Source: a virus. From it: DNA of 64,000 nt. The position numbers and the translations under genes were made by a program. The notes under the pieces were generated by a model. That model ran no database searches, had not been told where the DNA came from, and saw only the letters and a program-made list of their open reading frames with translations. The stretch is from the IMG/VR virus record IMGVR_UViG_3300032132_000001, positions 42,573 through 106,572 of that record; one strand, written 5' to 3'. Position 1 is the first letter of the stretch; each line of letters opens with the position of its first letter. Shown one piece after another: positions 1-64,000 of the stretch.

Positions 1-228
1 TTCAGCAAGATTGTTTACCTCGCTGCCAAATTGATCTTCATGGTCCATCAGGTACTTGACGACACTTTCTGTGCTATAGCCAGTGTCGCTATATTCACCT
101 GCCCAATGTTCCACATCTTCACCAAACAGGAGGACCTTCATCTCTTCGATGGTGGTCGGAACCTTATCGAACGCGACGATGAAGGAGGAAGAGGAGGAGT
201 TGGAGACGAAACCGTTTCTTGTCTTCAT
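1..228 (-). CDS. hypothetical protein, paralog A of tandem trio with conserved N-terminus MKTR(N/T)GFVSNSSSSSFIV; 3' end runs off window
   Basis: ATG at 226-228 immediately after stop of paralog B; revcomp reads MKTRNGFVSNSSSSSFIVAFDK. Confidence 0.45.
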   Translation of the reverse strand, partial: MKTRNGFVSNSSSSSFIVAFDKVPTTIEEMKVLLFGEDVEHWAGEYSDTGYSTESVVKYLMDHEDQFGSEVNNLAE

Positions 229-564
229 TTAATCATCACCTGCCGACTCGCAAACCACGTCGGGCCCAAGAGCCTTGACGAACTTATCGAATGCACAACT
301 TGGATAGTTGTACTCTGCATCTTCCGGAATTTCTTCGTCGATGCAGATCCAGTCGAGAGTTCCCTCTCCACCCATCCCGTTGAAGATGCCGAAGCTGACC
401 ACATCTCGACCGAGGAACTTGTGTTCAGAGACCGACATCCCTTTCATCATGGCTCTGATGTAGGAGTCGGAACCAGCCAACACCTTGTCGTAGTTCTCTT
501 TCGAGGTCATCACAATAAAAGAGGAAGATGAGCTGTTGCTTACGAATCCATTCCTAGTCTTCAT
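229..564 (-). CDS. hypothetical protein, paralog B (MKTRNGFVSNSSSSSFIV leader)
   Basis: internal ATG at 562-564 of track ORF 229..636 gives MKTRNGFVSN...; same 18-aa leader as neighbours. Confidence 0.5.
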   Translation of the reverse strand: MKTRNGFVSNSSSSSFIVMTSKENYDKVLAGSDSYIRAMMKGMSVSEHKFLGRDVVSFGIFNGMGGEGTLDWICIDEEIPEDAEYNYPSCAFDKFVKALGPDVVCESAGDD

Positions 565-868
565 CGGTGGTGTCCCCGTAGAACTCGTGCCAGTTATCGT
601 GTTCTGCCCAGCGGACCTCTTCCATGTCCACACCAATCTTCTCCATGAACTCTCTCATGTCGAAGTTGTCCATCCACGTCGAGCCCTTGAGATAGTTCTC
701 GTTAGATTCGATGGACCACACCTCATCATCTCGGATGTGCATGCCAACTTTCTTGGCCTTGAGCTGGTGCGATTCAATCTTCTTCACCTGCTTGCCAGTT
801 AGGGCATCTAGAGGGACGATAAAAGAGGAAGAGGAACTGTTGCTTACAAAGCCTGTTCGTGTTTTCAT
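554..868 (-). CDS. hypothetical protein, paralog C (MKTRTGFVSNSSSSSFIV leader)
   Basis: track ORF; N-terminal 18 aa near-identical to paralogs A/B, remainder divergent. Confidence 0.5.
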   Translation of the reverse strand: MKTRTGFVSNSSSSSFIVPLDALTGKQVKKIESHQLKAKKVGMHIRDDEVWSIESNENYLKGSTWMDNFDMREFMEKIGVDMEEVRWAEHDNWHEFYGDTTDED

Positions 869-1170
869 GATTCACCAAAGATCTTCTTCAGAAGATCCTC
901 CATTTCTGCCCGTACGGCCTCCGCTTTCTCACAGCAGGCGTCACATCGCCAGCCTTGCTCTGCCGTCCAACGCTCGTCAAAGTGCATCCGAGCAGAAGAA
1001 ACACGGGAGAGGACGTCGAGGTTCGCGCCGTGTGTGCCGAGCTGTTCCTGCACTTCTCGTGGGCAGTCGGAGTCGGCAACCCGTGGCATCCAATAGTGAA
1101 GGAGACCGCAAGTGCAGACGTGCGCATTCCACCAGAAACAGTCACCGTCGTGCTTGAGTGGTTTATTCAT
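865..1170 (-). CDS. Cys/His-rich hypothetical protein (putative zinc-binding)
   Basis: ATGA overlap with downstream gene; multiple C/H clusters. Confidence 0.45.
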   Translation of the reverse strand: MNKPLKHDGDCFWWNAHVCTCGLLHYWMPRVADSDCPREVQEQLGTHGANLDVLSRVSSARMHFDERWTAEQGWRCDACCEKAEAVRAEMEDLLKKIFGES

Positions 1171-1308
1171 AGATCCTTACCTTACCAGGCCATGCGTGGC
1201 CGCAACTAACCTGACCGCACCTGACCACACCACTTGATTGGAAGACCCTTACCTTGCCGTCCCGTACCTCACCCTGCGGCGCCGCGCCCAACCTAGCCGG
1301 GCCATGCC

Positions 1309-1683
1309 CTAGTAGAGTTGTAGGTCGCCGCAAATTGGGTCGATGTTGTCAGGATAATCGGGCCCGATTGAGCAGCATGTGTTAGTTGGTACCCCGCCAA
1401 ACTCGGTGAGCCCTCTATCGGTGATGAGCCAGGCAGACAGCCCTGCTTCTTTCGCAGCTTCGTAGACGGCTAAGAGGTCTTCTTCACTGCTGACCTTGCA
1501 GACGATCTTTTTGAAAGAGTTGTTGATCCAATCAACTTCTGCAGGTCTTAGATCTCTTCCACCGTCTTCACCTTTGAAAGCAGCGGACAGGAAAGCTATC
1601 GAGGCGTGGGAGCCTTGAGCGATCTCTTTCCCGCGCCTCATCTTGAGGTCTTTCCGGATGACGATTATCTGTTTAGGAACCAT
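1309..1683 (-). CDS. peptidyl-tRNA hydrolase, PTH2 family
   Basis: IVIRKDLKMRRGKEIAQGSHASIAF and C-terminal GGVPTNT... pattern typical of archaeal/eukaryotic-type Pth2. Confidence 0.65.
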   Translation of the reverse strand: MVPKQIIVIRKDLKMRRGKEIAQGSHASIAFLSAAFKGEDGGRDLRPAEVDWINNSFKKIVCKVSSEEDLLAVYEAAKEAGLSAWLITDRGLTEFGGVPTNTCCSIGPDYPDNIDPICGDLQLY

Positions 1684-1731
1684 GCCTTACCTATCCACGC
1701 CTCAACTCACCGTGCCTAGCAGTGCCACTGC

Positions 1732-2094
1732 TTATTGGCAATCGCAGGATGGCGGTGATCCAATGCACCCACACTTCTTGCACTGGTCAGGGCCGGGTCC
1801 CACCTTTTCTGCTGTTATAGTGAATTTGTATTCCCCTAGGTCGTCGATGCCCAGGGCTCTCATTATATCATTTGGATAGAGGACTGATCTAGAGATGTGG
1901 TCGATGTCCTCTACTTCGATCCCCATCGTCCTGCGATAGAAATCATCCTCCCGGAGCATCTCCTTCTCCATTTCCATGTCTTTGTCGTACTTCTCACCCA
2001 TCACAGCACGCATGTCTTCCTCTGGAATACCAGCCCAGATGAAGCACTCCATGTCACCACTGCAATAACCACGGAAAGAGATTGGATTACTCAT
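1732..2094 (-). CDS. hypothetical protein
   Basis: track ORF trimmed to ATG 2092-2094 so it abuts rather than overlaps tRNA-Asp. Confidence 0.4.
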   Translation of the reverse strand: MSNPISFRGYCSGDMECFIWAGIPEEDMRAVMGEKYDKDMEMEKEMLREDDFYRRTMGIEVEDIDHISRSVLYPNDIMRALGIDDLGEYKFTITAEKVGPGPDQCKKCGCIGSPPSCDCQ

Positions 2095-2171
2095 TGGCGA
2101 GGATGACCGGACTCGAACCGGCAACCTCCGGCTCGACAGGCCGGCGCACTAACCAATTGTGCTACATCCCC
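2095..2171 (-). tRNA. tRNA-Asp (anticodon GTC), CCA encoded
   Basis: hand-folded cloverleaf: acceptor GGGGATG/CATCCTC, anticodon stem CCGGC/GCCGG, loop CTGTCGA. Confidence 0.85.
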
Positions 2172-2195
2172 ACATGTGCCCCTTAGGCACGCTTT

Positions 2196-2561
2196 TTAGC
2201 TTTGCTTAGATACGCCCGATTTGAATTCCCCCCAGGCGATGACGGCCATGATTTCCGCTAGAGGTTTATCTTGGTGGAATCTTTTCATCCAACTTGTGGA
2301 AAAAGCCCCTTCCCTGAACCTCTGTGCAATCTCTCTTAGCCTATCATTGCTGATTGGATCAGCAATCTTCTTCAGGTCAGATGATACCAGAGATTTCGCG
2401 AACAACACAGCTAAATCTCGCTCACCCTCGTTGATCAGCGACCAGATAAGGTCAATCAGCTCAGTCGCTTTTGGCTCAACCGGCTTCGGGTTAGCTTTTG
2501 CAAGCTCTAGCAGTTCCCTTACCTTCTCTCGTCTAGTATTGCCCGTTAGAATAATCATCAT
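2196..2561 (-). CDS. hypothetical protein
   Basis: track ORF, start moved to MMIILTGN ATG at 2559-2561. Confidence 0.4.
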   Translation of the reverse strand: MMIILTGNTRREKVRELLELAKANPKPVEPKATELIDLIWSLINEGERDLAVLFAKSLVSSDLKKIADPISNDRLREIAQRFREGAFSTSWMKRFHQDKPLAEIMAVIAWGEFKSGVSKQS

Positions 2562-2640
2562 GGATACTCTGTTTGATGGAACTATAGCCGTACCAGGCAA
2601 AGCCAATGATGCCCGCTGCGATCAGAAGTCCATTAATCAT
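2533..2640 (-). CDS. possible 35-aa single-pass membrane peptide (MINGLLIAAGIIGFAWYGY...)
   Basis: short ORF with hydrophobic helix between two genes; below track size cutoff. Confidence 0.25.
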   Translation of the reverse strand: MINGLLIAAGIIGFAWYGYSSIKQSIHDDYSNGQY

Positions 2641-3364
2641 TCTTTTTCGCCTTTTCTAGTTTCTTGGCTATCTTCTCAAACTCTTTCATCGAGATAGCTT
2701 TGTGCTCTAACTCCCACGCTCTTATTTTCTTCTTCTTACCGTCTTGGAATTCTACCTCGATGTTGGCGCGGTCGTCCATTTCAGACGTGATTGTGACCTC
2801 TACGCCAGCGTTGATGCCTTGCTTGCGCTCTTCTTCTCGCTTCCAGTTCTCATCCAGATTGCAAGGGTAGGGAGCGTGCCAGTATTTCTTACCGACGTCT
2901 AGTTTCATAGACCAAGGCGACCTGAACACGACCTCCTTGATGATCATTCCTTCTAGGAAGCCTTGCTCTACGTCCTTGTCGTCGTAGTCCCAAATCTCGG
3001 ATGCTTTCATGTCGTTGGGCCCGCCGAGGTACCGGCCGCCAAGCGCAATGAAACCGAATCCGTGGATATATCCGCCGGGGAATCCTAGCTTATCGATAAC
3101 GAACCGATGGCGTCGAGTACCTTCATCGGAAACTTCACAACCTGGTAGTTTCCAATATCGCTTAGACCACTCGTCGAAAGTAGTATGGCCACCCTCAATC
3201 AGTAGAGCACTGATTGGGCTAACCCTATGGTGACCCTCTCTCTTGTAAGTCCAACCGTAGTTGCTCGGTGGAAGAGTCAGATCAAATCCGATCTTCTCGT
3301 ACGCAGCTTTGATCCGTTCAGGGGTGAGACGCATCTTTTTTCTAGGCATCGATCTTTCCTGCAA
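2633..3364 (-). CDS. hypothetical protein (Lys/Glu-rich C-terminus)
   Basis: 243-aa track ORF, coding-like composition. Confidence 0.5.
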   Translation of the reverse strand: MQERSMPRKKMRLTPERIKAAYEKIGFDLTLPPSNYGWTYKREGHHRVSPISALLIEGGHTTFDEWSKRYWKLPGCEVSDEGTRRHRFVIDKLGFPGGYIHGFGFIALGGRYLGGPNDMKASEIWDYDDKDVEQGFLEGMIIKEVVFRSPWSMKLDVGKKYWHAPYPCNLDENWKREEERKQGINAGVEVTITSEMDDRANIEVEFQDGKKKKIRAWELEHKAISMKEFEKIAKKLEKAKKND

Positions 3365-3839
3365 AAGCGATCACCTTGTCCGAACACTCAGGGTCAGATA
3401 GGGAGATCTCCTCTCGCTCTTGGATGTCAAGAGTAGGGTTGGTGCCATTCCAGTATCTAGCCTTCTTTTGCCCAGGCTTGACGTGGAGAGCAAGGATATT
3501 CCAGGTTCCATCTTTCTCGATCAGCCGGAACCCTACAGATGGATGGTCTTTGAGCCAGTTGGGGTGGTTGATTAGTTCTTTGTCCGCAACCACATAGTGC
3601 CATTCCCCTTCCTTCTTGGTGACCCAGAGCCACCTGAGGTGAGGATAAGCTTCCTCGATCTTCTCACGGAGATCGGTCATATAGTCGGAGATAATTGGGT
3701 TTGGATGTAGCATTGTGGGTCCAATTGTAATTATGTCATCCCAACAGATGAAGGGGCCTGCATGCCTTACCCCTGTCTTGAGGAATGGAACATCTAGCCT
3801 GCACCCGTCACAGATGCGTCCCAACATGCCACGGGTCAT
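3342..3839 (-). CDS. hypothetical protein; 14-mer CCGTGGCATGTTGG overlaps its start (alternative start MLGRICDG)
   Basis: track ORF; motif at 3821-3834. Confidence 0.5.
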   Translation of the reverse strand: MTRGMLGRICDGCRLDVPFLKTGVRHAGPFICWDDIITIGPTMLHPNPIISDYMTDLREKIEEAYPHLRWLWVTKKEGEWHYVVADKELINHPNWLKDHPSVGFRLIEKDGTWNILALHVKPGQKKARYWNGTNPTLDIQEREEISLSDPECSDKVIAFAGKIDA

Positions 3840-4126
3840 AGGCGTTGGGCTATGAAGTCCAGCACTTCTTGTTTTCTTGGCCCATGGATGACTTGATGTT
3901 TCAACTTTCTGGTCCAGGTGGGCGTCAAGATCTGAGCAACCACTGGTTCGTCGTATCGTCGCCCCTTCTTATCTCTAAGGTGGCAGACGTACTCGAAATC
4001 AGACTCAGCCGGGAGGGCCAGTCTGATACAGTTCAGTTGTGTATTGGGGTTGCTTAGATCTTCTTTAGTCAGCGGGCGGTTATTTTCTTCTCCGCCTGCG
4101 ATCCCAATCAACTCAAACATCATCAT
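3836..4126 (-). CDS. hypothetical protein
   Basis: track ORF MMMFELIG..., ATGA-type overlap with next gene. Confidence 0.45.
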   Translation of the reverse strand: MMMFELIGIAGGEENNRPLTKEDLSNPNTQLNCIRLALPAESDFEYVCHLRDKKGRRYDEPVVAQILTPTWTRKLKHQVIHGPRKQEVLDFIAQRL

Positions 4127-4131
4127 CCCCC

Positions 4132-4208
4132 TGGTACGCCCGGCAGGATTCGAACCTGCAACCTACGCCTTAGGAGGGCGTCGCTCTATCCAGTTGAGCT
4201 ACGAGCGC
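4132..4208 (-). tRNA. tRNA-Arg (anticodon CCT), CCA encoded
   Basis: cloverleaf GCGCTCGTAGCTCAACTGGATAGAGC...; anticodon stem ACGCC/GGCGT, loop CTCCTAA. Confidence 0.85.
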
Positions 4209-4209
4209 T

Positions 4210-4707
4210 TCAGTATTTAGATACCGACTCATCTTGTTCGGTTGGACCCTCGTTTGTGCAATCGAGGAGTTCTCTTTTCTTTTCTTCGATGACCTTCTTC
4301 AGAGTCGGACCTGCCATCCTCTCCACGGTGGAGGTGAGGATGCGCACCGCACGCTCAAGACGCAAGTTGCTGTCAGTGAGAAGCTTGTTGTCTTCTCTCA
4401 TGTTAGCAACCTCTTCCCTGAGCCCTCGCACTTCCACTTGCAAGCCCGTCATCATTTCAGAACCGGGCTTCAACGCAACTGGTTCAACGTCGTTCGGGTC
4501 TATAGGGGCGAAGTGCGCATGTGGGTTCCTCTTGATGACCAATGGATAGCCATGGCATGAGTTACCCTCTTTCACCAGGCCCCACCCATGCTTACCCATC
4601 CAGTGCCACAAGTCTCCAGTGGACACCTCGTGCGGCTTGGCTTCCATAAAACCGTGGGGGATGGAAATATGCTGCATGCCATGCGCTGTGTGGCGTAATA
4701 CTTCCAT
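4210..4707 (-). CDS. hypothetical protein with C-terminal coiled-coil
   Basis: 165-aa track ORF ending 1 nt from tRNA-Arg. Confidence 0.5.
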   Translation of the reverse strand: MEVLRHTAHGMQHISIPHGFMEAKPHEVSTGDLWHWMGKHGWGLVKEGNSCHGYPLVIKRNPHAHFAPIDPNDVEPVALKPGSEMMTGLQVEVRGLREEVANMREDNKLLTDSNLRLERAVRILTSTVERMAGPTLKKVIEEKKRELLDCTNEGPTEQDESVSKY

Positions 4708-4961
4708 CAGACGTACCTCTTATCATGCTTGTCGTATGCTTTGTTCAGTTCGTCCCATCCCAGGAGAACTGTCCCTATATTTGGCGGGGTAAAAGCGGTG
4801 CAGTTGCCACAAACGGCAGGTCCGCACTTCTTCCACTCTCCGTGGATTTGTACTTCGAACTGGAAGGTCCACCCTCTACTGTGGTCGGCAGAAGGTATCT
4901 TATGTAGGTTTCGGACTATGAATATCCCGACAGTGTATGGACCTTCTAATTTGTTGGTCAC
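4707..4961 (-). CDS. hypothetical protein
   Basis: track ORF. Confidence 0.4.
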   Translation of the reverse strand: MTNKLEGPYTVGIFIVRNLHKIPSADHSRGWTFQFEVQIHGEWKKCGPAVCGNCTAFTPPNIGTVLLGWDELNKAYDKHDKRYV

Positions 4962-5338
4962 CTAAGATTCTCCGGGATTTCCACATCGACAGCCTCAATG
5001 TCCCACAGGCTGTGTTCTAGGTCGTAGTCATCGCTATCCTTGATCGGCGCACTCTTGAAGAGGCCGAGCATGATCTCGTGCTCACAAGTCGAAATACAGT
5101 CGCACGGCACGATTTCAATGCAATACTTCCTCGGTTTCTCATCATAGCGGCGTCCTTTCTTGATGTCGCCTTCGATGAAGTTGTGATCGAGGCAGCGGAT
5201 AAAGACGCTATAGATGGCTGCTTCTTTGGGAGACACCGCAGTGTCAGAAGTGACGAAGAAGTCATCTCCCACTTGGATGATGTTATCGGGGTTGATCCAG
5301 CCCTCTTCCTCAGGCTGGAGCCCTCTTATTTCTTTCAT
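4958..5338 (-). CDS. hypothetical protein
   Basis: track ORF. Confidence 0.45.
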   Translation of the reverse strand: MKEIRGLQPEEEGWINPDNIIQVGDDFFVTSDTAVSPKEAAIYSVFIRCLDHNFIEGDIKKGRRYDEKPRKYCIEIVPCDCISTCEHEIMLGLFKSAPIKDSDDYDLEHSLWDIEAVDVEIPENLR

Positions 5339-5846
5339 CTAAATCCATTAGTTTACGTACTGCAGCGATGTCGGTCTCGCGGATTAGCTTCTCATATTTA
5401 GATCGAGCCCGTCGCATCTCCTGGTCAACGATGCGCGCTCGGTCTACTAGATCTAACGTTGTTTGGATCGTCTTCTCTTGACATTTTGGATCGGCAAGTG
5501 GAATAAGGTCGATCTGGAAATATTCTAAATCGGTAGGTTTACCATGTTCGTCTACTCCACAATTGTGCTCAAATGCCACTTTCACAGATTCTAGAACAAA
5601 ATCTTGGTATGATTCAGTCCCTTCTAGAACGACCCAAATAGAGTTGAGATAAGGCCAAGGGTCTATATTCAGATCCCTTGCGCGGATTGAATAGCCCAGG
5701 TATTCTGGGTCATCGTTCCATTCGTCATTGACTTTCAGCCCGTGAGATCGGAGTTCGTCAATAATCTCTGTCATGAACTCGGATCCGATTAAGTAGCGCT
5801 CAGTCCAGAGGCGCTCGCTTTCGTAATCTCGCTCTTTATCGCTCAT
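5310..5846 (-). CDS. hypothetical protein
   Basis: track ORF. Confidence 0.5.
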   Translation of the reverse strand: MSDKERDYESERLWTERYLIGSEFMTEIIDELRSHGLKVNDEWNDDPEYLGYSIRARDLNIDPWPYLNSIWVVLEGTESYQDFVLESVKVAFEHNCGVDEHGKPTDLEYFQIDLIPLADPKCQEKTIQTTLDLVDRARIVDQEMRRARSKYEKLIRETDIAAVRKLMDLDERNKRAPA

Positions 5847-6402
5847 GGTGACTTAGGTCGTGATCTGGTCCGAGCATAATCTTCATGCCTCGGATATCGA
5901 GCTTGTCTTTCCTAGATTCTATCTTTCTCCTCTTGGGTTCGAAACTGTCCAACACCTTTTGCGCATTGGACTTCAAACCAGTAAAAGTGGTGACCACTTT
6001 CTGGAAGAACTCAGGATCAGCGATGTGGATATCATCTACCTTGAAGAGCTGTGTCTCTCTTCCATCTCCTAGCCTAGCCTGCAGGTAGATCTCTACGTTG
6101 TCCCAGTGCGTCGGGACCGAGACAGCAGTAAAAACCTGTTGCAAACCATTGCCATAGAGGTTAAGCTCCACGGCGACACAATAGCTGGAAGCCACGCTCA
6201 TTTGGAACGCGTTTACTCTGATGGAGAAATCACTCCCTTCGTGGAAGCTTCGTTCCCAGATGTTCCATCCAGTGCAAACACGATTCTTTTCTACCACTTC
6301 GGCGGCTTCAAGATAGTCTAGGATCTCCTCTAGGATGGTACAACCCATCCTGATCGCTTCAGGGCAATCAGAACCATCTAGATCGTAATATTCTCGCTGC
6401 AT
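5836..6402 (-). CDS. hypothetical protein
   Basis: track ORF. Confidence 0.5.
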   Translation of the reverse strand: MQREYYDLDGSDCPEAIRMGCTILEEILDYLEAAEVVEKNRVCTGWNIWERSFHEGSDFSIRVNAFQMSVASSYCVAVELNLYGNGLQQVFTAVSVPTHWDNVEIYLQARLGDGRETQLFKVDDIHIADPEFFQKVVTTFTGLKSNAQKVLDSFEPKRRKIESRKDKLDIRGMKIMLGPDHDLSHHER

Positions 6403-7199
6403 GTCACTGGCTCCGCACCTCTGAAGATGACCTCTATCTTGTTGGTCACCTTATCGAAGGGTGGCATATCGATGATCTCGTACTCGGTGCGAGCAACAGA
6501 AAGACCAGGATTGTTATGAGCTTCGTGCTTTGGCGGGAGCCTGTCGATCTCGTTGGCAGAGAAGGGTCGCTCTATGACCCTCTTCTGAACCCATGTCCCG
6601 CGCTTGAAGAACGCTGGGTAGTCGTTCCAGTTGATGCCCGCAGCGTGGAGCATCTCCTGCATCTCAGTTCCGTTCTTCTTGAAGAGCTGCTTGTGTGAGT
6701 ACTCCTCTCTTGCAGCCATAGCCACCGAGTTCTTGGTGGCATCCCTCTCCCGCCACAGAAGATAGTTCGCGGCCTCAACGAGGTTTGGAACGACCCAGAC
6801 GCGGCAATCGAAGAAAGCGAGACGACCAGCACGCTCTGTGATGAACTCAGGTACCATCTCGTTGAAGTGGGCTGTCGCCATAGAAGAGAGGATCGAAACC
6901 ATCTTCTGGACTTTGCCATCCATGAAGATCTGGCTCTTGTAGCTGTCACTGTGCCAGACGAGTGAGATCTCATCAGACTGTGTGTACCCCACACAAGCTC
7001 CAGTCTCCTTCACCAAACGAAGGGTTACCCCTTGCATGATGTGAGTCAACCTCTCATCGTACGGGCGCTCCAGTCCACGTGTCCAAGAGCTGAACGTCTT
7101 ACCGTCGATACGGGCGCAGACCGGAAGGAGGGGCAGGAACTTCCCAGTCCCTGCCCGCTCGTATTCCTTCATCCGGTCCCCGAGATTATCGCTGCTCAT
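6378..7199 (-). CDS. Thg1-like 3'-5' nucleotidyltransferase (tRNA-His guanylyltransferase superfamily)
   Basis: RIDGKTF..KP.DERL...YTQSDEISLV...FDCRVWVVP...YLLWRERDATKN parallels Thg1 motifs (RxDG..F, YGQSDExS, FDxRV, YLxWRQxDxxxNN). Confidence 0.75.
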   Translation of the reverse strand: MSSDNLGDRMKEYERAGTGKFLPLLPVCARIDGKTFSSWTRGLERPYDERLTHIMQGVTLRLVKETGACVGYTQSDEISLVWHSDSYKSQIFMDGKVQKMVSILSSMATAHFNEMVPEFITERAGRLAFFDCRVWVVPNLVEAANYLLWRERDATKNSVAMAAREEYSHKQLFKKNGTEMQEMLHAAGINWNDYPAFFKRGTWVQKRVIERPFSANEIDRLPPKHEAHNNPGLSVARTEYEIIDMPPFDKVTNKIEVIFRGAEPVTCSENITI

Positions 7200-7524
7200 T
7201 CTCTTCTACCCACTTGAGGAAAGATGCTTTCATTGCAGGTTTGTTGTTTGTGTACTGGACGCATAGGCGGAACAAAGAGATGTTAGACACCATAGATGTT
7301 CCAAGCATATCTGTTTCCCTGATTTTCTTCAGCAAAAGCTGAAGCTCTGGCCTATATACGGCGATGCCTTCATCTACTTTCTTTTGGTAAGCATCGGTGA
7401 AATTTTCGCCGTCATAGTATTCACTGTCTACTGGTTGCCCTTCAGGGAAGATTGGCCTGAAGATTGTATTGATCGCATCCTCCTCGGCCTTATTCGGCAT
7501 TGGAAGGGGGAACTTGATCTCCAT
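7186..7524 (-). CDS. hypothetical protein
   Basis: track ORF. Confidence 0.4.
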   Translation of the reverse strand: MEIKFPLPMPNKAEEDAINTIFRPIFPEGQPVDSEYYDGENFTDAYQKKVDEGIAVYRPELQLLLKKIRETDMLGTSMVSNISLFRLCVQYTNNKPAMKASFLKWVEENEQR

Positions 7525-8200
7525 CTTTTTCCTTTTTCTCTGGGAGTTTCCACTCTAGGCCAGGGATCTCGAAGATGATGTCTTCGGGGCGACCACGCAT
7601 CATTTCATCCAGACAGACGTGAACAGTGCGGTGACCCTTCACCTGGAACTCTTTCTTCTGGTGATAGTGACCGAAGATCCAATACTCAGGCTTCCACCCC
7701 TCCCACTCCCACATCTGCTGGAACACAGCTTCGTTGCAGGAAACATAGTCGATCTTCAGCGCTGAGTTGGCAACCCAGGGCTTAGCGTCACTGTGGATTT
7801 CATGGGTGACCACAATACGAGGCTTGACCTCTTGGTACAAAGCCAAAGCAGCCATAGCTTGGGCGTAGGTCAGCTCTTCATCCGGCCACCAGTCCCGACC
7901 AATGGTCCGGTGCATGTGGTCGATAGAGTATCCGCCACCAGCGTAGAAGATCCCGGTGTGCTCATCGTACCCAAAATCACCAAGATAGTGGGACGCCCGC
8001 TTGCAGACCGAAGGATTGTCATGGTTGCCCCGGATGAAGCGATGCATCTTAGGATCGCGCTTTCCGAGCTTGTGCAGATTCCCACCCCGGAATAGCCCAA
8101 AGTCACCAACCTGGAGACTGTGCTTTCCTTCTTCGGTCAGTCGCTTTGTCAGCTTCCGCCATTGATTGTACTTGCCGTGCACATCACCGATGAAGATCAT
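7490..8200 (-). CDS. calcineurin-like metallophosphoesterase (PPP/ApaH-like fold)
   Basis: N-terminal IFIGDVHGK, later GNHD and GHYH metal-binding motifs. Confidence 0.7.
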   Translation of the reverse strand: MIFIGDVHGKYNQWRKLTKRLTEEGKHSLQVGDFGLFRGGNLHKLGKRDPKMHRFIRGNHDNPSVCKRASHYLGDFGYDEHTGIFYAGGGYSIDHMHRTIGRDWWPDEELTYAQAMAALALYQEVKPRIVVTHEIHSDAKPWVANSALKIDYVSCNEAVFQQMWEWEGWKPEYWIFGHYHQKKEFQVKGHRTVHVCLDEMMRGRPEDIIFEIPGLEWKLPEKKEKDGDQVPPSNAE

Positions 8201-8904
8201 TTTCCATATACCCTTCGAACGAAGTCCTCCACGAACGGTCCGATCTTATCGCTGTTGCGGTGGACTTCAAACTCGTCTAGCTTGATCGTATTTTTCTGGA
8301 TTGTAGTTTCCAGATCTGTGGAAATCTCATGCTGCCCTTGGACAACAGCTGTTTCTAAGAATTCGATTTTCACTGTGTCCCTGATCGTAGACTTGGAATC
8401 AAGATAGGCTTGCCCCATAGTCCCAGGATGAGAATACCAGATCAGAGGCATAGTCATGACCGAGATCTTCTCATCTTCGATCTGATTGACAGGAGTCATA
8501 GTCTGGAGACCCATGGCGAGCTTGAACCTCTCAATAGTCTTCTCTGCCTTTGGGAAAAGAAGACATACCAGCTGGCCTAGATGCTCATAGAGGTGGAATT
8601 CGAACCACTCGGCTGGCTTGTTTTCAGACCAGTACCGAATGTGATCTACAATCGGACCGGCATGTGAATGCACGATAACCGGATTTGAGGTGTTAGTTGC
8701 CTCATCTAGCATCCAGATGAGCGCATCACATTGTGTCAGCATCTCGTGCTTGTCTAGATCTGCTTTCTGTAGCTCCTCCTCTGAGAGAAGGTGGCCAGAT
8801 TCCCCCACTAGAAGCGGGACATAGGAGATGCAGACGTATTTTCCCTCAGGCATCGAACACTTCCTGAAATGGGCCGATGAACTGCTTATCATCGGAGGTG
8901 TCAA
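8197..8904 (-). CDS. hypothetical protein (possible hydrolase)
   Basis: track ORF; VIVHSHAGPIV segment. Confidence 0.4.
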   Translation of the reverse strand: MTPPMISSSSAHFRKCSMPEGKYVCISYVPLLVGESGHLLSEEELQKADLDKHEMLTQCDALIWMLDEATNTSNPVIVHSHAGPIVDHIRYWSENKPAEWFEFHLYEHLGQLVCLLFPKAEKTIERFKLAMGLQTMTPVNQIEDEKISVMTMPLIWYSHPGTMGQAYLDSKSTIRDTVKIEFLETAVVQGQHEISTDLETTIQKNTIKLDEFEVHRNSDKIGPFVEDFVRRVYGK

Positions 8905-9679
8905 GGATTGCGAAGATCACGTCGTGGAATGCACCATCGAACTCGCCGGTAAGGAACTCGTGGAACCATTGGGCTACATCGGCCCCGTTGTTTCCAAAGA
9001 CGCCGCACCCCCATGCACCAAGAACTAGCTGGTCCTGGCCCTTATGGACCGCAAGGGTAAGCATCTTTCGCATTCGCTCTTGCATGACCGGATCGGCTTG
9101 GTCCAGCAAGCTTTCATCCAGCGACCCCTTGTTCACCGCTGGGGTCGTCAGATAGTTGAAGTTCCTTGGGGCGATCAATTGGTCATAATCGTTCCTGAAT
9201 GTTGGAACTTCAGGAGAGAAGATCATATGATCGCTGTACAGTCTGCTCTCTGTACGATTGAAGTCGTACATCTCTTTGTGAACAGTTAGTGTGGGGTAGA
9301 GCGCAGAACCGCGCGCCAGACACTCTTCCTGCGCTTGCGCGCCACGGATGAACCCACCACCTGGATGCGTACCAGATGCGAAGTTCAAAATCATGATCTC
9401 TGCATCTTCGCCATGTCTTTCAGATAGGCGATAGGCAGCAGAGAAAGAAGATTCGTTCACCACTTGGAATTGTGTGTCGTAAGGCATCGGCTGGTCACCC
9501 AACATGCCACGCAAGTCCACTAATGTCTCAGGTCCAAGGAGCTGAGACGAATCGGTGGCCCACTCTATCGCATCTTGGATGTCATGTACCTCACCATTCA
9601 TATCCTTGTATTTTCCTTGGATGATGATGGTGAGAGTCTCTTGAGCGATTTTGGCCAACTTTCTACGTTGTTTTGTCAT
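8846..9679 (-). CDS. bacterial-type poly(ADP-ribose) glycohydrolase (PARG/DUF2263 macrodomain)
   Basis: LNFASGTHPGGGFIRGAQAQEE carries the GGG-X7-QEE PARG signature. Confidence 0.75.
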   Translation of the reverse strand: MTKQRRKLAKIAQETLTIIIQGKYKDMNGEVHDIQDAIEWATDSSQLLGPETLVDLRGMLGDQPMPYDTQFQVVNESSFSAAYRLSERHGEDAEIMILNFASGTHPGGGFIRGAQAQEECLARGSALYPTLTVHKEMYDFNRTESRLYSDHMIFSPEVPTFRNDYDQLIAPRNFNYLTTPAVNKGSLDESLLDQADPVMQERMRKMLTLAVHKGQDQLVLGAWGCGVFGNNGADVAQWFHEFLTGEFDGAFHDVIFAILDTSDDKQFIGPFQEVFDA

Positions 9680-9693
9680 TTGATCTCCTTTAA

Positions 9694-9767
9694 TGAGAGC
9701 GCTGGGATTCGAACCCAGGACCTACAGATTAAAAGTCTGTTGCTCTAACCAGCTGAGCTACGCTCCC
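9694..9767 (-). tRNA. tRNA-Lys (anticodon TTT)
   Basis: cloverleaf GGGAGCGTAGCTCAGCTGGTTAGAGCAACAGACTTTTAATCTGT...; loop CTTTTAA. Confidence 0.85.
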
Positions 9768-9771
9768 TGAC

Positions 9772-10314
9772 TTAGATGATCTCTACGCCGATGCAATCAT
9801 CATCCTTGTTGAAGTCGAGAATGACTCGACCATCGACCATCTCTTGCTGTCGGTGTGACCTTCTCTCGCTACCGACTGCGACATATGCTAATGGACCGCA
9901 GCCGGGAGGGTTGGAATATCTAACTGTGATCTCTGTCACACCTGCTGGGATTTTGAAAGTCTTCTTCATCATCCCAGGCTGGAGGACAGCGCAGTCGATC
10001 TGCTGCTCTTCTCCGTTTGTCCATCGCACTATGGCATTGCAAGGAGAAGAGTGGCCAATCAGCTTGAGCACCACCCCCACTCTGGTTTTGTCTCCCGCTG
10101 TGCACTCCACGATGTCCCCAGGGTTGAAAGGGTAGATGGTACCAAACCTGCCAATGTGGGTCTGCTTCATTTCCTCTTCCTGTTTGCCCATCGTCGCCAA
10201 GCCTTCGGCGCAAGGCGGTAAGCCGTGGAGCTTACCCAGTGCACTGGTTTCCATTGGTAGTGACCCACGATACAACGTGGGCAATGCTTGTCTGGTTCTC
10301 GATGCCATGAGCAA
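9772..10314 (-). CDS. hypothetical protein
   Basis: track ORF; true start may be an internal Met. Confidence 0.45.
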   Translation of the reverse strand: MLMASRTRQALPTLYRGSLPMETSALGKLHGLPPCAEGLATMGKQEEEMKQTHIGRFGTIYPFNPGDIVECTAGDKTRVGVVLKLIGHSSPCNAIVRWTNGEEQQIDCAVLQPGMMKKTFKIPAGVTEITVRYSNPPGCGPLAYVAVGSERRSHRQQEMVDGRVILDFNKDDDCIGVEII

Positions 10315-10379
10315 ACGCTAAACCAATACTTGAAGAGTTTTCTTCCCCTGTACTCTTCCATCTTTAGCATCGGATTCCT

Positions 10380-10718
10380 CTAACTATCGTGTCCTTCTGG
10401 GTCCCACGGTTTGTACACCACATGCTTGAAACTCTGGCTAGAGCGATGGAGTATCCTTTCTTTCCGCTCTACCAGGCAAGCGTCACAAACGAAGATTTCC
10501 AGACTGTAGTCCGACCCAATTGCCATGTTAGGATCAAACACAGTGGAGCCATAATGGCCCCATGTGTAGAATGCTGTAGCACCATGGGGCTGGAAGCCGT
10601 ACAGCTCTTCGTCGTCCGTACTATTAGGACGACCAATAGCGTCTTCCAGCTTCTTCTCGCAGATGAGACAGCACATCTGGAACTCTGGAGCCTGGTGTTT
10701 GTCGTGGCGATCTCGCAT
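10380..10718 (-). CDS. Cys-rich hypothetical protein
   Basis: track ORF. Confidence 0.4.
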   Translation of the reverse strand: MRDRHDKHQAPEFQMCCLICEKKLEDAIGRPNSTDDEELYGFQPHGATAFYTWGHYGSTVFDPNMAIGSDYSLEIFVCDACLVERKERILHRSSQSFKHVVYKPWDPEGHDS

Positions 10719-10767
10719 CTCTTTCAGATACCGCGCCCACCACTAAATGGCCACTAACTGTGGCTAC

Positions 10768-11013
10768 TCAGTCGCTGCTGTCATAGTTCGCTTTATAGAG
10801 AACGAGCTTCCCTTCAGGACCTTGACGGTACCAAACATCACCCTTGATTGGGTTCTCATCTTCAGTGACGTCCTTGAAGCGCGCGCGAGCGACCCCGATA
10901 GCCTTGATTGCTTCGGAATCCCCGCCTTCTACCAACGCAAGCTCAAAGTCTCGCATGGTCTGCTTGGTGACGTTGCCAGTAGAAGTCCACTGGTCTACGA
11001 CTAGGACTTTCAT
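10768..11013 (-). CDS. hypothetical protein
   Basis: track ORF. Confidence 0.4.
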   Translation of the reverse strand: MKVLVVDQWTSTGNVTKQTMRDFELALVEGGDSEAIKAIGVARARFKDVTEDENPIKGDVWYRQGPEGKLVLYKANYDSSD

Positions 11014-11699
11014 TGCTTCACCTTGGTTTTCTCCCAGCTTCCAACGTCGGGGAAGTCATAGTCTTCAGGGAAGGAGCGACAGTAGCCACACAAGGCAAGA
11101 TACCAAGTGCGGTGACCGCTCGACCCACCCTTCCTATGGATGAGGACGTCGATCTTTCCCCACTGCTTGCAAACCCGACACTTCAGTCGCCTTTGGTGGA
11201 GGGGCTTTGCAGACTTGATACCATGGTAGGTGACGTAGAATCGATTGTACGATCCGCCACCAACCAGATGTCCGGGGGTGCTATCGACGATGTTGAATCC
11301 GAAGTCTGCTTTCTCACCAGTCAGCTCACACTTCTGGTGGCTCACATAGCTCGGTGGGATCAGGCCAGGCCCAAGTTCAGCTAGCGAGACGTACCTGTTC
11401 CATCTATGGGACACCCTCATGTGCCGGGAAAGCCCCCGAAGTTCTACGTTGGAGATATCCATTGATGGAAATTCTTCCGGTGAGAGGGTCTCTACGAAAG
11501 CGGCGTTCTGCCTTCCCCATACGTAGAGTCCATCTCCCTCAAAGAAGAGGTGGATGCGGAAATTGTCGATCGTCGATTCTGTATTCCAGGTGGGTCTTCG
11601 ATAGATACCCGCCCTGCTATCGGGAGCATAAGATTGGGCTTTGCTCAGGATTGTTACGCCCTTCTTACCTCGCCGTGCGAAGTAGAAATTTGTGAGCAT
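11010..11699 (-). CDS. hypothetical protein with C-terminal CxxC...CxxC zinc-ribbon
   Basis: track ORF; CRVCKQWGK ... CGYC. Confidence 0.45.
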   Translation of the reverse strand: MLTNFYFARRGKKGVTILSKAQSYAPDSRAGIYRRPTWNTESTIDNFRIHLFFEGDGLYVWGRQNAAFVETLSPEEFPSMDISNVELRGLSRHMRVSHRWNRYVSLAELGPGLIPPSYVSHQKCELTGEKADFGFNIVDSTPGHLVGGGSYNRFYVTYHGIKSAKPLHQRRLKCRVCKQWGKIDVLIHRKGGSSGHRTWYLALCGYCRSFPEDYDFPDVGSWEKTKVKQ

Positions 11700-11919
11700 T
11701 CTTCATCGGTATATGGCCCGTAAGGGCGAGGTTATTGCTTTTTAGATTCTTGCAGTTGCTTCTCTTTCTTTTTCTTCTTTCGCACACAGTACCAAGCTGC
11801 CGCAGCGACGTGAGCCGCTCCTACTGTGAGCCAACCAAGGAGGCCAAGACCGGCCGCCGGTACACAAGCGGGTCAACCAAGGATGTACATGTTATTTTCC
11901 TTCTATCGGGGATTGCTAA

Positions 11920-12004
11920 TGGTGCCCGAGGAGGGACTCGAACCCTCATCCCCGAAGGGACAGGTTTTTGAAACCTGCGTGTATACCAATTCCACCACTC
12001 GGGC
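11920..12004 (-). tRNA. tRNA-Leu (anticodon CAA), long variable arm, CCA encoded
   Basis: GCCCGAGTGGTGGAATTGGTA...; loop TTCAAAA. Confidence 0.85.
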
Positions 12005-12011
12005 CCATATC

Positions 12012-12296
12012 TTAGATACCTTCGACTGAGGATTTGTACGTTTCAATCTCAGCTTGGCGGAAGTACGCTTCAACTTCACCTGGATCGTTCTTGGTATAGT
12101 CGGGGATCCAGACCCATTTTTCACCGTTGCACTTATTGCAGACCGCTTCTTTCGTCTTCCCTACGATCTTGCCTTCACCTTCGCAAACGGCACAGATATA
12201 TTTAGTGGTGACAAGGGAGATTTTCTTTTTCTTTACCGGCTTGGTTGTCCATTTGCCGTCCTTGTCCAGCCACATGTCGAACTCTACTGTTCTCAT
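12012..12296 (-). CDS. small Cys-rich hypothetical protein
   Basis: track ORF; CAVCEGEGK...CNKCNGEK. Confidence 0.4.
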   Translation of the reverse strand: MRTVEFDMWLDKDGKWTTKPVKKKKISLVTTKYICAVCEGEGKIVGKTKEAVCNKCNGEKWVWIPDYTKNDPGEVEAYFRQAEIETYKSSVEGI

Positions 12297-12386
12297 ATGG
12301 TTCCCGTTTATGAGCCCGAAGGCTAAATTAAGTACCTTACCTTTCCCTGCCCCGCCATGCTATGCCTAACCGTGCAACGCCACAAG

Positions 12387-12473
12387 TGGTGCGGGAAGGG
12401 GGACTTGAACCCCCAAGGCCCTAAGGCCACATGGCCCTCAACCATGCGCGTCTACCAATTCCGCCATTCCCGC
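12387..12473 (-). tRNA. tRNA-Leu (anticodon GAG), CCA encoded
   Basis: GCGGGAATGGCGGAATTGGTAGACGCGCATGGTTGAGGGCCATG...; loop TTGAGGG. Confidence 0.85.
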
Positions 12474-12560
12474 TTCAACATGCCACGGCTCAGATCCTCA
12501 CCTCACCTTGCCGTTCCGAGCCGGGCCCTACCTAACCGAACCGCAACTTACCATACCACA

Positions 12561-12645
12561 TGGTGCGCCGGGGGGGACTCGAACCCCCACGCCCGAAGGC
12601 ACTGGGTCCTAAACCCAGCGCGTCTACCAATTCCGCCACCAGCGC
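12561..12645 (-). tRNA. tRNA-Leu (anticodon TAG), CCA encoded
   Basis: GCGCTGGTGGCGGAATTGGTAGACGCGCTGGGTTTAGGACCCAG...; loop TTTAGGA. Confidence 0.85.
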
Positions 12646-12651
12646 TTATTC

Positions 12652-12984
12652 TTACAACTTTGGAGATTTGCCTTTAGCAAGTCTGTCAGGAAATTCAACC
12701 GCTTTACCATAGATTGAGTTCAGCCCAACCCAGCCGTTGATGTGACCCTTGTTGTTTGCAATCTGGTATCGCTCACCATCGATTGCCTTGACCAGGTGGA
12801 GGTACACCCGACCTTTCACCTTAACCAAGACGATATCGCCGCATTCGGGTCCACCAGAGGTGAAGGGGGAGAGGATCACTTTCTCTCCGCTCTTCACTTT
12901 CGGCTTCATCGAGTGGCCCTTTGGTTGGATCGTCGCTTTCTCTCCGCTCTGGAGTTTTTGGATTGCTCGGTCTGCCCAGTTCAT
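12652..12984 (-). CDS. S24/S26-family (LexA/UmuD-like) serine peptidase domain protein
   Basis: PKGHSMKPKVKSGEKVILSP...GDIVLVKV matches the GxSMxP...GD(I/L)V catalytic-core pattern. Confidence 0.55.
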   Translation of the reverse strand: MNWADRAIQKLQSGEKATIQPKGHSMKPKVKSGEKVILSPFTSGGPECGDIVLVKVKGRVYLHLVKAIDGERYQIANNKGHINGWVGLNSIYGKAVEFPDRLAKGKSPKL

Positions 12985-13080
12985 AGCCTTGTATCGTTTT
13001 GATGACCATTATGGTTTCCTTGCCGCACCTGTCCATGCCGAGCTACAACTAACCCCACCGGGCCGGACCGTACCATATGG

Positions 13081-13154
13081 TGGTCCCTGCTGGACTTGAA
13101 CCAGCGACCTCCACGATGTCAACGTGGCGCTCTAGCCAACTGAGCTAAGGGACC
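13081..13154 (-). tRNA. tRNA-Val (anticodon GAC)
   Basis: GGTCCCTTAGCTCAGTTGGCTAGAGCGCCACGTTGACATCGTGG...; loop TTGACAT. Confidence 0.85.
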
Positions 13155-13225
13155 AACAACCTTGCCTTTCCGTACCATTCCCATCCATGCCTCACCGCAC
13201 CTAGACGAGCCGTACCAAGCCAAAA

Positions 13226-13302
<77 letters not shown>

Positions 13303-13308
13303 TGTTAT

Positions 13309-13566
13309 CTAACAGGTGGACTTCGTTCCGTTCACGTTGATGCAATCTACAACTTCACACTCTTCTAGAAGTGCAACATCGGTATCTTCGACTCGGACCG
13401 ATACGATGCCCACTAGATCGAGGAAGTGATGCTTGTAGATTGGGATCGCTTTGTCATCTGCAAAAGCGAGAAACCTCTCCAGGTTGCGTCGGTTCAGTTC
13501 CTTCACCACTGTCTTATCCGGTGCTGATTCTACTCTCAGGTTGACCAGATAGTTGTACTCACTCAT
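13309..13566 (-). CDS. hypothetical protein
   Basis: track ORF trimmed to MSEYNYL start (ATG 13564-13566) preceded by GGAGAGGAGAGG. Confidence 0.4.
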   Translation of the reverse strand: MSEYNYLVNLRVESAPDKTVVKELNRRNLERFLAFADDKAIPIYKHHFLDLVGIVSVRVEDTDVALLEECEVVDCINVNGTKSTC

Positions 13567-13630
13567 CCTTGCCTCTCCTCTCCATGCGGCGCACCGCCTG
13601 TCCATGCTGCGCCTGACCAGGCCACGAAGG

Positions 13631-14179
13631 TTATCGTGTCTCTCCAAACGGAGATTGCATAGGACCCCTCTCCTCGGCAAGCTCAAGGATGGGAGTCCCA
13701 TTCATCACTTGTTTCAACATGCGGTCGTACAACACCATATAGACCGCAGCGCCCAGGTTCGCACAGTGGCGAATCGGGATCTTTACGAACCGATGGCAGT
13801 GCCTCATCATCGTGGATGAAATGCTGCCATCTTCTGGGCCAAACACGTACACCGGATTCTCTGGGTGTTCAAAGTCCGTGAGCAACTCAGAGTTATCCCT
13901 CAACTCGATTGCCACCGGGGTAGACCCCTGAGGGAATTGGTCGAAGGGGAAGTCGAACTGGATCATCTCCACGTCCTTGTATCCCTTCATCCTTTCTTCT
14001 CGTGGGAGCCGCTTCTTCCCGTCCAGCCGTACACGGTTGCCCGTCCACCAGAGTTGACTCAAGCCGAAGCAAGAACATGCCCTCAACGCAGCCCCGACGT
14101 TGTGGTCGTATTTTGGGTTGGTCAGGATGATAGCCGGGGTCTTTCCCACCGGCTTCATGTTCTTGCCGACTTGTTTCAT
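13631..14179 (-). CDS. SpoU/TrmH-family RNA 2'-O-methyltransferase (SPOUT)
   Basis: ILTNPKYDHNVGAALRACSCFG and YVFGPEDGSIS motifs of the TrmH family. Confidence 0.7.
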   Translation of the reverse strand: MKQVGKNMKPVGKTPAIILTNPKYDHNVGAALRACSCFGLSQLWWTGNRVRLDGKKRLPREERMKGYKDVEMIQFDFPFDQFPQGSTPVAIELRDNSELLTDFEHPENPVYVFGPEDGSISSTMMRHCHRFVKIPIRHCANLGAAVYMVLYDRMLKQVMNGTPILELAEERGPMQSPFGETR

Positions 14180-14188
14180 CTCATCATC

Positions 14189-14839
14189 CTATGCTGCGTT
14201 TGGGTGCTTGAACGGTTTCTCTACCAGTAGATCAACAAATTCCTTGATCTGCCTGGCAACCTTGCCTCTTGGTGCGATGCTGAAGCGTTCGAACGCTTCC
14301 TCCTTGATCCACTTGCGCAGATCGGAGGCGAACTCATCCGAGCGAGCTTTCCAGTCACATACCATTTCGGCTATATAAACCCTCGGCATCTGGTCGACGC
14401 CGCCCCAGTATTCTGGGTGGTGAGCATTGGTCTTGACGTGCTGACGATGAGCCAGCTTTAGCTGGTCACTTGTTGCATTCTCGTGCAAGCATTCCCACTC
14501 AATGCCATAGAACTTGGAGTTATCGTGGATGAGGGAGTTGGCAATCAGGATCCGTCCAAGGTCCGTTTCTCCTCTCTCAATCAGCGCCATGCCCAACTTG
14601 TGTGCGCCATCTTGCACGAGCTTGATATGGCGCACCACAGCGTTTAGGTATCGAAGCTCTTCTTTGAGAAGGTCGTCGGTCCTTCGTTCAGGCAAGGCTA
14701 CTTTCTTTTTCGCCGTTGCCTTCTTCTTAGACCCCTTCTCAGCTTTACTCTCTTCATCTGACACAGGATGTACTCCTAGGAAGACCTGGCTATCAGGAGC
14801 CAATTGACTATCTACGTGCTTCTTGTGGCTCACCGACAA
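14189..14839 (-). CDS. hypothetical protein (possible HD-like metal site)
   Basis: track ORF; SLIHDNSKF...HRQHVKTNAHHPEYW. Confidence 0.4.
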   Translation of the reverse strand: MSVSHKKHVDSQLAPDSQVFLGVHPVSDEESKAEKGSKKKATAKKKVALPERRTDDLLKEELRYLNAVVRHIKLVQDGAHKLGMALIERGETDLGRILIANSLIHDNSKFYGIEWECLHENATSDQLKLAHRQHVKTNAHHPEYWGGVDQMPRVYIAEMVCDWKARSDEFASDLRKWIKEEAFERFSIAPRGKVARQIKEFVDLLVEKPFKHPNAA

Positions 14840-15086
14840 CCCTGCAAATAGAGCATACCGTATCTTCGTCTAGCCGATACAACCGCTCGATCTTCTTAAG
14901 TATTCCGCAGAATGTGCACCTCTTCGCAGTGCGTTCATTTACGCCTACGCCTGAGATACACACACTGCATAGCTTGACCAGCCTGTTGACGTGGAGGTCT
15001 TCACGACTGTTCGTATAGAAGCCTAAGATCGTGTTGAAGTAACACTCTTGGGCGCCTTCACCCTCTTGGCATTTGAAGCAGAGCAT
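14808..15086 (-). CDS. Cys-rich hypothetical protein
   Basis: track ORF. Confidence 0.4.
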   Translation of the reverse strand: MLCFKCQEGEGAQECYFNTILGFYTNSREDLHVNRLVKLCSVCISGVGVNERTAKRCTFCGILKKIERLYRLDEDTVCSICRVVGEPQEARR

Positions 15087-15112
15087 TCGCGTCAGATACC
15101 GGGAGGGAGAGC

Positions 15113-15448
15113 TTAATGGCGCTCTCCGGGGGGAGTGGTGATGGTGACTATTCCTTTTACCAACGGTACCACGCCGTATGGGATCTTATATTCTGTAACG
15201 ACGACCTCGGTCACAGTGACCTCTACATTGTTGCAATATGCGTCCATTGCAGCTTTTGGGTCGTCATGTAGAACTGCTACTCCGTTCTCCTTCGGACCAG
15301 GCCCACGGTATACGACCATGAACTCACTGGTAAAGGACCCGGAGTGACCTTGGAAAATGTCTCCTCTTTTCATAGCTTCACATCCTCTCTTTTGATCTCG
15401 CCGTTGTGGAGTTGACCGAGGAGATATACAAGCTGCGACTCTGCGCAC
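15113..15448 (-). CDS. hypothetical protein
   Basis: track ORF, start uncertain. Confidence 0.35.
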   Translation of the reverse strand: MRRVAACISPRSTPQRRDQKRGCEAMKRGDIFQGHSGSFTSEFMVVYRGPGPKENGVAVLHDDPKAAMDAYCNNVEVTVTEVVVTEYKIPYGVVPLVKGIVTITTPPGERH

Positions 15449-15810
15449 ACCACTTGCTCGTTCTCACCGTTGGATGAATCCTCGATCTTCTTCTTGAGGA
15501 ATTGGGTGGCTGGAGATCCAACCCCAAACAGAGCTTTGGCCATCTTGAAGTGGTAGCCAAGTGTGGTCTTGGGATCTACCTTGTAGTTTGGACAGTTGGT
15601 TTTGTGACGACCACCTGTCATATGCATAATTGCCGCGCAGGTACAAGGAACCTCTTCCTCTTCTTTCATCTGGTCGAAGAGCTTCAGTTCCCTCTCCCAC
15701 CGCTCCAAATACCAGCGTAGTCTGCGACGAGCTTCCTTGTCGTGGAAGCTGTCACCAGAGAAAATGGCAGCGTCGATGATCTCAGCTGCTTCATAGGTGT
15801 CTGGTCTCAT
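15370..15810 (-). CDS. hypothetical protein
   Basis: track ORF. Confidence 0.45.
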   Translation of the reverse strand: MRPDTYEAAEIIDAAIFSGDSFHDKEARRRLRWYLERWERELKLFDQMKEEEEVPCTCAAIMHMTGGRHKTNCPNYKVDPKTTLGYHFKMAKALFGVGSPATQFLKKKIEDSSNGENEQVVCAESQLVYLLGQLHNGEIKREDVKL

Positions 15811-16079
15811 TCTTTCTCCATCTTTTGGTCTGTCCTACCGGTGATGTAGAGAGAACCGAGAGCATTGAAGAGCTTCTCGTTCAGGTTCTCTACCGCACGG
15901 ACATTCAACCACACTGGATCCTCCCACCCCTCGTAAGGATAAGGAACCCAAGGTCGAATCTGGACCCTTTTAGGTGTCACCTCCAGGATAACTCCCTGGA
16001 GGTGACGCTCACAATTCACATAAACCTCACCGTGTTTGCAGGCGAGGAGAATGTGACCGAGGACTCGTGGGTCGATCAT
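15807..16079 (-). CDS. hypothetical protein
   Basis: track ORF. Confidence 0.4.
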   Translation of the reverse strand: MIDPRVLGHILLACKHGEVYVNCERHLQGVILEVTPKRVQIRPWVPYPYEGWEDPVWLNVRAVENLNEKLFNALGSLYITGRTDQKMEKE

Positions 16080-16288
16080 TACCAGTCCGTTCCAGGAGGA
16101 CCCTCTTCGGGATCGATGGGTTCGTCCGCTTCGTAGTTGGGATTCTCGAAGATCTCTGGACGATACTTCTTCTTTTTCTCTTCTTCACAATCGTCACAGA
16201 TTCGGGAGCACTCAATCCCACGAGCGTCCTTCAGCCACCACGATTCTTTGCCAGAGCCACAAGGGCACGGTCTTGGTTTGTCGAACAT
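16079..16288 (-). CDS. small SEC-C-motif-like zinc-binding protein
   Basis: PCPCGSGKESWW...CDDCEEE. Confidence 0.45.
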   Translation of the reverse strand: MFDKPRPCPCGSGKESWWLKDARGIECSRICDDCEEEKKKKYRPEIFENPNYEADEPIDPEEGPPGTDW

Positions 16289-16428
16289 TGTCGGCGCTCA
16301 CTTACACTATTGCCGATGTCAGCGCTCACCGACATCGGTAAATAGAATATGGACATGATTATTGCCCATATGATTGTTTGTTTGATCTGTGTTGCTGCGC
16401 TGGTTTGCAACGAGGAGTTCTGGTACTC

Positions 16429-16881
16429 CTAGTCGTCGCTCCCAACATGCCACGGCTGGATTGTGAGCCGAAGCTTTCCGGCGACTTCAGTGTCAACCGG
16501 GCCGAGCAACGCAGAGACAGCAGCGAGCAGCCCCTCTTTCATATCGCTCACCGACAGTGATTTCGGGTCTGACAGCTCCCTTGCATGAACCACGATGGTG
16601 TCACGGCCTGATGGATGGCCGACAAAGAACGCACCATAGTCTGGAGTCAACAGGAAGTTGATCTCAGCGCGCTGCCCAGGCAGGGCGTTGGGGAAGAGGC
16701 GAGCCCACACTGCAGTGTACTCTGGAATGAAGTGGAGTACGAATTCGGTTATCTCCATCTCCTCGCACAAACCCTCAAGAATCTTCTTCAGTTCGACAGC
16801 TTTGTCGTTATTCTTGACGTTGTGTGGAGAGAGATAGGTTTGGATGTTCTGTGCTGGGTCTAGTTTGGTTTTTCGTCCCAT
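16429..16881 (-). CDS. hypothetical protein; 14-mer motif forms its last codons (PWHVGSDD)
   Basis: track ORF. Confidence 0.45.
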   Translation of the reverse strand: MGRKTKLDPAQNIQTYLSPHNVKNNDKAVELKKILEGLCEEMEITEFVLHFIPEYTAVWARLFPNALPGQRAEINFLLTPDYGAFFVGHPSGRDTIVVHARELSDPKSLSVSDMKEGLLAAVSALLGPVDTEVAGKLRLTIQPWHVGSDD

Positions 16882-16894
16882 TGGATTTCTCTTA

Positions 16895-16970
16895 TGGCTC
16901 CCCGAGCAGGACTTGAACCTGCGACATCCTGATTAACAGTCAGGCGCTCTACCAACTGAGCTATCGAGGA
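16895..16970 (-). tRNA. tRNA-Asn (anticodon GTT), CCA encoded
   Basis: TCCTCGATAGCTCAGTTGGTAGAGCGCCTGACTGTTAATCAGG...; loop CTGTTAA. Confidence 0.85.
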
Positions 16971-16977
16971 TTGACTG

Positions 16978-17301
16978 TTAGATGTTTGACTTACGGAAGA
17001 AAGAGGTTATCCACTTCCACGCCTTCCGTTCCATTTCTCGTTTTTGTTCTAACGCTTCCCAATCCACTTCGTCTTCGGACCAAGCCGGGACTTTTAGAAG
17101 GATTGGAATCATGATAGTCATCATGACTAAAATCATCACAAAGGATTGATTGTAAACAAAGCCGAATTTCCATCCGCTCATCCAGTCTGCAACTAAAACA
17201 GCCCATACTGTGATTGCAAACCAAAAGAAGCAGGCTACTGGTGCAGATGTGATGAACCACGCAAGAAAACGACTTATAGGATGCAGCCGCCTGTCGGTCA
17301 C
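16978..17301 (-). CDS. membrane protein (2-3 TM helices)
   Basis: track ORF, strongly hydrophobic. Confidence 0.45.
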   Translation of the reverse strand: MTDRRLHPISRFLAWFITSAPVACFFWFAITVWAVLVADWMSGWKFGFVYNQSFVMILVMMTIMIPILLKVPAWSEDEVDWEALEQKREMERKAWKWITSFFRKSNI

Positions 17302-17753
17302 AGGTCCTGGGCTTTTCTTTCGTCGATCACCTTATTGATGATCCTGACGATCGCTTCTTCATCTATCTTGGTCCCACCACCATGGTGGACGTCGATGTCA
17401 ATCTCAGGGTTGTCCCACTGAGCGACGAGTCGGGACTGATGTCCATCTTGACGGATCAGCAGACCGATGATCACCATCAATAGCGTGCACTGGAACTTGC
17501 CTGAGTTGGTCTCGATAGGCACGAACCAAGGTACGATGCCAAGCACGATAGTGAGGAGGATCAAGAAGAGTGGAAAATGGGCGGGGGCTTTGGCGACCCG
17601 TCCGCTTGGTTTATTGGGCATTTTGCTGGCACTTGTTGCACTGTGGCTTTCCAGCTTCATAGAGCCCACAGAACTCGCATGAGTAGGAGTTAGTGCCTGG
17701 GTTCTGCTCCGACCATTCGCACGAACATGGGAATTTGTACTTGGGATTCCCAC
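17298..17753 (-). CDS. membrane protein (true start probably internal Met near 17620)
   Basis: track ORF, TM segments. Confidence 0.4.
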   Translation of the reverse strand: MGIPSTNSHVRANGRSRTQALTPTHASSVGSMKLESHSATSASKMPNKPSGRVAKAPAHFPLFLILLTIVLGIVPWFVPIETNSGKFQCTLLMVIIGLLIRQDGHQSRLVAQWDNPEIDIDVHHGGGTKIDEEAIVRIINKVIDERKAQDL

Positions 17754-17946
17754 AATCGCAGACGATCATGATCGACGTGTCGCCATCGATCTGGAGAGAC
17801 TTACCAGCAACCATCTTATCCACCAACTCGCCAGCCTTCTCAAGGGTGACACAACCCAGCTTAGAAACGAAATGAACTGCGCCTTCCTTGCTGTAAGGCT
17901 CCTTAGTACCCTTCCCTGGCTCGTCATAGGTGACAACGTATTGCAA
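17611..17946 (-). CDS. Cys-rich hypothetical protein
   Basis: track ORF; competes with overlapping ORF 17766..18095. Confidence 0.35.
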   Translation of the reverse strand: MQYVVTYDEPGKGTKEPYSKEGAVHFVSKLGCVTLEKAGELVDKMVAGKSLQIDGDTSIMIVCDCGNPKYKFPCSCEWSEQNPGTNSYSCEFCGLYEAGKPQCNKCQQNAQ

Positions 17947-18087
17947 GTCTCTACTCCGTGTAAAGGACAGTCTCCATAAAAGATGAATACGTCGGACTGT
18001 CCGTGGTATCCTCTTCCATAGTGGTTATCTTCAACTGGGCACCGGCACCCCATCTGTCCTGCTTCGGGGGTGCCGGGGTTGGGGAAC

Positions 18088-18417
18088 TTAGGCATGGCTT
18101 GGATCGGCAGCTTCAGCGGCCTTGAGTTTCTTCTCTAGCCACTCGTAAATTCCGATGCTGTAGATTCCGAATTGGGCGAGTGTCTGATTCGGATCCTTCA
18201 ACAGCTCATTCGCAAACTGGTGCGTAGTGAATTGCCTCGTAGGCTCTTCCCTACCCCAATCCCTGGGATCACCAAATTGCATATAAGCGTCTTCTAGAGT
18301 CAAGGCATGTCGTACTGCCATCTCCTTTAGACGATTATGAGCTACAGTATCGTTAGAAATTTCGGCAAGGCTCTGCTCGATTTCTGTCATAGTACCACGC
18401 GATTTTATAAACGGCAA
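18088..18417 (-). CDS. hypothetical protein
   Basis: track ORF. Confidence 0.4.
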   Translation of the reverse strand: MPFIKSRGTMTEIEQSLAEISNDTVAHNRLKEMAVRHALTLEDAYMQFGDPRDWGREEPTRQFTTHQFANELLKDPNQTLAQFGIYSIGIYEWLEKKLKAAEAADPSHA

Positions 18418-18545
18418 ATACGATGCCGAAGATGAATGGTGCGTGGAGCACCCACACGCACCACAAGATGATTAGGTCGCCCACGTTCTTCTCAGATACG
18501 ACGAGGGGAGGACCGTTGGCCCTCCCCTCTTTCAGCCGTTCAGGA

Positions 18546-18926
18546 TCAGTCGAGGTCTACGTCAGCCTCCTTGCCGCCGGAACCCGACAGCACCTCGACC
18601 GCCAGCACCTCGACGGTGACGTGCTCGCCCTTCTTGACGCCCTTGATGATCTTGGCGAAGAACTCGGCACCGATCCCGTCCTGGTGCGACTCCCAGAACC
18701 CGTGGGTGTCACCCATCGAGAGCGGGAACTCCTTCGCGGCCTTCCCCTCACCGTAGCGGACCTCCAGCTGGAGGGTCTGCCCAGCCTTCTTCCCGAGACG
18801 CGCGTCGTCCGGGAGTTCGGCAGCGGACATGAGGTCAGAGTGACCATCGCTGTCCACGTTGAGGAGCGGCTGCTTCTCGGTGCGACGGAAGATCTTCAAC
18901 TTGAACAGCGGCTTCTTTTTCGACAC
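18546..18926 (-). CDS. P-family paralog 1 (basic SKKKPLFKLKIF leader, HQDG core, acidic EADVDLD tail)
   Basis: track ORF 18546..19199 trimmed to GTG 18924-18926 preceded by AAGGAG. Confidence 0.5.
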   Translation of the reverse strand: MSKKKPLFKLKIFRRTEKQPLLNVDSDGHSDLMSAAELPDDARLGKKAGQTLQLEVRYGEGKAAKEFPLSMGDTHGFWESHQDGIGAEFFAKIIKGVKKGEHVTVEVLAVEVLSGSGGKEADVDLD

Positions 18927-19376
18927 AGGTGTACTCCTTCTAAAGTCCTTGCTGGTACGAATGCTCGCCCAGCGTTTCCCAAAGTGCACAATTCGAAATA
19001 CGAGCCCTTTGGGATTATTGCGGCACAGGGCCGCTCCAACATGGCACGGAACTAAAGCTCTTTCCCGGTGAATAGAACAGGTAGCACCGTCCAGATTCTC
19101 CATCTCTGGTGCGGATCCTGGGTCAACGAGGAGGGAAAGAGCTTTAGTAGGGTGGGGAGCCATCACAGGTTTCGCATTTAGAGTGCGGCCTGCTTGCACA
19201 GACGTCCAGAATCTGAACCGTTACGCTGCTCGCAGCTTTGTCTCAAAACGGATTGCTCCGAGAAGAGAGCCCACAATGATGGCTCCCCGTGGGGAGGCGC
19301 GTTCGGGGTTCCCGCTTTCTTTTGGGTACTTCCTATATCCAGCGGCAGTCCTACTAGCACCTCCCCGTGACATCAA

Positions 19377-19781
19377 CTAGAAGTCGATGTCGGTGGCCTC
19401 GCCACCATCGCCACCAGCCTGGACCAGCTCGACCGCCAGGATGTCCAGCGTGACGAACTTGCCCTCGGAGTCGAGACCCTTGAGCATGGCGTCGAATGCC
19501 TTGCGACCCTCACCGGACTGGTGAGTGTCCCACATGGCGTGGGTGTCAGCCTGGACCAGGCTAATCTCGGCACCCTTAGGGGTGCGGAGGAGATAGCGGA
19601 GCTGCGACTTGACGCCACTGCTCTTACGGCGAGAGTTGGGGGAGCCGAGACGGACCGCCTCGGGATCGCCGCCAGCCAGGCCGATGTCACGTGCCACCTC
19701 ATCGTGGTCACGGTTCAGCTGGTTCTGCTTCAGAGTCTTACGACGGAGAGTGAGCTTGCCAATCGACTTCTTCTTAGCCAC
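19377..19781 (-). CDS. P-family paralog 2 (VAKKKSIGKLTLRR leader, THQSGEG core, EATDIDF tail)
   Basis: track ORF 19377..19823; GTG 19779-19781 with GGGGGT upstream. Confidence 0.5.
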   Translation of the reverse strand: MAKKKSIGKLTLRRKTLKQNQLNRDHDEVARDIGLAGGDPEAVRLGSPNSRRKSSGVKSQLRYLLRTPKGAEISLVQADTHAMWDTHQSGEGRKAFDAMLKGLDSEGKFVTLDILAVELVQAGGDGGEATDIDF

Positions 19782-19987
19782 AGTAACCCCCTGCGGACAA
19801 GTGCGTCGCCTAGAGCGGCGCATACATGGAGCTGCCGAAACCGGACAGCATGTTTAAGCTGCAACCGAAAAGTTCGGTCACCGCTTGCAAGCCAGAAGGC
19901 TTGATCTATGAGCAGCGAGCAAAGACCATCATGATGATGGAGATAATTATCAAGCCCGCTGACATTAGTACAGGTCGCCAGAAACCT

Positions 19988-20815
19988 TCAGTCGTCTGTT
20001 TTTCCATTCGTATCAGATACGGCTGGAATAGTGATGACTTTGGCAACCATCGAGCGTTGAACTTCATCCACCAGAATCTTGTCTACTGTGCCACCATCAG
20101 GGATGTCCAGGTAAGCACGAGTGATTCCGATGATACGACGCTCTTCATGGGAAGCTAGCAGGACCATGATTGGGACTATCATCATGCCTAGGACCCAACC
20201 ATTCATCCAGCAAAAGGCGAATGTAGGAATCGCCGTTGCTCTTCCCACCCATTTGGTGATCCTAGTTGAGCGGAGTACGTCACCGTTCCAAACGGTAAGC
20301 ATAGACCTTACCACTCTACCACCGTCCATCGGCCAAATGGGAAGTATGTTGAACAAGACAAGCATGACGTTGATTTCAATGAAGAAAGACAACATCAGCA
20401 TGTAAGGGTGTGGAATAGGGAGGAGGACCAGCGGCAGAGTGAGTGCAACCAAGATGAGGTTGACTATTGGTCCTGCCACCGCTACTAAGAACTCCTTCCT
20501 TGGCTCGAAGACGTTCAACTCGACTTCGGCCATTCCACCTATGAAGACTAGGGTGATCGAATTGCACTTCCACCCTAACCCCTTGGCTGCCCAGACATGG
20601 CCAATTTCGTGGAGTGTGACTACAAACCACACCACTGCCATGAACGGGATGACCTTCCAAGCGCCCATCGCCAAGAGGACCGCACAAAATATGAAGAGTG
20701 AGCTGCCAATTATAATCGGCACACCCATTACGGTTGCTATCTGCCTCTCCCTGAATAACTCAAGCAAGTGGAGAGGAGACAATACGATCTTGACGAGGAG
20801 CTTGGTTTTATCCAT
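19988..20815 (-). CDS. M50-family site-2 protease-like integral membrane metallopeptidase
   Basis: HEIGH zinc motif in a TM helix plus LPIWPMDGGRV second motif. Confidence 0.7.
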   Translation of the reverse strand: MDKTKLLVKIVLSPLHLLELFRERQIATVMGVPIIIGSSLFIFCAVLLAMGAWKVIPFMAVVWFVVTLHEIGHVWAAKGLGWKCNSITLVFIGGMAEVELNVFEPRKEFLVAVAGPIVNLILVALTLPLVLLPIPHPYMLMLSFFIEINVMLVLFNILPIWPMDGGRVVRSMLTVWNGDVLRSTRITKWVGRATAIPTFAFCWMNGWVLGMMIVPIMVLLASHEERRIIGITRAYLDIPDGGTVDKILVDEVQRSMVAKVITIPAVSDTNGKTDD

Positions 20816-20867
20816 ACGACTGAGATACAGATTGGGCCGGGTGGGGTCGCCACCCGGCCCAATGCTG

Positions 20868-21317
20868 CTAGACCTTGTAGGCCATCTTGCGCGTCTTCTT
20901 CCCGCGCACCGTGTGAGGCTTCTTCTGGAAGATACCAGCGGACGCCATCTTGCTCAGCTCTGTGCTGACCGTGATGTCCTTCCACCTGTTCTTGGTGGAC
21001 TTCCGAATCTCCCGCTCCACGTACTTCCTCGTGACCCAGCGGCCCGCAGACTCGACCGTGTTGTAGATCGACTGCTGTAGTGCGCCGTTGAGAACGGGCT
21101 TCGCAACCGCTGGAGCGGGGGCAGGAGGAACAGGCGCGACGGTAGGTGTGGTAGCTGCGCTACCCAGCTGGCTGAAATCGTTCAGAATGCCGGATAGCTT
21201 GGTCTGCTCTTCCCGCACCGAGGCGAGATCGTTGAGCAGCTCGTTTTCCTTAGTTGAAAGAAGATTGATCTCATCTTCCAACTTGGTCTGAATCAGTGTT
21301 CTGTTGCTTGGATTCAT
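20868..21317 (-). CDS. hypothetical coiled-coil protein with Pro/Ala-rich linker
   Basis: track ORF trimmed to MNPSNRTL (ATG 21315-21317) with GGAG RBS. Confidence 0.45.
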   Translation of the reverse strand: MNPSNRTLIQTKLEDEINLLSTKENELLNDLASVREEQTKLSGILNDFSQLGSAATTPTVAPVPPAPAPAVAKPVLNGALQQSIYNTVESAGRWVTRKYVEREIRKSTKNRWKDITVSTELSKMASAGIFQKKPHTVRGKKTRKMAYKV

Positions 21318-21923
21318 AGTCTCCAGTCTCCAAAAGGCGGGCTCGTCATTCCGTTTTGAATACGAGCAGCGGCTAGGAAATTTTCCTAGCCGAATCGGGC
21401 GGTACACACAGCATCAGAGAGCGTCCACTATCCCACTTGATGCCATATTGAATAAAATGACCACCCAGGTTTACGGGGTTTACGAAAGTCACCACTCCCT
21501 GGGTACCGATCGGGATCGGGTCTGGGTCATCGCGCATCGAGGTCATTTCGATGCGATCTCCTACTTGGAACATTCGGCCTCCAACATGCCACAGCTAATT
21601 GAGCAGCAATTGCTCGATCTCTTTGTGCAACTTGGGGTGCAATTTTGGATCGTTCCGGAGGATTTGCCACAAGAGGGCCTTTGGGACCTCGACGGTCTTC
21701 GATTTCCGCTTGCGATCCCGCTCTCGCTCAACAGCTTCGTCGTTCAGTCTCACCAGCGTCTGTAAATCGTGCATTAGTCCTTACCTCTCCTTACCTCTCC
21801 GCGCCAGTCCGAGCCTTGCGGTGCCTGGACTATCCAAACCATGCCGCGCCCTGCCCTTCTGAATACAAAGGCGGGGAGGTTTTACCCTCCCCGCCTCGCG
21901 GCACTTACGTACCGTTGCGGTTT

Positions 21924-22328
21924 TTACAGGTCCGCGTCCTCCGTGCCCTGGCCCGGAGCCACATACAGCAGGCTCTTCACCTTGACGACGATCTCATCGC
22001 CCTGAGTGGTCGCATCCAGCATCGCCTGGAAGTGCTTCCGGGTCGTACCGGTCTGGTGCTCCCGGCCCTTGCGGGTACCGAGATGGATGATGTAGTGGTC
22101 ACCCCACACCAGCTCCAGCTTCTTGCGACCGTAGGACGCGTACAGGACCGCGTACCCCTCGTCCTTACGCGGAGCGTGGAACGGCGGCGCCTCTTCGGGG
22201 TCGAGCTTGGCCTTCTTCAAGCCACGCTTGCCCTGAGTCTGCGCCAGGGGGAGCAACTGTGAGGTGGTCTCGCGACCACCATCGATGCGGAACGAGTCCT
22301 GCGACGTACGAATAAGAGTAAGTTCCAT
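21924..22328 (-). CDS. P-family paralog 3 (EHQTG core, TEDADL tail)
   Basis: track ORF; GGAGGTG RBS; followed by hairpin GGCGGGGAGGTTTTACCCTCCCCGCC. Confidence 0.5.
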   Translation of the reverse strand: MELTLIRTSQDSFRIDGGRETTSQLLPLAQTQGKRGLKKAKLDPEEAPPFHAPRKDEGYAVLYASYGRKKLELVWGDHYIIHLGTRKGREHQTGTTRKHFQAMLDATTQGDEIVVKVKSLLYVAPGQGTEDADL

Positions 22329-22599
22329 CTTAACACCTCCACGGTGTGTTTGGGCGAGTATTATGTCCCGCCCGGTTTTGGGCTAGCCGATGTGGTTTGC
22401 CCAGGGTTCAATCAGAGATTGATCTATCGTTTGTTTCTATCCCTCTGCCATTGTTCGGCTATAGACAGCGGCCAGAAAAATGGGAGGATCAGCATGAATG
22501 GGTACTTTGGACCTGGCGCGCGGAACATCCGGCGATAGTGGTGGACAGCACCACCGATGTAGATCGCCATTACCACCCCAAAGGCCACGTAACCGAACA

Positions 22600-22791
22600 T
22601 TACTTGGACGACTCCTGCACTCGGAGTTCAATCCACATTGCGTCCCAGGTGGAAACGTCCTTACCTGTGACGTTGTTGAATGCTTTGGCTTCTTGGTACG
22701 ATCCGAAGACCCAGGCGGCAAAGGTGAAAGCGAAAATGGCGACCAGCAGGCCACACATCATCATCATCTCAAGCTTCTTGTTTTGGTGCAT
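22600..22791 (-). CDS. possible small single-pass membrane protein
   Basis: 63-aa track ORF with one hydrophobic helix. Confidence 0.3.
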   Translation of the reverse strand: MHQNKKLEMMMMCGLLVAIFAFTFAAWVFGSYQEAKAFNNVTGKDVSTWDAMWIELRVQESSK

Positions 22792-22814
22792 CGTTATCTC
22801 TCACATACAGGGTG

Positions 22815-23429
22815 TTAGGATGATTCTTCTCTTTCAGCGTCGAGCAGCACCAACAGCGCTGCTTCGTAGCGCTTCTCGATCCCTTCCATTCCAGGAGGGC
22901 GAGGCCGTGAGAGATTCTCGTTGAGGTCGGCACGCTTCACCTTGCGGGCGTCGGGATCGGTGACGGCACGGAGGATGTACTCTCTGTACGTCTCCTTCTC
23001 TTTGTCCCGTGTCACCAGCATGACCACTTCTGCGACCCGCTCGCCGAAGTTCTCTCTCACGTATTGCTCTGTGAGGAGTCCGTCTTCTACTGTGTCGTGG
23101 AGGACTGCAGCCATCATCACGACATCGGACTCACCCTTGCAGCGGTTGAGAACCGAGAGGGGGTGGAGAATCTCAGGTAGCCCGATCTTGTCTTGGCGTC
23201 CACCGTGAGCAACTATGGCAGCCAAGATCGCTCGTTCTAGGAGTGTCAAATCTGCTTCTGGCATTGTCTCTCTCATTCCTTGTCTCAGATCTGCTAGACA
23301 CTCCTTGCAGACCACCAAATTGGTCTTACCGTCGAACTCATCCTTGGTAAGCCGGTTCTTCAGCATTACACGGCAGAACCAGCAAAGGAGAGCGCCGTTG
23401 CCTGCGTTGAACTTAACTCTTGGGTGCAT
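22815..23429 (-). CDS. HD-domain (p)ppGpp-hydrolase-like small alarmone hydrolase with N-terminal Cys4 zinc ribbon
   Basis: MMAAVLHDTVEDG matches RelA/SpoT/Mesh1 HD signature; N-term CWFC...CKEC. Confidence 0.6.
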   Translation of the reverse strand: MHPRVKFNAGNGALLCWFCRVMLKNRLTKDEFDGKTNLVVCKECLADLRQGMRETMPEADLTLLERAILAAIVAHGGRQDKIGLPEILHPLSVLNRCKGESDVVMMAAVLHDTVEDGLLTEQYVRENFGERVAEVVMLVTRDKEKETYREYILRAVTDPDARKVKRADLNENLSRPRPPGMEGIEKRYEAALLVLLDAEREESS

Positions 23430-23596
23430 TTATTTGTACAGAGTAGTTTCTTCTACTCGCATATCGTTCTCGTCGAACAGGCTGGCCCCGTACTCCGCCT
23501 CTAGCTTCTGACGAAGAGCTTCCTTCTGAGGAACTGTTGGCTCAGCCAAGAAAACAGCAAATGGGCTATAGCCAACCATCACAACATATGCTTGCA

Positions 23597-23815
23597 TTAT
23601 TTCTTCCGATATGTGATGCGACCCTTAGTCAAGTCATACGGTGATAGCTCAACCGTTACCTGATCACCAGGGAGCACCTTGATGTAGTTCTTGCGCATCT
23701 TGCCTGAGAGGTGGCACATAACCACATTGCCGCCCTCCAACATGACACGGAACCGCGTGTTAGGTAACGCCTCGGTCACCTCGCCTTCTACGACAATCGG
23801 TTCTTCTTTAGCCAC
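23597..23815 (-). CDS. infA: translation initiation factor IF-1
   Basis: 72 aa near full-length match to bacterial IF1 ([23 protein letters not shown]...[34 protein letters not shown]). Confidence 0.9.
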
Positions 23816-23820
23816 TGTCC

Positions 23821-24399
23821 TTAGTCCTTGATGGTATACTTCTTGTAGAGTTCAACATCGTTCAGCTGACTGTGAATCTCTTCGGCCCAGAGGTGAGATG
23901 CCCCACTGCCATCCTCCCCGACACCAGGCTCGTTCTTGGAGGTCCAGACCGCGAAGTTCCAATACGGCGGGAACTTCTCATTGTTGTATCGTTGCACCAT
24001 CCCACGGAACTGCTGCCATGGGACACCGTGCTTCTGTCGGCGGTACGCCGTCATCGGATCGACCGGGATCTCAATGATTTCGTGGCCGTACCCGAAAGAG
24101 TTGGCGACCGAGATGTACGGTGCAAGCTCGATAGCACCGAGGTTCGTGTTATCCACGATCACGAACTTGAACTGGTTGCCAAGCGCTTCGATATACTTGC
24201 TCATGCATCGAGCGTGCGCTTGAGGCAGCTTGCCTCGCTTGAAGTCGTACTTCAAGCTTCCGTCTTCCTCTTCGCTGTAGAAGAAGTGGTCGGCTGACAC
24301 CACGACCACACTCCCTTTGCTTCTCTTCTCGATGATCAACTTCTTCACCAAGGTGGACTTCCCTCCACCTGGTACGCTCCTCGGCAGAATAACGTGCAT
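23821..24399 (-). CDS. P-loop kinase, polynucleotide 5'-kinase-like (AAA_33/T4 Pnk kinase-domain-like)
   Basis: Walker A PGGGKST, downstream VVSADHF and VIVDNTNL. Confidence 0.55.
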
Positions 24400-24885
24400 A
24401 GTTCCTTACCTCTCCTTAACTTGCCGCACCGGGCCTTTGCTTGCCCCACACAACCTCGACGCGCCGCACCAGACCGCTTATCGCTTCGTATGATTCTTTG
24501 GGACATCCGGAATGTCGAACCACCAGATAACATCAACCGGGTTGAGCTGCTGACGGAAGTGGTCATAGTACTGAATTCCATCGAACAACACAACCTTCCT
24601 AACTAGCGGTGGGTTGTCAGAATCTCGATATGCGATCAAGATCTGTTTCAATACTGGCGGTACAACTTTTCTCGGACATTTCCACATAGAGACTCCTGTC
24701 TGAAGGAAGGTGGTGAGACCCAGGGTCTGCACAACTGGGGAGCTTTATTGCAGTCGCCTAAATAAGAGGCCGCACCTTATCTCCCTGGTCCTATGACCGG
24801 CATCCCACTGGACTCAACGTCCAGGTGTCGTGCCCACGGTTCGTGCCCCGCAGGGTCCACGCAATCTCACCACCCTTGAAGTTAT

Positions 24886-25509
24886 CTAGCTAACTTGCTC
24901 TTCACCCTTGTACAGACAGGACACGATCTTGAAGGTCCCGTAAGGGCCAGGGCTGGGAGAGCTGGGTCGGTAGTCACCGATGCCCTTGCGTCGTCCAGCG
25001 ACCTCCATGCAGTTGATCAGACCTTCGACGGTGACTTCTTCACCGGTCATCATCAACTGGAACGCGAGACGCCAACCTGCCGGCATCTTCGTACGATAGC
25101 GGTACTGGTGACCGCCACCCTTCAACTTGACGTGGCGCTGGTCGATCCAACCACGCTTCTCCACGTCCTCCAGCTTGAATGGCTTCCCGTCCCAGAGGAA
25201 CCGGGGCATTTCAGGCAGGATGTAAGTGCAGGCCGGGATCAGCGTCTTGTAGGTCTCTCGACCTGACGCCTTGACCTTCGCACCAGCAGACGAGAGACAC
25301 CGAGCGAGGTTGGCGAAGGGGACGACGACAAACCCTTCGGCGTCCGTGTACGTCTTCACTTTCCACTCGTCGGGATCACCCATCACTGCCGATCCTGTCT
25401 TTTTCTGCTTCCCCTCGGTGTCAACCACCGCAAAAGCATTGAGGAGACAAGGCTGGTAGCCTTCGATGATGAAATCAAGATGCTCATTGTCCATGATGGA
25501 CTCCTTCAC
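24886..25509 (-). CDS. hypothetical protein
   Basis: track ORF; long GGTNAGG-repeat leader upstream. Confidence 0.45.
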   Translation of the reverse strand: MKESIMDNEHLDFIIEGYQPCLLNAFAVVDTEGKQKKTGSAVMGDPDEWKVKTYTDAEGFVVVPFANLARCLSSAGAKVKASGRETYKTLIPACTYILPEMPRFLWDGKPFKLEDVEKRGWIDQRHVKLKGGGHQYRYRTKMPAGWRLAFQLMMTGEEVTVEGLINCMEVAGRRKGIGDYRPSSPSPGPYGTFKIVSCLYKGEEQVS

Positions 25510-25606
25510 TTCCCCATTTGGGGAGAACCATAGTGCCTTACCGCACCGTGCCGAATCTGACCGCGCCTGACCATACTCTACCTGACCGGGCCCGGCCGCG
25601 CCCTAC

Positions 25607-26149
25607 CTAATCGGGTTGCTTCCCACGCCGACGCCGTTGGCGCCTGCTTGGAAGAGGCGGCTTCACTTCGCCGCTCTGCTTGGAACGACGTTCCAGAGCA
25701 GTGACGCGCTCTTCTAGATCATCGGATTTGCGTTCTTGTTCTCGCATCCGATTGTCCAACTCAATGATGGCGTTAGTCATCACGTATTGGTCGCCCTTGA
25801 CTGATTTCAGCTGCTCTTCAGTCAAGTTCTGTTTGTCTACGTGGGTCGCTTCATGCTGACCCTTCTTCAGCTGCCGCCGCGCTCTCTTGCGACGCAACTT
25901 GATCATCGCTGGGACATCCTCAGGAATCGCGATTTTATACCCCACCCTGGGTACGTTCTTCGCGATAGTCCCAATTTCCTCTACCAGACGATGGTTGGCT
26001 GTGTAGAACGGGCTGCGTCCAGACTTGAATTCCCGCCCTAAGAGTTCATCCAGCTGTGCGTACGTGACGACATCGCCGGGTTCCTTATCCTTGAGGAAGT
26101 TGAAGATCATCTCAGCTTCCGCAACATCACCTTTTGGTGTAAATGGCAT
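25607..26149 (-). CDS. hypothetical protein with basic coiled-coil C-terminus
   Basis: track ORF. Confidence 0.45.
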   Translation of the reverse strand: MPFTPKGDVAEAEMIFNFLKDKEPGDVVTYAQLDELLGREFKSGRSPFYTANHRLVEEIGTIAKNVPRVGYKIAIPEDVPAMIKLRRKRARRQLKKGQHEATHVDKQNLTEEQLKSVKGDQYVMTNAIIELDNRMREQERKSDDLEERVTALERRSKQSGEVKPPLPSRRQRRRRGKQPD

Positions 26150-26820
26150 TAGATCTTGTCCTTCAGACGCCCAGCAATATAACTGAGCGCTTTGATATCG
26201 ATGACCCTAGAGCTTACCGCTTTGCGCAGAGCCAGAGAGACAGCGATTGCCGGATCTTCTTCTTGCGGGATAAGCATCGCCTTATCCTTCCAATACTCGC
26301 AAGACTCACGCATCGCCCTTTCGAACTCGACGGGTGACATCATGGTGTCGGTGCCACCGTCCATCCCAAAGTGGTTGGCACAGAGAGTCATAGGGTGGAT
26401 TGGCTCCGGTCCCTCGGTTGCACGAGCGTTGACTGAGACAATCTCCCAGTTTCCTGGGCTTGCGGGTTGTTCGTTGTCACCGTCCTCAGCAAGCACGATG
26501 CTCTCATAAAGGATGATGTCCACGGCCTTGGCTGGAAGGGCTGCACCAGGCGTCCTCACCTGCTTGCGGGGCTCTTCCCCCTCCCGCCGAGCCTCGTATC
26601 GCCCGATAAGCCTGGCTCCAGGCTCCAGCTTGGTCACACCAGAGTAGATGCCGTCCGGTATGATGGGGACGACGAGGACACCGTTCCGGTATCCGGCCCC
26701 AGCATATCCGAAACGTGAAATAGTCCGCCGGATTACCTCTTCCCAGGAGACCTCTGGATAAGAAAATCCAGTTCCCTTGTAATGTCGGTTCCTTGCGAAC
26801 GAGTTAACGATGATTTTCAT
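26149..26820 (-). CDS. hypothetical protein
   Basis: track ORF trimmed to MKIIVNSF (ATG 26818-26820). Confidence 0.45.
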   Translation of the reverse strand: MKIIVNSFARNRHYKGTGFSYPEVSWEEVIRRTISRFGYAGAGYRNGVLVVPIIPDGIYSGVTKLEPGARLIGRYEARREGEEPRKQVRTPGAALPAKAVDIILYESIVLAEDGDNEQPASPGNWEIVSVNARATEGPEPIHPMTLCANHFGMDGGTDTMMSPVEFERAMRESCEYWKDKAMLIPQEEDPAIAVSLALRKAVSSRVIDIKALSYIAGRLKDKI

Positions 26821-26979
26821 TGACCTTTCCTTGGTTTGCTCCGGGTGAGGTGCCACTTCCAACAGTACGGACACTCATAAGTGTACAGCTTCATTGTACG
26901 GCCAGCTGCATCTTTTAGTGCGTCCTGTTCTGTGTTGTGCGCCACTTTACCCTTACAGGTCTTCTTGTAATCGAAACTG

Positions 26980-27399
26980 CTATTGAAGTCCATCGTTCAA
27001 CGATTCTATCACGTCAGCAACCATTGGATGTTCTAGTTCGCTCGCCAAACTCAATTCGCCTTCCAATCTATCGACTCCCTTATGGGTGTCTCCGACCTTC
27101 CTTGCCAGCTCACCTTGAAGCATGGCAATTTTTCGGCGAATCTCATCTTTCCTCTTCTCTCTTGCCCGATACTCTTTAATCTCGGTGCAAGGATGCCTTT
27201 CTTGTTCGGCTTTATAGTTGGGTACGAATTGCAGTTCGTACCCACATAAGAATTGTCTGTTCTCCCATCTTGTCCCGTTGGTGTGATATCTGATCTCGCG
27301 CGACTGGTGGTAGGGATAAGAAGAAATACCAATCTCTTCTTTCACCACCTCTTCACACTCACAATGAGGACAAGCTGCAGTTGTGACAAATTTCAGCAT
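26980..27399 (-). CDS. Cys-containing hypothetical protein
   Basis: track ORF. Confidence 0.45.
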   Translation of the reverse strand: MLKFVTTAACPHCECEEVVKEEIGISSYPYHQSREIRYHTNGTRWENRQFLCGYELQFVPNYKAEQERHPCTEIKEYRAREKRKDEIRRKIAMLQGELARKVGDTHKGVDRLEGELSLASELEHPMVADVIESLNDGLQ

Positions 27400-27656
27400 T
27401 AGTCTTTCTGATGATCTTCCGGATCTTGTTTGCCGTGGTAGATGAAGTAAGCTGTCATACCCGCAACGACCAGAGCCATAACGATCCCAATGACCATTGT
27501 GAAACCGGCTGCTTCTTGGTAGTACTTCACATCATCGAAATGGGAACATCCAGCAGCCCCTGCCCAGATGAACATCACCACGACGATTGAAGCTTTGATC
27601 AGGGTGCGGATCACTTCAAACTGTTGAGAGTGAGTCACCTTTTCAGAATAGCTCAT
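27399..27656 (-). CDS. small membrane protein (2 TM)
   Basis: track ORF. Confidence 0.45.
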   Translation of the reverse strand: MSYSEKVTHSQQFEVIRTLIKASIVVVMFIWAGAAGCSHFDDVKYYQEAAGFTMVIGIVMALVVAGMTAYFIYHGKQDPEDHQKD

Positions 27657-29020
27657 TTCAACTCCTTCTTAGCCCATTCCATGGCCGATTCTTGGTCAGC
27701 GAAGGCTCCGTCCATCTGAGCTTCGTACGCTTTCTTCAGAAATACGCCAAGCTCTTTACTAGGCTCCATCAGCCCAGCCTCGATCAGATCACGGCCGTTG
27801 AGGATTCGCTTCGCGCCTTCATTGAGCACGCGCTTCTCACTTGCGATCTCAAGCATCCGAAGGCAGTTCTCCGACTTCCCACGAGGAAGAGGGGGGCGAC
27901 CAGAGTGGTCAGCTTCACACAGCCGTGCAAGCTCTACGATGCTCGCCGGCTCCAAACGCTTGGCAAGACGACGGACAGCTCTCGACGTAGCCGCTTGGTT
28001 GTGCGCCATGTGGTTCCCGACCATGGGCAGGATCTTATCCTTGTACTTCTTGTGACACCCAATTGAGTCCAGGAACTCTTCTGCGATAGGCACACCACCA
28101 CGCTCATGACCACGTGATCTCCACCTGCCATCTTCGAACTTGGTGTACTTTGCCTTGCCGACGTCATGGCACAGAGCGGACAGCACCAACATGCCACGAT
28201 CTTCCACATCAAGCTCGTCACGGATGGCGATTTCTGCTGCGGCATCGACCACGAACTTGGTATGAGTCCAAGCGCAGCCTTCAGGATGCCACTCGGGATC
28301 CTGAGTCACTCCGATCAGAGCGGTGAGCTGCGGGTAGAGATCGAGCCAGCAGGTGTCCTCCAGGAAGACCAGGCCAGAGCTTGGTTTGATGGACTTTGTT
28401 GCCCATTTCCACCACTCTTCCCACACTCGCTCAACAGGAAGGTCTTTGTACTCATCCTTCAGCGTGTTGCAGAGATGCGACGTGTCTGCCCAGACCGCCA
28501 TGTCAAATCGCCCTGTGAACTGCATCCCTCGCAGCACACGAAGAGGATCTTCGGCGAAAGCTGGAGATGTGTGGCGGAGGAGACCGTACTCGATATCCTT
28601 CAGCCCTTTGAAGAAGTCCAGTGTCTCGCCGGTCAGTGGATCGAAGGCTAGGGCATTCATGGTGAAGTCCCTGCGAGACGCCGCTTCCTCCGGTGTCATC
28701 GTCGGGTCGGGGTCCACCATGAAGCCCTTATGCCCACGCCCTCGCTTGCTCTCTCGTCGGGGAAGAGAGACATCGAACTCAACGCCACCTTCCTTGTACT
28801 TGAGTACGCCGAAGCTCTTGCCTACCGCATCGACCTTGCCCTTAGATTCCAGGAGTTCTTGGAGCTTATCGGGGCTCATGCCGTAGACTTCGACGTCGAT
28901 GTCCTTCCAGTCCTTGTTTCCCATCTGGGAATCTCGGACGGCACCGCCCACAACCAGGACACGGGCAGCGCCGTTCTCGGTCAGGTACCGAGCTAGTTCC
29001 TTGATCTTTTTCATGTCCAT
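27653..29020 (-). CDS. cca: tRNA nucleotidyltransferase (CCA-adding enzyme), class II head domain plus HD domain
   Basis: VVGGAVRD...DIDVEV head motifs, RRDFTMNA, HD..GK; start moved to MDMKK (ATG 29018-29020) after GAGGTG. Confidence 0.8.
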   Translation of the reverse strand: MDMKKIKELARYLTENGAARVLVVGGAVRDSQMGNKDWKDIDVEVYGMSPDKLQELLESKGKVDAVGKSFGVLKYKEGGVEFDVSLPRRESKRGRGHKGFMVDPDPTMTPEEAASRRDFTMNALAFDPLTGETLDFFKGLKDIEYGLLRHTSPAFAEDPLRVLRGMQFTGRFDMAVWADTSHLCNTLKDEYKDLPVERVWEEWWKWATKSIKPSSGLVFLEDTCWLDLYPQLTALIGVTQDPEWHPEGCAWTHTKFVVDAAAEIAIRDELDVEDRGMLVLSALCHDVGKAKYTKFEDGRWRSRGHERGGVPIAEEFLDSIGCHKKYKDKILPMVGNHMAHNQAATSRAVRRLAKRLEPASIVELARLCEADHSGRPPLPRGKSENCLRMLEIASEKRVLNEGAKRILNGRDLIEAGLMEPSKELGVFLKKAYEAQMDGAFADQESAMEWAKKELK

Positions 29021-29028
29021 GTTCACCT

Positions 29029-29343
29029 CTACGACAGGAAGTCTTTGAAAGCTCTTTGCCACTGGTCCAGATCCAAGAGCTTCAGTTGGTCTTTGGGGAA
29101 CGATTTGATGCACAGATCAGGTTCGTCCAACCCGTTATGCTGGTACTTGCCTTCCTTGAAGATCAAACCAGTCACTGGCAGATCGTCTTCGATCTCCAGA
29201 TCCCACAAGTACAACTCGATGACGGTGTCTCTTGTGGCAGTCATCTCGATGGCGGAGCGAGCTTGCTCTGGAGTGATCTCCTGCATTTCTTCGAAAGGAA
29301 GCTCTTCTCCACCGCACCAAAAGTATGCAATATGCTTAGTCAT
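29029..29343 (-). CDS. hypothetical protein
   Basis: track ORF trimmed to MTKHIAYFW (ATG 29341-29343). Confidence 0.4.
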   Translation of the reverse strand: MTKHIAYFWCGGEELPFEEMQEITPEQARSAIEMTATRDTVIELYLWDLEIEDDLPVTGLIFKEGKYQHNGLDEPDLCIKSFPKDQLKLLDLDQWQRAFKDFLS

Positions 29344-29622
29344 CGGTAACCTCTTGCTGTTTTGATGACCGCTAGTAGGAAAGCAGCAACCATAATCAGG
29401 AAGATCAGGGCCAGCCATCCAGGATTGAGTTCCGGCATTTGCGCCTCCCGGAGAGGCGGGCAGAGGGCCGGGATGCATCCGGGAACCCACCCCAGATATG
29501 CCTGCCGCGCCCTCCGCCTCCACCTAACCTTTAGGGATATAGCAACCAAACCACCCAGGCGATGAGGAGTTCATCGATGGGGAGAATGACGATGACTGCT
29601 AGGGCTCCCATCAACCGGCGCA

Positions 29623-30138
29623 CTAGGACTTCAGGTCGTCCTCAGAGTACGCCGGCTTGGACGGGGCCGGTCGGGCTGAGTCGGCAGACGCCTTGGCGAA
29701 GAGAGCCGAGAGGCCCTTCATCACCAGCCGGTCCACATGACCACAAGCGGTATTGGCAGGCTGTTCCTTCACCTCACCGTTCAGCTTGGTGTACTTGATC
29801 GAGGTGCCGGCGTAGTTGATCAGCGCCCCGTCCTTGATCACCTTCTTGAAGACTTCCAAAGTCTTCTTGTCCTTCGGGTCGGTGATGTCGATCACGCCCA
29901 AGGACTGCAGCTCGCTGCACTCGATCTCACGCACGGTGGGACGGACTTCGATGATGTCCTTGCCGTCCTTCACCTCCTTGACGACCACTTCGCCTTCCAT
30001 GATCTCGGTGTGCTTGTAGCCCTGACGAGTCAGGAAGTCACCGTGACCTCCAGTCTTGGTGTTGGGCTTGTTCTTGCGAGTGATGAGGCTTTGGTAAGCC
30101 TTGGTGGGCTCGGTAGCCTCGCTCTTCTTCTTCGACAT
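29623..30138 (-). CDS. hypothetical Lys-rich protein
   Basis: track ORF trimmed to MSKKKSEATEP (ATG 30136-30138). Confidence 0.45.
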   Translation of the reverse strand: MSKKKSEATEPTKAYQSLITRKNKPNTKTGGHGDFLTRQGYKHTEIMEGEVVVKEVKDGKDIIEVRPTVREIECSELQSLGVIDITDPKDKKTLEVFKKVIKDGALINYAGTSIKYTKLNGEVKEQPANTACGHVDRLVMKGLSALFAKASADSARPAPSKPAYSEDDLKS

Positions 30139-30227
30139 CGTGCAGTTCCCTTTATTTCCCCAACGAGGGGAGACATAGTAAGAGCCCGCCATTTGACGGG
30201 CTCTTGAAGACAGGTGCTAGTGATTGT

Positions 30228-30485
30228 CTAGCCCTTGGACTTCTTGCCCTTCTTTCCCTTCTTGCCCTTCTTCTTCGGCTTGGGCTCATCGCCCTCTTCC
30301 TCAGAAGTCTCCTCCTTGGGAGCCGTCTTCTTCTTGATGGCCTCAGCGTATCGCTTTCGGCCAGTGCCTTTGCACCAGTTCAAGAACCAAGGACTAGGAA
30401 GCCCAGGGCCTCCCTCCACCGTCTTGATTGCATCATCTGGGTGCATCTCACCAGAGCGCACCAACTCTCTAAGACCCTTTGCCAT
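30228..30485 (-). CDS. hypothetical protein with poly-Lys C-terminal tail
   Basis: track ORF. Confidence 0.4.
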   Translation of the reverse strand: MAKGLRELVRSGEMHPDDAIKTVEGGPGLPSPWFLNWCKGTGRKRYAEAIKKKTAPKEETSEEEGDEPKPKKKGKKGKKGKKSKG

Positions 30486-30855
30486 CCTCGCCTCCCCATA
30501 GGAGATTCTCTACAATGTCGCCGAAATCGTTTCTCATGATGTCACAATCAACGATGGGCACACCATATTCTTCCAGTAACGCCTTCTGCTTGCCCCGCCC
30601 AGACGGGTTGTTGGAACACAGCAAAACTGGAATACTTAGCTCGACCAGGAATTTCTCAGCCACCAACATGCCACTCATCAGCGGCATATCGTGATCAAGA
30701 ATGATCAGGTCCCAAGGGTACGGCACCCTACGGAGGTAGAAGTCACACTGCTCGTCGCCATGGGCGAAAACCAGCGTCAAGTATCTCCGCTCCAGAAGGT
30801 GCCGTATCTTGGTGAACCGGATCGGCTGGTCGTCGATCCAGAGCACATGTTTCAT
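30469..30855 (-). CDS. stand-alone CheY-like receiver (REC) domain protein
   Basis: VLWIDDQ..., phospho-acceptor-like ILDHDMPLMSG, LLCS, conserved Lys region. Confidence 0.6.
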   Translation of the reverse strand: MKHVLWIDDQPIRFTKIRHLLERRYLTLVFAHGDEQCDFYLRRVPYPWDLIILDHDMPLMSGMLVAEKFLVELSIPVLLCSNNPSGRGKQKALLEEYGVPIVDCDIMRNDFGDIVENLLWGGEDGKGS

Positions 30856-30859
30856 CAGA

Positions 30860-31795
30860 CTATCGGGCCTTCCATCCCATCATCTGTAGGAGCTGCTGGA
30901 AGAACTTGTCCTTCCAGTCTTCGCGGTAGTAGCGCCAGCGGCAGAAGTGGTCCCACACCTGGTTGCCGACGCGCTCGCCGTCCGTGTGGCTCCGAAGGAG
31001 GACGCGGTTGCAGCAGACACCGTGATCGTGCTTGGTCTCGATCTCGGTGGATTTGTGGATGCAAACCTCGTCGCCCTTCCCGTCCCGGACCATCTGCTGG
31101 CGCTCGAAGGTGGAGATCTTCTTCCGCCAGTTGCCGAACTTGAGATTCATGATGCCCCGCCAGCCCGGCTTCGTGGGCTTCTTGGTCAGGACGTAGTACT
31201 GGATCTTCTGAACCTCCACCTCCGTGATGCACGGGTCGTCCGTGGTGCAGGGGCGGAAGCTCAGACCCATCTGCTTCAGGATGCGGTTGACGCCACCCTG
31301 GCGAGTCTCAGCCGCCTTGATGAAGAGGCTCAGGAATTCGTCCTTGGGGATGGTCGGGTTTCTCTTGCCGCGACCCCAGCGACCACCGATCGAGTCGTCG
31401 TCCTTGGTGGTGCGACGGAGAATGCCGTTGTCCACCACGTACTTGTCGCAGTAGATGGACTCGGTGTTGATCGCGACCCGATCCCGGATCTCCTCACGGC
31501 GGTGGCGATCCTTGTCCTTCTTGTACTTCTCGCACACCTCGGACCACACGTTGTCCCAAGGGTGCCCTATGCGGGAGTTGAGGAAGCGAGTGTGCTCCCG
31601 GTACTCTCGACCGAAGCTGGAGTTCCGCTTGTCAGCCCAAGATCCGGCCCGCACCACCTCAGCTCGGTCTCCGTTGACCTTCCGCATCGGAACCGGTGTT
31701 CCGTACTCTTCGTCCGTGCGAGATTCGTCAAGCCATTCTGCCAGATCTCGGCGGTGCTTCGGTCGCCGGCCCCAGCGTCGTTTTCTTGCGCCCAT
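30860..31795 (-). CDS. hypothetical protein (Arg/Lys/Trp-rich)
   Basis: track ORF; preferred over antisense ORF 30947..31819. Confidence 0.45.
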   Translation of the reverse strand: MGARKRRWGRRPKHRRDLAEWLDESRTDEEYGTPVPMRKVNGDRAEVVRAGSWADKRNSSFGREYREHTRFLNSRIGHPWDNVWSEVCEKYKKDKDRHRREEIRDRVAINTESIYCDKYVVDNGILRRTTKDDDSIGGRWGRGKRNPTIPKDEFLSLFIKAAETRQGGVNRILKQMGLSFRPCTTDDPCITEVEVQKIQYYVLTKKPTKPGWRGIMNLKFGNWRKKISTFERQQMVRDGKGDEVCIHKSTEIETKHDHGVCCNRVLLRSHTDGERVGNQVWDHFCRWRYYREDWKDKFFQQLLQMMGWKAR

Positions 31796-31903
31796 TTAGT
31801 CCTCTTATATGCCGAGTAATTTTGCTCGGCTGTTTCCATTGAGATACGGCCAGGAGAGAGGGAGAGCCGCCCAACATGGCACGGCTCCCCTCTCCATGCC
31901 CTC

Positions 31904-33091
31904 TTACATCAGCGACAAGGCCATGTCGGCGATCTTGTCGAGGAAGTACGCCACGCAGTGCGTGCCGACCCAGAAGAGCTTCCACGCCGCCTGCTTGCGC
32001 TTGCCACGGCTCTCCTGAACGAGCTGTTCGTCCTGGTTGTACTCGATCAAGTCGGCCTTGTTGACGAAGATGCTGAGACCGTACTTGCCGAGGATGTTGA
32101 ACAGCCCACTATTGGTGAGCTGTTCCAGAACCTGAGTGAGCAGTTCCTTGTCCAAGCTTGGAACTTGGACGTCCATGCGCTTGCAACCAGGGCGTTCGGC
32201 GAAGTGCTGGTCAGCCTTCTTGACCAGGCTCGTGACCTCATCGCTGATCATCTTGTTGCGAACCGACTGGATGTGGTTCTGGCGGGCTTGGATGGTGGCG
32301 TCGGTGATGTGGCTCATGTCGTTCTCTTTTCTATAGCCATCTGTCAGATGGATAACAGGCAAACCCTTGAAGTCTTCAAGGTTCTCGTAGGACTGATTTT
32401 GCAGGATCTCTCGAAGATCCCCTCCCCAATCTCGCCTCTTGGCAGCTTCTACGCACTTCACCAGTGGACCAACACGAACGAAGTCGTGCCGCGCGGAAAA
32501 TGGAGTGGTCTTGGAGACTTCGTGGACAAGATGGGTGCGCCCATTCCTGTCCTCCCATATTGCAGTGGACACGCTAGCTTTCGCCGCCTCGTGACTGTAG
32601 AAGCCCCAGTACTCGTGTGGGCGGAGTTCTGGGTTCTTGATGTGAGCATCGTACGGGCGATGCCCCATATTCGGCAAGTCCCAACAGTCATCGGCGGCTT
32701 GTACCAAGCTTTGGTGCCACCTGTGCCCGTCGATGTCGTCTTGGAAGATCATCGCACTAGGGTGAGTGACGCTCTCATAGAGCCACTTCACCTCTTCCGG
32801 GAAGAAATGAACTGCGCTATAAGAGAATTCCGGCAGATCAGGATCTACCAACACCTCCCCATCGTCTGGAATTGGGGTGTGCTGGCTCCCAGTCCACGCT
32901 TGGTGGAGGAGGAGCGTGATCTTCCCATCCAAGGCTTGATCCACCTGGATGATCTGTCCACCAATCGCCTTCCTTGTGTGGAAGACGATTTTGACATTTC
33001 GCGCTGACCGAAGCACCCTTCTTACTTCCGTTGATGCCGATTGGAGGCGAGTGGAGGGCGTGTGCCGGTCCACCAGCAGCTTTTCTGTCAT
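31904..33091 (-). CDS. hypothetical protein
   Basis: track ORF, possibly two fused genes (candidate second start near MSHITDATI). Confidence 0.45.
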   Translation of the reverse strand: MTEKLLVDRHTPSTRLQSASTEVRRVLRSARNVKIVFHTRKAIGGQIIQVDQALDGKITLLLHQAWTGSQHTPIPDDGEVLVDPDLPEFSYSAVHFFPEEVKWLYESVTHPSAMIFQDDIDGHRWHQSLVQAADDCWDLPNMGHRPYDAHIKNPELRPHEYWGFYSHEAAKASVSTAIWEDRNGRTHLVHEVSKTTPFSARHDFVRVGPLVKCVEAAKRRDWGGDLREILQNQSYENLEDFKGLPVIHLTDGYRKENDMSHITDATIQARQNHIQSVRNKMISDEVTSLVKKADQHFAERPGCKRMDVQVPSLDKELLTQVLEQLTNSGLFNILGKYGLSIFVNKADLIEYNQDEQLVQESRGKRKQAAWKLFWVGTHCVAYFLDKIADMALSLM

Positions 33092-33100
33092 GTGTTATTC

Positions 33101-33367
33101 CTAGTAGTAAGTGTGTCGCCATTCCTGACCACACCTACGACACCCGTGGGCTTCACCACCAGTGTCAGGCGTGCACCATGAATCGACGCACTCTACGTCG
33201 TGCCCTTTCCATCGACACGTCAAGTCCAAGACGCTAGACTTGACATAGGACCAGAGCCAGCTGAGGAAGATCACCGCTGTGTGCGGCGGATCCTTACCTT
33301 CTTGCCAGGCGTACTGATGCTCCGCCTGCTCCCAACTCCGCCAATCTTGACGGATCGCTTCCAACAT
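33101..33367 (-). CDS. Cys/His/Trp-rich hypothetical protein; start codon lies inside the 14-mer motif
   Basis: track ORF. Confidence 0.4.
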   Translation of the reverse strand: MLEAIRQDWRSWEQAEHQYAWQEGKDPPHTAVIFLSWLWSYVKSSVLDLTCRWKGHDVECVDSWCTPDTGGEAHGCRRCGQEWRHTYY

Positions 33368-33378
33368 GCCACACCTCG

Positions 33379-33660
33379 CTAGCTATCCAACCATTCCTTG
33401 GGAATCAAGCGCCGCCAAGCGATGATTTCTTCCCAGCGATTTTCTGCGCAACAGCCGCATCCCTCATCGGTCCACAAGTTGATGACGTCACCGACGAGCC
33501 AGAGTTCGATGTCGGCCCCAGATTTCACCTTCAGCTGGATCCCAGCTTCTTCCGGGAACGGTGTCTTGCCGTATCTGTCCTCACTTAGGATGCGCGGCTC
33601 TTCTAGTACATTCCACTCTGGTTCGGTCATCCGGTGACCTCTTCTCTTGTTCGCCGGCAT
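33379..33660 (-). CDS. hypothetical protein
   Basis: track ORF. Confidence 0.4.
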   Translation of the reverse strand: MPANKRRGHRMTEPEWNVLEEPRILSEDRYGKTPFPEEAGIQLKVKSGADIELWLVGDVINLWTDEGCGCCAENRWEEIIAWRRLIPKEWLDS

Positions 33661-33836
33661 GAGTTAGAGCAGAATCGGAAGAACCGTGCTCCCATCTCAA
33701 ACAACCAACCCCTGGGTGCTCGCCCCTTTCTTGTCACCTGGCGACGTCCACATCCATCGCAGTTCCAGTACCAGGTTCTGCAAGCCATTAGACCTTCTTT
33801 GTGATTTTCTTGGGAAGCTCGGTTGCTTGCTCCCAC
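33627..33836 (-). CDS. small zinc-ribbon protein
   Basis: CDGCGRR...CSNSCRR. Confidence 0.35.
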   Translation of the reverse strand: MGASNRASQENHKEGLMACRTWYWNCDGCGRRQVTRKGRAPRGWLFEMGARFFRFCSNSCRRTREEVTG

Positions 33837-34363
33837 GCTTCGATTGGTTGGTCAGCGTACGGATGGTGACGGAGCAGGATTTCACGGGCGGCATCAACCC
33901 GCTCTTTCATCTTGGCATCCCGCGCATCGTACCAGTCACGGATCTCCTGTGAGCCGCGTTCCAGCTCTTCAGGACAGTCGGGGGAGAGGAAAGGACGTCC
34001 GCTCCAGATCCTCTTGTTACCGTCTGTGATTAGAATCCGATGTTTCTCGTCACCGAACTCATATCCGTATGAGTGGAACACCCTGAATCGTGGACAGACG
34101 TTCAGGAAGGCGTCGGTATCGTAAAATGCTGACTTGTAGAAGATCGTCATCCTTCTACGACCCAAATCGTCGAGAAGATGCGTCCACAAGTGGTGGTCGG
34201 TCCTGACCACCTCCCAGCCTTCTGGAGCTTCCACCGTGCAGAACAGCTTTGTTCCTTGAAGCTCCAACCCCCACGATTTGATCATCGCATTTGCGGCTTC
34301 TAGCGCATCGCCGTGAGCGTTGATCTTGACTGGGAGTTGGACAGTATTGATTGTTTGGGTCAT
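33788..34363 (-). CDS. hypothetical protein
   Basis: track ORF trimmed to MTQTINTV (ATG 34361-34363). Confidence 0.45.
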   Translation of the reverse strand: MTQTINTVQLPVKINAHGDALEAANAMIKSWGLELQGTKLFCTVEAPEGWEVVRTDHHLWTHLLDDLGRRRMTIFYKSAFYDTDAFLNVCPRFRVFHSYGYEFGDEKHRILITDGNKRIWSGRPFLSPDCPEELERGSQEIRDWYDARDAKMKERVDAAREILLRHHPYADQPIEAWEQATELPKKITKKV

Positions 34364-34797
34364 TTTCTCTCGTTTGGGAAGCCACAACCCAAGCAGTTAT
34401 CTTCGCAAGGGTCTACAACTTTGTCGTACCAGCAGAAACCGGTTGGTGAGTCAGGACAGAGCCATCCGCCGAGCCCCAATGCTTCAGAGTGTCCGGAAGG
34501 AGAGGCCCACTTGTCCTTGAGACGGGCCATTCGCACCTTCTCTCGGCGCGCTTTTGCCGCTTTCTCTTCTTCAGCCTTGCACTCAGGCGTGTTCGGACCG
34601 GCTTCGATCTCTAACACCACCATCTGAACCTGGACAAGGCGCCTTTCGCCTTCCAGTTCCATCCACCACCGGACGGTGACGAAGGGATCGTACGTCGTGA
34701 TCCCCAGAGCGTCACCCAGCTTGGAGTTCAGCTCGCCGATGACTGCATCTCTTCGTGCTCTCTGTTTGGGTGAGAGGCTCTCGATGTACCCTTCCAT
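34360..34797 (-). CDS. hypothetical protein
   Basis: track ORF. Confidence 0.45.
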   Translation of the reverse strand: MEGYIESLSPKQRARRDAVIGELNSKLGDALGITTYDPFVTVRWWMELEGERRLVQVQMVVLEIEAGPNTPECKAEEEKAAKARREKVRMARLKDKWASPSGHSEALGLGGWLCPDSPTGFCWYDKVVDPCEDNCLGCGFPNERK

Positions 34798-34970
34798 CAG
34801 CTCATCTCGATCTGAGCAACGATGGCATACGAAAGCTTATTGCGCTCCATCGCATAATCTTCGGCATATTTGTCGAGGATTTGGGAGGGAGCGCGCACGC
34901 CTGGTTTATATTCCAGGGCCACGCATGGATCTCCTTCCCAACAGATGATAAACATCTTCTTATCGCTCAT
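34797..34970 (-). CDS. possible small protein MSDKKMFIICWEGDPCVALEYKPG...
   Basis: 57-codon ORF read by hand filling an apparent gap. Confidence 0.3.
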   Translation of the reverse strand: MSDKKMFIICWEGDPCVALEYKPGVRAPSQILDKYAEDYAMERNKLSYAIVAQIEMS

Positions 34971-35266
34971 TACCAGACATCCTCGCTAAACAGACCAACA
35001 TGTGCGTTCATTTGGTCTTCTTTCTTCACTTGGCCGGCAAGGCGAGCCAGCCGTGCAGCTGGCTTTCTGCGGACGAAGTCGCCGGATTCGGTCAGGAACC
35101 CCTGTTCCCTGTTGATCGGGGGTTTAATCCCTTTCTCCGTCACCATCATGTGAACGATGTCGGCGTGACGAGCAGGAGCAGGAAGGGAATACACCACGCC
35201 ATCCTTCCACAGGATCGCTGCGGCGACGATCTTACCGTAGTCTTTTCTCATTGGCCCTCCCAACAT
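34970..35266 (-). CDS. hypothetical protein; ATG is the ATG of the 14-mer motif (MLGGPM...)
   Basis: track ORF. Confidence 0.45.
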   Translation of the reverse strand: MLGGPMRKDYGKIVAAAILWKDGVVYSLPAPARHADIVHMMVTEKGIKPPINREQGFLTESGDFVRRKPAARLARLAGQVKKEDQMNAHVGLFSEDVW

Positions 35267-35272
35267 GACACG

Positions 35273-35827
35273 CTATCCTTTCATGATGACGTGTTCGATG
35301 AGCCCGCCGACGAGACCGGCTCTCTCCCGCTCTTCCTTCTTGGCCGCTCGGGTCAGTTCAGCAATGTTGTGCCGAACCGCATCCCAGTGGTCGTAGACTT
35401 TCATGATCTCAGCCTGGTCAGGGTGAGTGAACGTCAACTGGGTGTTAGTACCGTAGCAGGCCCCTCTATTGACCTCAACCTTATCGGCTTCCGCTTGGAT
35501 CTCAGGCGCCACGTGTGGGCCCCAATCTTCGCAATAGCAACGCATGGCAAGCTCGTGTGAAGGGCCCATGATCCTGGCGCAGCGCTTCAGCTCCCAGATC
35601 GCGTACCCTTCCATCAGCCTGAGGAAATCGAGAGCCTTGGAGGGGTCCGGATGGGCGACTTGGAGGAACTGATGGAGCGGCCCACGGCTGAACCAACCCA
35701 TCTGTATCCTCAGCCCCTCTTCTTTTCCCTCGTTGGCAACGAACATGTCCGTCTCGTTGCCACTGCCGAAGTCTCCCTCAACTTCGTGCCAGTTGCCGTT
35801 GTTGTCGCTGTAGGAGTAAAAGATCAT
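35273..35827 (-). CDS. hypothetical protein
   Basis: track ORF. Confidence 0.45.
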   Translation of the reverse strand: MIFYSYSDNNGNWHEVEGDFGSGNETDMFVANEGKEEGLRIQMGWFSRGPLHQFLQVAHPDPSKALDFLRLMEGYAIWELKRCARIMGPSHELAMRCYCEDWGPHVAPEIQAEADKVEVNRGACYGTNTQLTFTHPDQAEIMKVYDHWDAVRHNIAELTRAAKKEERERAGLVGGLIEHVIMKG

Positions 35828-36021
35828 TCCATCCTCATCAGCATGCTGTAGATGTCCTCTACCGACAGCTTCTTCAGTTCCTTTCGCTTCTCACCAGGGA
35901 AGTGTGCCTTCCCCGGCTCACTCAGGATCATGGCTATCGCCTTCTGACGGAACGCCGTGAGGCATTCCTGTCGGTACAGCTCCACGGCTTCGTTTAGTTG
36001 ATCTGCGAGCCAGACGTCCAT
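35824..36021 (-). CDS. hypothetical protein
   Basis: track ORF. Confidence 0.4.
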   Translation of the reverse strand: MDVWLADQLNEAVELYRQECLTAFRQKAIAMILSEPGKAHFPGEKRKELKKLSVEDIYSMLMRME

Positions 36022-37178
36022 TAAGCATCTTCTCCTTCGTCGTGGAACGCGATGCCGCCGGTCGGCTTCAACATCTTCCAGATCTGCTCCTCGATCATCC
36101 GTCCGTCCAGCAAGCTGAACATGAGATGAGGATGGGTGCAGTTTTCCTTGATGTAGAGCGCTTGATCCTTCCGAGTGTCGGTCGGACCCTGAGGGACCTT
36201 CTTGATCTCGTTGGACGCCGCGAACCGGATCCGGTGAGCCGCCTCGTACAAGCCCATCGCCGTCTCAGTGAGCCAGTGATGGAACTCGTCCGGAACATCG
36301 ACGCCCAGGAGGATGTCCTCCTTGACCGTACCACCAGTCTTGAGGACTTCCCAGATCCGGCGAGGGGTCAGACCACAGAGGAGCTTGTGGCGGATCTTGT
36401 ACCACTCGAACTTGATCTTGATCCGCTGACCCGACGAGAACTTGAGGACGAAGCCCTCTCGGTTCTCTTCGTCCATCGCGTCGAGCTGAGCCGGGGTGAG
36501 GTGTTCGAGATCGTACCGCTTGCAGATCTCGAATAGCTGCTCGTTCTCCTGGTCTAGCCCAGTTGTACCATGCTGGATGCTCGTTTCACCCCAGGTGACG
36601 AATGTCGCCAGCTGCTCATAGGGGACTTCTGAACCGGACTCGGTGTGAATCACGGTCAGGAGGGTGAGCTTAGTGTTCGGACCGTAGTCAACCACGATCT
36701 GAGGCCGACCACCTTCCTTGGCGTAGATCACCTCGAAAAGGTAGGTGTAGTCGTGATGGAAAACGTCTTGAGGAAGAGCGTGGGCCGGGCAACAAACCCG
36801 GAGCAATTCTTCCCGACCGATCACCGATTGGTCCGAAGTGAAGCTACCTCGGGTCGCCGTCACCAGCTCACCCTTGTAGACGCAGGCGATGAACAGCGAA
36901 CCGTCCATCTTCTCCATCACCTCGAAGGTCTCGTTGGGTGCTTCCACCTCACCGAGGTTGAAGAACTTGCCGAAAGGACGTCCAACGATCTCCTTCGGCT
37001 TCCCGGTCTTCTCGGGGTCGGTCGTGATGAGACCGCGACACGTCTTGGTCGCCGCGTTCCACACCCGATCGAACTGCGTCTTTGGCGTGTAGTTGTGAAT
37101 GAGGAGAGGGAGGGTCGGATGGACCTGGGTCTTGATAAACCCTTCCTCTATCATCTTGTCAATCAGTTCCCAGTCCAT
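36021..37178 (-). CDS. ATP-dependent RNA ligase, T4 Rnl1 (gp63) family
   Basis: CRGLIT..GRPFGKFFNLGE...MEKMDGSL...EGFVLK...KIKFEWY align with Rnl1 CRGIMF..RPMEKFFNL..KEDGSL..EGYVAV..KIKSDWY; start MDWELIDK at 37176-37178 after GGAG. Confidence 0.8.
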   Translation of the reverse strand: MDWELIDKMIEEGFIKTQVHPTLPLLIHNYTPKTQFDRVWNAATKTCRGLITTDPEKTGKPKEIVGRPFGKFFNLGEVEAPNETFEVMEKMDGSLFIACVYKGELVTATRGSFTSDQSVIGREELLRVCCPAHALPQDVFHHDYTYLFEVIYAKEGGRPQIVVDYGPNTKLTLLTVIHTESGSEVPYEQLATFVTWGETSIQHGTTGLDQENEQLFEICKRYDLEHLTPAQLDAMDEENREGFVLKFSSGQRIKIKFEWYKIRHKLLCGLTPRRIWEVLKTGGTVKEDILLGVDVPDEFHHWLTETAMGLYEAAHRIRFAASNEIKKVPQGPTDTRKDQALYIKENCTHPHLMFSLLDGRMIEEQIWKMLKPTGGIAFHDEGEDA

Positions 37179-37180
37179 GG

Positions 37181-37441
37181 TTATTTCTCCACGTGCTCGC
37201 GTTCTGCGAGAATGCCCTTGATCAGGTCGTACCTCTCTTGCCAGCTCCGATAGCGGGCAGCATCTCCTTCGACCCAATCTTCATACGCAGCTGCACCACA
37301 ACCACAACTGCACTTTGAGGAAGAACTTCTGAGTGCCCTGACTTTCTTGAAGACGGCAAGAAGGCGCTTGGTAGGCAACTTCCTCAACTGCTCTTCCTTC
37401 AAGTCCAATGCGCCTTGGGGTTCCATGGTCGTCTCCAACAT
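37181..37441 (-). CDS. small hypothetical protein (start at motif ATG MLETTMEPQ, or 37426)
   Basis: track ORF trimmed. Confidence 0.4.
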   Translation of the reverse strand: MLETTMEPQGALDLKEEQLRKLPTKRLLAVFKKVRALRSSSSKCSCGCGAAAYEDWVEGDAARYRSWQERYDLIKGILAEREHVEK

Positions 37442-37452
37442 GGCACGGCTAT

Positions 37453-38133
37453 CTAGCCGTGCGTTCTCTTCATCTTCGCCAGCGGCTCGCTGCCATGCTT
37501 CATCGGGTCGTTGAAGTTGGTGGTGTGTCCACCTTCTGGGTTGCGATCCCAAGCGATGCAGTGCCGGATGACGTCCCGAAGGTCGCACATCTTCTTGGCC
37601 TCGTCGGGGACTTCGGGACTGGCGATGCCATAGAAGGCTGATCCGAGAGTGGGGAAGACAATTCCCTTCAGCTCTGCAAGCAGATCATCGACTCGACGCC
37701 AATCGATAGCGCCGAACGAATCACCCCGAAGCATGCTTCGGTGACGCATGACTGCTGCGATTTCACCGAGCTGTCCCATCATCAACCGATAGTACAAGTC
37801 CAACGCCCGATTGATGACGTCACCCTGTGTGCCGGTGATGGTGAGCTGGTATTCGCCCACTTCTTTTGCCTTTCTCCGTGTTCTTGCCTTGGGCGAGCAA
37901 CCCCAAGCCTCTGGAGTCAGCAGTGCGAACTCCATGTTGTCGAAGACCTCATCTTCGACAACAGCCCTTTTCTCCCCGGTGGCGCGATTCTGGATCATCG
38001 CCTCACCACTGGTGATGTGCGATAGGACATCGTCCACACGCTCATCACCAGGTGGGATGTAGAACACACCATGAAGCAAGTGAGCAAGCAGCACTGATAC
38101 TTGTACTCTCTGCACCATCTTGGGTTCCGTCAT
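37453..38133 (-). CDS. hypothetical protein
   Basis: track ORF. Confidence 0.45.
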   Translation of the reverse strand: MTEPKMVQRVQVSVLLAHLLHGVFYIPPGDERVDDVLSHITSGEAMIQNRATGEKRAVVEDEVFDNMEFALLTPEAWGCSPKARTRRKAKEVGEYQLTITGTQGDVINRALDLYYRLMMGQLGEIAAVMRHRSMLRGDSFGAIDWRRVDDLLAELKGIVFPTLGSAFYGIASPEVPDEAKKMCDLRDVIRHCIAWDRNPEGGHTTNFNDPMKHGSEPLAKMKRTHG

Positions 38134-38357
38134 CGTCGGCCCCTATTCCTTTGGCGGTTCTTCTTGCTGAAGAGATCCTTCCTCTTCTGCTCTACCGCTC
38201 GACGGGACGCCGCAGCATCTAGCATCTTGCGATGCTCCTCACCCAATTGATACAACATCGGGCCGATACTGTGGAGCTTGGGGATGTGGTCGGCGAAGAT
38301 GTCGAGGGCTTGCTTATCCCTCTGTTGCCGATCCCTCGTCTGTCTTGGGGTTTCCAT
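38130..38357 (-). CDS. hypothetical basic protein
   Basis: track ORF. Confidence 0.35.
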   Translation of the reverse strand: METPRQTRDRQQRDKQALDIFADHIPKLHSIGPMLYQLGEEHRKMLDAAASRRAVEQKRKDLFSKKNRQRNRGRR

Positions 38358-38574
38358 CGATCACCTCGTAATAATCCAGGGCTCTGATGGCACCACCACC
38401 GTACCCTGCACAGCGGAATGCGTCAGCCACCGCTTTTCGCTCTGTCTCACCCCAGCCGGTGACCTCTTCGGTCTTTCCGTCTAGCCAGTGGAGCCTGAAC
38501 TTGTATTGTTCTACGGTGCGCTTGAGTCTGGCACCGCCCGGCTCCCCTGGCCACGGAGGTCGTCCTAGTGGCAT
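38314..38574 (-). CDS. hypothetical protein
   Basis: start moved to MPLGRPPW (ATG 38572-38574) behind AAGGAGGTG. Confidence 0.4.
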   Translation of the reverse strand: MPLGRPPWPGEPGGARLKRTVEQYKFRLHWLDGKTEEVTGWGETERKAVADAFRCAGYGGGAIRALDYYEVIDGNPKTDEGSATEG

Positions 38575-38657
38575 AGCCACCTCCTTGTTAGGATTCTGTT
38601 CCAACGCGGGCAAGCCCGCCCCCAAAGGGGCGGGCGAGCTTACCCAGCTAGGAAGGA

Positions 38658-39068
38658 CTAGATGCAGTCGGCTTCCGACACGTCCGCACCGCCGTCCTCG
38701 ATCCGCTCGACCGTAGCCGAGACGAGAGCGATCGGGGTGGCCTTGTAGACGCGCTTACCCTTCTTGCCACCGACGCCAATCTTCGCCGCCTTACGCATAC
38801 GATCCCAGGCCGTCTGACCGGCTTCGTCCTGGTGATGCCGCCAGATGCCGACATCCTGCATGCGGAGCGTCGCTTCCTTCTTGTCCTTGAACCGGACAAC
38901 GAGGAGCAGATGGAAGTTACCCGGACGCGAGCCCAGGTGACCCTTCGGCGAACCGGCCAGACGCAGCAACTCCTGCAGGTTACAAACCCGCATCTGCTTC
39001 TGATCGTGCTCGACGATAGCTTCGGTAGTGTCGAACTTCAGGAAACCAACAGTCTTCTTCGAAGGCAT
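38658..39068 (-). CDS. P-family paralog 4 (MPSKKTVGFLKF leader, HHQDEAG core, acidic tail)
   Basis: track ORF. Confidence 0.5.
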   Translation of the reverse strand: MPSKKTVGFLKFDTTEAIVEHDQKQMRVCNLQELLRLAGSPKGHLGSRPGNFHLLLVVRFKDKKEATLRMQDVGIWRHHQDEAGQTAWDRMRKAAKIGVGGKKGKRVYKATPIALVSATVERIEDGGADVSEADCI

Positions 39069-39266
39069 GGGAACTCCATGTTCTTAGGCGAAGAAGTCCT
39101 ACTGGAGGCGGGACCTCCCCGCCCAACCTAGCTTCCCCTGCTCAAGCTTGAGCGGGGATTTGTGTCCCACAACATGTGGGAGCACAACATTCGGCCGTGA
39201 GACCGAATGCTGTTGACATTGACACAACGCCGATCGACGAGTGCCTGTCAACATGCCACGAATGGC

Positions 39267-39342
39267 TGGCGGGTCATACGGGATTTGAACCCGCAACACA
39301 CGGTTTTAGAGACCGTTGCTCTACCAATTGAGCTAATGACCC
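39267..39342 (-). tRNA. amber-suppressor tRNA (anticodon CTA, reads UAG), class I, CCA encoded
   Basis: GGGTCATTAGCTCAATTGGTAGAGCAACGGTCTCTAAAACCGTGTGTTGCGGGTTCAAATCCCGTATGACCCGCCA; perfect 5-bp anticodon stem ACGGT/ACCGT, loop CTCTAAA. Confidence 0.75.
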
Positions 39343-39658
39343 AGGAGGAGTGGTGGACCTTTCTCATCAACCGAAGGTGAAGAGCCTAGGTTCACCCCCG
39401 ACGCGGATACTCGATTAAGTGGACCCCGTAGCAACGACGACACACCCCCACCACTCCTTGACTAAGAAGAAAGAAGAGCCGACCTTCAGGTGAGAAGACG
39501 TATAACAAACTTGTCCCCCTTTACCGGTCACTCACCCCGGCGATCAACCCAGAGCGGATCAGGAACTTAGGCGGGCTCGGACGTCTCCCTCGGCTCTTCC
39601 TTCCAATACGCCGCAGCCCGACCCCCATACAGCAGGGTCGGGCATTGGCTAGGAGTTG

Positions 39659-40528
39659 TTAGGCCGTCTTGCGACCCTTCTTCCCCTCACGCTTCTCGGC
39701 GGCGATGATCTCGAACGCCTCGTACAGCGCGTTCTTCTTCCGCGCCACCTTGCTGCGCTGTCGTGGCGGGCTCTCGATCTGCAGCAGGTGCCGCCAGCCG
39801 GCGGGGGTGAGTCCGCTTGCCGTGGGCTGTCCACTGCTGGGACGCTCGAACATGACGGGCATCTGTGCGGCCCGCGCGTCACGCCGCGCCTGCGCTTCCA
39901 CCTCACGCGCCTCGCGGCGCAGAGCGTCACGCTCCCGCTTCTTCTCCTGCCGGGACACGTCGTCCTCGGCCAGCCGCTTGGCCAGCATCGGCTTCGCGCC
40001 GCCGTGGTGGAGTCCGCGCTTGACGCACAGCTCCTTCAGCTTGCCGGTCGCGTCCTTCTCGTACCGCTTGGCGAACTTCGCCACCAGCTTCTGCCGCTTC
40101 CGCCGATCCTTCTCCTCCTGGCTGATGCCGGGACGGAAGAAGCGGTCGCAGTAGAACCGCAGCTGGCTGTCGGAGAGGGAGGCCGGTCCCCACCCCTTCG
40201 GTGCGTCTTCGACGTTGCAGAACAGCGTCCTCTTCAGCGCGGCGATCTTGTCGCTCTCCATGCGGAGCGCGAACAGGAGCGCCTTCCGCTCCAGCGGGTC
40301 GCCCTTCTTGACCGCCCGCACGCCCTGGACCAGGACGAGCTTCGCGATCTCCTTGGCGGCCTGGTTCTGGCCACTGGCCTTCTTCGCCTCGGCGATACGC
40401 TGCGCCTTCGACGGGCCGGTCTTCTGCGGAGCGGCCTGCTGGTTGCTCCGCTTCTTCCGACGCGCCTTCTTCCGCTCGCGACCCAGCTTTCCCTTCTCTG
40501 CGTGCTGCTTCTCGTTCTTCGACGACAT
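39659..40528 (-). CDS. highly basic Lys/Arg/Ala-rich hypothetical protein
   Basis: track ORF in locally GC-richer DNA; preferred over antisense ORF 39656..40582. Confidence 0.45.
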   Translation of the reverse strand: MSSKNEKQHAEKGKLGRERKKARRKKRSNQQAAPQKTGPSKAQRIAEAKKASGQNQAAKEIAKLVLVQGVRAVKKGDPLERKALLFALRMESDKIAALKRTLFCNVEDAPKGWGPASLSDSQLRFYCDRFFRPGISQEEKDRRKRQKLVAKFAKRYEKDATGKLKELCVKRGLHHGGAKPMLAKRLAEDDVSRQEKKRERDALRREAREVEAQARRDARAAQMPVMFERPSSGQPTASGLTPAGWRHLLQIESPPRQRSKVARKKNALYEAFEIIAAEKREGKKGRKTA

Positions 40529-40670
40529 GTCATTCCCCTGGTAGGGACTTCTCGGTTACAACGCCCACAGTTGGGCAATTGATTCATTGTTCGGTTGACC
40601 AGGGTTGGACACAGCACGCTTCCAACAGCTTGTATCCCGTCCCAACATGGGACGGGCACAAGCCAAGGAA

Positions 40671-40898
40671 CTAAACTTCGTATTCGAGGATGTCGATGGT
40701 GACGAGCCAGTTCCACGACTCACCACCTTCCCACGAACCTTCTTTCTCTTCAGTGAAGGTGAGATTGGTATCGTCTATCTCCTTCTGGACGATACCACGA
40801 GCCTCGGCAGGATCTCGGGTCACATCGACCACACGACCGTCACCACCATCGACGCCGTGGTTGTCCGATCGGTGGATGACGTAGACCTTCACTTCCAC
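40671..40898 (-). CDS. hypothetical acidic protein
   Basis: track ORF. Confidence 0.4.
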   Translation of the reverse strand: MEVKVYVIHRSDNHGVDGGDGRVVDVTRDPAEARGIVQKEIDDTNLTFTEEKEGSWEGGESWNWLVTIDILEYEV

Positions 40899-41167
40899 GG
40901 CCGGGAGTACGGCTGTGCCGGATCGTATTCCGGATTGGGTTCGGGGATTCGAAGCTCACCGATCCTCTCGTACGCCGTGTCCTCGACCAAGCACGACAGC
41001 CGGTGGATCTGCCAGCTGAGGTAGTCGAACGGCCTGGTGAGCCAGTACGACGCCTCTTGGACGAGCCGGCTGGCCCGATCCAGAGTGAGGACGATCAGTT
41101 GCCAGAACAGGCGGTACCGCTGCTTGCTGGGGTTCATTGAACCCTCCTTGTAGGGGTTTCGTTCCAA
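40889..41167 (-). CDS. hypothetical protein (likely start MNPSKQRYR at 41137)
   Basis: track ORF; AAGGAGGG RBS. Confidence 0.4.
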   Translation of the reverse strand: MERNPYKEGSMNPSKQRYRLFWQLIVLTLDRASRLVQEASYWLTRPFDYLSWQIHRLSCLVEDTAYERIGELRIPEPNPEYDPAQPYSRPWK

Positions 41168-41216
41168 CAGGGCTTATCCCGCTCCCTGGTGGGAGCGGGC
41201 ATCACCCTTGAGATTC

Positions 41217-41609
41217 TTAGCCGGCGAGAACCTCATCGATCTCACGTTCCAGCTCCTTCTGAGCCAGCACCGCCGCGTAGACCTCGCTGTGGTACTCGTC
41301 CCGCAGCACCATCGGTGCGTCCGGGTTGAGTGCCAGCTCGATCTTGCTGACGATGTGGTCGTGGGGATCCTCGCCGAAGAGATCGTCGGCGATAGCCTTG
41401 GCGGTGAAGAGGCGCATCTCGTCCACCGGGACGGTCCCGTTGACCGGGAACTCACGGCGCTGGACCGTCTTCCCCTTGGCCCTGACCTCGATGCCGACGA
41501 GATCGCCGTAGGTCGTCTTGGGTGACTGACACGAGAACCTCTCGGGCGTGATCAGAGCGATCACGTAGCCGAGGAATCGCATGCCGGCACCAGTCTTGGG
41601 GTTACGCAT
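41217..41609 (-). CDS. hypothetical protein; 9-codon upstream ORF beginning at motif ATG
   Basis: track ORF. Confidence 0.45.
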   Translation of the reverse strand: MRNPKTGAGMRFLGYVIALITPERFSCQSPKTTYGDLVGIEVRAKGKTVQRREFPVNGTVPVDEMRLFTAKAIADDLFGEDPHDHIVSKIELALNPDAPMVLRDEYHSEVYAAVLAQKELEREIDEVLAG

Positions 41610-41743
41610 AGAACAAACACTCCTGGGTCTAAGTTACGTGCAGATGGACACAACGCCCAACATGTCACGCTAATGGGACCAAGGCAAGCCTTGGCCTCGC
41701 CACCTGTGTGAGTTAGGAGCGAACACAGGATCGCTCGTCCAGA

Positions 41744-42058
41744 TCAGTCGTCATGTGGACCCATTCTGGACTGATGGGATGGTTCTGACTCAGGCAGTTT
41801 GGGTTTCACCAACCTCGCCTTGAGTCTGTCGATTCCGATCCTGCCACAGGCTCGGATGCAACCCTTGCACCCGCAGCAGTTCACCGCTTCTCGCATCCCA
41901 GTTGGGCGATGGAGAAGACGGACAACCCCTCGGGCAGGGTGATTGCACCCCGGTGCCGCGCAGACAGGTCTCGGTTTCAGCGTCGGTCCGTTGATGCAGT
42001 AGGAGTTGGCGGGGACCGGCAAGACCGCCAACAAGCACAATACGATCAGTTTCTTCAT
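41744..42058 (-). CDS. secreted Cys-rich protein with signal peptide
   Basis: MKKLIVLCLLAVLPVPANS followed by many Cys; start moved to ATG 42056-42058 behind GGAGGTG. Confidence 0.5.
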   Translation of the reverse strand: MKKLIVLCLLAVLPVPANSYCINGPTLKPRPVCAAPGCNHPARGVVRLLHRPTGMREAVNCCGCKGCIRACGRIGIDRLKARLVKPKLPESEPSHQSRMGPHDD

Positions 42059-42254
42059 GGTCACCTCCAACAGGCTAAATCCCGCCCCCTGATGGGGGCG
42101 GGCAGATCAGTTTAGCCGTTGATCCATGACTTGGCGGATACGATCTCTCTTCTTTCTGATCTCACCGCCTTGCTTGAGCGCCTTGCGGATCGCCTCCTCA
42201 TCGTAGAGACAGAGGAGGAGACCGCTCGGCATCGCAACCACGATCATTCTCATC

Positions 42255-42497
42255 TCACTCTCCTTTGCAGCGGAAGGGGATCTTGGAGCAACCGAAGAGT
42301 ACGTTGCCGAAGATCAGGTACCAGTGGAGCCCGTCCTTGACAGCCGAGTTCAGCATGATCCCAACCAGCGTGTCGGCGCACATGGAGTTGGTTTTCCCTC
42401 CACCGTCTCCGTTGTCGTAGTAGGCGGTCAAGTGGTGGCCGATGCTATCCTTGATCTCGGCCACAGTTGACACCCCACTGTGCAGCTCGCGGCTCAT
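42255..42497 (-). CDS. hypothetical protein
   Basis: track ORF. Confidence 0.35.
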   Translation of the reverse strand: MSRELHSGVSTVAEIKDSIGHHLTAYYDNGDGGGKTNSMCADTLVGIMLNSAVKDGLHWYLIFGNVLFGCSKIPFRCKGE

Positions 42498-42928
42498 GCT
42501 TCCGCCCCGATCAGCTTACCGTCGAGATGGTCCATCTCGTGCTGCATCACCCTGGCTTCCCACGGTGACTGGGACTGGTGCCGCTTCTTCCGTCCCTTGG
42601 AGTCCTCGTACTCGATGAGGACGATGGGGAAGCGCAACACCTTGACGGCCCTGTCGGGGAGGGAGAGGCAGCCTTCGATGGCGTACTCCCGCTTGCCCCT
42701 GGCCCTGTGCAACACAGGGTTGAAGAAGACGCGTTCCATCCCCTTCACCCCACTGGCGTTCATCACGAAGAACCGCCGAGTGATGCCAACCTGCGGTGCG
42801 GCCAGACCAGCTCCGTTCGCCGCATACATCAGGCCGATCATCTCACGGACGGTATCGTCGTGGACGCTTGGATCCGCATGGGAGCACACTTGCTCCAGCA
42901 CAGGATCCGGATGGATGACGATTTTCAT
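42494..42928 (-). CDS. def: peptide deformylase
   Basis: GxGLAAPQVG, EGCLSLP and HEMDHL motifs; start MKIVIHPD at 42926-42928 behind GGAGG. Confidence 0.85.
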   Translation of the reverse strand: MKIVIHPDPVLEQVCSHADPSVHDDTVREMIGLMYAANGAGLAAPQVGITRRFFVMNASGVKGMERVFFNPVLHRARGKREYAIEGCLSLPDRAVKVLRFPIVLIEYEDSKGRKKRHQSQSPWEARVMQHEMDHLDGKLIGAEA

Positions 42929-43006
42929 CCTGGATTCCTCCTGTAGAGTCCTTTTCCAACAGGCTAAACCCCGTCCCAACATGGGACGGGCTTCAACCCT
43001 TGCCGA

Positions 43007-43663
43007 CTAGATCCTGATGCCATAGTCCTGAGTTTTGGTCATCAGGTAGATCTTGTGGGCGATGGACGCTGCTTGGCCCCAGAGATGCCTGTGGAGCGCT
43101 TCCCAGTCGGTCGTGTCGCTGCGCCGGATCGGGATTTCCAGCAGGACGTTCTCACCCTCGTACATGAGGATCTTGGCCGTGATGTTGTCGGGGAGGGAGT
43201 CTTCCTCATATCCCAACTGGATCAAGTGCTTGTCGGCCACTGCGAACCGAGTACACTGGAGTGGCGGTTCGCAGAACTGAGGGGTGGGGAGGCCGAGTGA
43301 CTTGCTGTACATCTGGGACAGCCCTCGGGCAAGCACGATGTCCGGAGACACCCCACCGCAGCCGTAGCCGTAGTACAAGCCGACCCTTTCCCAGCCGTTC
43401 GGCTGTTCCACTTCCGGCATGTCGAGGTACTTGCGGCAGACGTTGACGATATGGAGAAGCTTGAGCCGACGCTTACGCCGACGTTCCCCACCCCATCGTC
43501 CCCCTTCCACGGCCACCGTGCAGACCGCGTACCACTGGTACGTCTTCTTGAGTTCGTTCTGGAGCTTGGTGGTGAACCAAGTCAGGATCGCCAGCACCTT
43601 ATAGGGCGCGGTTCCTGCTGGCACGAACTGGTGTTGGTAAAGGTGTTGGCGTAGCACAGCCAT
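43007..43663 (-). CDS. hypothetical protein
   Basis: track ORF trimmed to MAVLRQ (ATG 43661-43663). Confidence 0.45.
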   Translation of the reverse strand: MAVLRQHLYQHQFVPAGTAPYKVLAILTWFTTKLQNELKKTYQWYAVCTVAVEGGRWGGERRRKRRLKLLHIVNVCRKYLDMPEVEQPNGWERVGLYYGYGCGGVSPDIVLARGLSQMYSKSLGLPTPQFCEPPLQCTRFAVADKHLIQLGYEEDSLPDNITAKILMYEGENVLLEIPIRRSDTTDWEALHRHLWGQAASIAHKIYLMTKTQDYGIRI

Positions 43664-43723
43664 ACCCCCGGATAGAAAAGTTGTCAACTACGCGATGCCC
43701 GACCCAGGGGGTCGGGCAACACG

Positions 43724-43969
43724 CTACCGAGTGGGGGAGAGACCTCTCTTGGTCTTGGAGCCGTACTCCAGCTTGAAGTGCCTCTCCAGAGCCGAGCCCA
43801 GGAGGCACATCTCGTCGCCCCAGGAGGCATCCGTCTGCACGGACCGAGCTTCCAGCAGGGCCAACTTCACCTCTGCCAGGACCTTAGCCAGGTCCTTTTC
43901 CACCCAGGAGTGTCCTCCACGGACGAAGCGCGCCAGAATGCACGCCAGTTTCATCGCGTCGTCCATCAT
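43724..43969 (-). CDS. hypothetical protein
   Basis: track ORF. Confidence 0.4.
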   Translation of the reverse strand: MMDDAMKLACILARFVRGGHSWVEKDLAKVLAEVKLALLEARSVQTDASWGDEMCLLGSALERHFKLEYGSKTKRGLSPTR

Positions 43970-44043
43970 TCATCCTTCCGTTATAGAAGTGTTCCAACAG
44001 GCCATAGCCCGTCCCCAACATGGGACGGGCAATGACCTTACTG

Positions 44044-44250
44044 CTAGCCGAGCTTGATGAAGGTGAATCCCCAATCGGGGAGCTGGTCGGCGCAGGGCTC
44101 GCTACGCGTCGAAACCTCATCCTTGGAGGGAAGAGGGCCGTGCACCTTCTTGTCGTACTGCGTCCATCCCCGGCCAACCCACCGGGAGCAGACGCCGCTG
44201 GCCAACTCCCAGCGGCACACCATGACGTGGAGGACTTGGATGATGTCCAT
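44044..44250 (-). CDS. hypothetical protein
   Basis: track ORF. Confidence 0.35.
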   Translation of the reverse strand: MDIIQVLHVMVCRWELASGVCSRWVGRGWTQYDKKVHGPLPSKDEVSTRSEPCADQLPDWGFTFIKLG

Positions 44251-44251
44251 C

Positions 44252-44920
44252 TTAGACCCTCGTCAGCTTGGCGTCATCGGCGCTGGTGCCGGTGTACTGG
44301 TACGGCGACTTGTTGAAGCGGTACGGACCGTGGCCGAAAGCCCACGATTGCCGCTCCCAGAAGCCCTCGACCTCGTCCCAGAAGAGATCCGTCTGCACTT
44401 CCTTGCAGTACGCACCTTCCTGGTTGAGGATGAACATCGCCTTCACCGGGCCCTCGTAGACCACGCCGGGATGATTGAGATCGATCCACTTGGCGTTGTA
44501 GAGGATCTTGGCTCGCCACAGGTTGGTGTTGAACTCCCTGGCGATTTCCCTCGTGGCGATGCGGAACTGGCAGTCGATGCACGCCGTGTAGATCGACTCC
44601 CCGATCATCTGGAAGTATTCCACTTCCTTCCCGCAGCAGACGATCCGGCTTCCGGCCTGTAACTTCCACATCAGCTCGGAACGTTCGTCGTAGGCTCGGA
44701 GATCGGACTGTGTTGCACCGGGACCGCACACCCAGTCGTGCATATTACAGCCACCTGGGCCGTTACGGGGCTGAGCCGCCAGATCCTTCCGACCCTGTTG
44801 GAGCTTGTCCGCTATCTCGCCCACCCTGGACAGGTCCAACTGGTCCCGTCGCAACAGGTAATCGGGCATCGGACCCGTCCCCAGCACCCAGAGGATGAGT
44901 GCCATGCTTCTCTCGAACAT
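44252..44920 (-). CDS. hypothetical protein
   Basis: track ORF. Confidence 0.45.
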   Translation of the reverse strand: MFERSMALILWVLGTGPMPDYLLRRDQLDLSRVGEIADKLQQGRKDLAAQPRNGPGGCNMHDWVCGPGATQSDLRAYDERSELMWKLQAGSRIVCCGKEVEYFQMIGESIYTACIDCQFRIATREIAREFNTNLWRAKILYNAKWIDLNHPGVVYEGPVKAMFILNQEGAYCKEVQTDLFWDEVEGFWERQSWAFGHGPYRFNKSPYQYTGTSADDAKLTRV

Positions 44921-45006
44921 CTTTCATCTCCTTTGGATGAGTTCTGTGTCAACTACGCTAAACCCGATCCCGCCAACATGGCACGGGATCGGGCAAGCGC
45001 AACAGA

Positions 45007-45207
45007 TCAGATGAACTCGGGTACATCGGAGGGGTCAGGGAGTTGGATCCGCTGGGGATCGATGAGGAGGATCTTGTGGTCGATCTTCCTCTCTTTCTCC
45101 AGCTGAGCTTCCACGGCACACAGTCGGACGTGGAGGTAGATGATGACGCCACCGAGCACGGCGACCACCATCAGGAGGATCAGTTGATCCACGATTTTGA
45201 GCTTCAT
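45007..45207 (-). CDS. small membrane protein
   Basis: track ORF with TM helix. Confidence 0.4.
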   Translation of the reverse strand: MKLKIVDQLILLMVVAVLGGVIIYLHVRLCAVEAQLEKERKIDHKILLIDPQRIQLPDPSDVPEFI

Positions 45208-45404
45208 CCGGTCATCTCCAGACGGGGTTGGAGGTAGATGGGTTGAGTGATCTTGCCGGTCTTCCGGAGTTCAGCAACCTCCTTGATGATCTCAGAAGAT
45301 CTCAAGTCGATTTCCGGCTCGAAGAGGTTCCAGCACTTATCACTCAGCGGCCGGTCCTGGTCGGGATTCCTCAACCCCATGACCCATGGGACTTGTGCGT
45401 GCAT
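45204..45404 (-). CDS. hypothetical protein
   Basis: track ORF. Confidence 0.35.
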   Translation of the reverse strand: MHAQVPWVMGLRNPDQDRPLSDKCWNLFEPEIDLRSSEIIKEVAELRKTGKITQPIYLQPRLEMTG

Positions 45405-45881
45405 TTGCGATCTCCTTTCTTCGCAGTCGTGTCAACAGTCTGAAACCCGCCCCCGGAGGGGCGGGCTGCCTTTATCGGCAAATCAAACTATCGAGTCATC
45501 ACGCCTCCCTGACCTCACCGTCCTGCGCAGAAGGATGCTGGTCGCCAACTTAATGCTGCCCGTTCCACATCGCATGGAACGACACCAATCTGACACAGGA
45601 CGCAAGATCCGAAGAGAAGGTTCTAGTATTGTCAACTCCAAGAATCCCGTCCCCAACAAAGGGGACGGGCAGGAGAAGCCTACTTCCAGACGCCGATTGA
45701 CTGGAGGATGATGCTGGCGATCACGATCGGCCCATAAGCCAACGCCGCGTACAAGCAGTACACGGGAAGGATGGGGACCAACATCAGGTATGACAGGATA
45801 CGCATTCGCAACCTCGGTTCACTAGAGAGTTATCTCGGACAACAGCTCTTATCCCGCCCCCAGGAGAGGGCGGGCAATCTA

Positions 45882-46187
45882 TCACGGCGTTGGGGGAACG
45901 TGGAGCTTCTCTGCCTCTTTCTTCAGCAGGTCCAGCATCTGACCGTGCAGCTGCTGCCCCATCCTGGTCCCCTGCAGCACCTCCAAGCAGTTCACTTCGG
46001 GGGCACCCAGGAGGCGGTAGAGTCGGTTGAAGATCAGAGCAACTTCATCCGACTCGAAGTGCTCGACGCTGACGAGATAGTGGTCCAACCACTCCCACAG
46101 CTCCCGGGTTCCCTTCATCACCATCGTCCGTGCGAATTGCAGCCGCAGCGGCTCGTGGGTGAGAAGAGAGGTTAGTACCATTAGCAT
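45882..46187 (-). CDS. hypothetical protein
   Basis: track ORF. Confidence 0.4.
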   Translation of the reverse strand: MLMVLTSLLTHEPLRLQFARTMVMKGTRELWEWLDHYLVSVEHFESDEVALIFNRLYRLLGAPEVNCLEVLQGTRMGQQLHGQMLDLLKKEAEKLHVPPTP

Positions 46188-47107
46188 CTGCCCCTCCTGA
46201 GCAAAGAGATGTTGAGCTTCTTACTGATAGCTCTGTCAACAGCATAAAGCCCGCCCTCCAAAAAGGAGGGCGGGCCACCATTCACCTAAAAACAAGCACC
46301 CGCCACAGATTCATTATGGCAGCAGCTGTCCCCGTGGGCGGGCAATTGGGTGACAACCTTCACGCTGCAACTCTGGCGGTTCAAACCGCGTCGGTCTACA
46401 TGACGTCTCCTCGCTTTACGCTTAGGGTGCTAGTTGACAACTGGTTGAATCCCGACCCCATAAAGGAGTCGGGCGTTACCCATGTTAGACAGGTTGGATT
46501 TGGTGGGAAGTTGAATGTGTTTGGAGCTTATGGGGGAGGAGGGGGAGAGATCGGCCTCTCCGTCTTTTTCCTTGCCCTTCCCCGCTTGACAAGAGTCCAT
46601 TACAATACCTGACCACCGGTTGAGTACCAGGAAAGCAGGGAGAGCAAAGGAGAGGGCAGGAGAGCTGGTATCTTCGGGAACCCGAAAACCTCTGCGCGGG
46701 GCAATGGCTCCTATCTGTGACCTAATATTGAGCCTCGCACTGTCCCCCACTCTTATGCAAAAGGGGTCTACCCCTCTCTTCAGTGCACTCGTGTGATATT
46801 CGAGCACCCACTGAGTGTTGACAGTACATTGAGCTTCGCCCTTCTTCTCCACAGGATCCCTCATATCCCCAACATGACACGCGCATTCCTCCCTGGGGGA
46901 ACAATCTCAATGTGACCTAGTGGGCTAAGTCCCTAGTTGACTATTGCTCCACCCGTAAGGGCGTTAGTTAACAGGCACTTATCAGCGCCTTATCAACCTA
47001 ATATTGGAGGAGGGACTTGACACTAGACCGAGCAAACATTGACTCACCCACTCCTATATGAGCCCGGTTTGAGTCAGGTAGGGTCTGACTGACAATCTAT
47101 AGAAAAA

Positions 47108-47136
47108 GGCCCGCCCCCACATAGTAGGGGCGGGCC
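47108..47136. terminator. GC-rich palindromic hairpin GGCCCGCCCC-n9-GGGGCGGGCC (one of about 13 similar units)
   Basis: read directly; others at about 38614-38635, 39135-39157, 40636-40656, 41178-41199, 42081-42102, 42970-42990, 43697-43717, 44008-44029, 44963-44993, 45446-45465, 45646-45669, 45853-45874, 46249-46275. Confidence 0.6.
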
Positions 47137-47163
47137 TCGGGTACTGCGGTCGCTAGGGGTCTC

Positions 47164-47523
47164 CTAGATGTCCAGCTCGTCGGCCTCGGCGGCGAGGATG
47201 GCGTCGGCCAGGTCGCTCGGGGCGACGGCCTTGACCTCGACGAACTTCAGCTGGAAGCGCGACTTCTTCACCTTGGCCAGGATGTCCTGGGTGGCCTGGG
47301 GCTGGTGAGAGAGGACGAGCGTACCCGTGCTGGTGAGGTGGAACACGGTGCCCTTGTCCGTCTTGCAGACCAGGGCCACGCACTCGCGGCCGTCACGGGA
47401 CTTGTCCTTGTTGGCGACGCGCTTGCCCTTCGGGGCCTTCGCCTGGACGGCAGCGCCGTTCTCGATGCTGTAGGCCAGGGCGTCGGACGTGAGGGACAGG
47501 AGGATGCGGAGGGCGGTCTTCAT
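47164..47523 (-). CDS. P-family paralog 5 (divergent; acidic AAEADELDI tail); last minus-strand gene before strand switch
   Basis: track ORF with AAGGAAAGGA RBS. Confidence 0.45.
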   Translation of the reverse strand: MKTALRILLSLTSDALAYSIENGAAVQAKAPKGKRVANKDKSRDGRECVALVCKTDKGTVFHLTSTGTLVLSHQPQATQDILAKVKKSRFQLKFVEVKAVAPSDLADAILAAEADELDI

Positions 47524-47546
47524 GGTGTACAGTCCTTTCCTTGTAC

Positions 47547-47700
47547 GGGGGACCGTCCCCTTTTAGGGGGACTAGTCCCCCTAGCGATAAACATACTATC
47601 CACGGCGGGACACTCCCCCCCACAGATGGGTGGGGGGGCCCGCCGCCCGCCCCCCGGCAACGGGCGGGGGCGCGCCCCCGGCGGGGAGGACCTGGTTACC
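47547..47700. promoter_or_regulatory. divergent intergenic region with three near-perfect G/C palindromes and G-tracts (bidirectional promoter and/or replication-associated element)
   Basis: GGGGACCGTCCCC, 18-bp AGGGGGACTAGTCCCCCT, and CCCCCCCAC-n6-GTGGGGGGG, followed by GGGCGGGGGCGCGCCCCCGGCGGGG. Confidence 0.45.
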
Positions 47701-47768
47701 AGCTCTCCAGCGCGACAATATATTCCTCACGCGGGGCCCTTCCATATCTTCCTTCGTATTTCAGCCAC

Positions 47769-48062
47769 ATGGAAGCTCGCGGCACACGGTGGATGGTAGA
47801 AGAGGAAAGAGAGGTATTAAGGACCGTACCTTGGAACGAAGACTTGTGCAGCCCAGACTTCAACCCAGCTGGGCTACTGATAAGCATGCATAGGGAGGGA
47901 CATAGGTCTGAATACTTCTTCATAGACCCAGAAACCACAGTCTGGCGGTTAGGAGTATATTACGACGACCCAGGCCAACGTGCATGGCACTGGAAGAAAC
48001 TCTACGTAGTAAACGCACGCTGGCAGAAAAGAATCCGCCAAGACGTCGCAGAGATACTATGA
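47769..48062 (+). CDS. DP-motif small protein family member (LCSPDFNPAGLLISM)
   Basis: ATG 47769 inside track ORF 47541..48062. Confidence 0.5.
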   Translation: MEARGTRWMVEEEREVLRTVPWNEDLCSPDFNPAGLLISMHREGHRSEYFFIDPETTVWRLGVYYDDPGQRAWHWKKLYVVNARWQKRIRQDVAEIL

Positions 48063-48340
48063 GTGTCTACGTCATCAGCAAGCTGGACCCCAACAACCAG
48101 ATGAAAGGGTATACTTCTAGTACGGAAGTCTTAGCAGACCCCGACTTCTCCCCTCAACATTTCGTCGTCTATAATGATGAGGTTGGAAATTACTTCTGGA
48201 TAAACATCAAGTCGCAGAAGATCTGGAAGGCCGATATTTGTTACCTTGCAGATGTGGGATCTGCGTGGAAAAGGTCGACAAAGATTACAGACCCCGAAAA
48301 GAAGAAACAGCTCCTCTCTATCTTCTCTAGAGCGCTATAA
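48059..48340 (+). CDS. DP-motif family member (LADPDFSPQHFVVYND)
   Basis: ATGA overlap with previous gene. Confidence 0.5.
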   Translation: MSVYVISKLDPNNQMKGYTSSTEVLADPDFSPQHFVVYNDEVGNYFWINIKSQKIWKADICYLADVGSAWKRSTKITDPEKKKQLLSIFSRAL

Positions 48341-48351
48341 GTACGTATAAT

Positions 48352-48783
48352 ATGAAGAGAATGATCAAGAAGTTACTGGATTACCTCTCCTCCCTCCTAA
48401 CCCCACCCCCACCAGAACCCGTGGAAGCTCCACAGGAGAAGCCGGGTCCCATCGACTATGTGGTAGAGAACATGGACGAGGACTACGTTGGGGACGACTA
48501 CCTACGACGTCGCGCGGACGCGGCGCTCGCAGCTGCGCTAGACAGACCCATAGTCCGTAGGTCCCCCTACACCCTCCCAAAGTCAGGGCACGGTGCGGCA
48601 ATCCAACAACACCGATGGGATTGGGTCAAGATTGAAGTTGAGTCCAAGACCAACTATTTGATCTTAGAAGGGAAGAAGGATGGGAAGATGGGGTGCCAGA
48701 AGCAACCTCACGTCTCCCATATCCCCGAGCGGCACAAAAAGAAAGGCAGGGAACTAAGGTACGTGCCTGAGAAGAACGAATGA
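48352..48783 (+). CDS. hypothetical protein
   Basis: track ORF. Confidence 0.45.
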   Translation: MKRMIKKLLDYLSSLLTPPPPEPVEAPQEKPGPIDYVVENMDEDYVGDDYLRRRADAALAAALDRPIVRRSPYTLPKSGHGAAIQQHRWDWVKIEVESKTNYLILEGKKDGKMGCQKQPHVSHIPERHKKKGRELRYVPEKNE

Positions 48784-49085
48784 AAATCCTAACAGTCTGT
48801 GAAGGTGGTACAGTCAGAAGCGTGGCGCTGGCTAGAGTGGCGAAGCAGAGGGGACACGACGCAGTACCCCTCTCCTCTATGTGGAATAAGCCAGAGACCT
48901 TCGCAATGCTATCAGAGTGGGCAGAGAAGATACTCTATATCCTCCCCCACCAGCTGGAACTAATACCAGAAGAGCATAGAGAGAAGGCACACTTCGTAGA
49001 GGGAATGGAGAAGGATCCGTGGTGTAACCCACTGAATAAGCAGCTGTTAGAGTTGGTGAAGATGAGATTGGACGAGCTGTTATAA
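48780..49085 (+). CDS. small protein with LMW-phosphatase/ArsC-like P-loop (VCEGGTVRS = CX5R-S) and later DP
   Basis: track ORF; 101 aa, shorter than canonical LMW-PTP. Confidence 0.4.
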   Translation: MKILTVCEGGTVRSVALARVAKQRGHDAVPLSSMWNKPETFAMLSEWAEKILYILPHQLELIPEEHREKAHFVEGMEKDPWCNPLNKQLLELVKMRLDELL

Positions 49086-49100
49086 TCTCAAACCTACCCT

Positions 49101-49400
49101 ATGAACCCAGATGAGATAGCCAAGATCCTCACAGAAGACCCAGACGTCCTGAATGAGATCTCATTCCCAGGTGAGGAACATGATGAATACCAAAGAGGGA
49201 AAGAAGTAGCAGCGGATATGGTACGTCATCTAAAACAGTTGCATATCGACGAGCCTGTCGAATCCACTGTTGAAGAAGATCTTCAAGATAATCTACATAG
49301 AGCAGAAGAAGCAGCCCGTACAGCAGAATTTGAAGAAAAAGAGATGTATTACCGAGGCATAGCGGATTTCATAAAGAACTACTTAGGTCGCACAGAATAA
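49101..49400 (+). CDS. PDEIAKILTEDPDVL-leader family member 1
   Basis: N-terminus MNPDEIAKILTEDPDVLNE. Confidence 0.45.
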   Translation: MNPDEIAKILTEDPDVLNEISFPGEEHDEYQRGKEVAADMVRHLKQLHIDEPVESTVEEDLQDNLHRAEEAARTAEFEEKEMYYRGIADFIKNYLGRTE

Positions 49401-49451
49401 TACCCCTCTTCCCCTTAGCGGGTCCCTTCTCCACCTCCCCTGGGTCCCATC

Positions 49452-49754
49452 GTGCGGTATCTAAACCGCATGAGAAAAACCGCGCTCCTCATCCTGGCAC
49501 TCATCCTAACCGGGTGCATGTCGCCAGTGAAAGCAGAGAGAAACGGGTATATTCATCCAATGGCAGGGTTAGAGCTAAAAGCGCCCTATAGGTTCTCAGA
49601 GATTACACTGCACAATATCGGTCAGGCGGCTGAGCATCATGATATTGGGTGGTTCGTCTGGTGGACCTATGTGGACCTACCCCTAACCTTCGTACAAGAG
49701 ACCGCGCTACTCCCATTCTGGCTCCTGGGTAGGGCGTTTAGGATCATCCCGTAA
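49452..49754 (+). CDS. YceK-like lipoprotein (signal peptide plus LTGC lipobox)
   Basis: paralog of 59984..60244. Confidence 0.5.
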   Translation: MRYLNRMRKTALLILALILTGCMSPVKAERNGYIHPMAGLELKAPYRFSEITLHNIGQAAEHHDIGWFVWWTYVDLPLTFVQETALLPFWLLGRAFRIIP

Positions 49755-50086
49755 TGAAGATACTAAGCTACGACGGCCTGGCGCCACCAGAGAAAGTGAG
49801 ACTCAGGATGGTCTCTATAAAGGGTCAGAACTACGAAGTCCACGAAAACCAAGAAATATGCGACCCAGAATATTCCCCAGACGGCATCGTAATGACAGTA
49901 GAGGATGGTTCTTGGCTTAGTGCTGGGGATGTAGTGTTCTGTTCCTCCTTCATTTGGGAGAGGGAGAGCGGGAAACTCTACAAAGCTAAGATTGTAACTG
50001 GTGGCCATAAGGGTAGTCTGGGGGAAGAACTAACCTGCCCAGAAACTATAGAAGAAGCCAAAGCAATAATAGCTAGAGATTTGTAG
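49754..50086 (+). CDS. DP-motif family member (ICDPEYSPDGIVMTVED)
   Basis: track ORF. Confidence 0.5.
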   Translation: MKILSYDGLAPPEKVRLRMVSIKGQNYEVHENQEICDPEYSPDGIVMTVEDGSWLSAGDVVFCSSFIWERESGKLYKAKIVTGGHKGSLGEELTCPETIEEAKAIIARDL

Positions 50087-50463
50087 TGTACGAAGACTAC
50101 CACCTAATCAATACGCTCAGGAAGCACTGCGGCCATTTACCCCACGATACCTTCCCACGACATGGGAAGTGGATCCTCATCACCGTAGGTAAGTGGAAGA
50201 ATAATGGAGAGTGGGGGAGTGGGAGGAGCGCGGCGGGGCACCCTAGGTTCGAGGAATACGCGCTAGACGCCCTAGAAGTGATAGATCCCAACTTCGATCC
50301 AGACATAATACTAGTACAGATAAATCATGGGGATCAGCCCGCTCACCAGATGAGTAACTTCGTGGTGGACGCTAGGACGATGGAAGTACGGCGTTACCCA
50401 GATGACCTAGTAGACACCGAAACTGCGCAAATAATAAAAGAGCTGTTGGCTAAGCATCTGTAG
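50086..50463 (+). CDS. DP-motif family member (VIDPNFDPDIILVQIN)
   Basis: track ORF. Confidence 0.5.
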   Translation: MYEDYHLINTLRKHCGHLPHDTFPRHGKWILITVGKWKNNGEWGSGRSAAGHPRFEEYALDALEVIDPNFDPDIILVQINHGDQPAHQMSNFVVDARTMEVRRYPDDLVDTETAQIIKELLAKHL

Positions 50464-50487
50464 GGTCCCATCGAGTATGTAACCTAC

Positions 50488-50835
50488 ATGCTCGGAAAAC
50501 AAATCCTACGTGACTTAGCCAACATCAACGGACGCTCCCAGGGTTACGGTGGGTGTCAGAAATGTGAAGACTGCTGGAGTTGGAAGGCAGGTTTCCACAT
50601 AACCTACTGGGAGTGCCCTAACGGGTCAGGTAATGCTAAAGGTGCCTTCCCGGTATGTGAAGAATGCGTTAAGGACATGTCGAACTACGAGCTTCTCAAG
50701 CAGCTACTGGTACACTTCATCAAGGGCAACGCTAGCTTGATCGAGTCGGGGTTAGACCCCAGACCAGTAGAAGAGATCTCAGAGAACCTTACGTTCGCTA
50801 AGCATTGGTTAGATAGGGCGAGACCCGGCAGATGA
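50488..50835 (+). CDS. Cys-rich hypothetical protein
   Basis: track ORF. Confidence 0.45.
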   Translation: MLGKQILRDLANINGRSQGYGGCQKCEDCWSWKAGFHITYWECPNGSGNAKGAFPVCEECVKDMSNYELLKQLLVHFIKGNASLIESGLDPRPVEEISENLTFAKHWLDRARPGR

Positions 50836-51044
50836 ACAAGCGACCATTCTTCATAATCCCCATCCTCCTCTTAGTTCTCTTCCTCCCTCCTTTATTCTTC
50901 CTAGCCGAAATCGGCCATGAGGCACAGACTGCTCCTAGGTGCCCAGAGTGCATGGAGAGAGTAGAGAAGTATGCTAGGAAGTGTCCAGCTTGCTTGTCTA
51001 CCTTCACTAAGCCCACGTCTAGAGAGGAAAGGGAAGGTGGGTAA
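50832..51044 (+). CDS. small membrane protein with C-terminal CPEC...CPAC zinc ribbon
   Basis: track ORF. Confidence 0.45.
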   Translation: MNKRPFFIIPILLLVLFLPPLFFLAEIGHEAQTAPRCPECMERVEKYARKCPACLSTFTKPTSREEREGG

Positions 51045-51465
51045 GTTAGACTTCCTACATTGGGTAGAGAGTAGGGAGCATTGGGTACACCTAGAGAACC
51101 ATCTCCGACGCCAACTGCGGCATAGAGAGGGCCCTAGGAGACATCTTTATGGTGCGGAATATACTCGATATCTTGACGAGATTGACCAGAACTATAAAGA
51201 GCACATCGCCCGACCTGACTTCAAGCCCGACGCTATTATGTTGTCGGAGAAAGTGAGGCTTGAGGGTAGGCTCTACACCACAGACAAGTATTGGGTGTGG
51301 TGCCAGAAGATCGATAGAGTGTTCGACGGGTGGATCTACGGGGACAACGGCGACCACGACATTGTCCGCAAATACCCGGCGCCGTATGAGAAAGGCGTCT
51401 TCGTAGATTGGACATGGGCCGAGGATGAGGAACACTACAAGAACCTCATTTCCTCCCTGCTATAG
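51037..51465 (+). CDS. DP-motif family member (IARPDFKPDAIMLSEKV)
   Basis: GTG 51037 in frame of track ORF 50971..51465. Confidence 0.4.
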   Translation: MGKLDFLHWVESREHWVHLENHLRRQLRHREGPRRHLYGAEYTRYLDEIDQNYKEHIARPDFKPDAIMLSEKVRLEGRLYTTDKYWVWCQKIDRVFDGWIYGDNGDHDIVRKYPAPYEKGVFVDWTWAEDEEHYKNLISSLL

Positions 51466-51477
51466 CAAACGTATAGT

Positions 51478-51732
51478 ATGGATCCAGATAAAATAGCAGA
51501 ATTGATCAGTGATGATCCCGACGTTTTGCAAGAAAGCGATGATATTGCTCGATTGGAAGGCGATCTAGATTATGAGATTAGGCGATTAGCCTGGATGAAA
51601 AAGCAGTTGAAGGAATTTTTGGTATCGGGTGAAACTACATCTCTACTAAAATTCCCCGGCGCAGAAAAAGCCAAGAAAGCTATTGCGCTAACACAAAAGA
51701 AAATTGCCGATCTAAAGAGCCGGCTACTCTAG
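51478..51732 (+). CDS. PDEIAKILTEDPDVL-leader family member 2 (MDPDKIAELISDDPDVLQE)
   Basis: track ORF. Confidence 0.45.
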   Translation: MDPDKIAELISDDPDVLQESDDIARLEGDLDYEIRRLAWMKKQLKEFLVSGETTSLLKFPGAEKAKKAIALTQKKIADLKSRLL

Positions 51733-51994
51733 CAACAGAATATACCCGTCAAACTCACAAGCCAGCGGGGGCTTCCTAATGAACACCGCCCTCTCCCCGA
51801 CACTCACCCTCATTTCTGCCAAGTTGTAAGACTTGTGCCCGATAGAAGAGGCGGGATCTAGCGGCGGTACTTTTTGCCAGACCTGGACGATGCAGTTGTA
51901 GGCATCAATCCCTAGTTTGTAGCAGGGAATAATGATAACTCCCCCACCCTTGATCCAGTCTTCTTTGGTGATGTGAATTTTCGTCATACTATAT

Positions 51995-52339
51995 CTACAG
52001 ACCGGTCTGCTCTCTCGCCTTCAGTATTAGGTCGAGGAGATCCTCGTTCCGTTCATCATTGAATGTGTCTACTACTCCAATCCAGTAACCAGTCCAAAAC
52101 TTCTTCTTTGATTTATCGAGTATTTTCACTAGCCAACTTAGGATATCGTCTTCAGTGGCTTCGCCTTGCTCCAGCCACTTTAGAGCCTTCCTACCACCAT
52201 CCTTGCCTTTATCCTGACCTCGGCTTAGTTCGTCATGTATGGCATCATCCTCTAACGGCGACCCACCGCTTTTTCTTATCTCGCATAGTATATCTGGATG
52301 TTCTGTGATCAGTGAGGCAACTAGGTCTGGGATGTCCAT
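51995..52339 (-). CDS. PDEIAKILTEDPDVL-leader family member on minus strand (MDIPDLVASLITEHPDILCE)
   Basis: track ORF. Confidence 0.45.
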   Translation of the reverse strand: MDIPDLVASLITEHPDILCEIRKSGGSPLEDDAIHDELSRGQDKGKDGGRKALKWLEQGEATEDDILSWLVKILDKSKKKFWTGYWIGVVDTFNDERNEDLLDLILKAREQTGL

Positions 52340-52400
52340 ACTCTATGTTTGGCACAGTCACACTTTCCCGATACGTCCTCGCCCCCGGTATCTGAGAAAC

Positions 52401-52823
52401 ATGAAAGATGAACACGCAGTCGTCAAGGCCCATGCCTTTCTCGAATCGTTTGGGATTACCATAGGGTATAAGTTCAACGATCCCGATGATGGGGCAAGTG
52501 TTTTGAGCGGGATCGGGGTTACCGGTAAACTCATCTGCCACCCGGTAGGTGAACCAGATATGCAATCCTCCTGGGTTATGTCCCCGGAAGCATTTGCCGG
52601 GAGATATTTCAAGAGCAGCCTAGGAACAGAAGAATTCCAGAATGCCCTCCTCTTGATCTCGTCCACTTATCCCCTGGATACTCTTACCAGACGTATGGGT
52701 CTGTTGACCGGGGAGGAGAGGGGGAGAATTATATTTCTCGAAAAACAGATATTCGAAAACCTAGAGGCGATTGATGGAATCATCTCCTCTAGAGCGGAGG
52801 CCGAAAACGACCCATGGCCATAG
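52401..52823 (+). CDS. hypothetical protein
   Basis: ATG 52401 in track ORF 52239..52823. Confidence 0.4.
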   Translation: MKDEHAVVKAHAFLESFGITIGYKFNDPDDGASVLSGIGVTGKLICHPVGEPDMQSSWVMSPEAFAGRYFKSSLGTEEFQNALLLISSTYPLDTLTRRMGLLTGEERGRIIFLEKQIFENLEAIDGIISSRAEAENDPWP

Positions 52824-53170
52824 CCCAAAGAGACCATCTTTGCATGGGAGAAAGAGTGTCACAATTACTTCTATGGGGATGGCGGATGGGCAGTAGAGAT
52901 GTTATGACCATAGAGGAAGGTCGTATCAACCAATCAGACCCCAGTTTCAACCCAGATGGTATAGTGCTATACGAGAGCGGTGGCGACAATGCCACCTATG
53001 GATTCATGAACTACTATTTCCTTTGCAAAAAGACCGATGACGTATATGCATTGGAAAAATGGGGTAGCAATTTGGAAGAGGGCGAATATTATTACCACAT
53101 GTTAGACAAATCTCGTCTACCCGACGAGCGCGTGGAAGAAGTCAGAGAAATCATATCAGCATTGCTATGA
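52814..53170 (+). CDS. DP-motif family member (QSDPSFNPDGIVLYESG)
   Basis: track ORF. Confidence 0.5.
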   Translation: MAIAQRDHLCMGERVSQLLLWGWRMGSRDVMTIEEGRINQSDPSFNPDGIVLYESGGDNATYGFMNYYFLCKKTDDVYALEKWGSNLEEGEYYYHMLDKSRLPDERVEEVREIISALL

Positions 53171-53502
53171 GTGGAAAATTCCAGTGGGGTTTCTTGTACA
53201 AGATAGAAGAGGGCGATTACGATCTTGTCGGGGTCCCATTCACAGCACAAGAGCATCACGACCCCTCTTTCAACCCCACCGGTATCATAGTTACTATGAT
53301 AGTGCACGAACGCAGAGACTTAGGAGCCGTGGGAAGAGAGCCTAAGCGTTTCTACGTGCACACGGACAGCCAGAGAGTATTGGAAGCACACATGTATGGT
53401 GGTAAGATCGGCGGAAACGAATACCACTACAAGCTCACCGGTCTAGAACTATTAGATGAGGACCGCCAGGGTATCTTAGACATTATTCAGGATCTCTTGT
53501 AA
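53167..53502 (+). CDS. DP-motif family member (HHDPSFNPTGIIVTMIV)
   Basis: track ORF. Confidence 0.5.
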   Translation: MSGKFQWGFLYKIEEGDYDLVGVPFTAQEHHDPSFNPTGIIVTMIVHERRDLGAVGREPKRFYVHTDSQRVLEAHMYGGKIGGNEYHYKLTGLELLDEDRQGILDIIQDLL

Positions 53503-53810
53503 TGCCAGTACTAATGTGGGCTAAGCGGGGAAACCGGGGCGACTACATCAACACAATAGAGATGGACGACCCCGATTGTTTCGATCCGGACTTCAAGCCC
53601 GATGGTATAGTAGTAGAGAAGTGCATCAAGCTTCCTAACAGCAATCAAGTGATCACTACCTATTTCTTCGTGGACGCGGAAACGGAAGAGATGTGGAGAA
53701 CTAAGAAGTTCAAGACCTGCAAAGGGTCTACTTGTTTCCACATCCTCCATCAAGAAGAGGACAGGTATCTGAAGATGGTCGCAATGCGTAAGATCAGGAG
53801 GAATCTATGA
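53502..53810 (+). CDS. DP-motif family member (DPDCFDPDFKPDGIVVEK)
   Basis: track ORF. Confidence 0.5.
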   Translation: MPVLMWAKRGNRGDYINTIEMDDPDCFDPDFKPDGIVVEKCIKLPNSNQVITTYFFVDAETEEMWRTKKFKTCKGSTCFHILHQEEDRYLKMVAMRKIRRNL

Positions 53811-54166
53811 TGGCCGAGTACGTCAGTCCTGGTGTTTTCACCCAGGAGATAGACTTCTCTGTTCAACCTAGTGCTGATGATATTATCTTCTGGGCTAGTA
53901 AAGTTTCCGATGGGGTGGTCATCTGCAACAATCCTGGAGACCCAGACTATGAGCCAGATTATATCCTATTTCAGTTAGGGTTTACTAATTTCATAGGTCT
54001 CAGGAAAGATGTTCTCTATAATGGTACTCAGCAAGCTCATTGGACTTTAGATATAGCAACAGGGAAATTATACAATAACTGGACCTTCCACAGAGGGGAA
54101 TGGGTAGAAGAAACTGACCCATATCGGATTGAGTTCATCATGAAAGCTATCGCAGAAGCCATATGA
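53807..54166 (+). CDS. DP-motif family member (PGDPDYEPDYILFQLG)
   Basis: track ORF. Confidence 0.5.
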   Translation: MMAEYVSPGVFTQEIDFSVQPSADDIIFWASKVSDGVVICNNPGDPDYEPDYILFQLGFTNFIGLRKDVLYNGTQQAHWTLDIATGKLYNNWTFHRGEWVEETDPYRIEFIMKAIAEAI

Positions 54167-54561
54167 ATAATCTACCAATCCAAATAGATCTCATCACTGC
54201 CGTCAAGGTGTACTTTCAGGATATGGGGTATACTTGTCGGGATCTTACTGATGGTGAAGCCGGCTGGCCTGAACCTAAATCGTTTACTATAGAAGCATGG
54301 AGAAGCGATTTGGATGTCCTGTTTTGGGATTATAGAGAGCGAAGAGGGTTAATAACCGCAGCTCAAGACCCGTCTGGATTCAGTAAAGGGTCTCCCCATC
54401 TCAAGATAGCGATGAAAGCTTGGCTCATTGTCCAAGTACGTAAACAAGAAGCATACGTAATGAAGAATAGATATGGACCACCCCATGGGGTGTACCAATG
54501 TGCTGATCCGGAATTCTTCGATCAGCTGAACGAATTAGTTGTTAGCACTATGGACCGGTAA
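54163..54561 (+). CDS. hypothetical protein
   Basis: track ORF. Confidence 0.45.
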   Translation: MNNLPIQIDLITAVKVYFQDMGYTCRDLTDGEAGWPEPKSFTIEAWRSDLDVLFWDYRERRGLITAAQDPSGFSKGSPHLKIAMKAWLIVQVRKQEAYVMKNRYGPPHGVYQCADPEFFDQLNELVVSTMDR

Positions 54562-54562
54562 A

Positions 54563-55216
54563 ATGAACAAACACGACGGGCAGATCTGGTTTACTTCAGA
54601 TCCGCATTTCAATCACGGAAATATCATCAAGTACTCTATGCGCACCCCCTTCATGAACAAGGCGGAGCTAGAGGTGATGACTACTGGTACCAAAGAGGAG
54701 CAGAAAAAGCTCCGTATCAGCAGAGAGTCAATCAATCTGATGAACACTACCATGATCGACAACATCAACTCTGTCGTCGATGCTGGTGACCACCTAGTAT
54801 GTCTAGGTGACTGGGTAATGGGTAAGAATGTTGCGCAGACCGCTAAAGAGTTCCGCGACAGGATCCACTGTAAGCGGATCGATCTTATCTGGGGCAACCA
54901 TGATAAGCATGTAATCGGCAACAACTTCGATCGGACTTCCCATCTCCACCGCTATAAGTGGGAGTGGAATGGTGAGGTGATCCGCCTAGTGGCTTGCCAC
55001 TATGCTATGCGGATATGGGATGGGTCCCATCGTGGTGTACTACACCTATATGGCCATTCTCACGGTGCACTGAAGGAAGATCTCCACGCGCGCTCGTTCG
55101 ATTGTGGTGTAGACAGCTGGGGCTACATGCCGATCAACACGGATACTATCCTCAAAAAGATGGCGACTAAGACGTTCAAGCCCATTGACCATCATGGGAA
55201 GCGCGACCAAAAATAG
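54563..55216 (+). CDS. metallophosphoesterase (second calcineurin-like phosphoesterase in window)
   Basis: DPHFNHGN...GDHLVCLGDW...GNHD...GHSHG. Confidence 0.65.
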   Translation: MNKHDGQIWFTSDPHFNHGNIIKYSMRTPFMNKAELEVMTTGTKEEQKKLRISRESINLMNTTMIDNINSVVDAGDHLVCLGDWVMGKNVAQTAKEFRDRIHCKRIDLIWGNHDKHVIGNNFDRTSHLHRYKWEWNGEVIRLVACHYAMRIWDGSHRGVLHLYGHSHGALKEDLHARSFDCGVDSWGYMPINTDTILKKMATKTFKPIDHHGKRDQK

Positions 55217-55219
55217 TGT

Positions 55220-56080
55220 ATGACACCTGAAGAACTGGCGAAGCTCCTCACCGACGACCCTGACGTCCTCGCTGAGGCTGGAAAGAAAGGCAGATCAGCT
55301 CACCGCCGCGCTAGAAGGAAGAAGGAACGTCGGCGCGCGAAGAGACAAGAGCGTGAGATGCAATACCAAGTTGATCGCCCTCGTAGCGGTAGGAAAGTAC
55401 CCCGCTCCCCAGCTAAAAAGGAGCTAAGGGGTATTGAGCGCTCTGCTCGCCGTGAATTACGCCGCGCTGACGAGCCCGCAGCTGACACTGAAAACATTGA
55501 AGCTACTAAGTTCGCTGAACTTACTCGTGACTTCAAGATTATGAGTGCCAGCGAGCTAAATCAAGAGCATAGTCACATCCAGGGATTCATAGACGACCTT
55601 ACAAGCGACATGGAAACTGGCGATGTAAGTCAAGCGATAGGTGCTGCGGAACTAAGGGCGGCATATAAGGCCGCAAGACTTGCTACTCAACTTCGGGACA
55701 GGAAAACGCCAGAATACGAAGCAGAACTTAACAAGCAACGCAGAGAGAACCCACCAGACATGGCTCCTGCTGGGTCCCAGAAATGGCGTGGAAGACCATC
55801 TATTGACCCTGAATTCCAGGATTGGGATCCGGAAGATAGGTTCAATTACGTCAACCGATATAAGACCGACCAACAAGTAAAGAAGAGGAGCGGTGAGTCT
55901 GTTCGCGGTGACGGCTACGAGCGCAGGGAACCTGTGATGGTAGATGATGAGGGGGAGTGGGTAGAAGGCGAGTACGTCGAGTACGATGATCGGTACGACA
56001 AACCACACCTAATCAAGATGACCCCGCAAGCAGAGCCGGAACCTGAGCCAGATAGTCCACTTGAGCTTGAGCCAGAATAA
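55220..56080 (+). CDS. PDEIAKILTEDPDVL-leader family member 3 with long basic-then-acidic extension
   Basis: MTPEELAKLLTDDPDVLAE. Confidence 0.45.
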   Translation: MTPEELAKLLTDDPDVLAEAGKKGRSAHRRARRKKERRRAKRQEREMQYQVDRPRSGRKVPRSPAKKELRGIERSARRELRRADEPAADTENIEATKFAELTRDFKIMSASELNQEHSHIQGFIDDLTSDMETGDVSQAIGAAELRAAYKAARLATQLRDRKTPEYEAELNKQRRENPPDMAPAGSQKWRGRPSIDPEFQDWDPEDRFNYVNRYKTDQQVKKRSGESVRGDGYERREPVMVDDEGEWVEGEYVEYDDRYDKPHLIKMTPQAEPEPEPDSPLELEPE

Positions 56081-56388
56081 TGAGAAAGAGCGTAATCGTT
56101 GCGAGACTTCTCGATGCCATCTACGGTATAGGTAATTGGGTAGATGAGCTAGAAGAGTATGGTCTAGACAGAAAGCAGATGCACTACGCCTATACTCAAC
56201 AGCAGTCTCTACGTGGGCGTCATAGTAGAGAACTACGTGCACTTCGTTCCAAACCTACCTCTGCACGTACTCGACGCAAGATCCGGATGATCGAAGACAA
56301 GCTAAAGGGCTACATAGATAAGCCTAATCCGAATCCTAAGACTCTTGAGATTGCCAAGCAGCAAATCAAGAATCTGCTCGCCTCCTAA
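56080..56388 (+). CDS. hypothetical basic protein
   Basis: track ORF. Confidence 0.4.
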   Translation: MRKSVIVARLLDAIYGIGNWVDELEEYGLDRKQMHYAYTQQQSLRGRHSRELRALRSKPTSARTRRKIRMIEDKLKGYIDKPNPNPKTLEIAKQQIKNLLAS

Positions 56389-56500
56389 GCATGAGTCATG
56401 TTCGATCCCACCCCTGGAAACTGCCAACGCTGCAAAGCGTCTGTGAAAGACACTTGGACTGAGCTGTACATATTTATATCTACCAAGGGTGGCAAGATAG

Positions 56501-56812
56501 ATGACCCCGGAAACATCTGCAAAAAGTGCGTCGGAGAAGTCCGAGAAGAAAGAGCCAACGCAGATTAGAGTTGGTTGTTACAGCGTACGATACCACATAC
56601 CACCTTCAGGGTATATGTCCCTCGATCTGGACGTGTTCACGGACGATCCAAAGGTGTGGTTGAAGGGCGCTAGGATGCTCTGCTCTTCGGAAGAGGGTTT
56701 CCAATGCTGTGGAGAGGCCACTTGTTGGGTTTGTTTAGGGCAACCTAAACTGCCAGATCACGGTTTGTTGCATGGTCGCACATTTACCATCCAAGCCAGT
56801 AAGAAAAAATAA
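56501..56812 (+). CDS. Cys-containing hypothetical protein
   Basis: track ORF. Confidence 0.4.
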   Translation: MTPETSAKSASEKSEKKEPTQIRVGCYSVRYHIPPSGYMSLDLDVFTDDPKVWLKGARMLCSSEEGFQCCGEATCWVCLGQPKLPDHGLLHGRTFTIQASKKK

Positions 56813-56816
56813 TTAT

Positions 56817-57074
56817 GTGAAATATGTAGAGCGACTCTTAAGTGAAGTGTTCGACGCCAAATCGATCGCTCGCATGCGCTCCCAAATTGATAGAAACCTA
56901 GAAACCTACGCCGAAGACGAGTATATCCAACCGCTCGTCGCCTATCTTGGCAGAGCTAGGGACGGCGATCTTTGCCTCACTGACGATGACAACAAAGTAG
57001 CAGCCCACGCTCTAGAGCTTTTATTCGCTCTGGCTGTTATAAATGCATATGATCGCGGGAACTGGAGCTTGTAA
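56817..57074 (+). CDS. hypothetical protein
   Basis: GTG 56817 after stop of previous gene; no clear RBS. Confidence 0.3.
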   Translation: MKYVERLLSEVFDAKSIARMRSQIDRNLETYAEDEYIQPLVAYLGRARDGDLCLTDDDNKVAAHALELLFALAVINAYDRGNWSL

Positions 57075-57242
57075 TAGCCCGCTAGTATTTCAAGGGCATG
57101 AAAACCCAAATCGCCTGGTTCGTTGGACTCTCACTCGCCGCATTTATACTGATGAGCTATGCCAGGAGCTTAGTATATATCGCAGGCGTGATCGCTATCC
57201 TCGGTGTAAGCCTTTGGGTGCTGGACAAAGTGGGAGGAAGCA

Positions 57243-57557
57243 TTGTATCCAAAAGATCCAAATAAGGGCGACCGGTTCGACGAAGTATGGAAAATCGTAC
57301 AAGAATCTGGCATGCATTGCCAGGTCGTTGATAGTCCAACCTTCACTACTGCTGTAGACCCTCACAACCCTGAAGCTGGAAATGTAACACTTGCCAATCA
57401 TACCACCAGGTACGTTGGGGGTGGCGCATATTCTAGGATGCGTACTTTCTTGAGTGAGATAAAAGAGAAAGGCGCTACTGCAGTCTACCTGTACAAAGCC
57501 TGGTACGACGACGAAGGTCCTGGAACCGTTTGGGTCAGATGGTGCTACAAGAAATGA
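57243..57557 (+). CDS. hypothetical protein
   Basis: track ORF. Confidence 0.4.
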   Translation: MYPKDPNKGDRFDEVWKIVQESGMHCQVVDSPTFTTAVDPHNPEAGNVTLANHTTRYVGGGAYSRMRTFLSEIKEKGATAVYLYKAWYDDEGPGTVWVRWCYKK

Positions 57558-57871
57558 AACAAAGAGTTGGTGTCCGGTGGATGAAGAGGGACGAAACCAA
57601 CTATACTGTGTTTGCGCAGCTTACCGAAGAAGAGCTTGCAGACCCAGACTGTGAGCCAGATGCTGCTCACGTCACCTTGCCCGTCATGGGTATCCTTGAA
57701 TACTTCATTGTGGTAATGGGAGAGAATGCTCCTATCTTCCGCACTGGAGCAGTGGCACCGCCTATGGGCTGTGCTGAATCCAACATTGTCTATGCCGGTG
57801 TGCAAATAGACCAAAAAGGAGATGCTGGTTTCTACAAATTCGTAATGGACAACTTCGGGAAGCTACTATGA
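57530..57871 (+). CDS. DP-motif family member (LADPDCEPDAAHVTLPV)
   Basis: track ORF. Confidence 0.45.
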   Translation: MGQMVLQEMKQRVGVRWMKRDETNYTVFAQLTEEELADPDCEPDAAHVTLPVMGILEYFIVVMGENAPIFRTGAVAPPMGCAESNIVYAGVQIDQKGDAGFYKFVMDNFGKLL

Positions 57872-58176
57872 CTGGCACTTTCACGACCATTGAGCTTCCA
57901 GAAGACCCCCATGTCACACCTCTCCCAATCGCCCTTCTGAAGCGTGTTGGTGGTCAGTATAGGGAGGTTCTAGAAGAGGAAGCTGGCGACCCTGACTTCA
58001 ATCCAGTTGCCATCCTATATGGGACTGGCCAAATCATGTTCCTAGATGACGAATCGGTGTGGGAAGCCCACTACGAAGATAGGAATCATGATGGCACACA
58101 CAACTGGTCTATTCGCAGGAGAATAGATCCGCCACTCGATGCTGCTATCAGAGCCTACATCAAGAAATCGCTATGA
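57868..58176 (+). CDS. DP-motif family member (AGDPDFNPVAILYGTG)
   Basis: track ORF. Confidence 0.5.
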   Translation: MTGTFTTIELPEDPHVTPLPIALLKRVGGQYREVLEEEAGDPDFNPVAILYGTGQIMFLDDESVWEAHYEDRNHDGTHNWSIRRRIDPPLDAAIRAYIKKSL

Positions 58177-58637
58177 ACAAAGGGACTATCCAAGGTAAGC
58201 TCAAGCTCTATAAGGACCCACTGCTCCCAGATCAGAAAATCCTTATGAGCTTCAAGGGCAAGTCTGTCATGCCCGCTGGATATTTCTACGCTCCCTACCT
58301 AACCAAGTATGCACCAATGAGCGACCCAATAAAGATCGGCCACGCCTGGTGGCGTATCATATGCTTCCTAACCCTTGACAGATCTGAGTACCACTCTAGA
58401 CGATACCTCGTCCTGGATGGTGAGACACACCATCCAGATTATTCCCCACGCGGGATAGTACTAGAGAAATCCAGCGGGGATGGCGTTGCTAGATGTGAAT
58501 ATGTGATAGATTTCCACTTGGAGAATGCCTATCACGCCGGGACCACTTGGACCAAACGAAACCAAAAGGTCTATTACCCTCGGGCCGAAGCTGTGCAGCC
58601 AGAATTGGTCTTCCACGCCCTGAGCGTGCTTCTGTGA
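58173..58637 (+). CDS. DP-motif family member (HHPDYSPRGIVLEKSS)
   Basis: track ORF. Confidence 0.5.
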   Translation: MNKGTIQGKLKLYKDPLLPDQKILMSFKGKSVMPAGYFYAPYLTKYAPMSDPIKIGHAWWRIICFLTLDRSEYHSRRYLVLDGETHHPDYSPRGIVLEKSSGDGVARCEYVIDFHLENAYHAGTTWTKRNQKVYYPRAEAVQPELVFHALSVLL

Positions 58638-58891
58638 GCCTCATCCACGCGTTCGGTATCGATGATGGCGAGCTAGACCACATGACGCCACAACAAAGGT
58701 TCGTCCTTGGTGTTGAATGGGGCAGGGTGTACGAGTTAGCGAAGACCAGAGCACCAATAGATGAATTAATCCACTCCGAAAACGAGCATCGTGTCGTCCA
58801 AATGCTCAAAGATGAAGGTTACAATCCAGTTGCTAGAATGATCCACGACGACTGGATCGTTCTACAAGCGGACCCACCATATGATCTATAA
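58634..58891 (+). CDS. hypothetical protein
   Basis: GTG 58634 (alternative ATG 58682). Confidence 0.35.
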   Translation: MSLIHAFGIDDGELDHMTPQQRFVLGVEWGRVYELAKTRAPIDELIHSENEHRVVQMLKDEGYNPVARMIHDDWIVLQADPPYDL

Positions 58892-59117
58892 ACTGGAGTT
58901 CATGGATACTGCGCACGGCCTTTGGTGCGCTCCTTTGTGGCTTATGTGCGAGTGCACAAAAGAGGATGTCACAAAGATGTGGGATAAAGTCTGCCTTGAA
59001 TGGTATACTAAGAAGGGCGGAGATACCGACGTCATAGACAGAGTGAAAGCTCTAGGCTATAACGTCCAAGAAACTTGCCCCTTCATCTACGAAGAAGTCC
59101 GCTCACTTATAGACTAA
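58881..59117 (+). CDS. Cys-rich small hypothetical protein
   Basis: track ORF. Confidence 0.4.
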   Translation: MIYKLEFMDTAHGLWCAPLWLMCECTKEDVTKMWDKVCLEWYTKKGGDTDVIDRVKALGYNVQETCPFIYEEVRSLID

Positions 59118-59383
59118 TGATACTTGGGTTTATCAGGTTCGTTTGTGACCCACACGATCTGTCTCCCGTTAGGGAAATTGTATTATTAGAAGATGCGTGC
59201 GATCCTGATTTCAACCCGGACATGATAATAATTGATTCACAGAACACTAAGTATGTGTTCGATTTAGATAGAGAATGTTTCTTTCCGTACAATTGTCTGT
59301 CAGGAAAAATAGACTGGGAAAGAAGGATCCCAGACAACTGGGTCCATGTTAGATTGATGCGGTGTCTAAAAGAGAACCTATGA
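59075..59383 (+). CDS. DP-motif family member (ACDPDFNPDMIIIDSQ)
   Basis: track ORF. Confidence 0.5.
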   Translation: MPLHLRRSPLTYRLMILGFIRFVCDPHDLSPVREIVLLEDACDPDFNPDMIIIDSQNTKYVFDLDRECFFPYNCLSGKIDWERRIPDNWVHVRLMRCLKENL

Positions 59384-59655
59384 TCATCGGATACGTAGAT
59401 CACAACCCGGATTACCCATATAGTAGTATAACCCCCTATCTGTTCACTTCGATAGAAGAAGGGGCTAATCCGAATTACGATCCTACTTTTATTGTGATCG
59501 AGTATCTTATGGATTATTTTTTCTATCATACGAAAGAAGATCGCTTCTATAGGGGTCGGTTCACCAAAACGAAGAACCCACATGAACCGATAGATGTGAT
59601 GAACTATGGGGCGTTCGTTTATCGATTACGTGAGGCGTTAATGGCCCACATCTAA
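59362..59655 (+). CDS. DP-motif family member (GANPNYDPTFIVIEYL)
   Basis: track ORF. Confidence 0.5.
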   Translation: MSKREPMIIGYVDHNPDYPYSSITPYLFTSIEEGANPNYDPTFIVIEYLMDYFFYHTKEDRFYRGRFTKTKNPHEPIDVMNYGAFVYRLREALMAHI

Positions 59656-59662
59656 ATAGGAT

Positions 59663-59971
59663 GTGGGCATACCTGATCGCATAGGGTGGTACGGGCGTCT
59701 CCGTTCGGAGAAGTGTAGACCGTACCCGCTTTCTACTGATAACCTCTGTGACCCCGACTGCATCATCACTATGATGCACTTCGAATATAGACGCCAACTA
59801 TATTGTGTAGATGTCCGTCCCGACTATGTTGGGAAAGATCGCTCCAGCCGATTCGGTTCTATCTTCAAATTGGTCCCCACATCCGACTGTCTCCATCGGC
59901 CTATGATGGAGACTGTGACCAACAAAATAGAAGAAGTACAAGTACGGGATTTCATCTTAGCATATCTCTAG
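59663..59971 (+). CDS. DP-motif family member, divergent (NLCDPDCIITMMHFEY)
   Basis: track ORF. Confidence 0.4.
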   Translation: MGIPDRIGWYGRLRSEKCRPYPLSTDNLCDPDCIITMMHFEYRRQLYCVDVRPDYVGKDRSSRFGSIFKLVPTSDCLHRPMMETVTNKIEEVQVRDFILAYL

Positions 59972-59983
59972 AGTAGCTAAGAT

Positions 59984-60244
59984 ATGAAACACCTACTCTT
60001 GATCCTGCTAGCTTTTACTATCGCAGGTTGCGGAACCCTCGCGTCACAGCAAGAAGGGAACTTCGGACCCTATTCTGGAGTCACCCAGGATGCTAAACAG
60101 CTGGGAGAACTCGTAAGCTCCCCCAGCTGTTGGGATCGAATCCTTGGTACCTTCTGTGCATGGGTCGATATGCCTATGTCCTTTGCTGTGGATACTCTTT
60201 TCCTACCAGTAAGCCTATGGGGTTATTGTAGTAGGAGGTGTTGA
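59984..60244 (+). CDS. YceK-like lipoprotein (IAGC lipobox)
   Basis: paralog of 49452..49754. Confidence 0.5.
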   Translation: MKHLLLILLAFTIAGCGTLASQQEGNFGPYSGVTQDAKQLGELVSSPSCWDRILGTFCAWVDMPMSFAVDTLFLPVSLWGYCSRRC

Positions 60245-60626
60245 TAATGAAGATTCCCACCAAGGTACTTGGTGTAGAAATGTTCCAGAAGCTCATAGCT
60301 CCTCCTATCCCAGGTGAGAACATTGCTTTAGCTCTCCCTTTGCGATATGAAGACCTAGACAAACTGCGGAAAGACGGATATTTCCTATTCGTCCGGAGTC
60401 CAAGAAATGCACGATAGCATGTTGCACCAAACCAACGACGAAGAAGTCCAAGCACAACCAAGCTGGCTTTGGGCAGATGATCTGCAAGTGAAAGGACCAC
60501 CGCCTGCCCAATCTATCTTGCGTCCTTTCCCTGGTATAGATGTCACATTCCACGGCCCGAACCCGAAGCCAAATTGGTGGTGGCGCATGTGGCAATATCT
60601 CTTGCTAGGTTGGGTGTGGGAGGATA

Positions 60627-60854
60627 GTGATGTACCGCCTGTGTGAATTCTGGAGCCACTTCCCTGAGTACCAGCTGACACCGATTGGGAAGATGTATAA
60701 TTCCAGAGAGACAGCGATCCAAGCCTTAATTCAGTTTAGGATGGGTGGCAACAGAAAGCCGATTATGCTCTGTGACGAATGCCTTTATCCTGTCAACAGT
60801 AGAGCTAAAAGAGTGATATCCAAACATGATGATTGGGACTGGCTAGATGGATAA
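60627..60854 (+). CDS. hypothetical protein
   Basis: track ORF. Confidence 0.4.
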   Translation: MMYRLCEFWSHFPEYQLTPIGKMYNSRETAIQALIQFRMGGNRKPIMLCDECLYPVNSRAKRVISKHDDWDWLDG

Positions 60855-61290
60855 CTTAAATTGCAACTCTTGCAAAGCTCAAGGTACCACCGTTATCAAT
60901 GGGAAAGTAGTCCACATAAACCCTGAAGACGCGGTACTTGCATTAGCTGTGATCAAGAAGGTAGATGCAGATGGGGTAAAAGGGGTTCGTATAGTACATC
61001 ATTCAGTACACCCCACTGGCCCACGCAGGCTGAATAGAGCAGTCTGCAGCCCAAATGATCGTCATGACGAATATGGTGTGGACCATGATTACGTTCTAGA
61101 AAATCCCAATTTTAATCCTGATTTCTTCGCGTTCCGTTACCAAAGTAAGCTATACCTATTCAAGGTAGACGATGAGCGCATGTTTACTGCTCATTTCTCC
61201 AATGTTTGGAATCAGGGATACAGGGTGGAGTCGGAGTTGTTCGGAGCCAGACGAGAGAATATGATCGAGGTATTTGGCAAGCTTTTATAA
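60847..61290 (+). CDS. DP-motif family member (LENPNFNPDFFAFRYQ)
   Basis: track ORF. Confidence 0.5.
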   Translation: MDNLNCNSCKAQGTTVINGKVVHINPEDAVLALAVIKKVDADGVKGVRIVHHSVHPTGPRRLNRAVCSPNDRHDEYGVDHDYVLENPNFNPDFFAFRYQSKLYLFKVDDERMFTAHFSNVWNQGYRVESELFGARRENMIEVFGKLL

Positions 61291-61636
61291 AATCTACAGT
61301 ATGACAGCTAAGGAAGCTTGGATGAGAAGGCGTACTCGACCAGCAAAAAGAAAGAGGAAAAAGGCCAGAAATGGGCCTAAAATAGATGGTTATGTCTGGG
61401 CGAAGAAAGGCCATGCTGATCGTTGGACGCAAGACCGCCGAGAAGAAGATCAGTGTGAACCATCCTTCAAACCAGATGGTATATTAGTACAAATTGATCG
61501 CGCCATTTTCCTATATGATGTAAAGGATGATCTCATCTTCCGAATGAAACGTCGATCCTATTGGTACTACAAGATTGCAATGGCTACCATAACCCAAAAT
61601 AAAGTTGTCCGGAATAAGATCAAAGAACATCTCTAA
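61274..61636 (+). CDS. DP-motif family member (QCEPSFKPDGILVQID)
   Basis: track ORF. Confidence 0.5.
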   Translation: MASFYKIYSMTAKEAWMRRRTRPAKRKRKKARNGPKIDGYVWAKKGHADRWTQDRREEDQCEPSFKPDGILVQIDRAIFLYDVKDDLIFRMKRRSYWYYKIAMATITQNKVVRNKIKEHL

Positions 61637-61663
61637 GGTAGATAATCTGGAGGTGTTCAAAAA

Positions 61664-61894
61664 ATGGTAGTTGAAATAACAATCGACATCGTAGCAGAAC
61701 AACTGTTCGACAAAGACTGTGAGGAAAACGTCCCTTGCATGGAATTCAAGTATTGGATGTATTACTATGGTGGCATTCCGTATCGTATGGTCCCAGAGAA
61801 ACTAAAGAAGCTATACCGTAGAGAAGCGATCCAATTAATCAAGATAGCACCGAAAGCCAGTTGGCCAGACTCCATGCTGAGATCAACGCGCTAG
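61664..61894 (+). CDS. hypothetical protein
   Basis: track ORF. Confidence 0.4.
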   Translation: MVVEITIDIVAEQLFDKDCEENVPCMEFKYWMYYYGGIPYRMVPEKLKKLYRREAIQLIKIAPKASWPDSMLRSTR

Positions 61895-62211
61895 ATGTCA
61901 TTTGGATCGATACAGATCCGCCGTATCTCATGTACATGATCTATTTTGGCCATCTTGAAGGGGACGAAGACCTTCTTCGCGTCCTCTCCAAAGAGGAAAT
62001 TTCAGATCCAACCTGCCAGATCGAAGGCATAGGATTCTCTGTTGGTGGATCTGACTATGTATATGTGGAAAAGGCAGACAAGATCCTAAAAGCGGTGCCT
62101 TTGGCGGAGCCAGGCGAAAAAAACGGGTGGCGTCCAGGTCTTACTCTGAAAGAAATAGAAGACACCGACGAAATGGTGCGCGCAGAAACGATGCTTCAAG
62201 ATTATCTATGA
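61861..62211 (+). CDS. DP-motif family member, divergent (ISDPTCQIEGIGFSVG)
   Basis: track ORF. Confidence 0.4.
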   Translation: MARLHAEINALDVIWIDTDPPYLMYMIYFGHLEGDEDLLRVLSKEEISDPTCQIEGIGFSVGGSDYVYVEKADKILKAVPLAEPGEKNGWRPGLTLKEIEDTDEMVRAETMLQDYL

Positions 62212-62549
62212 AACCAGAGATGAAGAAACCTAAGAAGGCAGAGTACACCTTCTTGTTCATGAAAAAGACCTTAGCTCATTGGGAAAATGATTCGAGAGAT
62301 CATCACGACCCAGGCTTTAATCCTGAAGGGGTCCTGATCATTGAGATAATTAAGGACTATGCGCTGGAGAAAGATCGGAGCGTTTTCCATGAATTAGTAA
62401 GAAACCAATACTACATATACAATCTCGATAAGGATACGCTAAAAGCTGCCTATCGTTACCGCCATGACGTAAGCAAGTACACAGAAGGCATCGAATTCCA
62501 CGGGTGGCAAAAAGAGTGTATTTTGACCGGTTTCCGAAAGATCCTGTGA
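62208..62549 (+). CDS. DP-motif family member (HHDPGFNPEGVLIIEI)
   Basis: ATG 62208, ATGA overlap. Confidence 0.5.
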   Translation: MKPEMKKPKKAEYTFLFMKKTLAHWENDSRDHHDPGFNPEGVLIIEIIKDYALEKDRSVFHELVRNQYYIYNLDKDTLKAAYRYRHDVSKYTEGIEFHGWQKECILTGFRKIL

Positions 62550-62866
62550 ACAATCCGATCAAGTGGTTGGCTTCAGATCCAACCGAAGAGGGCAAGTATA
62601 AATTGCTCTCAGATAAAGAATTGTTTGAACCCGGATGTCAACCGGAAGCGGCGTTTGTCTATTTCGACGCTGGAGAGCTTGGGGAAACTGACCCTGAGCT
62701 TCGTCGCGCTCGGATGCAGTTTATAATCACTCTAGACCCATGCCAGGTTTACCATAGCTATCTCAGCGGTGGTGAAAACACTAAGCACTACTACTTCCTA
62801 GGTCCGCCCCTCTCCTATGGGCCCGCTCGCAGCCTCATCCTCGGGAAGTTCGGGAACGCTATTTAG
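62546..62866 (+). CDS. DP-motif family member (LFEPGCQPEAAFVYFD)
   Basis: GTGA overlap start at 62546. Confidence 0.4.
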   Translation: MNNPIKWLASDPTEEGKYKLLSDKELFEPGCQPEAAFVYFDAGELGETDPELRRARMQFIITLDPCQVYHSYLSGGENTKHYYFLGPPLSYGPARSLILGKFGNAI

Positions 62867-63061
62867 CCTTCCCCACCTTGTACTATTCCATGCTCTCTCA
62901 TGGAAATAGTACAGAACCATCTTGGTTAGGGAATCTAAGATCCCCACTGTAAGCGCCACTGATATCTCAAAGGTGACGCAAAACGCCAAGAGAACCGTAG
63001 TGAATAGGGCGAATATGCGCCAGGTGATCGCTTTCGTTACGCTGCGAGCTTTGCTGTCCAT
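62798..63061 (-). CDS. DUF2061-like small membrane protein
   Basis: KAITWRIFALFTTVLLAF...MVLYYFHERAWN pattern. Confidence 0.45.
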   Translation of the reverse strand: MDSKARSVTKAITWRIFALFTTVLLAFCVTFEISVALTVGILDSLTKMVLYYFHERAWNSTRWGRLNSVPELPEDEAASGPIGEGRT

Positions 63062-63078
63062 AACGTAGGTTTGGACAG

Positions 63079-63417
63079 CTAGAGTAGCTTCGAAAAAGTC
63101 TCGAACACCCTCTTCTTGGTTGCGCGAGCACTCTTCCGCCTTACACGCTTCCAGCAGACCTCCTCAAGTGGGACCTCTGGGAACATGCGCCCTTGCCAGA
63201 TATGGACCTCTTCATTATCGGAGGTCAGGGGAACTACGGAGTAGACGGTCATGCTTTCCGGGTGGAACAGAAAGTAGCCGCCTCCCTGCAGGTACATGAC
63301 AATAGCGTGCACCTGAAAGTTTGGGTCACCCAACTCATCTGCAGGCACTACATTGTAAATGCGCCCTGGGAACTTCTTACTTCCCCGACGACAATATCCA
63401 ATAATAGAGTCTCTCAT
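63079..63417 (-). CDS. DP-motif family member on minus strand (LGDPNFQVHAIVMYLQ)
   Basis: track ORF. Confidence 0.45.
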   Translation of the reverse strand: MRDSIIGYCRRGSKKFPGRIYNVVPADELGDPNFQVHAIVMYLQGGGYFLFHPESMTVYSVVPLTSDNEEVHIWQGRMFPEVPLEEVCWKRVRRKSARATKKRVFETFSKLL

Positions 63418-63471
63418 CGCGCTCTCTGAAATACCAGCAAAGATCGATTATCCTAGTTTCGCCGGTAGATA

Positions 63472-63771
63472 TTGCAAACAGGAGATGTTTCAATGCGCGA
63501 ACGCGACGTAGCCGAGTTCCTAATCGGCATGATGGAAGGTGAGCCAGAAGAGTGGTACTGTGAAGGGGCTCGCACCTACCATAGACCCACCGATCTATAC
63601 GTCTGTCAGAAGTTCGAATCTGGCATCGCTCTATACTCGCGCGATGTCACCCTCGCCAACGACCCAAGAACTTTCAAGTTCGGCTGGTGGCATAGCCGCA
63701 GGGTGAAGAAGGCGATCAGGTCTCTGCATCGCAAGCTCGCTATCATTCGCATGAAGAAGAGAAGCGACTGA
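63472..63771 (+). CDS. hypothetical protein
   Basis: track ORF. Confidence 0.4.
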   Translation: MQTGDVSMRERDVAEFLIGMMEGEPEEWYCEGARTYHRPTDLYVCQKFESGIALYSRDVTLANDPRTFKFGWWHSRRVKKAIRSLHRKLAIIRMKKRSD

Positions 63772-64000
63772 TGCAACTACTATTTGTCCTCGGGTGTCTA
63801 ACTACTGCGGTCTATCTGATGACCCAACAGCAGTGGGCAATGGGGATTATGATGGTAGTGTTGGCAGTCTGGTCTATGACCGATGAAGCGATAAACGACT
63901 AGACTGCTTCTGCATTGCGCGGCTGAGTATAGCGCGCACCTATCTTAGTCTTCTCTTTGAGTTTTTCCAGCTCATCAGTCTCCTCCAGTTCGTCTGGATC

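Follow-up and report, generated by a model that had tools for sequence, protein, structure and literature searches.

An Aph1-like stand-alone alarmone hydrolase in a tRNA and translation gene region of a giant phage

Aph1 (adenosine 3'-pyrophosphohydrolase 1) of Bacteroides caccae, available as PDB 7SMG, is a prophage-encoded hydrolase specific for (p)ppApp, with no detectable activity on ppGpp (PMC10083569). Other residues take the place of the guanine-stacking arginines of Rel in Aph1, a D24R/R119A double mutant was broadened to ppGpp, and ppApp was hydrolyzed by all 12 Aph1 homologues tested (PMC10083569). The small alarmone hydrolases (SAHs) PaSpo of Salmonella phage SSU5 and PbcSpo of Salmonella phage PVP-SE1 neutralized five of five toxSAS tested, including those that pyrophosphorylate tRNA (PMC7229694), and the proposal of an anti-toxSAS role of phage SAHs, with partial tests, dates from 2020. 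Stand-alone phage SAHs homologous to the present one act against both (pp)pApp-producing and tRNA-pyrophosphorylating toxSAS (PMC7229694; bioRxiv 10.1101/2021.04.30.441581; PMC11559606), which upholds the premise of the original prediction for the present locus that stand-alone SAHs counter such toxins. SAHs also restore aminoacylation of pyrophosphorylated tRNA (bioRxiv 10.1101/2021.04.30.441581; PMC11559606), and removal of the pyrophosphate from the tRNA CCA end by MESH1 and ATfaRel establishes that the family can act there (Kurata et al. 2021, bioRxiv 10.1101/2021.04.30.441581). A survey of jumbo phages has already catalogued HD enzymes of the alarmone type together with CCA-adding enzymes, Thg1 and RNA ligases, and interpreted them as counter-defense or tRNA repair (Iyer et al. 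2021, PMC7824862).

The window (the whole 64-kb stretch that was analyzed) belongs to a ~397-kb phage contig and holds ten tRNAs and phage-type accessory genes. It encodes a stand-alone SAH of 204 aa at 22815-23429 on the minus strand, as are all features described below. The gene product is an HD hydrolase of the RelA/SpoT family, and its catalytic residues are all intact. Its frame is open throughout, with AAVLHDTVEDG at residues 107-117, and it scores 30.4 bits against Pfam HD_4 (gathering cut-off 27.2, E 3.7e-7). Because HD_4 is the sole Pfam domain found, the protein has no synthetase domain, in agreement with the RelA/SpoT-type HD signature without a synthetase that had been read from the ORF. 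In NCBIfam searches, the protein aligns with SpoT/RelA models over their N-terminal hydrolase portion (TIGR00691, E 1.5e-11), and it matches PHROG 990, annotated as metal-dependent phosphohydrolase, at E 5e-35.

Both sequence and predicted fold identify Aph1 as the nearest characterized relative. Aph1 7smg is the best PDB sequence match (E 3.5e-20 by phmmer, 5e-43 with a profile) and outranks MESH1 and Rel. For most of the HD hydrolase domain (residues 61-204, 22818-23249), an AlphaFold2 model has pLDDT >90, and its all-alpha HD fold superposes on solved SAH/Rel hydrolase domains. Foldseek aligns the model to the whole Aph1 chain with TM 0.85-0.87 over 141-144 residues at an rmsd of ~2 A. Matches at E <= 1e-3 comprise 27 PDB chains, and the 50 best matches listed are RSH/SAH hydrolases throughout. 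Structure prediction, which had been named as the test of membership in the RelA/SpoT HD family, hence places the protein within it. The fold matches include MESH1 with NADPH and PAPS (5vxa, 9chy), and an orphan bacterial SAH is described as promiscuous (PMC9765508). The substrate might accordingly be a different metabolite with a 3'-phosphate or pyrophosphate, for instance NADPH or a PAPS-like compound as in MESH1, and the enzyme would then serve metabolism rather than defense. We regard this as highly improbable, as similarity to MESH1 is clearly below that to Aph1 (TM 0.62; E 1e-8 by phmmer) and the protein has the compact length of Aph1.

The catalytic set comprises H75, H89, H111-D112, E115-D116, D168, N172 and Y188, and these positions are invariant or nearly so in an alignment of 15 sequences. 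H89, H111, D112, E115 and D168 are invariant there and the protein's own D116 nearly invariant, and the equivalent Aph1 columns are 97-100% conserved in an alignment of 166 sequences. By analogy with solved relatives, H89, H111, D112 and D168 would bind the metal, E115 and D116 would activate water, and N172 and Y188 would contact the ribose and pyrophosphate. Five of the six Aph1 signature residues are kept, with D24, R96, R119, K133 and Y134 of Aph1 corresponding to D80, R154, R177, R187 and Y188 (BLASTP, MAFFT), the change from K133 to R187 being conservative. The specificity residues D24 and R119 align with D80 and R177 by both methods, although the assignment of R177 is moderately secure because an alignment gap adjoins it. 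The sixth signature residue, D116 of Aph1, is replaced by Ser174 within a clade motif NL[ST]R. Only 48 of the 166 sequences aligned (29%) keep aspartate in this column, so adenine specificity is not secured.

The pocket residues D80 and R177 probably correspond to those that favor adenine over guanine in Aph1, which makes adenosine 3'-diphosphates the most likely substrates. These would be (p)ppApp and, we infer, also the pyrophosphorylated A76 of the tRNA 3' end. A guanine substrate would imply a different role, namely that of a (p)ppGpp hydrolase canceling the host stringent response and keeping rRNA transcription and translation high during infection. The HD family shared with SpoT, Rel and MESH1 fits such a role, as do the translation-boosting genes around the SAH (IF1, peptide deformylase and tRNAs). 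HD-alarmone PDEases of jumbo phages have been so interpreted (PMC7824862), and two of the 12 Aph1 homologues tested had modest ppGpp activity (PMC10083569). Nevertheless, no ppGpp activity is detectable in Aph1, the closest characterized relative, the phage protein keeps both residues at which mutation admits ppGpp in Aph1, and the guanine-stacking arginines of Rel are replaced in it as in Aph1 (PMC10083569). This makes a (p)ppGpp hydrolase rather unlikely. We lean instead toward an active metal-dependent adenosine 3'-pyrophosphohydrolase of the Aph1 type, serving in counter-defense or damage reversal against RelA/SpoT-type toxins of the host. The targets would most likely be toxSAS (CapRel, FaRel2, FaRel) or Tas1-like effectors. 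Given the neutralization of all five toxSAS by the SSU5 and PVP-SE1 enzymes, an anti-toxSAS role is plausible by analogy, an idea that is already published.

The N-terminus carries two ribbon-like CxxC pairs, C16-x2-C19-x21-C41-x2-C44 (23298-23384), forming a putative zinc-binding module read from the sequence. This Cys4 motif is non-random, with such a motif arising in only 76 of 200,000 shuffles of the protein. The full motif requires translation to start at ATG 23429, which abuts an upstream TAA stop, and in the public gene call (P0001), which begins at M22, the first CxxC is lost. The originally proposed Cys4 zinc ribbon stands as a cysteine motif but not as a recognizable ribbon. No zinc-ribbon Pfam profile matches the N-terminus even at E <= 10, and AlphaFold gives pLDDT <50 for residues 1-40, where helices are predicted instead of a confident ribbon fold. 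The motif is missing from the closest homologues (P0002, P0003) and from 80 viral and 80 metagenome SAH loci, and none of the matches listed in a representative search reaches residues 1-30. Non-homologous N-terminal Cys4 modules do occur on the distant SAHs P0017, P0096, P0102, P0138 and P0149, and the contig of P0096 is phage-like. Speculatively, the module may guide the protein to a macromolecule. A new mechanism, for example substrate targeting, could come to light only from this recurring Cys4 add-on.

The SAH is tightly packed with a translation initiation factor and a kinase. Translation initiation factor IF1 (infA) lies at 23597-23815, exactly where it had been proposed, with TIGR00008 at E 5.6e-33, above the cut-off, and PF01176 at E 8.5e-27. 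Between IF1 and the SAH, a 55-aa ORF (23430-23597) without a match in Pfam or PHROG overlaps the IF1 stop with its start and abuts the SAH start with its stop. A related phage contig (L004) has the order IF1-Thg1-SAH, with the IF1 homologue one gene upstream of the SAH homologue. The adjoining kinase (23821-24399) is a P-loop AAA_33 enzyme (PF13671, E 2.4e-10) without a phosphatase domain. It had been described as PNK-like, and the kinase assignment holds while its likeness to T4 PNK is weak (PDB 1ly1 E 0.0026; 1ly1/1ltq E 0.003-0.01). PHROG searches gave phrog_2071 at E 1.4e-19 and the PNK family phrog_505 at E 4.2e-9. Downstream of the SAH, a 134-aa protein (21924-22328) is kept in two related phage contigs (81% identity in L004, 51-53% in L001). 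Pfam, PHROG and PDB searches assigned it to no family, and its single-sequence AlphaFold2 model is unusable (pLDDT 39.6).

These neighbors bear on a role as immunity protein against a (p)ppApp-synthesizing toxin of the phage itself. Exactly this role is held by Aph1, the nearest characterized homologue, which acts against the MuF-fused Apk2 of the Bacteroides prophage (PMC10083569), and the window represents only 16% of the ~397-kb contig. Yet the SAH adjoins IF1, the kinase and small ORFs rather than a toxin, and a scan of ORFs of 58 aa or more over ~62 kb of the window detected neither a RelA_SpoT synthetase nor a MuF domain. A MuF-domain gene was adjacent in just 4 of the 1,181 homologues (0.4%) of the Aph1 study (PMC10083569). 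Judged from the ~62 kb scanned, self-immunity is very unlikely here, and the preferred role remains directed at toxins of the host.

The class II CCA-adding enzyme proposed nearby is present at 27653-29020, with a PolyA_pol head domain (E 4.4e-20), a C-terminal HD domain (E 1.5e-6) and PRK10885 at E 7.7e-55. Its translation shows the motifs GGAVRD, RRDFTMNA and EDPLR. The longest ORF begins at GTG 29113, and ATG 29020 is the likely start. The further proposal that SAH and CCA-adding enzyme form a pair was not supported. Their genes are separated by 4.2 kb and nine ORFs, and a search for promoter and terminator signals of co-transcription returned none that were informative. No CCA homologue was found in the related contigs L001 and L004, and at 80 other viral SAH loci no CCA-adding enzyme lies within 10 kb. 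The 80 loci from a metagenome SAH search, most of them bacterial long-RSH genes, have no CCA homologue nearby either. In vitro, pyrophosphorylated tRNA could again be aminoacylated after treatment with MESH1 or ATfaRel, with no CCA enzyme added (bioRxiv 10.1101/2021.04.30.441581). A two-gene module is not supported, as the genes are neither adjacent nor clearly co-transcribed and their linkage is not conserved in relatives.

The theme of tRNA maintenance, on the other hand, is broader and stronger than originally proposed. Besides the CCA-adding enzyme, the region encodes a peptidyl-tRNA hydrolase PTH2 (1309-1683; PF01981, E 3.6e-26), a Thg1-like 3'-5' tRNA nucleotidyltransferase (6378-7199; PF04446, E 3e-27) and a calcineurin-like metallophosphoesterase (7490-8200; PF00149, E 7.6e-10), the last a candidate RNA end-healing phosphatase. 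A SpoU-family RNA 2'-O-methyltransferase (13631-14179; PF00588, E 5.5e-15), a T4 Rnl1-type RNA ligase (36021-37277; PF09511, E 3.4e-20) and a peptide deformylase (42494-42982; PF01327, E 1.1e-33) follow. The Thg1-like enzyme is 69% identical to the L004 Thg1 that lies directly upstream of the SAH there. Ten tRNA genes are scattered between 2095 and 39342 (ARAGORN, Rfam) and comprise Asp, Arg, Lys, three Leu, two Val, Asn and one with a CUA anticodon. In nine of the ten, reading of the trailers indicates a gene-encoded 3' CCA. Across viruses, tRNA genes occur within 10 kb in 8 of 19 independent SAH clusters. The clustering of the SAH with translation genes may reflect no more than a region in which the giant phage collects accessory genes in general. 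We suggest that the SAH would work beside this larger phage gene set sustaining tRNA and translation, rather than as a specific partner of the CCA-adding enzyme.

A more specific scheme would make the Cys4-bearing SAH a macromolecule-directed enzyme. Its zinc module would dock on tRNA or the ribosome for removal of the 3'-pyrophosphate from A76, as one arm of a multi-enzyme island against tRNA damage. Anticodon cleavage would be met by Rnl1, the kinase and the phosphoesterase, CCA loss by the CCA-adding enzyme, 3' pyrophosphorylation by the SAH, 5' damage by Thg1 and stalled peptidyl-tRNA by PTH2. Recurrent Cys4 modules would then mark an undescribed tRNA-targeted subclass of SAHs. We consider this scheme quite unlikely.

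Published work has already put forward phage SAHs as antagonists of toxSAS, with experimental tests on homologues. If confirmed, the enzyme would be a giant-phage addition to the short list of phage hydrolases undoing RelA/SpoT-type toxin damage, and such a hydrolase would be located physically within a large island of tRNA-repair and translation genes. This placement would favor the idea that large phages bring a complete set of tools for keeping tRNA usable under host attack.

Among described systems, Aph1 and the phage SAH are both compact stand-alone HD hydrolases of ~145 residues (39% identity over 117 residues) on phage-type elements, with the same catalytic residues and five of six signature residues in common. 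The phage SAH differs by Ser174 in place of D116 of Aph1, by a loop four residues shorter before the C-terminal K/R-Y motif, by a ~57-residue N-terminal extension with the Cys4 motif, and by the absence of a toxin gene found adjoining it. Like the PaSpo/PbcSpo type, it is a hydrolase-only stand-alone RSH gene in a lytic or large phage genome with no adjacent toxSAS. Identity is 33.5% to the SSU5 SAH (E 2e-7) and 33.9% to the SAH of phage 4MG (E 3e-10), which is a relative of PVP-SE1 from the same genus. It is set apart from this type by its uncultured ~400-kb phage, the Cys4 extension and the translation/tRNA-repair island, whereas the annotation around the 4MG homologue shows no island of this kind. 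MESH1 and ATfaRel share the fold and the catalytic residues but are larger (~180 aa) and more distant (TM 0.62, E 1e-8), and MESH1, unlike the Aph1 type, is promiscuous on ppGpp, ppApp and NADPH. The jumbo-phage survey, in its accessible part, treats the HD-alarmone PDEase as a counter-nucleotide device and not as RNA repair, whereas the SAH described here is physically embedded among tRNA and translation genes (PMC7824862).

The protein encoded on the minus strand at 22815-23429 (204 aa) is predicted to be a phage-encoded, Aph1-like small alarmone hydrolase (SAH). Its motif AAVLHDTVEDG (residues 107-117) lies in a RelA/SpoT hydrolase domain (Pfam HD_4) scoring over the gathering cut-off, and the Pfam search returned no second domain besides HD_4. 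The protein aligns to the N-terminal hydrolase portion of the SpoT/RelA NCBIfam models and matches PHROG 990 (E 5e-35). The best solved relative by sequence is the (p)ppApp-specific hydrolase Aph1 of Bacteroides caccae (PDB 7SMG), with E 3.5e-20 when the query alone is used and 5e-43 for a profile of 15 sequences; lower in the PDB ranking come MESH1 and the hydrolase domains of Rel/SpoT. An AlphaFold2 model built from the 15-sequence alignment reached pLDDT >90 across most of residues 61-204 and was placed by Foldseek on the entire Aph1 chain (TM 0.85-0.87, rmsd ~2 Å, 141-144 columns). All 50 of the best Foldseek matches listed are RSH or SAH hydrolases, and the predicted fold therefore falls within the RelA/SpoT HD family. 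Domain, family and fold matches thus bear out the original prediction of a stand-alone RelA/SpoT-type HD hydrolase. A MESH1-like metabolic phosphatase could be considered with MESH1 as the Foldseek runner-up (TM 0.62), but the protein is closer to Aph1 than to MESH1. The metal ligands and catalytic residues (H89, H111-D112, E115-D116, D168, N172 and Y188) show no or almost no variation in the 15-sequence alignment, and conservation at the matching Aph1 columns is 97-100% among 166 sequences. Such conservation suggests that the Aph1-like enzyme should be catalytically active.

The protein has a public record from one contig only, of 397,419 bp, and many genes in the window match phage families in PHROG; on these grounds a jumbo phage is the most fitting interpretation. 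Genes are densely packed on the minus strand to ~47 kb. Pfam scans of nearly all ORFs up to ~62 kb recovered PTH2 (1309-1683), Thg1 (6378-7199), a SpoU methylase (13631-14179), an M50 peptidase (19988-20815), the SAH, IF1 and kinase group (22815-24399), a CCA-adding enzyme (27653-29020), a receiver domain (30469-30855), a T4 Rnl1-type RNA ligase (36021-37277) and a peptide deformylase (42494-42982). The region forms an island for translation and tRNA repair, of a type covered earlier in the jumbo-phage survey of Iyer et al. (PMC7824862). The proposed theme of tRNA maintenance is broader than first noted, extending to PTH2, Thg1, a metallophosphoesterase, SpoU, Rnl1, the deformylase and ten tRNA genes (ARAGORN, Rfam). 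Reading of the 3' trailers showed that nine of these ten encode the 3' CCA, the sole exception being tRNA-Lys (9694-9767, minus strand; trailer TTA), whose maturation would depend on a CCA-adding enzyme. The CCA enzyme would therefore serve mainly in repair, in addition to maturing this single tRNA-Lys. Another tRNA (39267-39342, minus strand), with encoded CCA, carries the amber-suppressor-type anticodon CTA and is labelled Pyl by ARAGORN; it prompted a check for stop-codon reassignment, in which the ORF lengths obtained by reading through TAG did not decide the matter. The Pfam scans also placed a microbial-type poly(ADP-ribose) glycohydrolase (PARG; 8846-9679, minus strand; E 6e-41) one ORF from a metallophosphoesterase (7490-8200, minus strand), itself near Thg1, an arrangement that may counter ADP-ribosylating defence systems. 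Beyond a strand switch near 47 kb begins a lower-GC arm (0.46-0.49) filled by a multi-copy paralogous family, with at least 14 small plus-strand ORFs of 97-173 aa at 47541-62549 sharing a motif of the type DP[DS]F[NK]PDGI[VIL]. Pfam assigned no family to these paralogues, except for a short Gp23-like match in 58173-58637.

The immediate neighbours of the hydrolase largely follow the original prediction. The IF1 gene (23597-23815) matches the infA equivalog model at E 5.6e-33, and the CCA-adding enzyme, with a likely ATG at 29020, combines a nucleotidyltransferase head with an HD domain. The supposed PNK-like protein (23821-24399) is a P-loop kinase of the AAA_33 type, with weak likeness to the kinase domain of T4 polynucleotide kinase (PDB E 0.003-0.01; phrog_505 E 4e-9). 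Kinase and IF1 are 5 nt apart, the start of a 55-aa ORF overlaps the IF1 stop, and the TAA of that ORF abuts the ATG of the SAH; this order fits co-expression. Promoter and terminator scans of 20.5-30 kb gave counts at or below shuffle expectation and were uninformative on operon structure. The proposed pairing of the SAH with the CCA enzyme failed on every applicable comparison. A 4.2-kb stretch with nine ORFs separates the two genes. The contig carrying the 76%-identical relative (L004, 4.5 kb) has the order L/F-transferase, IF1, Thg1 and SAH with no CCA enzyme; that of the 56% relative (L001) has neither IF1 nor CCA nearby, only RtcB 8.5 kb off. At the 80 other viral SAH loci, no homologue of CCA, IF1, Thg1 or Rnl1 was found within 10 kb. 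In vitro, the SAHs MESH1 and ATfaRel brought back aminoacylation of the modified tRNA with no CCA enzyme added (bioRxiv 10.1101/2021.04.30.441581). What stands of the initial interpretation is hence the hydrolase and its tRNA-maintenance setting.

Two other linkages persist within the lineage, with IF1 accompanying the SAH in two of the three contigs and a 134-aa protein in all three. The latter lies downstream of the SAH (21924-22328, minus strand; 4058-4453 on L004 and 2851-3264 on L001) at 81% and 51-53% identity, while the intervening small ORFs differ. It had no Pfam, PHROG or PDB match, a homologue search returned only itself, and its single-sequence model (pLDDT 39.6) was unusable. A single-protein scan of viral contigs found no close SAH relatives; the profile scan found the 80 loci, all at ≤46% identity, and a metagenome scan with generic patterns found mostly bacterial long RSH genes, none above 46%. 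A frequent location of viral SAH genes near tRNA arrays is suggestive: tRNA genes occur within 10 kb at 68 of the 80 loci (L007-L086) as a raw count without baseline, and after collapse at 60% identity at 8 of 19 clusters, six of them with at least four tRNAs, likewise without baseline.

The single unusual feature of this SAH is its N-terminal Cys4 extension, of putative significance. Shuffling the protein sequence 200,000 times gave a motif like C16xxC19-x21-C41xxC44 just 76 times. It requires the ATG at 23429, directly after an upstream stop codon; the public gene call begins at M22 and leaves half of the motif. The upstream start is supported because the motif is then complete and stop and start abut. 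Several observations speak against a conserved domain. The extension is absent from the two closest homologues (P0002, 76% identity; P0003, 56%), and no SAH ORF at the 80 viral or 80 metagenomic loci carries it. Exhaustive searching with HMMER recovered 12,293 clusters of homologues; of the 150 matches listed, none reaches into residues 1-30. A TraR/DksA-type or other zinc finger was considered for residues 1-61 and dropped, with no Pfam match. AlphaFold predicts helices over the extension at low confidence. Of the N-terminal zinc ribbon claimed initially, a non-random Cys4 motif is left, and the term would apply at motif level, with no Pfam match or confident fold for a ribbon domain. A literature search combining "alarmone hydrolase" with "zinc ribbon" found no paper in the library covered. 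Five of the better representatives (P0017, P0096, P0102, P0138 and P0149) carry unrelated N-terminal CxxC...CxxC modules, so small Cys4 add-ons recur as accessories in this family of enzymes. P0096 is encoded on a phage-like contig (L167) with DNA polymerase A, RecA and an Acb5-family gene, the last at 10581-10793, ~10 kb from P0096. In the window, CxxC-x6-35-CxxC occurs in 5 of 135 ORFs (11010-11699, 12012-12296, 14808-15086, 22815-23429 and 50488-50835) against 0.2 expected by shuffling, and small Cys4 proteins or modules seem unusually frequent in this phage.

At 33-34% identity, the query is a homologue of the SAHs of phages SSU5 and 4MG; 4MG and PVP-SE1 are related phages of one genus. 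An N-terminal similarity to 4MG (tblastn, residues 8-181) was spurious, since the 4MG frame upstream of the annotated start is full of stops, and the 4MG "thymidylate kinase" beside its SAH proved unrelated to the window kinase. The Salmonella phages PVP-SE1 and SSU5 encode stand-alone SAHs that each neutralised five of five toxSAS toxins tested, and phage SAHs were proposed to be carried to bypass alarmone-based defence (Jimmy et al. 2020, PMC7229694). Reversal of tRNA CCA pyrophosphorylation by SAHs was shown by Kurata et al. 2021 (bioRxiv 10.1101/2021.04.30.441581), and the SSU5 enzyme is described as removing the FaRel2 modification (PMC11559606). The anti-toxSAS function originally proposed is thus reasonable for the query, yet already published for the family. 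As an immunity protein, the SAH might instead protect against a phage-borne (p)ppApp synthetase, but none was found in the window, outside which 84% of the contig lies.

Substrate preference can be compared with Aph1, for which Ahmad et al. (PMC10083569) defined a signature of D24, R96, D116, R119, K133 and Y134. In their work, ppApp was a substrate for 12 of 12 Aph1 homologues, of which just two had modest activity on ppGpp. The D24R/R119A double mutant of Aph1 gained ppGpp hydrolysis. A (p)ppGpp hydrolase blocking the host stringent response would be a further reading of the query, but its Aph1-type pocket argues against it. We predict, with moderate confidence, substrates of the adenosine 3'-di/triphosphate type for the Aph1-like enzyme. 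Since pyrophosphorylation turns the tRNA 3' end into an adenosine 3'-diphosphate, an SAH that prefers adenine would be a reasonable candidate to reverse this modification. The signature reads D80, R154, Ser174, R177, R187 and Y188 in the query, in the same order, with five of six positions retained, including both proven specificity residues. Among 166 homologues, D24, R96, K/R133 and Y134 are 91-96% conserved, R119 66% and D116 only 29%. Unlike Aph1, the clade of the query carries Ser in place of D116, within the motif NL[ST]R, and by these residues the enzyme is classed as Aph1-like with one signature feature absent.

Follow-up and report, generated by a model that had tools for sequence, protein, structure and literature searches.

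Huge phages are known to carry IF1, IF3 and peptide deformylase (PDF) (Al-Shayeb et al. 2020, PMC7162821; also PMC11748809), and PHROGs families exist for IF1, deformylase and Pth2. Carriers of IF1 include the Lak phages, LR756511 and the isolate Sinorhizobium phage Phosso, in which both IF-1 and deformylase are annotated, ~9 kb apart. Viral deformylases without the C-terminal, ribosome-interacting region are still active and complement an E. coli def mutant (PMC5591237). An earlier note on this DNA described phage IF1 as rare. This is true of phages in general, in that 36 of 50,697 INPHARED records match IF1, some of them being host contamination, but not of large phages: IMG/VR contains at least 547 stretches that code for IF1, and of the best 80, 32 are on contigs of at least 100 kb. 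In 3 of 80 viral loci a deformylase gene is found no more than 6 kb from IF1. The window, by which we mean the whole 64-kb stretch of DNA that was analysed, encodes IF1, deformylase and Pth2 (Table 1). The set is real but, because it is already documented in huge phages, mostly ordinary except for the loss of His30 from IF1; its novelty had been overrated, the presence of IF1 and PDF in such phages having been reported in 2020.

Table 1. Features of the window, with the evidence for their assignment
Feature	Position	Strand	Evidence
Pth2-type peptidyl-tRNA hydrolase, 124 aa	1309..1683	-	PF01981, 98 bits; phrog_1866
Thg1-like tRNA-His guanylyltransferase	6378..7199	-	phrog_4717, 9.7e-86
PARG-like gene	8846-9679		
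Small alarmone hydrolase (RelA/SpoT-type HD)	22815..23429	-	PF13328 HD_4; phrog_990, 5e-35
55-aa ORF, function unassigned, between IF1 and hydrolase	23430..23597	-	read directly; public gene call
infA, IF1, 72 aa, GTG start	23597..23815	-	PF01176, 93 bits
Exact 13-nt element CGTGTCATGTTGG inside IF1 ORF, codons R23-V-M-L-E27	23737..23749	-	
P-loop kinase (AAA_33, polynucleotide-kinase-like)	23821..24399	-	PF13671, 41 bits; phrog_2071, phrog_505 (polynucleotide kinase)
CCA-adding tRNA nucleotidyltransferase, HD domain	27653..29020	-	PF01743, PF01966; phrog_2244, 3.9e-69
T4 Rnl1-type RNA ligase	36021..37178	-	PF09511, 73 bits; phrog_562, 1.1e-52
tRNA, anticodon CTA (amber suppressor), tRNA-Trp-like body	39267..39342	-	ARAGORN; Rfam tRNA model, 72.6 bits
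def, peptide deformylase, 144 aa, minimal, lacking the C-terminal helix	42494..42928	-	PF01327, 121 bits
Hairpin, 13-nt element at apex, between upstream gene's stop and def ribosome-binding site	42957..43005	-	

The IF1 gene, described previously as near full-length, is intact and in fact full length: residues 1-71 align end to end with the E. coli IF1 chain 9fco_I (E=1.4e-27), and the score is well above the Pfam cut-off of 30.2 bits. The protein has the length, the OB fold and all the 30S contacts of E. coli IF1, to which it is 65% identical. Every invariant IF1 column is retained in the alignment. The 30S contacts listed in bioRxiv 10.1101/2023.10.27.564398 (A16, P18, position 20, R23, R41, R/K46, R/K64, the Lys near the N terminus, H/Y35, G38, K39, position 42, Y60, D61 and R66) are all identical or conservatively replaced. 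The gene differs from bacterial infA in its GTG start, in an Asn in place of the near-invariant His30, in the 13-nt phage element in codons 23-27 and in the absence of ribosomal or housekeeping neighbors. The surrounding genes follow one another closely on the same strand and their stop and start codons overlap, an operon-like arrangement. The P-loop kinase is directly upstream, and the GTG, preceded by AAGGA, follows the upstream gene's stop by 5 nt. The IF1 stop overlaps the start of the 55-aa ORF (TAATG), which has no Pfam match; the second gene downstream, on the same strand, is the alarmone hydrolase (23366 is the start in public calls), which among solved structures best matches 7smg, a (p)ppApp hydrolase (E=3.5e-20).

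Like the IF1s of the Lak megaphages, LR756511, Phosso and the genomes of Al-Shayeb et al. (2020), this is a full-length single-domain IF1, encoded in a genome of several hundred kb together with tRNAs, tRNA-repair enzymes, Pth2 and deformylase, and like most of them it has lost His30. However, it is 54-67% identical to these phage proteins as compared with 72-77% to bacterial IF1s, so it was probably acquired separately. The loop insertion at position 30 in the IF1s of the IMG/VR contigs L002 and L003 is missing, and Tyr44, replaced in most viral IF1s, is retained.

The deformylase contains all three PDF motifs that had been reported for it (GAGLAAPQ, EGCLS and QHEMDH), none of which varies in alignments A2 and A3. 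The longest def ORF (42494-42982) has 162 codons, but the start chosen at 42928 (MKIVIHPD), with AGGAGG 8 nt upstream, gives the 144-aa form found in public protein sets (P0121). In the AlphaFold2 model (pLDDT 96.1) the final helix comprises residues 122-135, and Foldseek aligns the predicted fold with type 1B deformylases at TM 0.85-0.93. The tail beyond HExxH has 10 residues as compared with a median of 24. Among 5.8 billion proteins, all but its own copies are at most 48% identical to it and all invariant positions are retained, which argues for long purifying selection. As in the PDFs of Vibrio phage Vp16 (5mtc) and cyanophage S-SSM7 (3uwa), the core with its three intact motifs lacks α3, the C-terminal helix that docks on the ribosome, and in the alignment the chain ends four residues past the end of Vp16 PDF. 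The identity to these two is only 32-36%, whereas the nearest relatives, at 44-48%, are bacterial-type deformylases from Planctomycetota, Omnitrophota and Rhodobacterales. The C terminus reads ...GKLIGAEA and that of Vp16 PDF ...VTI, so the Ile137 "offset" mechanism of Vp16 should not be assumed here.

Pth2, which had been placed alongside IF1 and def, is likewise intact but is located 22 kb outside the span between those two genes. It shares its Pfam and PHROGs families, its length and 47-53% identity with the Pth2 of jumbo phages and mycobacteriophages (Atu_ph07, RsoM2USA, Myrna and Baka), and is 50-53% identical to the huge-phage copies in LR756511 and LR745208; among solved structures it best matches the Pth2 of M. 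jannaschii (2zv3, E=4.5e-18). It adjoins a tRNA-Asp gene within a tRNA-rich block. No functional data on any phage Pth2 copy were found in the literature. All three genes are free of frameshifts and internal stops, retain their catalytic or ribosome-contact residues, score above the Pfam cut-offs, and have GC and GC3 values inside the range of neighboring genes. They share a long same-strand block with tRNAs, the CCA-adding enzyme (455 aa in public calls), Thg1, the RNA ligase (tblastn matches in 723 phage records), the kinase, a SpoU methylase, the alarmone hydrolase and phosphoesterases, so that the "heavy investment" in translation suggested earlier is a fair description. The tRNA count needs correction: ARAGORN and Rfam each give 10 in total, comprising 9 ordinary tRNAs and the CTA tRNA, rather than 10 plus a suppressor. 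The body of the CTA tRNA resembles that of E. coli tRNA-Trp. As a sign of recoding in the window it was rejected because TAG is an ordinary stop that ends 41 of 141 ORFs.

Taken as a whole, the explanation that we consider probable is that the window belongs to a huge-phage genome of ~397 kb that supplies its own translation-gene block, and that these auxiliary parts would keep phage protein synthesis fast when the host supply fails or is attacked. A related possibility, which we regard as doubtful, is that the block mainly repairs or bypasses the attacks of host abortive-infection systems on translation. On this view, tRNAs that had been cleaved or trimmed would be restored by the Rnl1-type ligase, the kinase, the CCA-adding enzyme and Thg1, and those bearing N-acetylated or peptidyl groups would be relieved of them by Pth2. 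The alarmone hydrolase would clear the (p)ppApp or (p)ppGpp that toxic synthetases produce, and IF1 and deformylase would substitute for depleted or blocked host factors. The presence of these repair genes and of phosphoesterases on the tRNA strand, the hydrolase so close to IF1, the PARG-like gene, and two other viral loci in which an alarmone hydrolase and an RNA ligase adjoin IF1 are consistent with this, as is a 2026 review in which the tRNAs and RNA ligases of jumbo phages are connected with the prevention or reversal of tRNA cleavage (PMC13282480). The neighborhood of IF1 is, however, not conserved across viral loci. We also know of no defense system that targets IF1 or deformylase. Such a role overlaps with the self-supply of translation parts and does not exclude it.

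The Asn at position 30 could indicate an altered rather than plain IF1 function. His occupies this column in 18 of 68 distinct viral IF1s (26%) as compared with 306 of 325 background proteins (94%; Fisher p = 3e-32) and 77 of 80 loci from named bacterial genomes, which have a similar identity range (60-71%, versus 53-67% for the viral loci; 96%; p = 2e-20 versus viral), in comparisons in which the viral loci are phylogenetically non-independent and host lineage is uncontrolled. In seven curated phage IF1s, no other column with a conservation of at least 85% is changed as often as column 30. It is absent from the published list of 30S contacts, residues that virus-encoded IF1s retain while mostly losing His30. 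His29 of E. coli IF1 was reportedly implicated in 50S-induced ejection by Gualerzi and co-workers in 1989. The phage IF1 might still bind the 30S A site but interact differently with IF2, IF3 or the 50S subunit, acting as an initiation modifier, for example with slower release or shifted start-site selectivity, and not as an extra ordinary IF1. We consider this unlikely. The viral replacements (N, P, A, I, T, F, S and Q) are varied and resemble relaxed constraint rather than directed change; a few percent of cellular IF1s also have a residue other than His here, such as Asn or Pro, the latter in T. thermophilus IF1. The window IF1 also retains Y44 and H35, both often changed in viral IF1s.

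It had also been proposed that IF1 dosage favors leaderless or near-leaderless phage mRNAs with starts marked by ATGTTGG. This motif is enriched (25 copies versus 7.3 expected, 22 on the coding strand), its ATG is the first codon of ORFs at 33367, 35266 and 39254 and is in frame with def at 42982, and Shine-Dalgarno motifs are few (30%) in the plus-strand block at 47.5-64 kb. We find the proposal very hard to sustain. A 13-nt element, CGTGNCATGTTGG, has ATGTTGG as its 3' half and is present in 20 copies versus 0.31 expected, all on one strand, in ORF interiors, beside two tRNAs and at hairpin apices, the intergenic copies often capping a hairpin of ~-32 kcal/mol. In 5 of 8 intergenic copies the ATG opens an ORF of merely 4-9 codons. 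The copy at 42976-42988 caps the hairpin upstream of def (RNA fold -31.9 kcal/mol, z = -6.4); its ATG is 54 nt upstream of the def ATG. A Shine-Dalgarno-like motif precedes 62% of minus-strand genes of at least 80 aa, including IF1 and def, versus 8% of control internal ATGs. According to a review, leaderless initiation depends on IF2 and a 5'-terminal AUG and is opposed by IF3, and no role is given to IF1 (PMC4611024).

The source contig is phage-like. The top gene matches of the window are to published huge phages, and these are also the closest matches in phage collections for Pth2 and for Thg1 (LR745206, 54%, and LR745208). Identical IF1 and deformylase proteins recur in separate assemblies, on contigs of 397,419 and 395,473 bp and in Logan run SRR9663116. 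Although capsid, terminase and tail genes are absent from the window and its readable flanks, where the sole candidate for a structural hallmark is a 41-residue Gp23-like stretch of a 154-aa ORF, and although many bacterial IF1s are so similar to this one, it is extremely improbable that the window is cellular or plasmid DNA or that the genes are recently captured passengers drifting to loss, given the near-equal contigs, the huge-phage matches, a Gp23-like score above the Pfam cut-off, the concordant GC3, the divergent but catalytically intact deformylase, and surroundings in which no ribosomal-protein or housekeeping genes occur and most ORFs have no known family.

In the self-supplied phage system that we favor, IF1, with its invariant columns and 30S contacts retained, would be a working initiation factor at the host 30S A site, contacting h44, the 530-loop and uS12 as bacterial IF1 does. 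It would raise the factor-to-ribosome ratio and speed formation of 30S initiation complexes on Shine-Dalgarno-led phage mRNAs. IF2 and IF3 genes were not found in the window, and a dosage benefit from IF1 alone is an assumption; a precedent is that a three-fold rise in initiation factors alters translational selectivity in cold-shocked E. coli (PMC6511846). The tail-less viral deformylases that complement an E. coli def mutant provide a second. We infer that IF1, deformylase and Pth2 are expressed, that IF1 binds host ribosomes, that the enzymes are active and that the phage benefits. Two refinements to the earlier description are a deformylase without its ribosome-docking helix, like known viral deformylases, and viral IF1s that mostly lack His30. 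The deformylase may act as a free-standing catalytic core, deformylating the mass of newly made phage proteins with no C-terminal helix to dock it at the ribosomal exit site, while Pth2 would free tRNA from dropped-off or N-blocked peptidyl-tRNA.

The IF1 gene of the window is intact, as the earlier note had proposed. Its product gives a full profile match to PF01176 (eIF-1a/IF-1) at 93 bits against a cut-off of 30.2, with residues 9-70 of 72 covered. Residues 1-71 align with E. coli IF1 at 65% identity, and the chain aligns end-to-end with solved IF1 chains. The gene starts with GTG, 5 nt past the stop codon of the upstream gene and with AAGGA just 5' of the start, and its own stop codon overlaps the ATG of the next gene. 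Wherever bacterial and phage IF1s are invariant in the alignment, the window protein has the shared residue. Among the residues listed as contacting h44, the 530 loop and uS12 of the 30S subunit (10.1101/2023.10.27.564398), P18, R23, G38, K39, R41, Y60, D61, R66 and R70 are identical and K46 and K64 are conservative changes, so that every listed contact is either identical or conservatively replaced. The closest named matches, at 69-77% identity, come from Spirochaetota, Gemmatimonadota, Desulfuromonadota and Gammaproteobacteria, and no single donor lineage is indicated. The IF1 record P0002 differs from the window protein only by V versus M at the GTG start; its apparent 99% identity thus denotes the same protein.

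The ORF that encodes the peptide deformylase (42494-42982) matches PF01327 at 121 bits. The start at 42928 (MKIVIHPD, 144 aa) lies 8 nt downstream of AGGAGG, and the same form is found in public protein sets (P0121, a record identical to the window deformylase). The Cys/His/His metal ligands and the catalytic Glu and Gln come from the motifs GxGxAAxQ, EGCLS and HExxH; these are present as GAGLAAPQ, EGCLS and QHEMDH, and their columns do not vary among either 8 or 59 aligned homologues, which confirms that all three deformylase motifs are in place. An AlphaFold2 model of the protein (pLDDT 96.1, pTM 0.90) superimposes on solved deformylases, including type 1B, with TM scores of 0.85-0.93 and an rmsd of 1.4-2.3 Å (Foldseek). 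The chain has 10 residues after HExxH, where the E. coli enzyme has 32 and the 119 best homologues have 24 at the median; the motif-3 helix (residues 122-135) is the last in the model, with none after residue 135. The window enzyme therefore lacks the C-terminal α3 helix by which the type 1B (E. coli-like) deformylase docks beside the ribosomal exit tunnel; in the alignment it runs 4 residues past the C terminus of Vp16 PDF. The C-terminal region that interacts with the ribosome is typically absent from viral deformylases, which nevertheless complement E. coli (PMC5591237). The intact motifs and the missing C-terminal region are shared with these minimal enzymes (Vp16 or marine viral type), a match by these features and not by placement in a tree. 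The nearest relative besides the phage's own copies is 48% identical (among 5.8 billion proteins), and the matches are spread over Planctomycetota, Omnitrophota and Alphaproteobacteria with no single donor lineage indicated. Identities of at most 48%, together with the retention of all catalytic positions, point to a long divergence of this deformylase.

Pth2 matches PF01981 at 98 bits over profile positions 2-115 of 115. Its GK...AQGxHA and DxGxT segments align with 2zv3, and the conserved Lys, Asp and Thr, which we take to be the catalytic residues, are aligned to those of archaeal Pth2. The earlier note had grouped this gene with those for IF1 and deformylase; the gene is real but sits 22 kb outside the span within which the group had been placed.

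The three genes are present as described, and we consider it probable that they serve as working auxiliary translation genes, with binding, activity and benefit to the phage presumed. Judging from the sequences, the phage IF1 would fill the A site of the host 30S subunit and raise the factor-to-ribosome ratio on SD-led phage messages, the tail-less deformylase would handle a surge of new N termini without docking through a C-terminal helix, and Pth2 would recycle tRNA.

The surrounding minus-strand block (~1-47 kb) encodes a Thg1-like enzyme, a CCA-adding enzyme, a T4 Rnl1-type RNA ligase, a PNK-like P-loop kinase, two phosphoesterases, a SpoU methylase and a PARG-like protein. The second gene downstream of IF1, within the same closely packed row, encodes a small alarmone hydrolase, in whose long ORF an N-terminal CxxC...CxxC segment comes ahead of the HD domain. 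For the CCA-adding enzyme, public calls use a 455-aa start, and the 486-aa long form has no exact database match. Ten tRNAs were found, with ARAGORN and Rfam in agreement: nine ordinary ones, one fewer than had been counted before, and one with the anticodon CTA. The last, the suppressor tRNA reported earlier, is real; with an anticodon arm like that of E. coli tRNA-Trp, a short variable loop and G73, it is presumably derived from tRNA-Trp. TAG recoding was considered for the 64-kb window and rejected: TAG ends 41 of the 141 ORFs (29%), a frequency close to those of TAA and TGA, and genes are tightly packed under the standard code, so nothing in the window is recoded. A precomputed Pfam match to T4_Y16D on 34970-35266 was likewise discarded because our own Pfam scan did not reproduce it.

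Given the content of this block, the description of the phage as investing heavily in translation is fair. A large part of it has the look of tRNA repair and alarmone relief, and the PARG-like protein is possibly an anti-defence enzyme directed against ADP-ribosylation. That the whole block has a counter-defence role is conceivable, if somewhat doubtful, and is compatible with an auxiliary translation role of the three genes. The neighbours of IF1 in other viral contigs are variable. Within 6 kb of IF1, at the best 80 of at least 547 viral loci, a deformylase occurs at 3 and the combination of alarmone hydrolase and RNA ligase at 2. At three IMG/VR loci on unrelated-looking contigs (L095, L139 and L152) the deformylase lies ~2 kb downstream of IF1, and in the isolate Sinorhizobium phage Phosso (L004) the annotated IF-1 and deformylase genes are ~9 kb apart (16148-16366 and 24938-25456); the two genes thus recur together in phages.

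Features of the window with their positions and strands
Feature	Position	Strand	Remark
IF1 (infA)	23597-23815	-	
Peptide deformylase (def)	42494-42928	-	
Pth2	1309-1683	-	
Thg1-like gene	6378-7199	-	
tRNA, anticodon CTA	39267-39342	-	
Small alarmone hydrolase (HD domain)	22815-23429	-	best solved match 7smg, (p)ppApp hydrolase
PARG catalytic domain, microbial-type	8846-9679	-	PF10021, 141 bits
Peptidase_M50 (site-2 protease-like) membrane protein	19988-20815	-	
DUF3228 protein	26149-26820	-	
Receiver-domain-like protein	30469-30855	-	27.9 vs 30.2 bits, just under Pfam cut-off
Unannotated protein	31904-33091		395 aa
Metallophosphoesterase	54677-55216		
ORF with T4 Gp23-like match	58173-58637	+	154 aa
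D-P-(D/S)-(F/Y)-x-P-D-G-I family	49754-50086, 52814-53170, 53167-53502, 53502-53810, 57868-58176	+	
D-P-(D/S)-(F/Y)-x-P-D-G-I family	63079-63417	-	
CGTGNCATGTTGG, example sites	23737-23749, 31871-31883, 42976-42988, 44973-44985	-	first site inside IF1
Hairpins with CGTGNCATGTTGG at apex	42957-43005, 43995-44045, 44950-45005, 31850-31905, 40620-40675	-	

Position 30 of the window IF1 is Asn, whereas cellular IF1s mostly have His (94-96%). His30 is found in 115 of the 120 closest database proteins among the matches listed (two of the 120 are the same phage's own IF1), in 136 of 150 cluster representatives, in 78 of 80 metagenome loci, in 77 of 80 named bacterial genome loci (60-71% identity to the window IF1) and in 306 of the 325 sequences of a background set; it is a habit of the family and no formal mark of membership. 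A profile scan of IMG/VR gave at least 547 IF1-coding stretches. The best 80 of these, one of which has a ribosomal-protein neighbour, comprise 68 distinct sequences, and 18 of them (26%) have His30. The difference from cellular IF1s gives p = 3e-32 against the background set and p = 2e-20 against the named genomes (Fisher); the viral sequences behind these values are not independent of one another by phylogeny. His30 is kept once among seven curated phage IF1s, and position 30 is the most often changed of the well-conserved columns. Two further changes are common in viral IF1s, replacement of the aromatic residue at 44 and of Arg46 by Lys or Gln; the window IF1 keeps Tyr44 and has Lys46. Two IMG/VR contigs of 430 kb and 120 kb (L002 10001-10237 and L003 10001-10234) encode IF1s with insertions of 3-5 residues in the loop that holds position 30, and in both a metallophosphoesterase related to that of the window lies close to IF1.

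An old mutagenesis study reportedly tied His29 of E. coli IF1 to the 50S-induced release of IF1, and this we take as a lead only. The functional meaning of position 30 depends on that study; our literature search found no account of a role for His29/His30 of IF1. Position 30 is absent from the listed 30S contacts (10.1101/2023.10.27.564398). The pattern suggests that virus-encoded IF1s, that of the window included, could form a functionally distinct class that keeps the 30S A-site residues and has lost His30, the aromatic residue at 44 being gone as well in most lineages. An altered interaction with IF2, IF3 or the incoming 50S subunit might then let the phage factor bias or accelerate initiation and not merely top up the host factor. 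We regard this as unlikely but, like the counter-defence role, worth taking seriously; both are compatible with the three genes being auxiliary translation genes. The apparently systematic loss of His30, often with loss of Tyr44, is the sole element of this analysis that we could not find described, and it comes from 68 viral sequences that lack phylogenetic independence and are uncontrolled for host lineage.

The earlier note had further suggested that IF1 favours leaderless or near-leaderless starts at ATGTTGG, which forms the 3' half of the 13-nt element CGTGNCATGTTGG. This fails on the SD motifs, on the nature of the element and on the review consulted. An SD-like motif precedes 62% of the minus-strand genes of at least 80 aa, as compared with 8% of control ATGs, and IF1 and def each have one. 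The element occurs in 20 copies with at most one mismatch (0.31 expected) between 3821 and 46881, all on the minus (coding) strand. The copies lie inside ORFs, in intergenic hairpins, directly 5' of tRNA-Leu(gag) and 6 nt 3' of the CTA tRNA. The hairpins are very stable (-31.6 to -33.2 kcal/mol, z -3.5 to -6.6); the ATG sits at their apex, and their stems vary in sequence from copy to copy. Three copies (42982, 44021 and 40648) are accompanied by a further short repeat, (C)CTGTTGGAA, which lies 13-16 nt 3' of ATGTTGG. In five of eight intergenic copies the ATG opens an ORF of merely 4-9 codons. The review connects leaderless initiation with IF2 and an AUG at the 5' terminus, names IF3 as its antagonist and draws no link to IF1 (PMC4611024). 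That extra IF1 favours leaderless phage messages is thus highly improbable. The element possibly serves as a promoter, processing site or terminator specific to the phage. Around IF1, def and the CGTGNCATGTTGG sites, no sigma-70 promoter or intrinsic-terminator signal rose above shuffled controls or chance. One CGTGNCATGTTGG ATG lies 54 nt upstream of def and in frame with it, so an extended deformylase isoform of 162 aa is conceivable.

The plus-strand block (47500-64000) has a GC content of 46-50% as compared with 50-61% in the minus-strand block (1-47000), within which GC3 climbs from 0.58 to 0.77, and SD motifs occur at 30% of its genes as compared with 62%. TATAAT-like sequences lie directly upstream of some plus-block starts, for example 48352 and 49101. 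A small paralogous protein family with a D-P-(D/S)-(F/Y)-x-P-D-G-I-like motif is found mainly in this block, and a second recurring N terminus, M-x-P-(D/E)-(E/K)-(I/L)-A-(K/E)-(I/L)-L-(T/S)-(E/D)-D-P-D-V-L, occurs at 49101, 51478 and 55220.

Proteins identical to the window IF1 are encoded on contigs of 397,419 bp and 395,473 bp, and the identical deformylase P0121 is found in JGI, Logan and ENA sources, the longest contig again being of 397,419 bp; identical copies of both are also present in Logan assemblies of run SRR9663116. The surroundings consist of short, tightly packed, same-strand genes. Most of these belong to no known family, and neither ribosomal-protein nor housekeeping genes were seen among the neighbours of IF1 and def. 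The best phage-record matches of the Thg1-like gene and Pth2 are the uncultured huge phages LR745206, LR745208 and LR756511 (44-54% identity). A 22-kb stretch queried by Megablast matched none of 50,697 phage records, and a search of IMG/VR and the metagenome collection for relatives of the 395-aa unannotated protein came back empty. Scanning metagenomes with IF1 did not bring up the 395-kb JGI contig. One plus-strand ORF has a 41-residue match to the T4 Gp23 major-capsid family at 34 bits, above the Pfam cut-off, and this covers profile positions 283-323 of 376 and is too short for a capsid protein. Because no clear virion gene (major capsid protein, terminase, portal or tail) was seen in the window or the flanks examined, phage identity is what we infer from the size of the contig, its many ORFs of no known family and the best matches to published huge phages, which together indicate it strongly if indirectly. 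A non-phage or passenger origin of the window genes is very unlikely. The GC and GC3 of IF1, def and Pth2 fall inside the spread of their neighbours, which argues against recent capture.

The set of IF1, deformylase and Pth2 is of a kind already known in huge phages and published since 2020. Many huge phages were reported to carry IF1 and IF3, with peptide deformylase among the genes for later steps of translation (Al-Shayeb et al. 2020, PMC7162821), and a 2025 soil study makes the same statement on IF1 and IF3 (PMC11748809). PHROGs families match all three proteins, and carriers of IF1 include Lak megaphages, LR756511, Phosso and Bacteroides DAC-type phages. Several records of the phage collection with IF1 or def represent contaminating host sequence; one of them, 'Acinetobacter phage MD-2021a' (L090, CAKLQH020000005.1), is bacterial DNA with infA among truA, ansA and leuBCD, and short unannotated 'Listeria/Enterococcus/Staphylococcus phage' records with IF1 or def matches may be host contamination. 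Such contamination raises the number of 'phage' IF1s counted in that collection, and the records judged to be of this kind were discounted.

At face value, the window adds one huge-phage genome to the known list and leaves the view of phage translation takeover unchanged, and its deformylase is another natural example of the enzyme without the ribosome-docking helix. The viral IF1s, from at least 547 stretches, differ in residue pattern from cellular IF1 at a site that is not part of the 30S interface. With 72 residues, the phage IF1 is easy to swap into E. coli infA-depletion strains or reconstituted assays, and it thus offers a cheap and testable entry to the question of whether phages carry translation factors as spare parts or as tools that have been modified.

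Follow-up and report, generated by a model that had tools for sequence, protein, structure and literature searches.

The array and its units

The 64-kb window analysed here, part of a 397-kb phage genome, contains an 8.5-kb block of small genes with unknown products, in which 14–15 co-oriented units lie on the minus strand between 38.6 and 46.5 kb. Each follows the same plan: a stop codon, an 8–11-bp G/C stem (CCCGnCCC/GGGnCGGG), 9 nt, and the box [G]TTG[G/A][A/C]A. The initial annotation had described about 13 repeats; the repetition holds, while the tally is 12 strong units plus two or three degenerate ones (46458, 45566 and 45860, the last with TTGTCC). With at most one mismatch allowed, the composite pattern GGGNCGGG-N9-KTTGNM gave 17 matches in the window (16 minus-strand), where 1.27 would be expected, and none of 100 shuffles reached 17; an unbiased repeat search ranked the unit first among its families and aligned 10 copies in register. 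The hairpin-plus-box units are thus confirmed as a real feature of this DNA. They are confined to intergenic positions, every one 3' of a stop codon. Among array gaps of at least 20 nt, 12 of 14 carry a unit and the other two a related motif alone; units are absent from all 39 gaps outside the array and from an additional 15 kb of scanned flank.

The array is headed by a non-coding leader of about 900 nt (46188–47105, minus strand), which holds one copy of CGTGTCATGTTGG (46869–46881), three 24-nt repeats, two copies of AATATTAGGT, TTGTCA-type boxes and unit 46458. The units, all on the minus strand, are given here in the direction of transcription, as the two stem arms followed, after the 9-nt spacer, by the box. 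The degenerate unit 46458 (46434–46473) has the stem CCCGACTCC/GGGGTCGGG, with one U·G pair, and the box GTTGTCAA; unit 46257 (46233–46275) has an 11-bp stem, GCCCGCCCTCC/GGAGGGCGGGC, and GTTGACAG, with a start codon at 46187; unit 45860 (45836–45874) has CCCGCCCTC/GGGGGCGGG and GTTGTCCG, with a start codon at 45805. Unit 45653 (45629–45669; CCCGTCCCC/GGGGACGGG, GTTGACAA) is followed by non-coding sequence and the weak unit 45566 (45541–45582), a short hairpin GTTCCA..TGGAAC with GTTGGCGA. In unit 45453 (45429–45465; CCCGCCCC/GGGGCGGG, GTTGACAC) a Shine-Dalgarno (SD) sequence precedes an ATG at 45404, 31 nt from TTG. Unit 44970 (44946–44993) has the stem CCCGATCCCG(T)/(G)CGGGATCGGG, a loop holding a perfect CGTGCCATGTTGG, the box GTTGACAC and an ATG at 44920.

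Further along, unit 44015 (43991–44030) combines GCCCGTCCC/GGGACGGGC, with CGTCCCATGTTGG, and GTTGGAAC with an ATG at 43969 or 43966, and unit 43705 (43681–43718) combines TGCCCGACCC/GGGTCGGGCA and GTTGACAA with a start codon at 43663 (ATG) or 43657 (GTG). Unit 42977 (42953–42990; CCCGTCCCA/TGGGACGGG with CGTCCCATGTTGG, box GTTGGAAA) precedes an SD and the ATG of a peptide deformylase gene at 42928. In unit 42088 (42064–42102; CCCGCCCCC/GGGGGCGGG) the box GTTGGAGG overlaps the SD, and the ATG is at 42058; the ORF starting there is absent from the source annotation. Unit 41185 (41161–41199) has the stem CCCGCTCCC/GGGAGCGGG, which carries a double compensated change, the box GTTGGAAC and an ATG at 41137. 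Unit 40643 (40619–40656) again has CCCGTCCCA/TGGGACGGG with CGTCCCATGTTGG, extended by a 9-bp outer helix, and the box GTTGGAAG; its ATG, at 40528, lies 97 nt away. Unit 39624 (39600–39643; GCCCGACCC/GGGTCGGGC, ATTGGAAG) is followed by 316 nt of non-coding sequence and an amber suppressor tRNA with anticodon CTA (39267–39342, minus strand). The last unit, 38622 (38598–38635; GCCCGCCCC/GGGGCGGGC, GTTGGAAC), is followed by AAGGAGG and an ATG at 38574.

The box variants are grouped in the direction of transcription, with TTGTCA at about 46.4–47.1 kb, TTGACA at 43.7–46.2 kb and TTGGAA at 38.6–44.0 kb. Such clustering is what local gene conversion predicts, and it could mean that the units are alike mainly through serving as homology patches in the gain, loss and shuffling of ORFan genes, with regulation secondary. 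The small ORFans encoded by the array matched no family in any of four libraries, its GC content is 58–61% against 46–57% in the surroundings, and two unit pairs are similar over 44–52 nt. Promoter-early stem-loop (PeSL) cassettes do exactly this in T4-type phages, where they mediate gain, loss and shuffling of genes (PMC2839356). Homology patches are nonetheless very unlikely as the principal explanation: the units are 60–85% alike with short identical runs, a poor substrate for homologous exchange, no relative carrying the array was found among the genomes searched in which cassette gain or loss could be viewed, and conservation is focused on stem pairing, spacing and box instead of being even, which points to function. 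The spacer and the stretch after the box show low sequence conservation and constant length, and the best unit pairs are just 71–73% identical, which argues for selection and not recent copying. A linker role is compatible with the other explanations considered below.

The hairpins and the terminator question

An exhaustive hairpin scan, together with reading of the minus strand, found perfect G/C stems at every position named in the initial annotation, with lengths of 7–11 bp where 8–11 bp had been given. Sixteen of the 20 perfect G/C-rich hairpins of the window fall at 38.6–47.7 kb, and segments comprising a unit hairpin and its flanks have predicted folding energies of −22 to −31 kcal/mol. 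At stem pair 5, which is C:G in six units, T:A in four and A:T in four, pairing is compensated in 14 of 14, supporting the conclusion that the units are under selection. The three wobble cells each read T:G on the coding strand and would be A·C mismatches on the opposite one; this, together with the covariation, indicates that the hairpin acts at the RNA level. Beyond the conserved stem, an outer helix in at least six units pairs the 9-nt spacer and sets the box at the foot of the extended stem, and four to five unit hairpins contain a second TGTTGG copy about 20 nt upstream of the box. A hairpin built around a HindIII site at 39135–39157 had been counted with the family; the palindrome exists, with one bulge, and was rejected as a unit for its different stem and lack of a box in register. 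It sits in a hairpin-rich non-coding stretch 3' of the tRNA.

The proposal that the hairpins are terminators fails in the canonical sense. The 8 nt 3' of the stem contain only 1–4 T (mean 2.4), and a terminator scan rejected all units; the absence of U-tracts indicates that these are not canonical intrinsic terminators. The only canonical minus-strand hairpin accepted in the area lies at the head of the array (47106–47138), where a unit-type stem, GGCCCGCCCC/GGGGCGGGCC, is followed by TTTTTCT; the site lacks an in-register box and closes the 119-aa gene that precedes the array. Mycobacterial RNAP does not terminate in vitro at hairpins lacking U-tracts (PMC3993855), and in many bacteria a stem-loop without a U-tract often marks a stable transcript 3' end (PMC13613805).

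The units might instead act solely as composite pause or termination signals, at which RNAP stops once the RNA 3' end has reached the spacer/box junction, 9–10 nt past the stem, attenuating read-through or synchronising transcription with ribosome loading and causing no new initiation. Their position 3' of stop codons and the occurrence of the unit stem type in the canonical terminator are consistent with such a role. The elemental pause consensus is reportedly G−10 Y−1 G+1 (attributed to Larson 2014 and Vvedenskaya 2014), and the units fit it: G is invariant at the stem end (−10), C and T are favoured at −2 and −1 (9 of 14 each), and G occupies +1 in 13 of 14. Multipartite pause signals that include downstream DNA are also known (PMC6336406). 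Pausing as the sole function is distinctly unlikely all the same, as conservation at +2 to +7 (TTGRMA) extends well beyond the needs of any known downstream-DNA effect, pairing of the spacer in the outer helix shifts the effective stem end, and both the constant box-to-start distance and the occurrence of the related motif described below at hairpin-less sites and beside tRNAs are left unexplained.

The box and a related motif

The box had been placed directly 3' of the hairpin; its position is consistent, and the separation from the conserved 3' arm of the stem is exactly 9 nt. The accompanying claim of an SD and ATG 12–25 nt later applies to about nine units and not to the remainder. Measured from the T of TTG, the start codons lie, unit by unit, 52, 37, 31, 32, 28/31, 24/30, 31, 12, 30, 97 and 30 nt away, and in six or seven units the distance is 30–32 nt with the SD between; the start codons match independent gene calls on the parent contig. 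Three units lack an adjacent gene; what comes next is non-coding sequence, another unit or a tRNA. Between hairpin and start codon the AT content is 53–56%, against 41% for the array. A consensus scan for sigma70 promoters gave no minus-strand match, and with the SD beginning about 19 nt 3' of TTG, a −10 element and transcription start site cannot fit 5' of it. The earlier view that the spacing is too short for a sigma70 −35/−10 promoter is borne out, and the box is excluded as a sigma70 −35 element of the adjacent gene. In predicted transcripts the box has an unpaired value of 0.41 versus 0.46 in other windows, which lends no support to its being a single-strand RNA target and would fit a reading at the DNA level.

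A second motif, CGTGnCATGTTGR, absent from the initial annotation, occurs in 20–21 copies, all on the minus strand between 3.8 and 46.9 kb, 14 of them perfect; 13 of 21 are intergenic, where intergenic sequence makes up 12% of the block. Among the 8-mers of the block, CATGTTGG shows the strongest over-representation, with 19 copies, all minus-strand, against 1.2 expected. The plus-strand block lacks this motif and has a separate one of its own. Thirteen minus-strand copies lie outside the array, at 37435–37447, 35260–35272, 33361–33373, 31871–31883, 30663–30675, 28186–28198, 23737–23749, 21581–21593, 19036–19048, 16442–16454, 12475–12487, 9499–9511 and 3821–3833. Within the array, a lone minus-strand copy, CGTGACATGTTGG (41657–41669), occupies a gap without a unit, 54 nt upstream of an ATG at 41609, and a hybrid between the motif and a TTGACA-type box, CGTGGCATGTTGA(CAG) (39248–39260, minus strand), begins 7 nt beyond the 3' terminus of the suppressor tRNA, which lies between it and unit 39624. 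Motif and box have a common core of 5–6 nt, TGTTG(G), and the existence of the hybrid CGTGGCATGTTGACAG links the two. The copy at 12475–12487 ends 1 nt 5' of tRNA-Leu(GAG); adjacency to this and the suppressor tRNA means that the motif is not a translation signal. Genuine coding sequences (CCA enzyme, IF-1, receiver domain) contain four perfect copies. One perfect copy also occurs on a 2.5-kb contig from a relative whose RNA ligase is 74% identical, in a non-homologous context 36 nt 5' of a gene start. The motif's genome-wide distribution tips the reading of the box towards a transcription-level signal. Strand-specific motifs of this kind agree with what is described for giant phages, in which promoter classes are stage-specific and early motifs lie 5' of small hypothetical genes (PMC11512511).

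The tRNA-flanking copies would also suit processing sites, one ending 1 nt 5' of a mature tRNA and another lying just 3' of a tRNA. A long polycistronic RNA might be cut at or near the box by a host or phage endoribonuclease measuring from the hairpin, after which exonucleases would trim to the hairpin and leave stable monocistronic messages with protected 3' ends and uniform 5' leaders, much as at the RNase III sites of the T7 early region or with Cas6/Csy4-type insulators. The RNA-level character of the hairpin, the lack of both U-tract and sigma70 promoter, the exact spacing, suited to a stem-measuring enzyme, the box at the foot of the extended stem and the bacterial stem-loops at trimmed 3' ends (PMC13613805) are all compatible with this. 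We nevertheless regard it as unlikely: the box is not preferentially unpaired and mismatches the RNase E-type RN/WUU pattern, cleavage at the four copies in essential-looking coding sequences would destroy those mRNAs, and the array proteins yielded no nuclease candidate. RNase III, moreover, needs stems longer than the 9 bp present here.

Sites that are asymmetric, strictly co-oriented with transcription, chiefly intergenic and tolerated in coding sequence also recall operators. A phage-encoded, sequence-specific protein bound to the box and the second TGTTGG in one orientation could block or license elongation through the early block, a temporal shut-off resembling that by stoperators in Cluster A mycobacteriophages. 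In phage L5 the stoperator contains TGTCAA, comparable to the exact TTGACA of the box, and four units have two cores about 20 bp, or some two helical turns, apart. An operator array remains highly improbable, with no candidate repressor identified, no sign of a temperate lifestyle in about 80 kb, and the hairpin, its RNA-type covariation and its exact 9-nt link to the box left unexplained. Stoperators are mentioned in PMC3203893.

A model for the units as punctuation cassettes

The reading we favour, at a probability of roughly 0.4, is that the units are cis-acting expression-punctuation cassettes of a leftward, early-type block, in which the hairpin marks or attenuates the 3' end of one message and the box provides a phage-specific, non-sigma70 signal for starting the next. 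Leftward transcription yields a very stable predicted RNA hairpin right after the stop codon of a group of one to three genes. Lacking the U-tract of a full intrinsic terminator, this hairpin would serve as a barrier or attenuator, fixing and protecting the 3' end of the upstream message and limiting read-through. The box, usually 22–24 nt 5' of the start codon and separated from it by an AT-rich stretch and an SD, would be read as DNA, by transcription machinery under phage direction, and would act as a single-block promoter or a re-initiation element; initiation there would give short, uniform leaders with an SD. We infer that the box is an array-specific variant of the wider CGTGnCATGTTGR family, which would mark the 5' regions of genes and tRNAs across the leftward block, and that box and motif have a common function.

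Some observations sit less easily with a start signal. The box carries about 12–14 bits of information, not enough to specify a promoter on its own in a genome of 400 kb, an objection that falls if the hairpin or its position contributes. In unit 42088 the ATG is 12 nt from TTG, and transcripts initiated immediately 3' of the box would have a leader lacking the SD; the three units without a following gene and the four motif copies in coding sequences also count against it. The fixed 9-nt distance is equally expected of a pause or termination signal or of a hairpin-measuring nuclease. The roughly 80 kb surveyed revealed no gene for an RNA polymerase or a sigma factor.

The closest known system to these proposed punctuation cassettes is the PeSL of T4-type phages; the units resemble it but come without a normal bacterial promoter or terminator, and the −10 promoter element that defines PeSLs is missing from them. 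Since entire gaps follow one plan, the cassettes may insulate the small ORFan genes from one another, and they could double as homology patches for shuffling.

Composition of the intergenic array

The minus strand between about 38.6 and 46.5 kb carries an array of 14–15 units, each made up of a stop codon, a G/C-rich hairpin, 9 nt, a box of the form [G]TTG[G/A][A/C]A and, usually, a Shine-Dalgarno (SD) sequence and a start codon. The repeated unit described in the initial annotation is indeed present when the region is read on this strand; its estimate of about 13 copies was right as to repetition, and a recount yields 12 strong and 2–3 degenerate units. A stem scan returned 20 perfect G/C-rich stems over the window, with 16 at 38.6–47.7 kb, and the unit is the largest family recovered by an unbiased repeat search. 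The pattern GGGNCGGG-N9-KTTGNM, with one mismatch allowed, matches 17 times, all but once on the minus strand; the expected number is 1.27, and no shuffle reached the observed count. Of the 14 array gaps of at least 20 nt, 12 contain a unit and the other 2 only a related motif; no unit was found in the 39 gaps elsewhere in the leftward gene block or in 15 kb of additional flank. Overlapping or abutting genes (ATGA-type junctions) are without a unit, and about 21 small genes are therefore split by the units into groups of 1–3. Start codons located 3' of units agree with independent gene calls on the parent contig. An ORF of 104 codons directly 3' of unit 42088 (41744–42058, minus strand) is absent from the source annotation; its N-terminus, which begins MKKLIVLCLLAVLPVPANSYC, is signal-peptide-like. 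A hairpin built around a HindIII site at 39135–39157 had also been listed with the units; the palindrome exists but does not belong to the hairpin family.

The hairpin starts 4–22 nt past the stop codon and consists of a stem of 8–11 bp with the core CCCGnCCC/GGGnCGGG and a loop of 3–9 nt with no sequence in common. When stem pairs were counted with a stem-anchored script, pair 5 proved to be compensated every time, as C:G (six units), T:A (four) or A:T (four), and unit 41185 showed a double compensated change. All three wobble cells are T:G on the coding strand, corresponding to U·G in the sense RNA and A·C on the opposite strand, which points to a hairpin acting in the leftward transcript. 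Unit segments comprising the hairpin and its flanks fold with −22 to −31 kcal/mol, and in at least six units an outer helix forms between the 9-nt spacer and the 5' flank. Pairing between box and SD, considered as a possible switch, was inconsistent from unit to unit and was discarded. Rfam searches at gathering and permissive thresholds returned tRNAs only.

The box is positioned exactly 9 nt 3' of the conserved 3' arm. The most conserved parts of the sequence are the stem, the two 3'-terminal spacer positions (C-T) and the box. In the box about 10 positions are conserved: TTG is invariant, and position 6 of the TTGNNA hexamer is A in 12 of 14 units. Elsewhere in the spacer, and over the 13 nt past the box, the length is fixed and the sequence varies. 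Distances from the T of TTG to the start codon are 52, 37, 31, 32, 28/31, 24/30, 31, 12, 30, 97 and 30 nt; most units have a strong SD between box and start codon. The box variants are clustered along the array, passing from TTGTCA through TTGACA to TTGGAA. Even the best unit pairs are just 71–73% identical over 44–52 nt, indicating that the shared plan has been kept by selection and not by recent copying.

Candidate termination and initiation signals

Canonical intrinsic terminators carry a U-tract of 7–9 nt immediately 3' of the stem. The units resemble such terminators in having a G/C-rich hairpin with very favourable folding energy after the stop codon on the transcribed strand, but differ in presenting a conserved non-U box where the tail and downstream DNA would be. 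With 1–4 T in the 8 nt past the stem (mean 2.4), they are ruled out as canonical intrinsic terminators: a terminator scan with a threshold of at least 5 T in 8 nt rejected all units and, among array-type hairpins, accepted just the one at 47138–47106 (minus strand), where a unit-like stem followed by TTTTTCT ends an isolated 119-aa gene heading the block. Hairpins without a U-tract gave no termination by purified mycobacterial RNA polymerase (PMC3993855); U-less stem-loops are common at stable transcript 3' ends (PMC13613805). That the unit is purely a pause or termination signal seems quite unlikely: the arrangement G(−10)...C-T(−2,−1) G(+1) fits the geometry of such signals, which are multipartite (PMC6336406), but the strong conservation of TTGRMA would be left unexplained, as would those copies of the wider motif CGTGnCATGTTGR that occur without a hairpin.

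The claim in the initial annotation that the spacing excludes a σ70-type promoter for the next gene is borne out. Promoters of this type have −35 and −10 hexamers 16–18 bp apart and must give a transcript that includes the ribosome-binding site. No −10-like hexamer is found 16–18 nt past the box, the hexamers 17 nt downstream (GGTGGC, GGGTTC, AATCCA, GATGAA and others) bearing no resemblance to one. Furthermore, the SD starts about 19 nt past TTG, so that a start site directed by the box as a −35 element would fall at or past the start codon. A consensus scan of 36.5–48.5 kb detected no σ70 promoter on the minus strand; the sole σ70-like match of this 12-kb scan lies at 47696–47724 on the plus strand, in the divergent region between the leftward and rightward blocks.

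These observations have led us to favor a model, to which we assign a probability of roughly 40%, whereby the array is an early-type block in which each cassette combines a hairpin-defined 3' end with a start signal in the box. The cassettes would insulate the array genes from each other: the RNA hairpin would fix and protect the upstream 3' end and damp read-through, while the box, held at a fixed distance, would provide the start signal of the next unit and be read at the DNA level by phage-directed, non-σ70 transcription. The ORFan proteins of the array, together with a leader of about 900 nt beside a divergent control region, argue for an early-type or hyperplastic block. In predicted transcripts the box is not kept unpaired (single-strandedness 0.41 vs 0.46 for other windows), and AT content is raised between hairpin and start codon; both findings are consistent with a DNA-level start signal, and neither is proof of one.

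The wider motif and comparison with known systems

In several hairpins the loop and 3' arm read CATGTTGG, an 8-mer present in 19 copies in the window, all on the minus strand between 3.8 and 46.9 kb, where about 2 are expected; no other 8-mer is as over-represented in the leftward block (z ~16). The full form of the motif, cCGTGnCATGTTGGr (13–15 nt), is absent from the initial annotation. A search with CGTGNCATGTTGR found 20 sites on the minus strand (3821–46881), 14 of them perfect and 6 with 1–2 mismatches, co-oriented with the genes, and one weak match on the plus strand. Thirteen of 21 copies are intergenic, gaps making up 12% of the block, and copies usually stand 5–26 nt past a stop codon and 0–120 nt before the next start. 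Four copies fall within real coding sequences, invariably as Met-Leu, a reading that calls for no special explanation because this is the sole frame without rare or stop codons. Two more copies are found in the next 8 kb of the leftward block (L068 13319 and 17455). A 2.5-kb relative contig, whose RNA ligase is 74% identical, contains one perfect copy (L065 944–956), which lies within the terminal part of a non-homologous gene and 36 nt upstream of the following start. The plus-strand block is free of the motif and has its own recurrent motif, GGGTCCCATCG. A literature string search for the motif returned primers only.

One copy ends one base 5' of tRNA-Leu(GAG), and another, CGTGGCATGTTGACAG, begins 7 nt past the suppressor tRNA and is a hybrid with the TTGACA-type box. 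The copies at tRNA genes show that the motif is no translation signal, and the hybrid, with the TGTTG core in common, links the motif to the array box; both may be recognized by the same machinery. An alternative is that box and motif are sites at which the transcript is processed. Such processing would account for the exact hairpin-box distance and for the motif at tRNA ends; yet copies lie within essential-looking genes and the box shows no accessibility signal, and we regard this explanation as unlikely. Promoters of single-subunit (T7-like) RNA polymerases are near-identical blocks of about 17–23 bp ending at the start site and depend on a cognate RNA polymerase encoded by the phage; the box has about 10 conserved positions, and the wider motif is a block of 13–15 nt with 14 perfect copies. 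No polymerase or sigma gene was found in the approximately 80 kb examined of the 397-kb contig.

The stoperators of Cluster A mycobacteriophages are likewise 13-bp asymmetric sites, located in short intergenic gaps and in one orientation relative to transcription, as is CGTGnCATGTTGR; stoperators are hairpin-free, belong to temperate phages and need a repressor. No repressor candidate was identified in protein family searches. An operator array would account for the orientation and for paired cores 20 bp apart but would leave the RNA-type hairpin unexplained, making it very unlikely. REPs, like the units, are U-less G/C palindromes located after genes, where they stabilise the upstream mRNA. 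The units are not REPs, whose GTAG head, occurrence in either orientation and dependence on RAYT transposases all have no counterpart here.

Two further classes were rejected. Integron attC sites are imperfect palindromes whose outer R'' and R' sites pair, with R' reading GTTRRRY, and they require an integrase. Both GTTGGAA and GTTGACA violate RRRY, no integrase family was matched in the window, an extended palindrome including the box is seen in only 1–2 units, and the inverse core is absent upstream of the units except for a partial TTCC in two. CRISPR/Cas6 arrays consist of near-identical 28–37-nt repeats separated by 30–40-nt spacers and accompanied by cas genes. The units are 60–85% alike and separated by 0.2–1 kb of genes, and no Cas family matched among the proteins searched.

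The closest known system is that of the promoter-early stem-loop (PeSL) cassettes of the T4-type phages RB49 and phi1 (Arbiol et al. 2010, PMC2839356). Both are stop-to-start intergenic modules that unite a G/C stem-loop and a conserved promoter-like element with SD and start codon, and both lie densely among small non-essential ORFans, co-oriented with the genes. PeSLs contain a complete σ70 −35/−10 promoter preceded by an AT-rich region, and the position of the stem-loop relative to the promoter varies among five subclasses (PMC2839356), whereas the units here have only a −35-like TTGACA or TTGGAA, no −10 and a fixed hairpin-box distance of 9 nt. Since the −10 is absent and the geometry fixed, we file the array as a variant of the regulatory intergenic cassettes of large phages, outside the PeSL family. 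Promoter, terminator and mini-circle activities have been measured for PeSLs (PMC2839356). PeSLs also recombine with one another, leaving cassette-bounded indels and mini-circles. It is improbable that the units are recombination linkers of this kind, a role that would be compatible with the other explanations.

The start-associated sequences (SAS/ESAS) of Cluster K mycobacteriophages (Pope et al. 2011, PMC3203893) are similarly short, asymmetric, lineage-specific motifs in one orientation before non-structural genes, half of them preceded by an inverted repeat; the copies here are all on the minus strand, within the leftward block. SAS is a 13-bp motif located 3–7 bp from the start codon and containing the SD core (PMC3203893). 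In contrast, the box ends 22–24 nt before the start codon and is followed by a separate SD, the two overlapping only in unit 42088, so the units are not SAS. The ESAS repeats lack the RNA-hairpin covariation of the units, and the related motif here also flanks tRNA genes.

The giant phages phiKZ and 201phi2-1 use stage-specific motifs, with an early class before small hypothetical genes (PMC11512511). As in the present genome, separate blocks have separate short, co-oriented motifs near gene starts, and it is these stage-specific promoters that the block-specific, co-oriented, start-proximal pattern seen here matches. The giant-phage motifs are AT-rich or TATG-type and are tied to mapped start sites and identified phage polymerases (PMC11512511), whereas CGTGnCATGTTGR and the hairpin-9-GTTGRMA arrangement are unrelated to them in sequence.

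A more radical possibility, which we consider doubtful, is that the array represents a hairpin-coupled signal new to description, either initiation by a phage-directed polymerase at a box solely where this stands a fixed 9 nt behind a G/C hairpin, or cleavage of the transcript at the box by a phage enzyme that measures from the hairpin; either way, CGTGnCATGTTGR would be a new class of promoter or processing site that also gives tRNAs ready-made 5' ends. If initiation at the box is hairpin-dependent, termination and re-initiation would be coupled in one cassette of about 40 nt. If the cassette couples a 3' end to a new start without σ70 elements, the PeSL idea would reach beyond T4-type phages, and such coupling would be of use in synthetic operons as a compact insulator of natural origin. 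For the expression organisation of uncultivated huge phages, this genome offers a clean, testable grammar: one canonical terminator, 14–15 cassettes that would insulate small ORFans and a suppressor tRNA, and a 13-nt motif over a 47-kb block. The motifs can also serve as search handles for the cognate polymerase or nuclease and for related phages.

Genome setting and neighbouring features

The window belongs to a phage genome of very large size and, by an exact protein match, to a parent contig of 397,419 bp that was assembled from run SRR9663116 as well. No related genome with the array was found in phage-record, IMG/VR, metagenome-contig and large protein searches. Megablast found no match to the array in 50,697 phage records and no near relative among annotated phages, and IMG/VR searches seeded with one array protein and the RNA ligase gave nothing. 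Composite-pattern scans yielded two single matches in IMG/VR and 62 in metagenome contigs, none of the latter with more than one relaxed copy; both results are at chance level. In the large protein search, the RNA ligase matched the parent contig and the 2.5-kb relative, a neighbouring 226-aa protein matched only itself, and the peptide deformylase had bacterial-type relatives only, at no more than 48% identity. The best named relatives of the deformylase are from Planctomycetota (45–48% identity), a similarity that gives a weak hint of the host.

Between about 0 and 47.5 kb the minus strand forms a single long leftward gene block with ten tRNA genes and a translation and tRNA-repair set comprising a CCA-adding enzyme, Rnl1-type RNA ligase, Thg1, PTH2, IF-1, SpoU methylase, polynucleotide kinase and peptide deformylase. 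At 1–37300 this strand holds a dense translation and tRNA-repair module with nine further tRNAs and a PARG-type domain; an M50 peptidase and a receiver domain are also encoded there. From about 47.98 kb onward the genes are on the plus strand. At 38–48 kb the GC content is 58–61%, compared with 50–57% to the left and 46–50% to the right, and this shift (38000–48000) may reflect a different origin of, or different constraints on, the array genes. Array proteins are ORFans in four libraries, except for the peptide deformylase and a weak SAP-domain match.

An amber-suppressor tRNA (anticodon CTA) lies inside the array at 39267–39342 (minus strand). TAG recoding, suggested by this tRNA and by in-frame ORF fusions, was rejected, as each TAG stands directly before a new start with a paralogous N-terminus; TAG ends 36 of 110 leftward genes. 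The non-coding flanks of the tRNA, 39343–39658 (316 nt) and 39069–39266 (198 nt), both on the minus strand, are highly structured. GAAGAGCCGA...TCGGCTCTTC show long-range complementarity (14 nt at 93%), AGGAGTGGTGG and CCACCACTCCT pair perfectly over 11 nt, and the HindIII palindrome is one of four or five hairpins in tandem. The flanks have no Rfam match and could be precursor or ncRNA structures.

From the canonical terminator to the first strong unit extends the non-coding leader (46188–47105, minus strand), a candidate control region or ncRNA. Within it are three 24-nt repeats of the type AG[T/G]G.G..GCTCAAT......GTCA, the sequence ACCTAATATTG in two identical copies, boxes of the TTGTCA type and a stretch rich in pyrimidines. 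The divergent intergenic region at 47524–47983 carries several G/C hairpins, including CCCCCCCAC..GTGGGGGGG, CCCGCCC..GGGCGGG and a SpeI palindrome, GGGGGACTAGTCCCCC.

Outside the array, TATCTAA upstream of tRNAs was rejected as a promoter, being not over-represented and in many copies just a gene end. AGGTAAGG (minus strand; 1182, 1254, 1692, 21786, 21796, 24411 and elsewhere) occurs in 10 copies against 0.8 expected, mostly 4–5 nt before start codons; it was dropped as a signal of its own and is an unusual SD variant used by a subset of leftward genes. On the plus strand, GGGTCCCA(TCG) is present in 6 copies (48444, 49442, 50463, 53231, 55022 and 55772) against 0.36 expected, and may represent a different promoter class; three copies lie 25–28 nt 5' of an ATG without obvious SD, and at least one is within the metallophosphoesterase coding sequence. 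The same strand encodes a small paralogous gene family (52937–53608, 57988, 61457 and elsewhere) with two peptide motifs in common: an M-x-P-E/D...DDPDVL motif at the N-terminus and DPxFxPDGIV, which has tandem copies at a distance of 323 nt.
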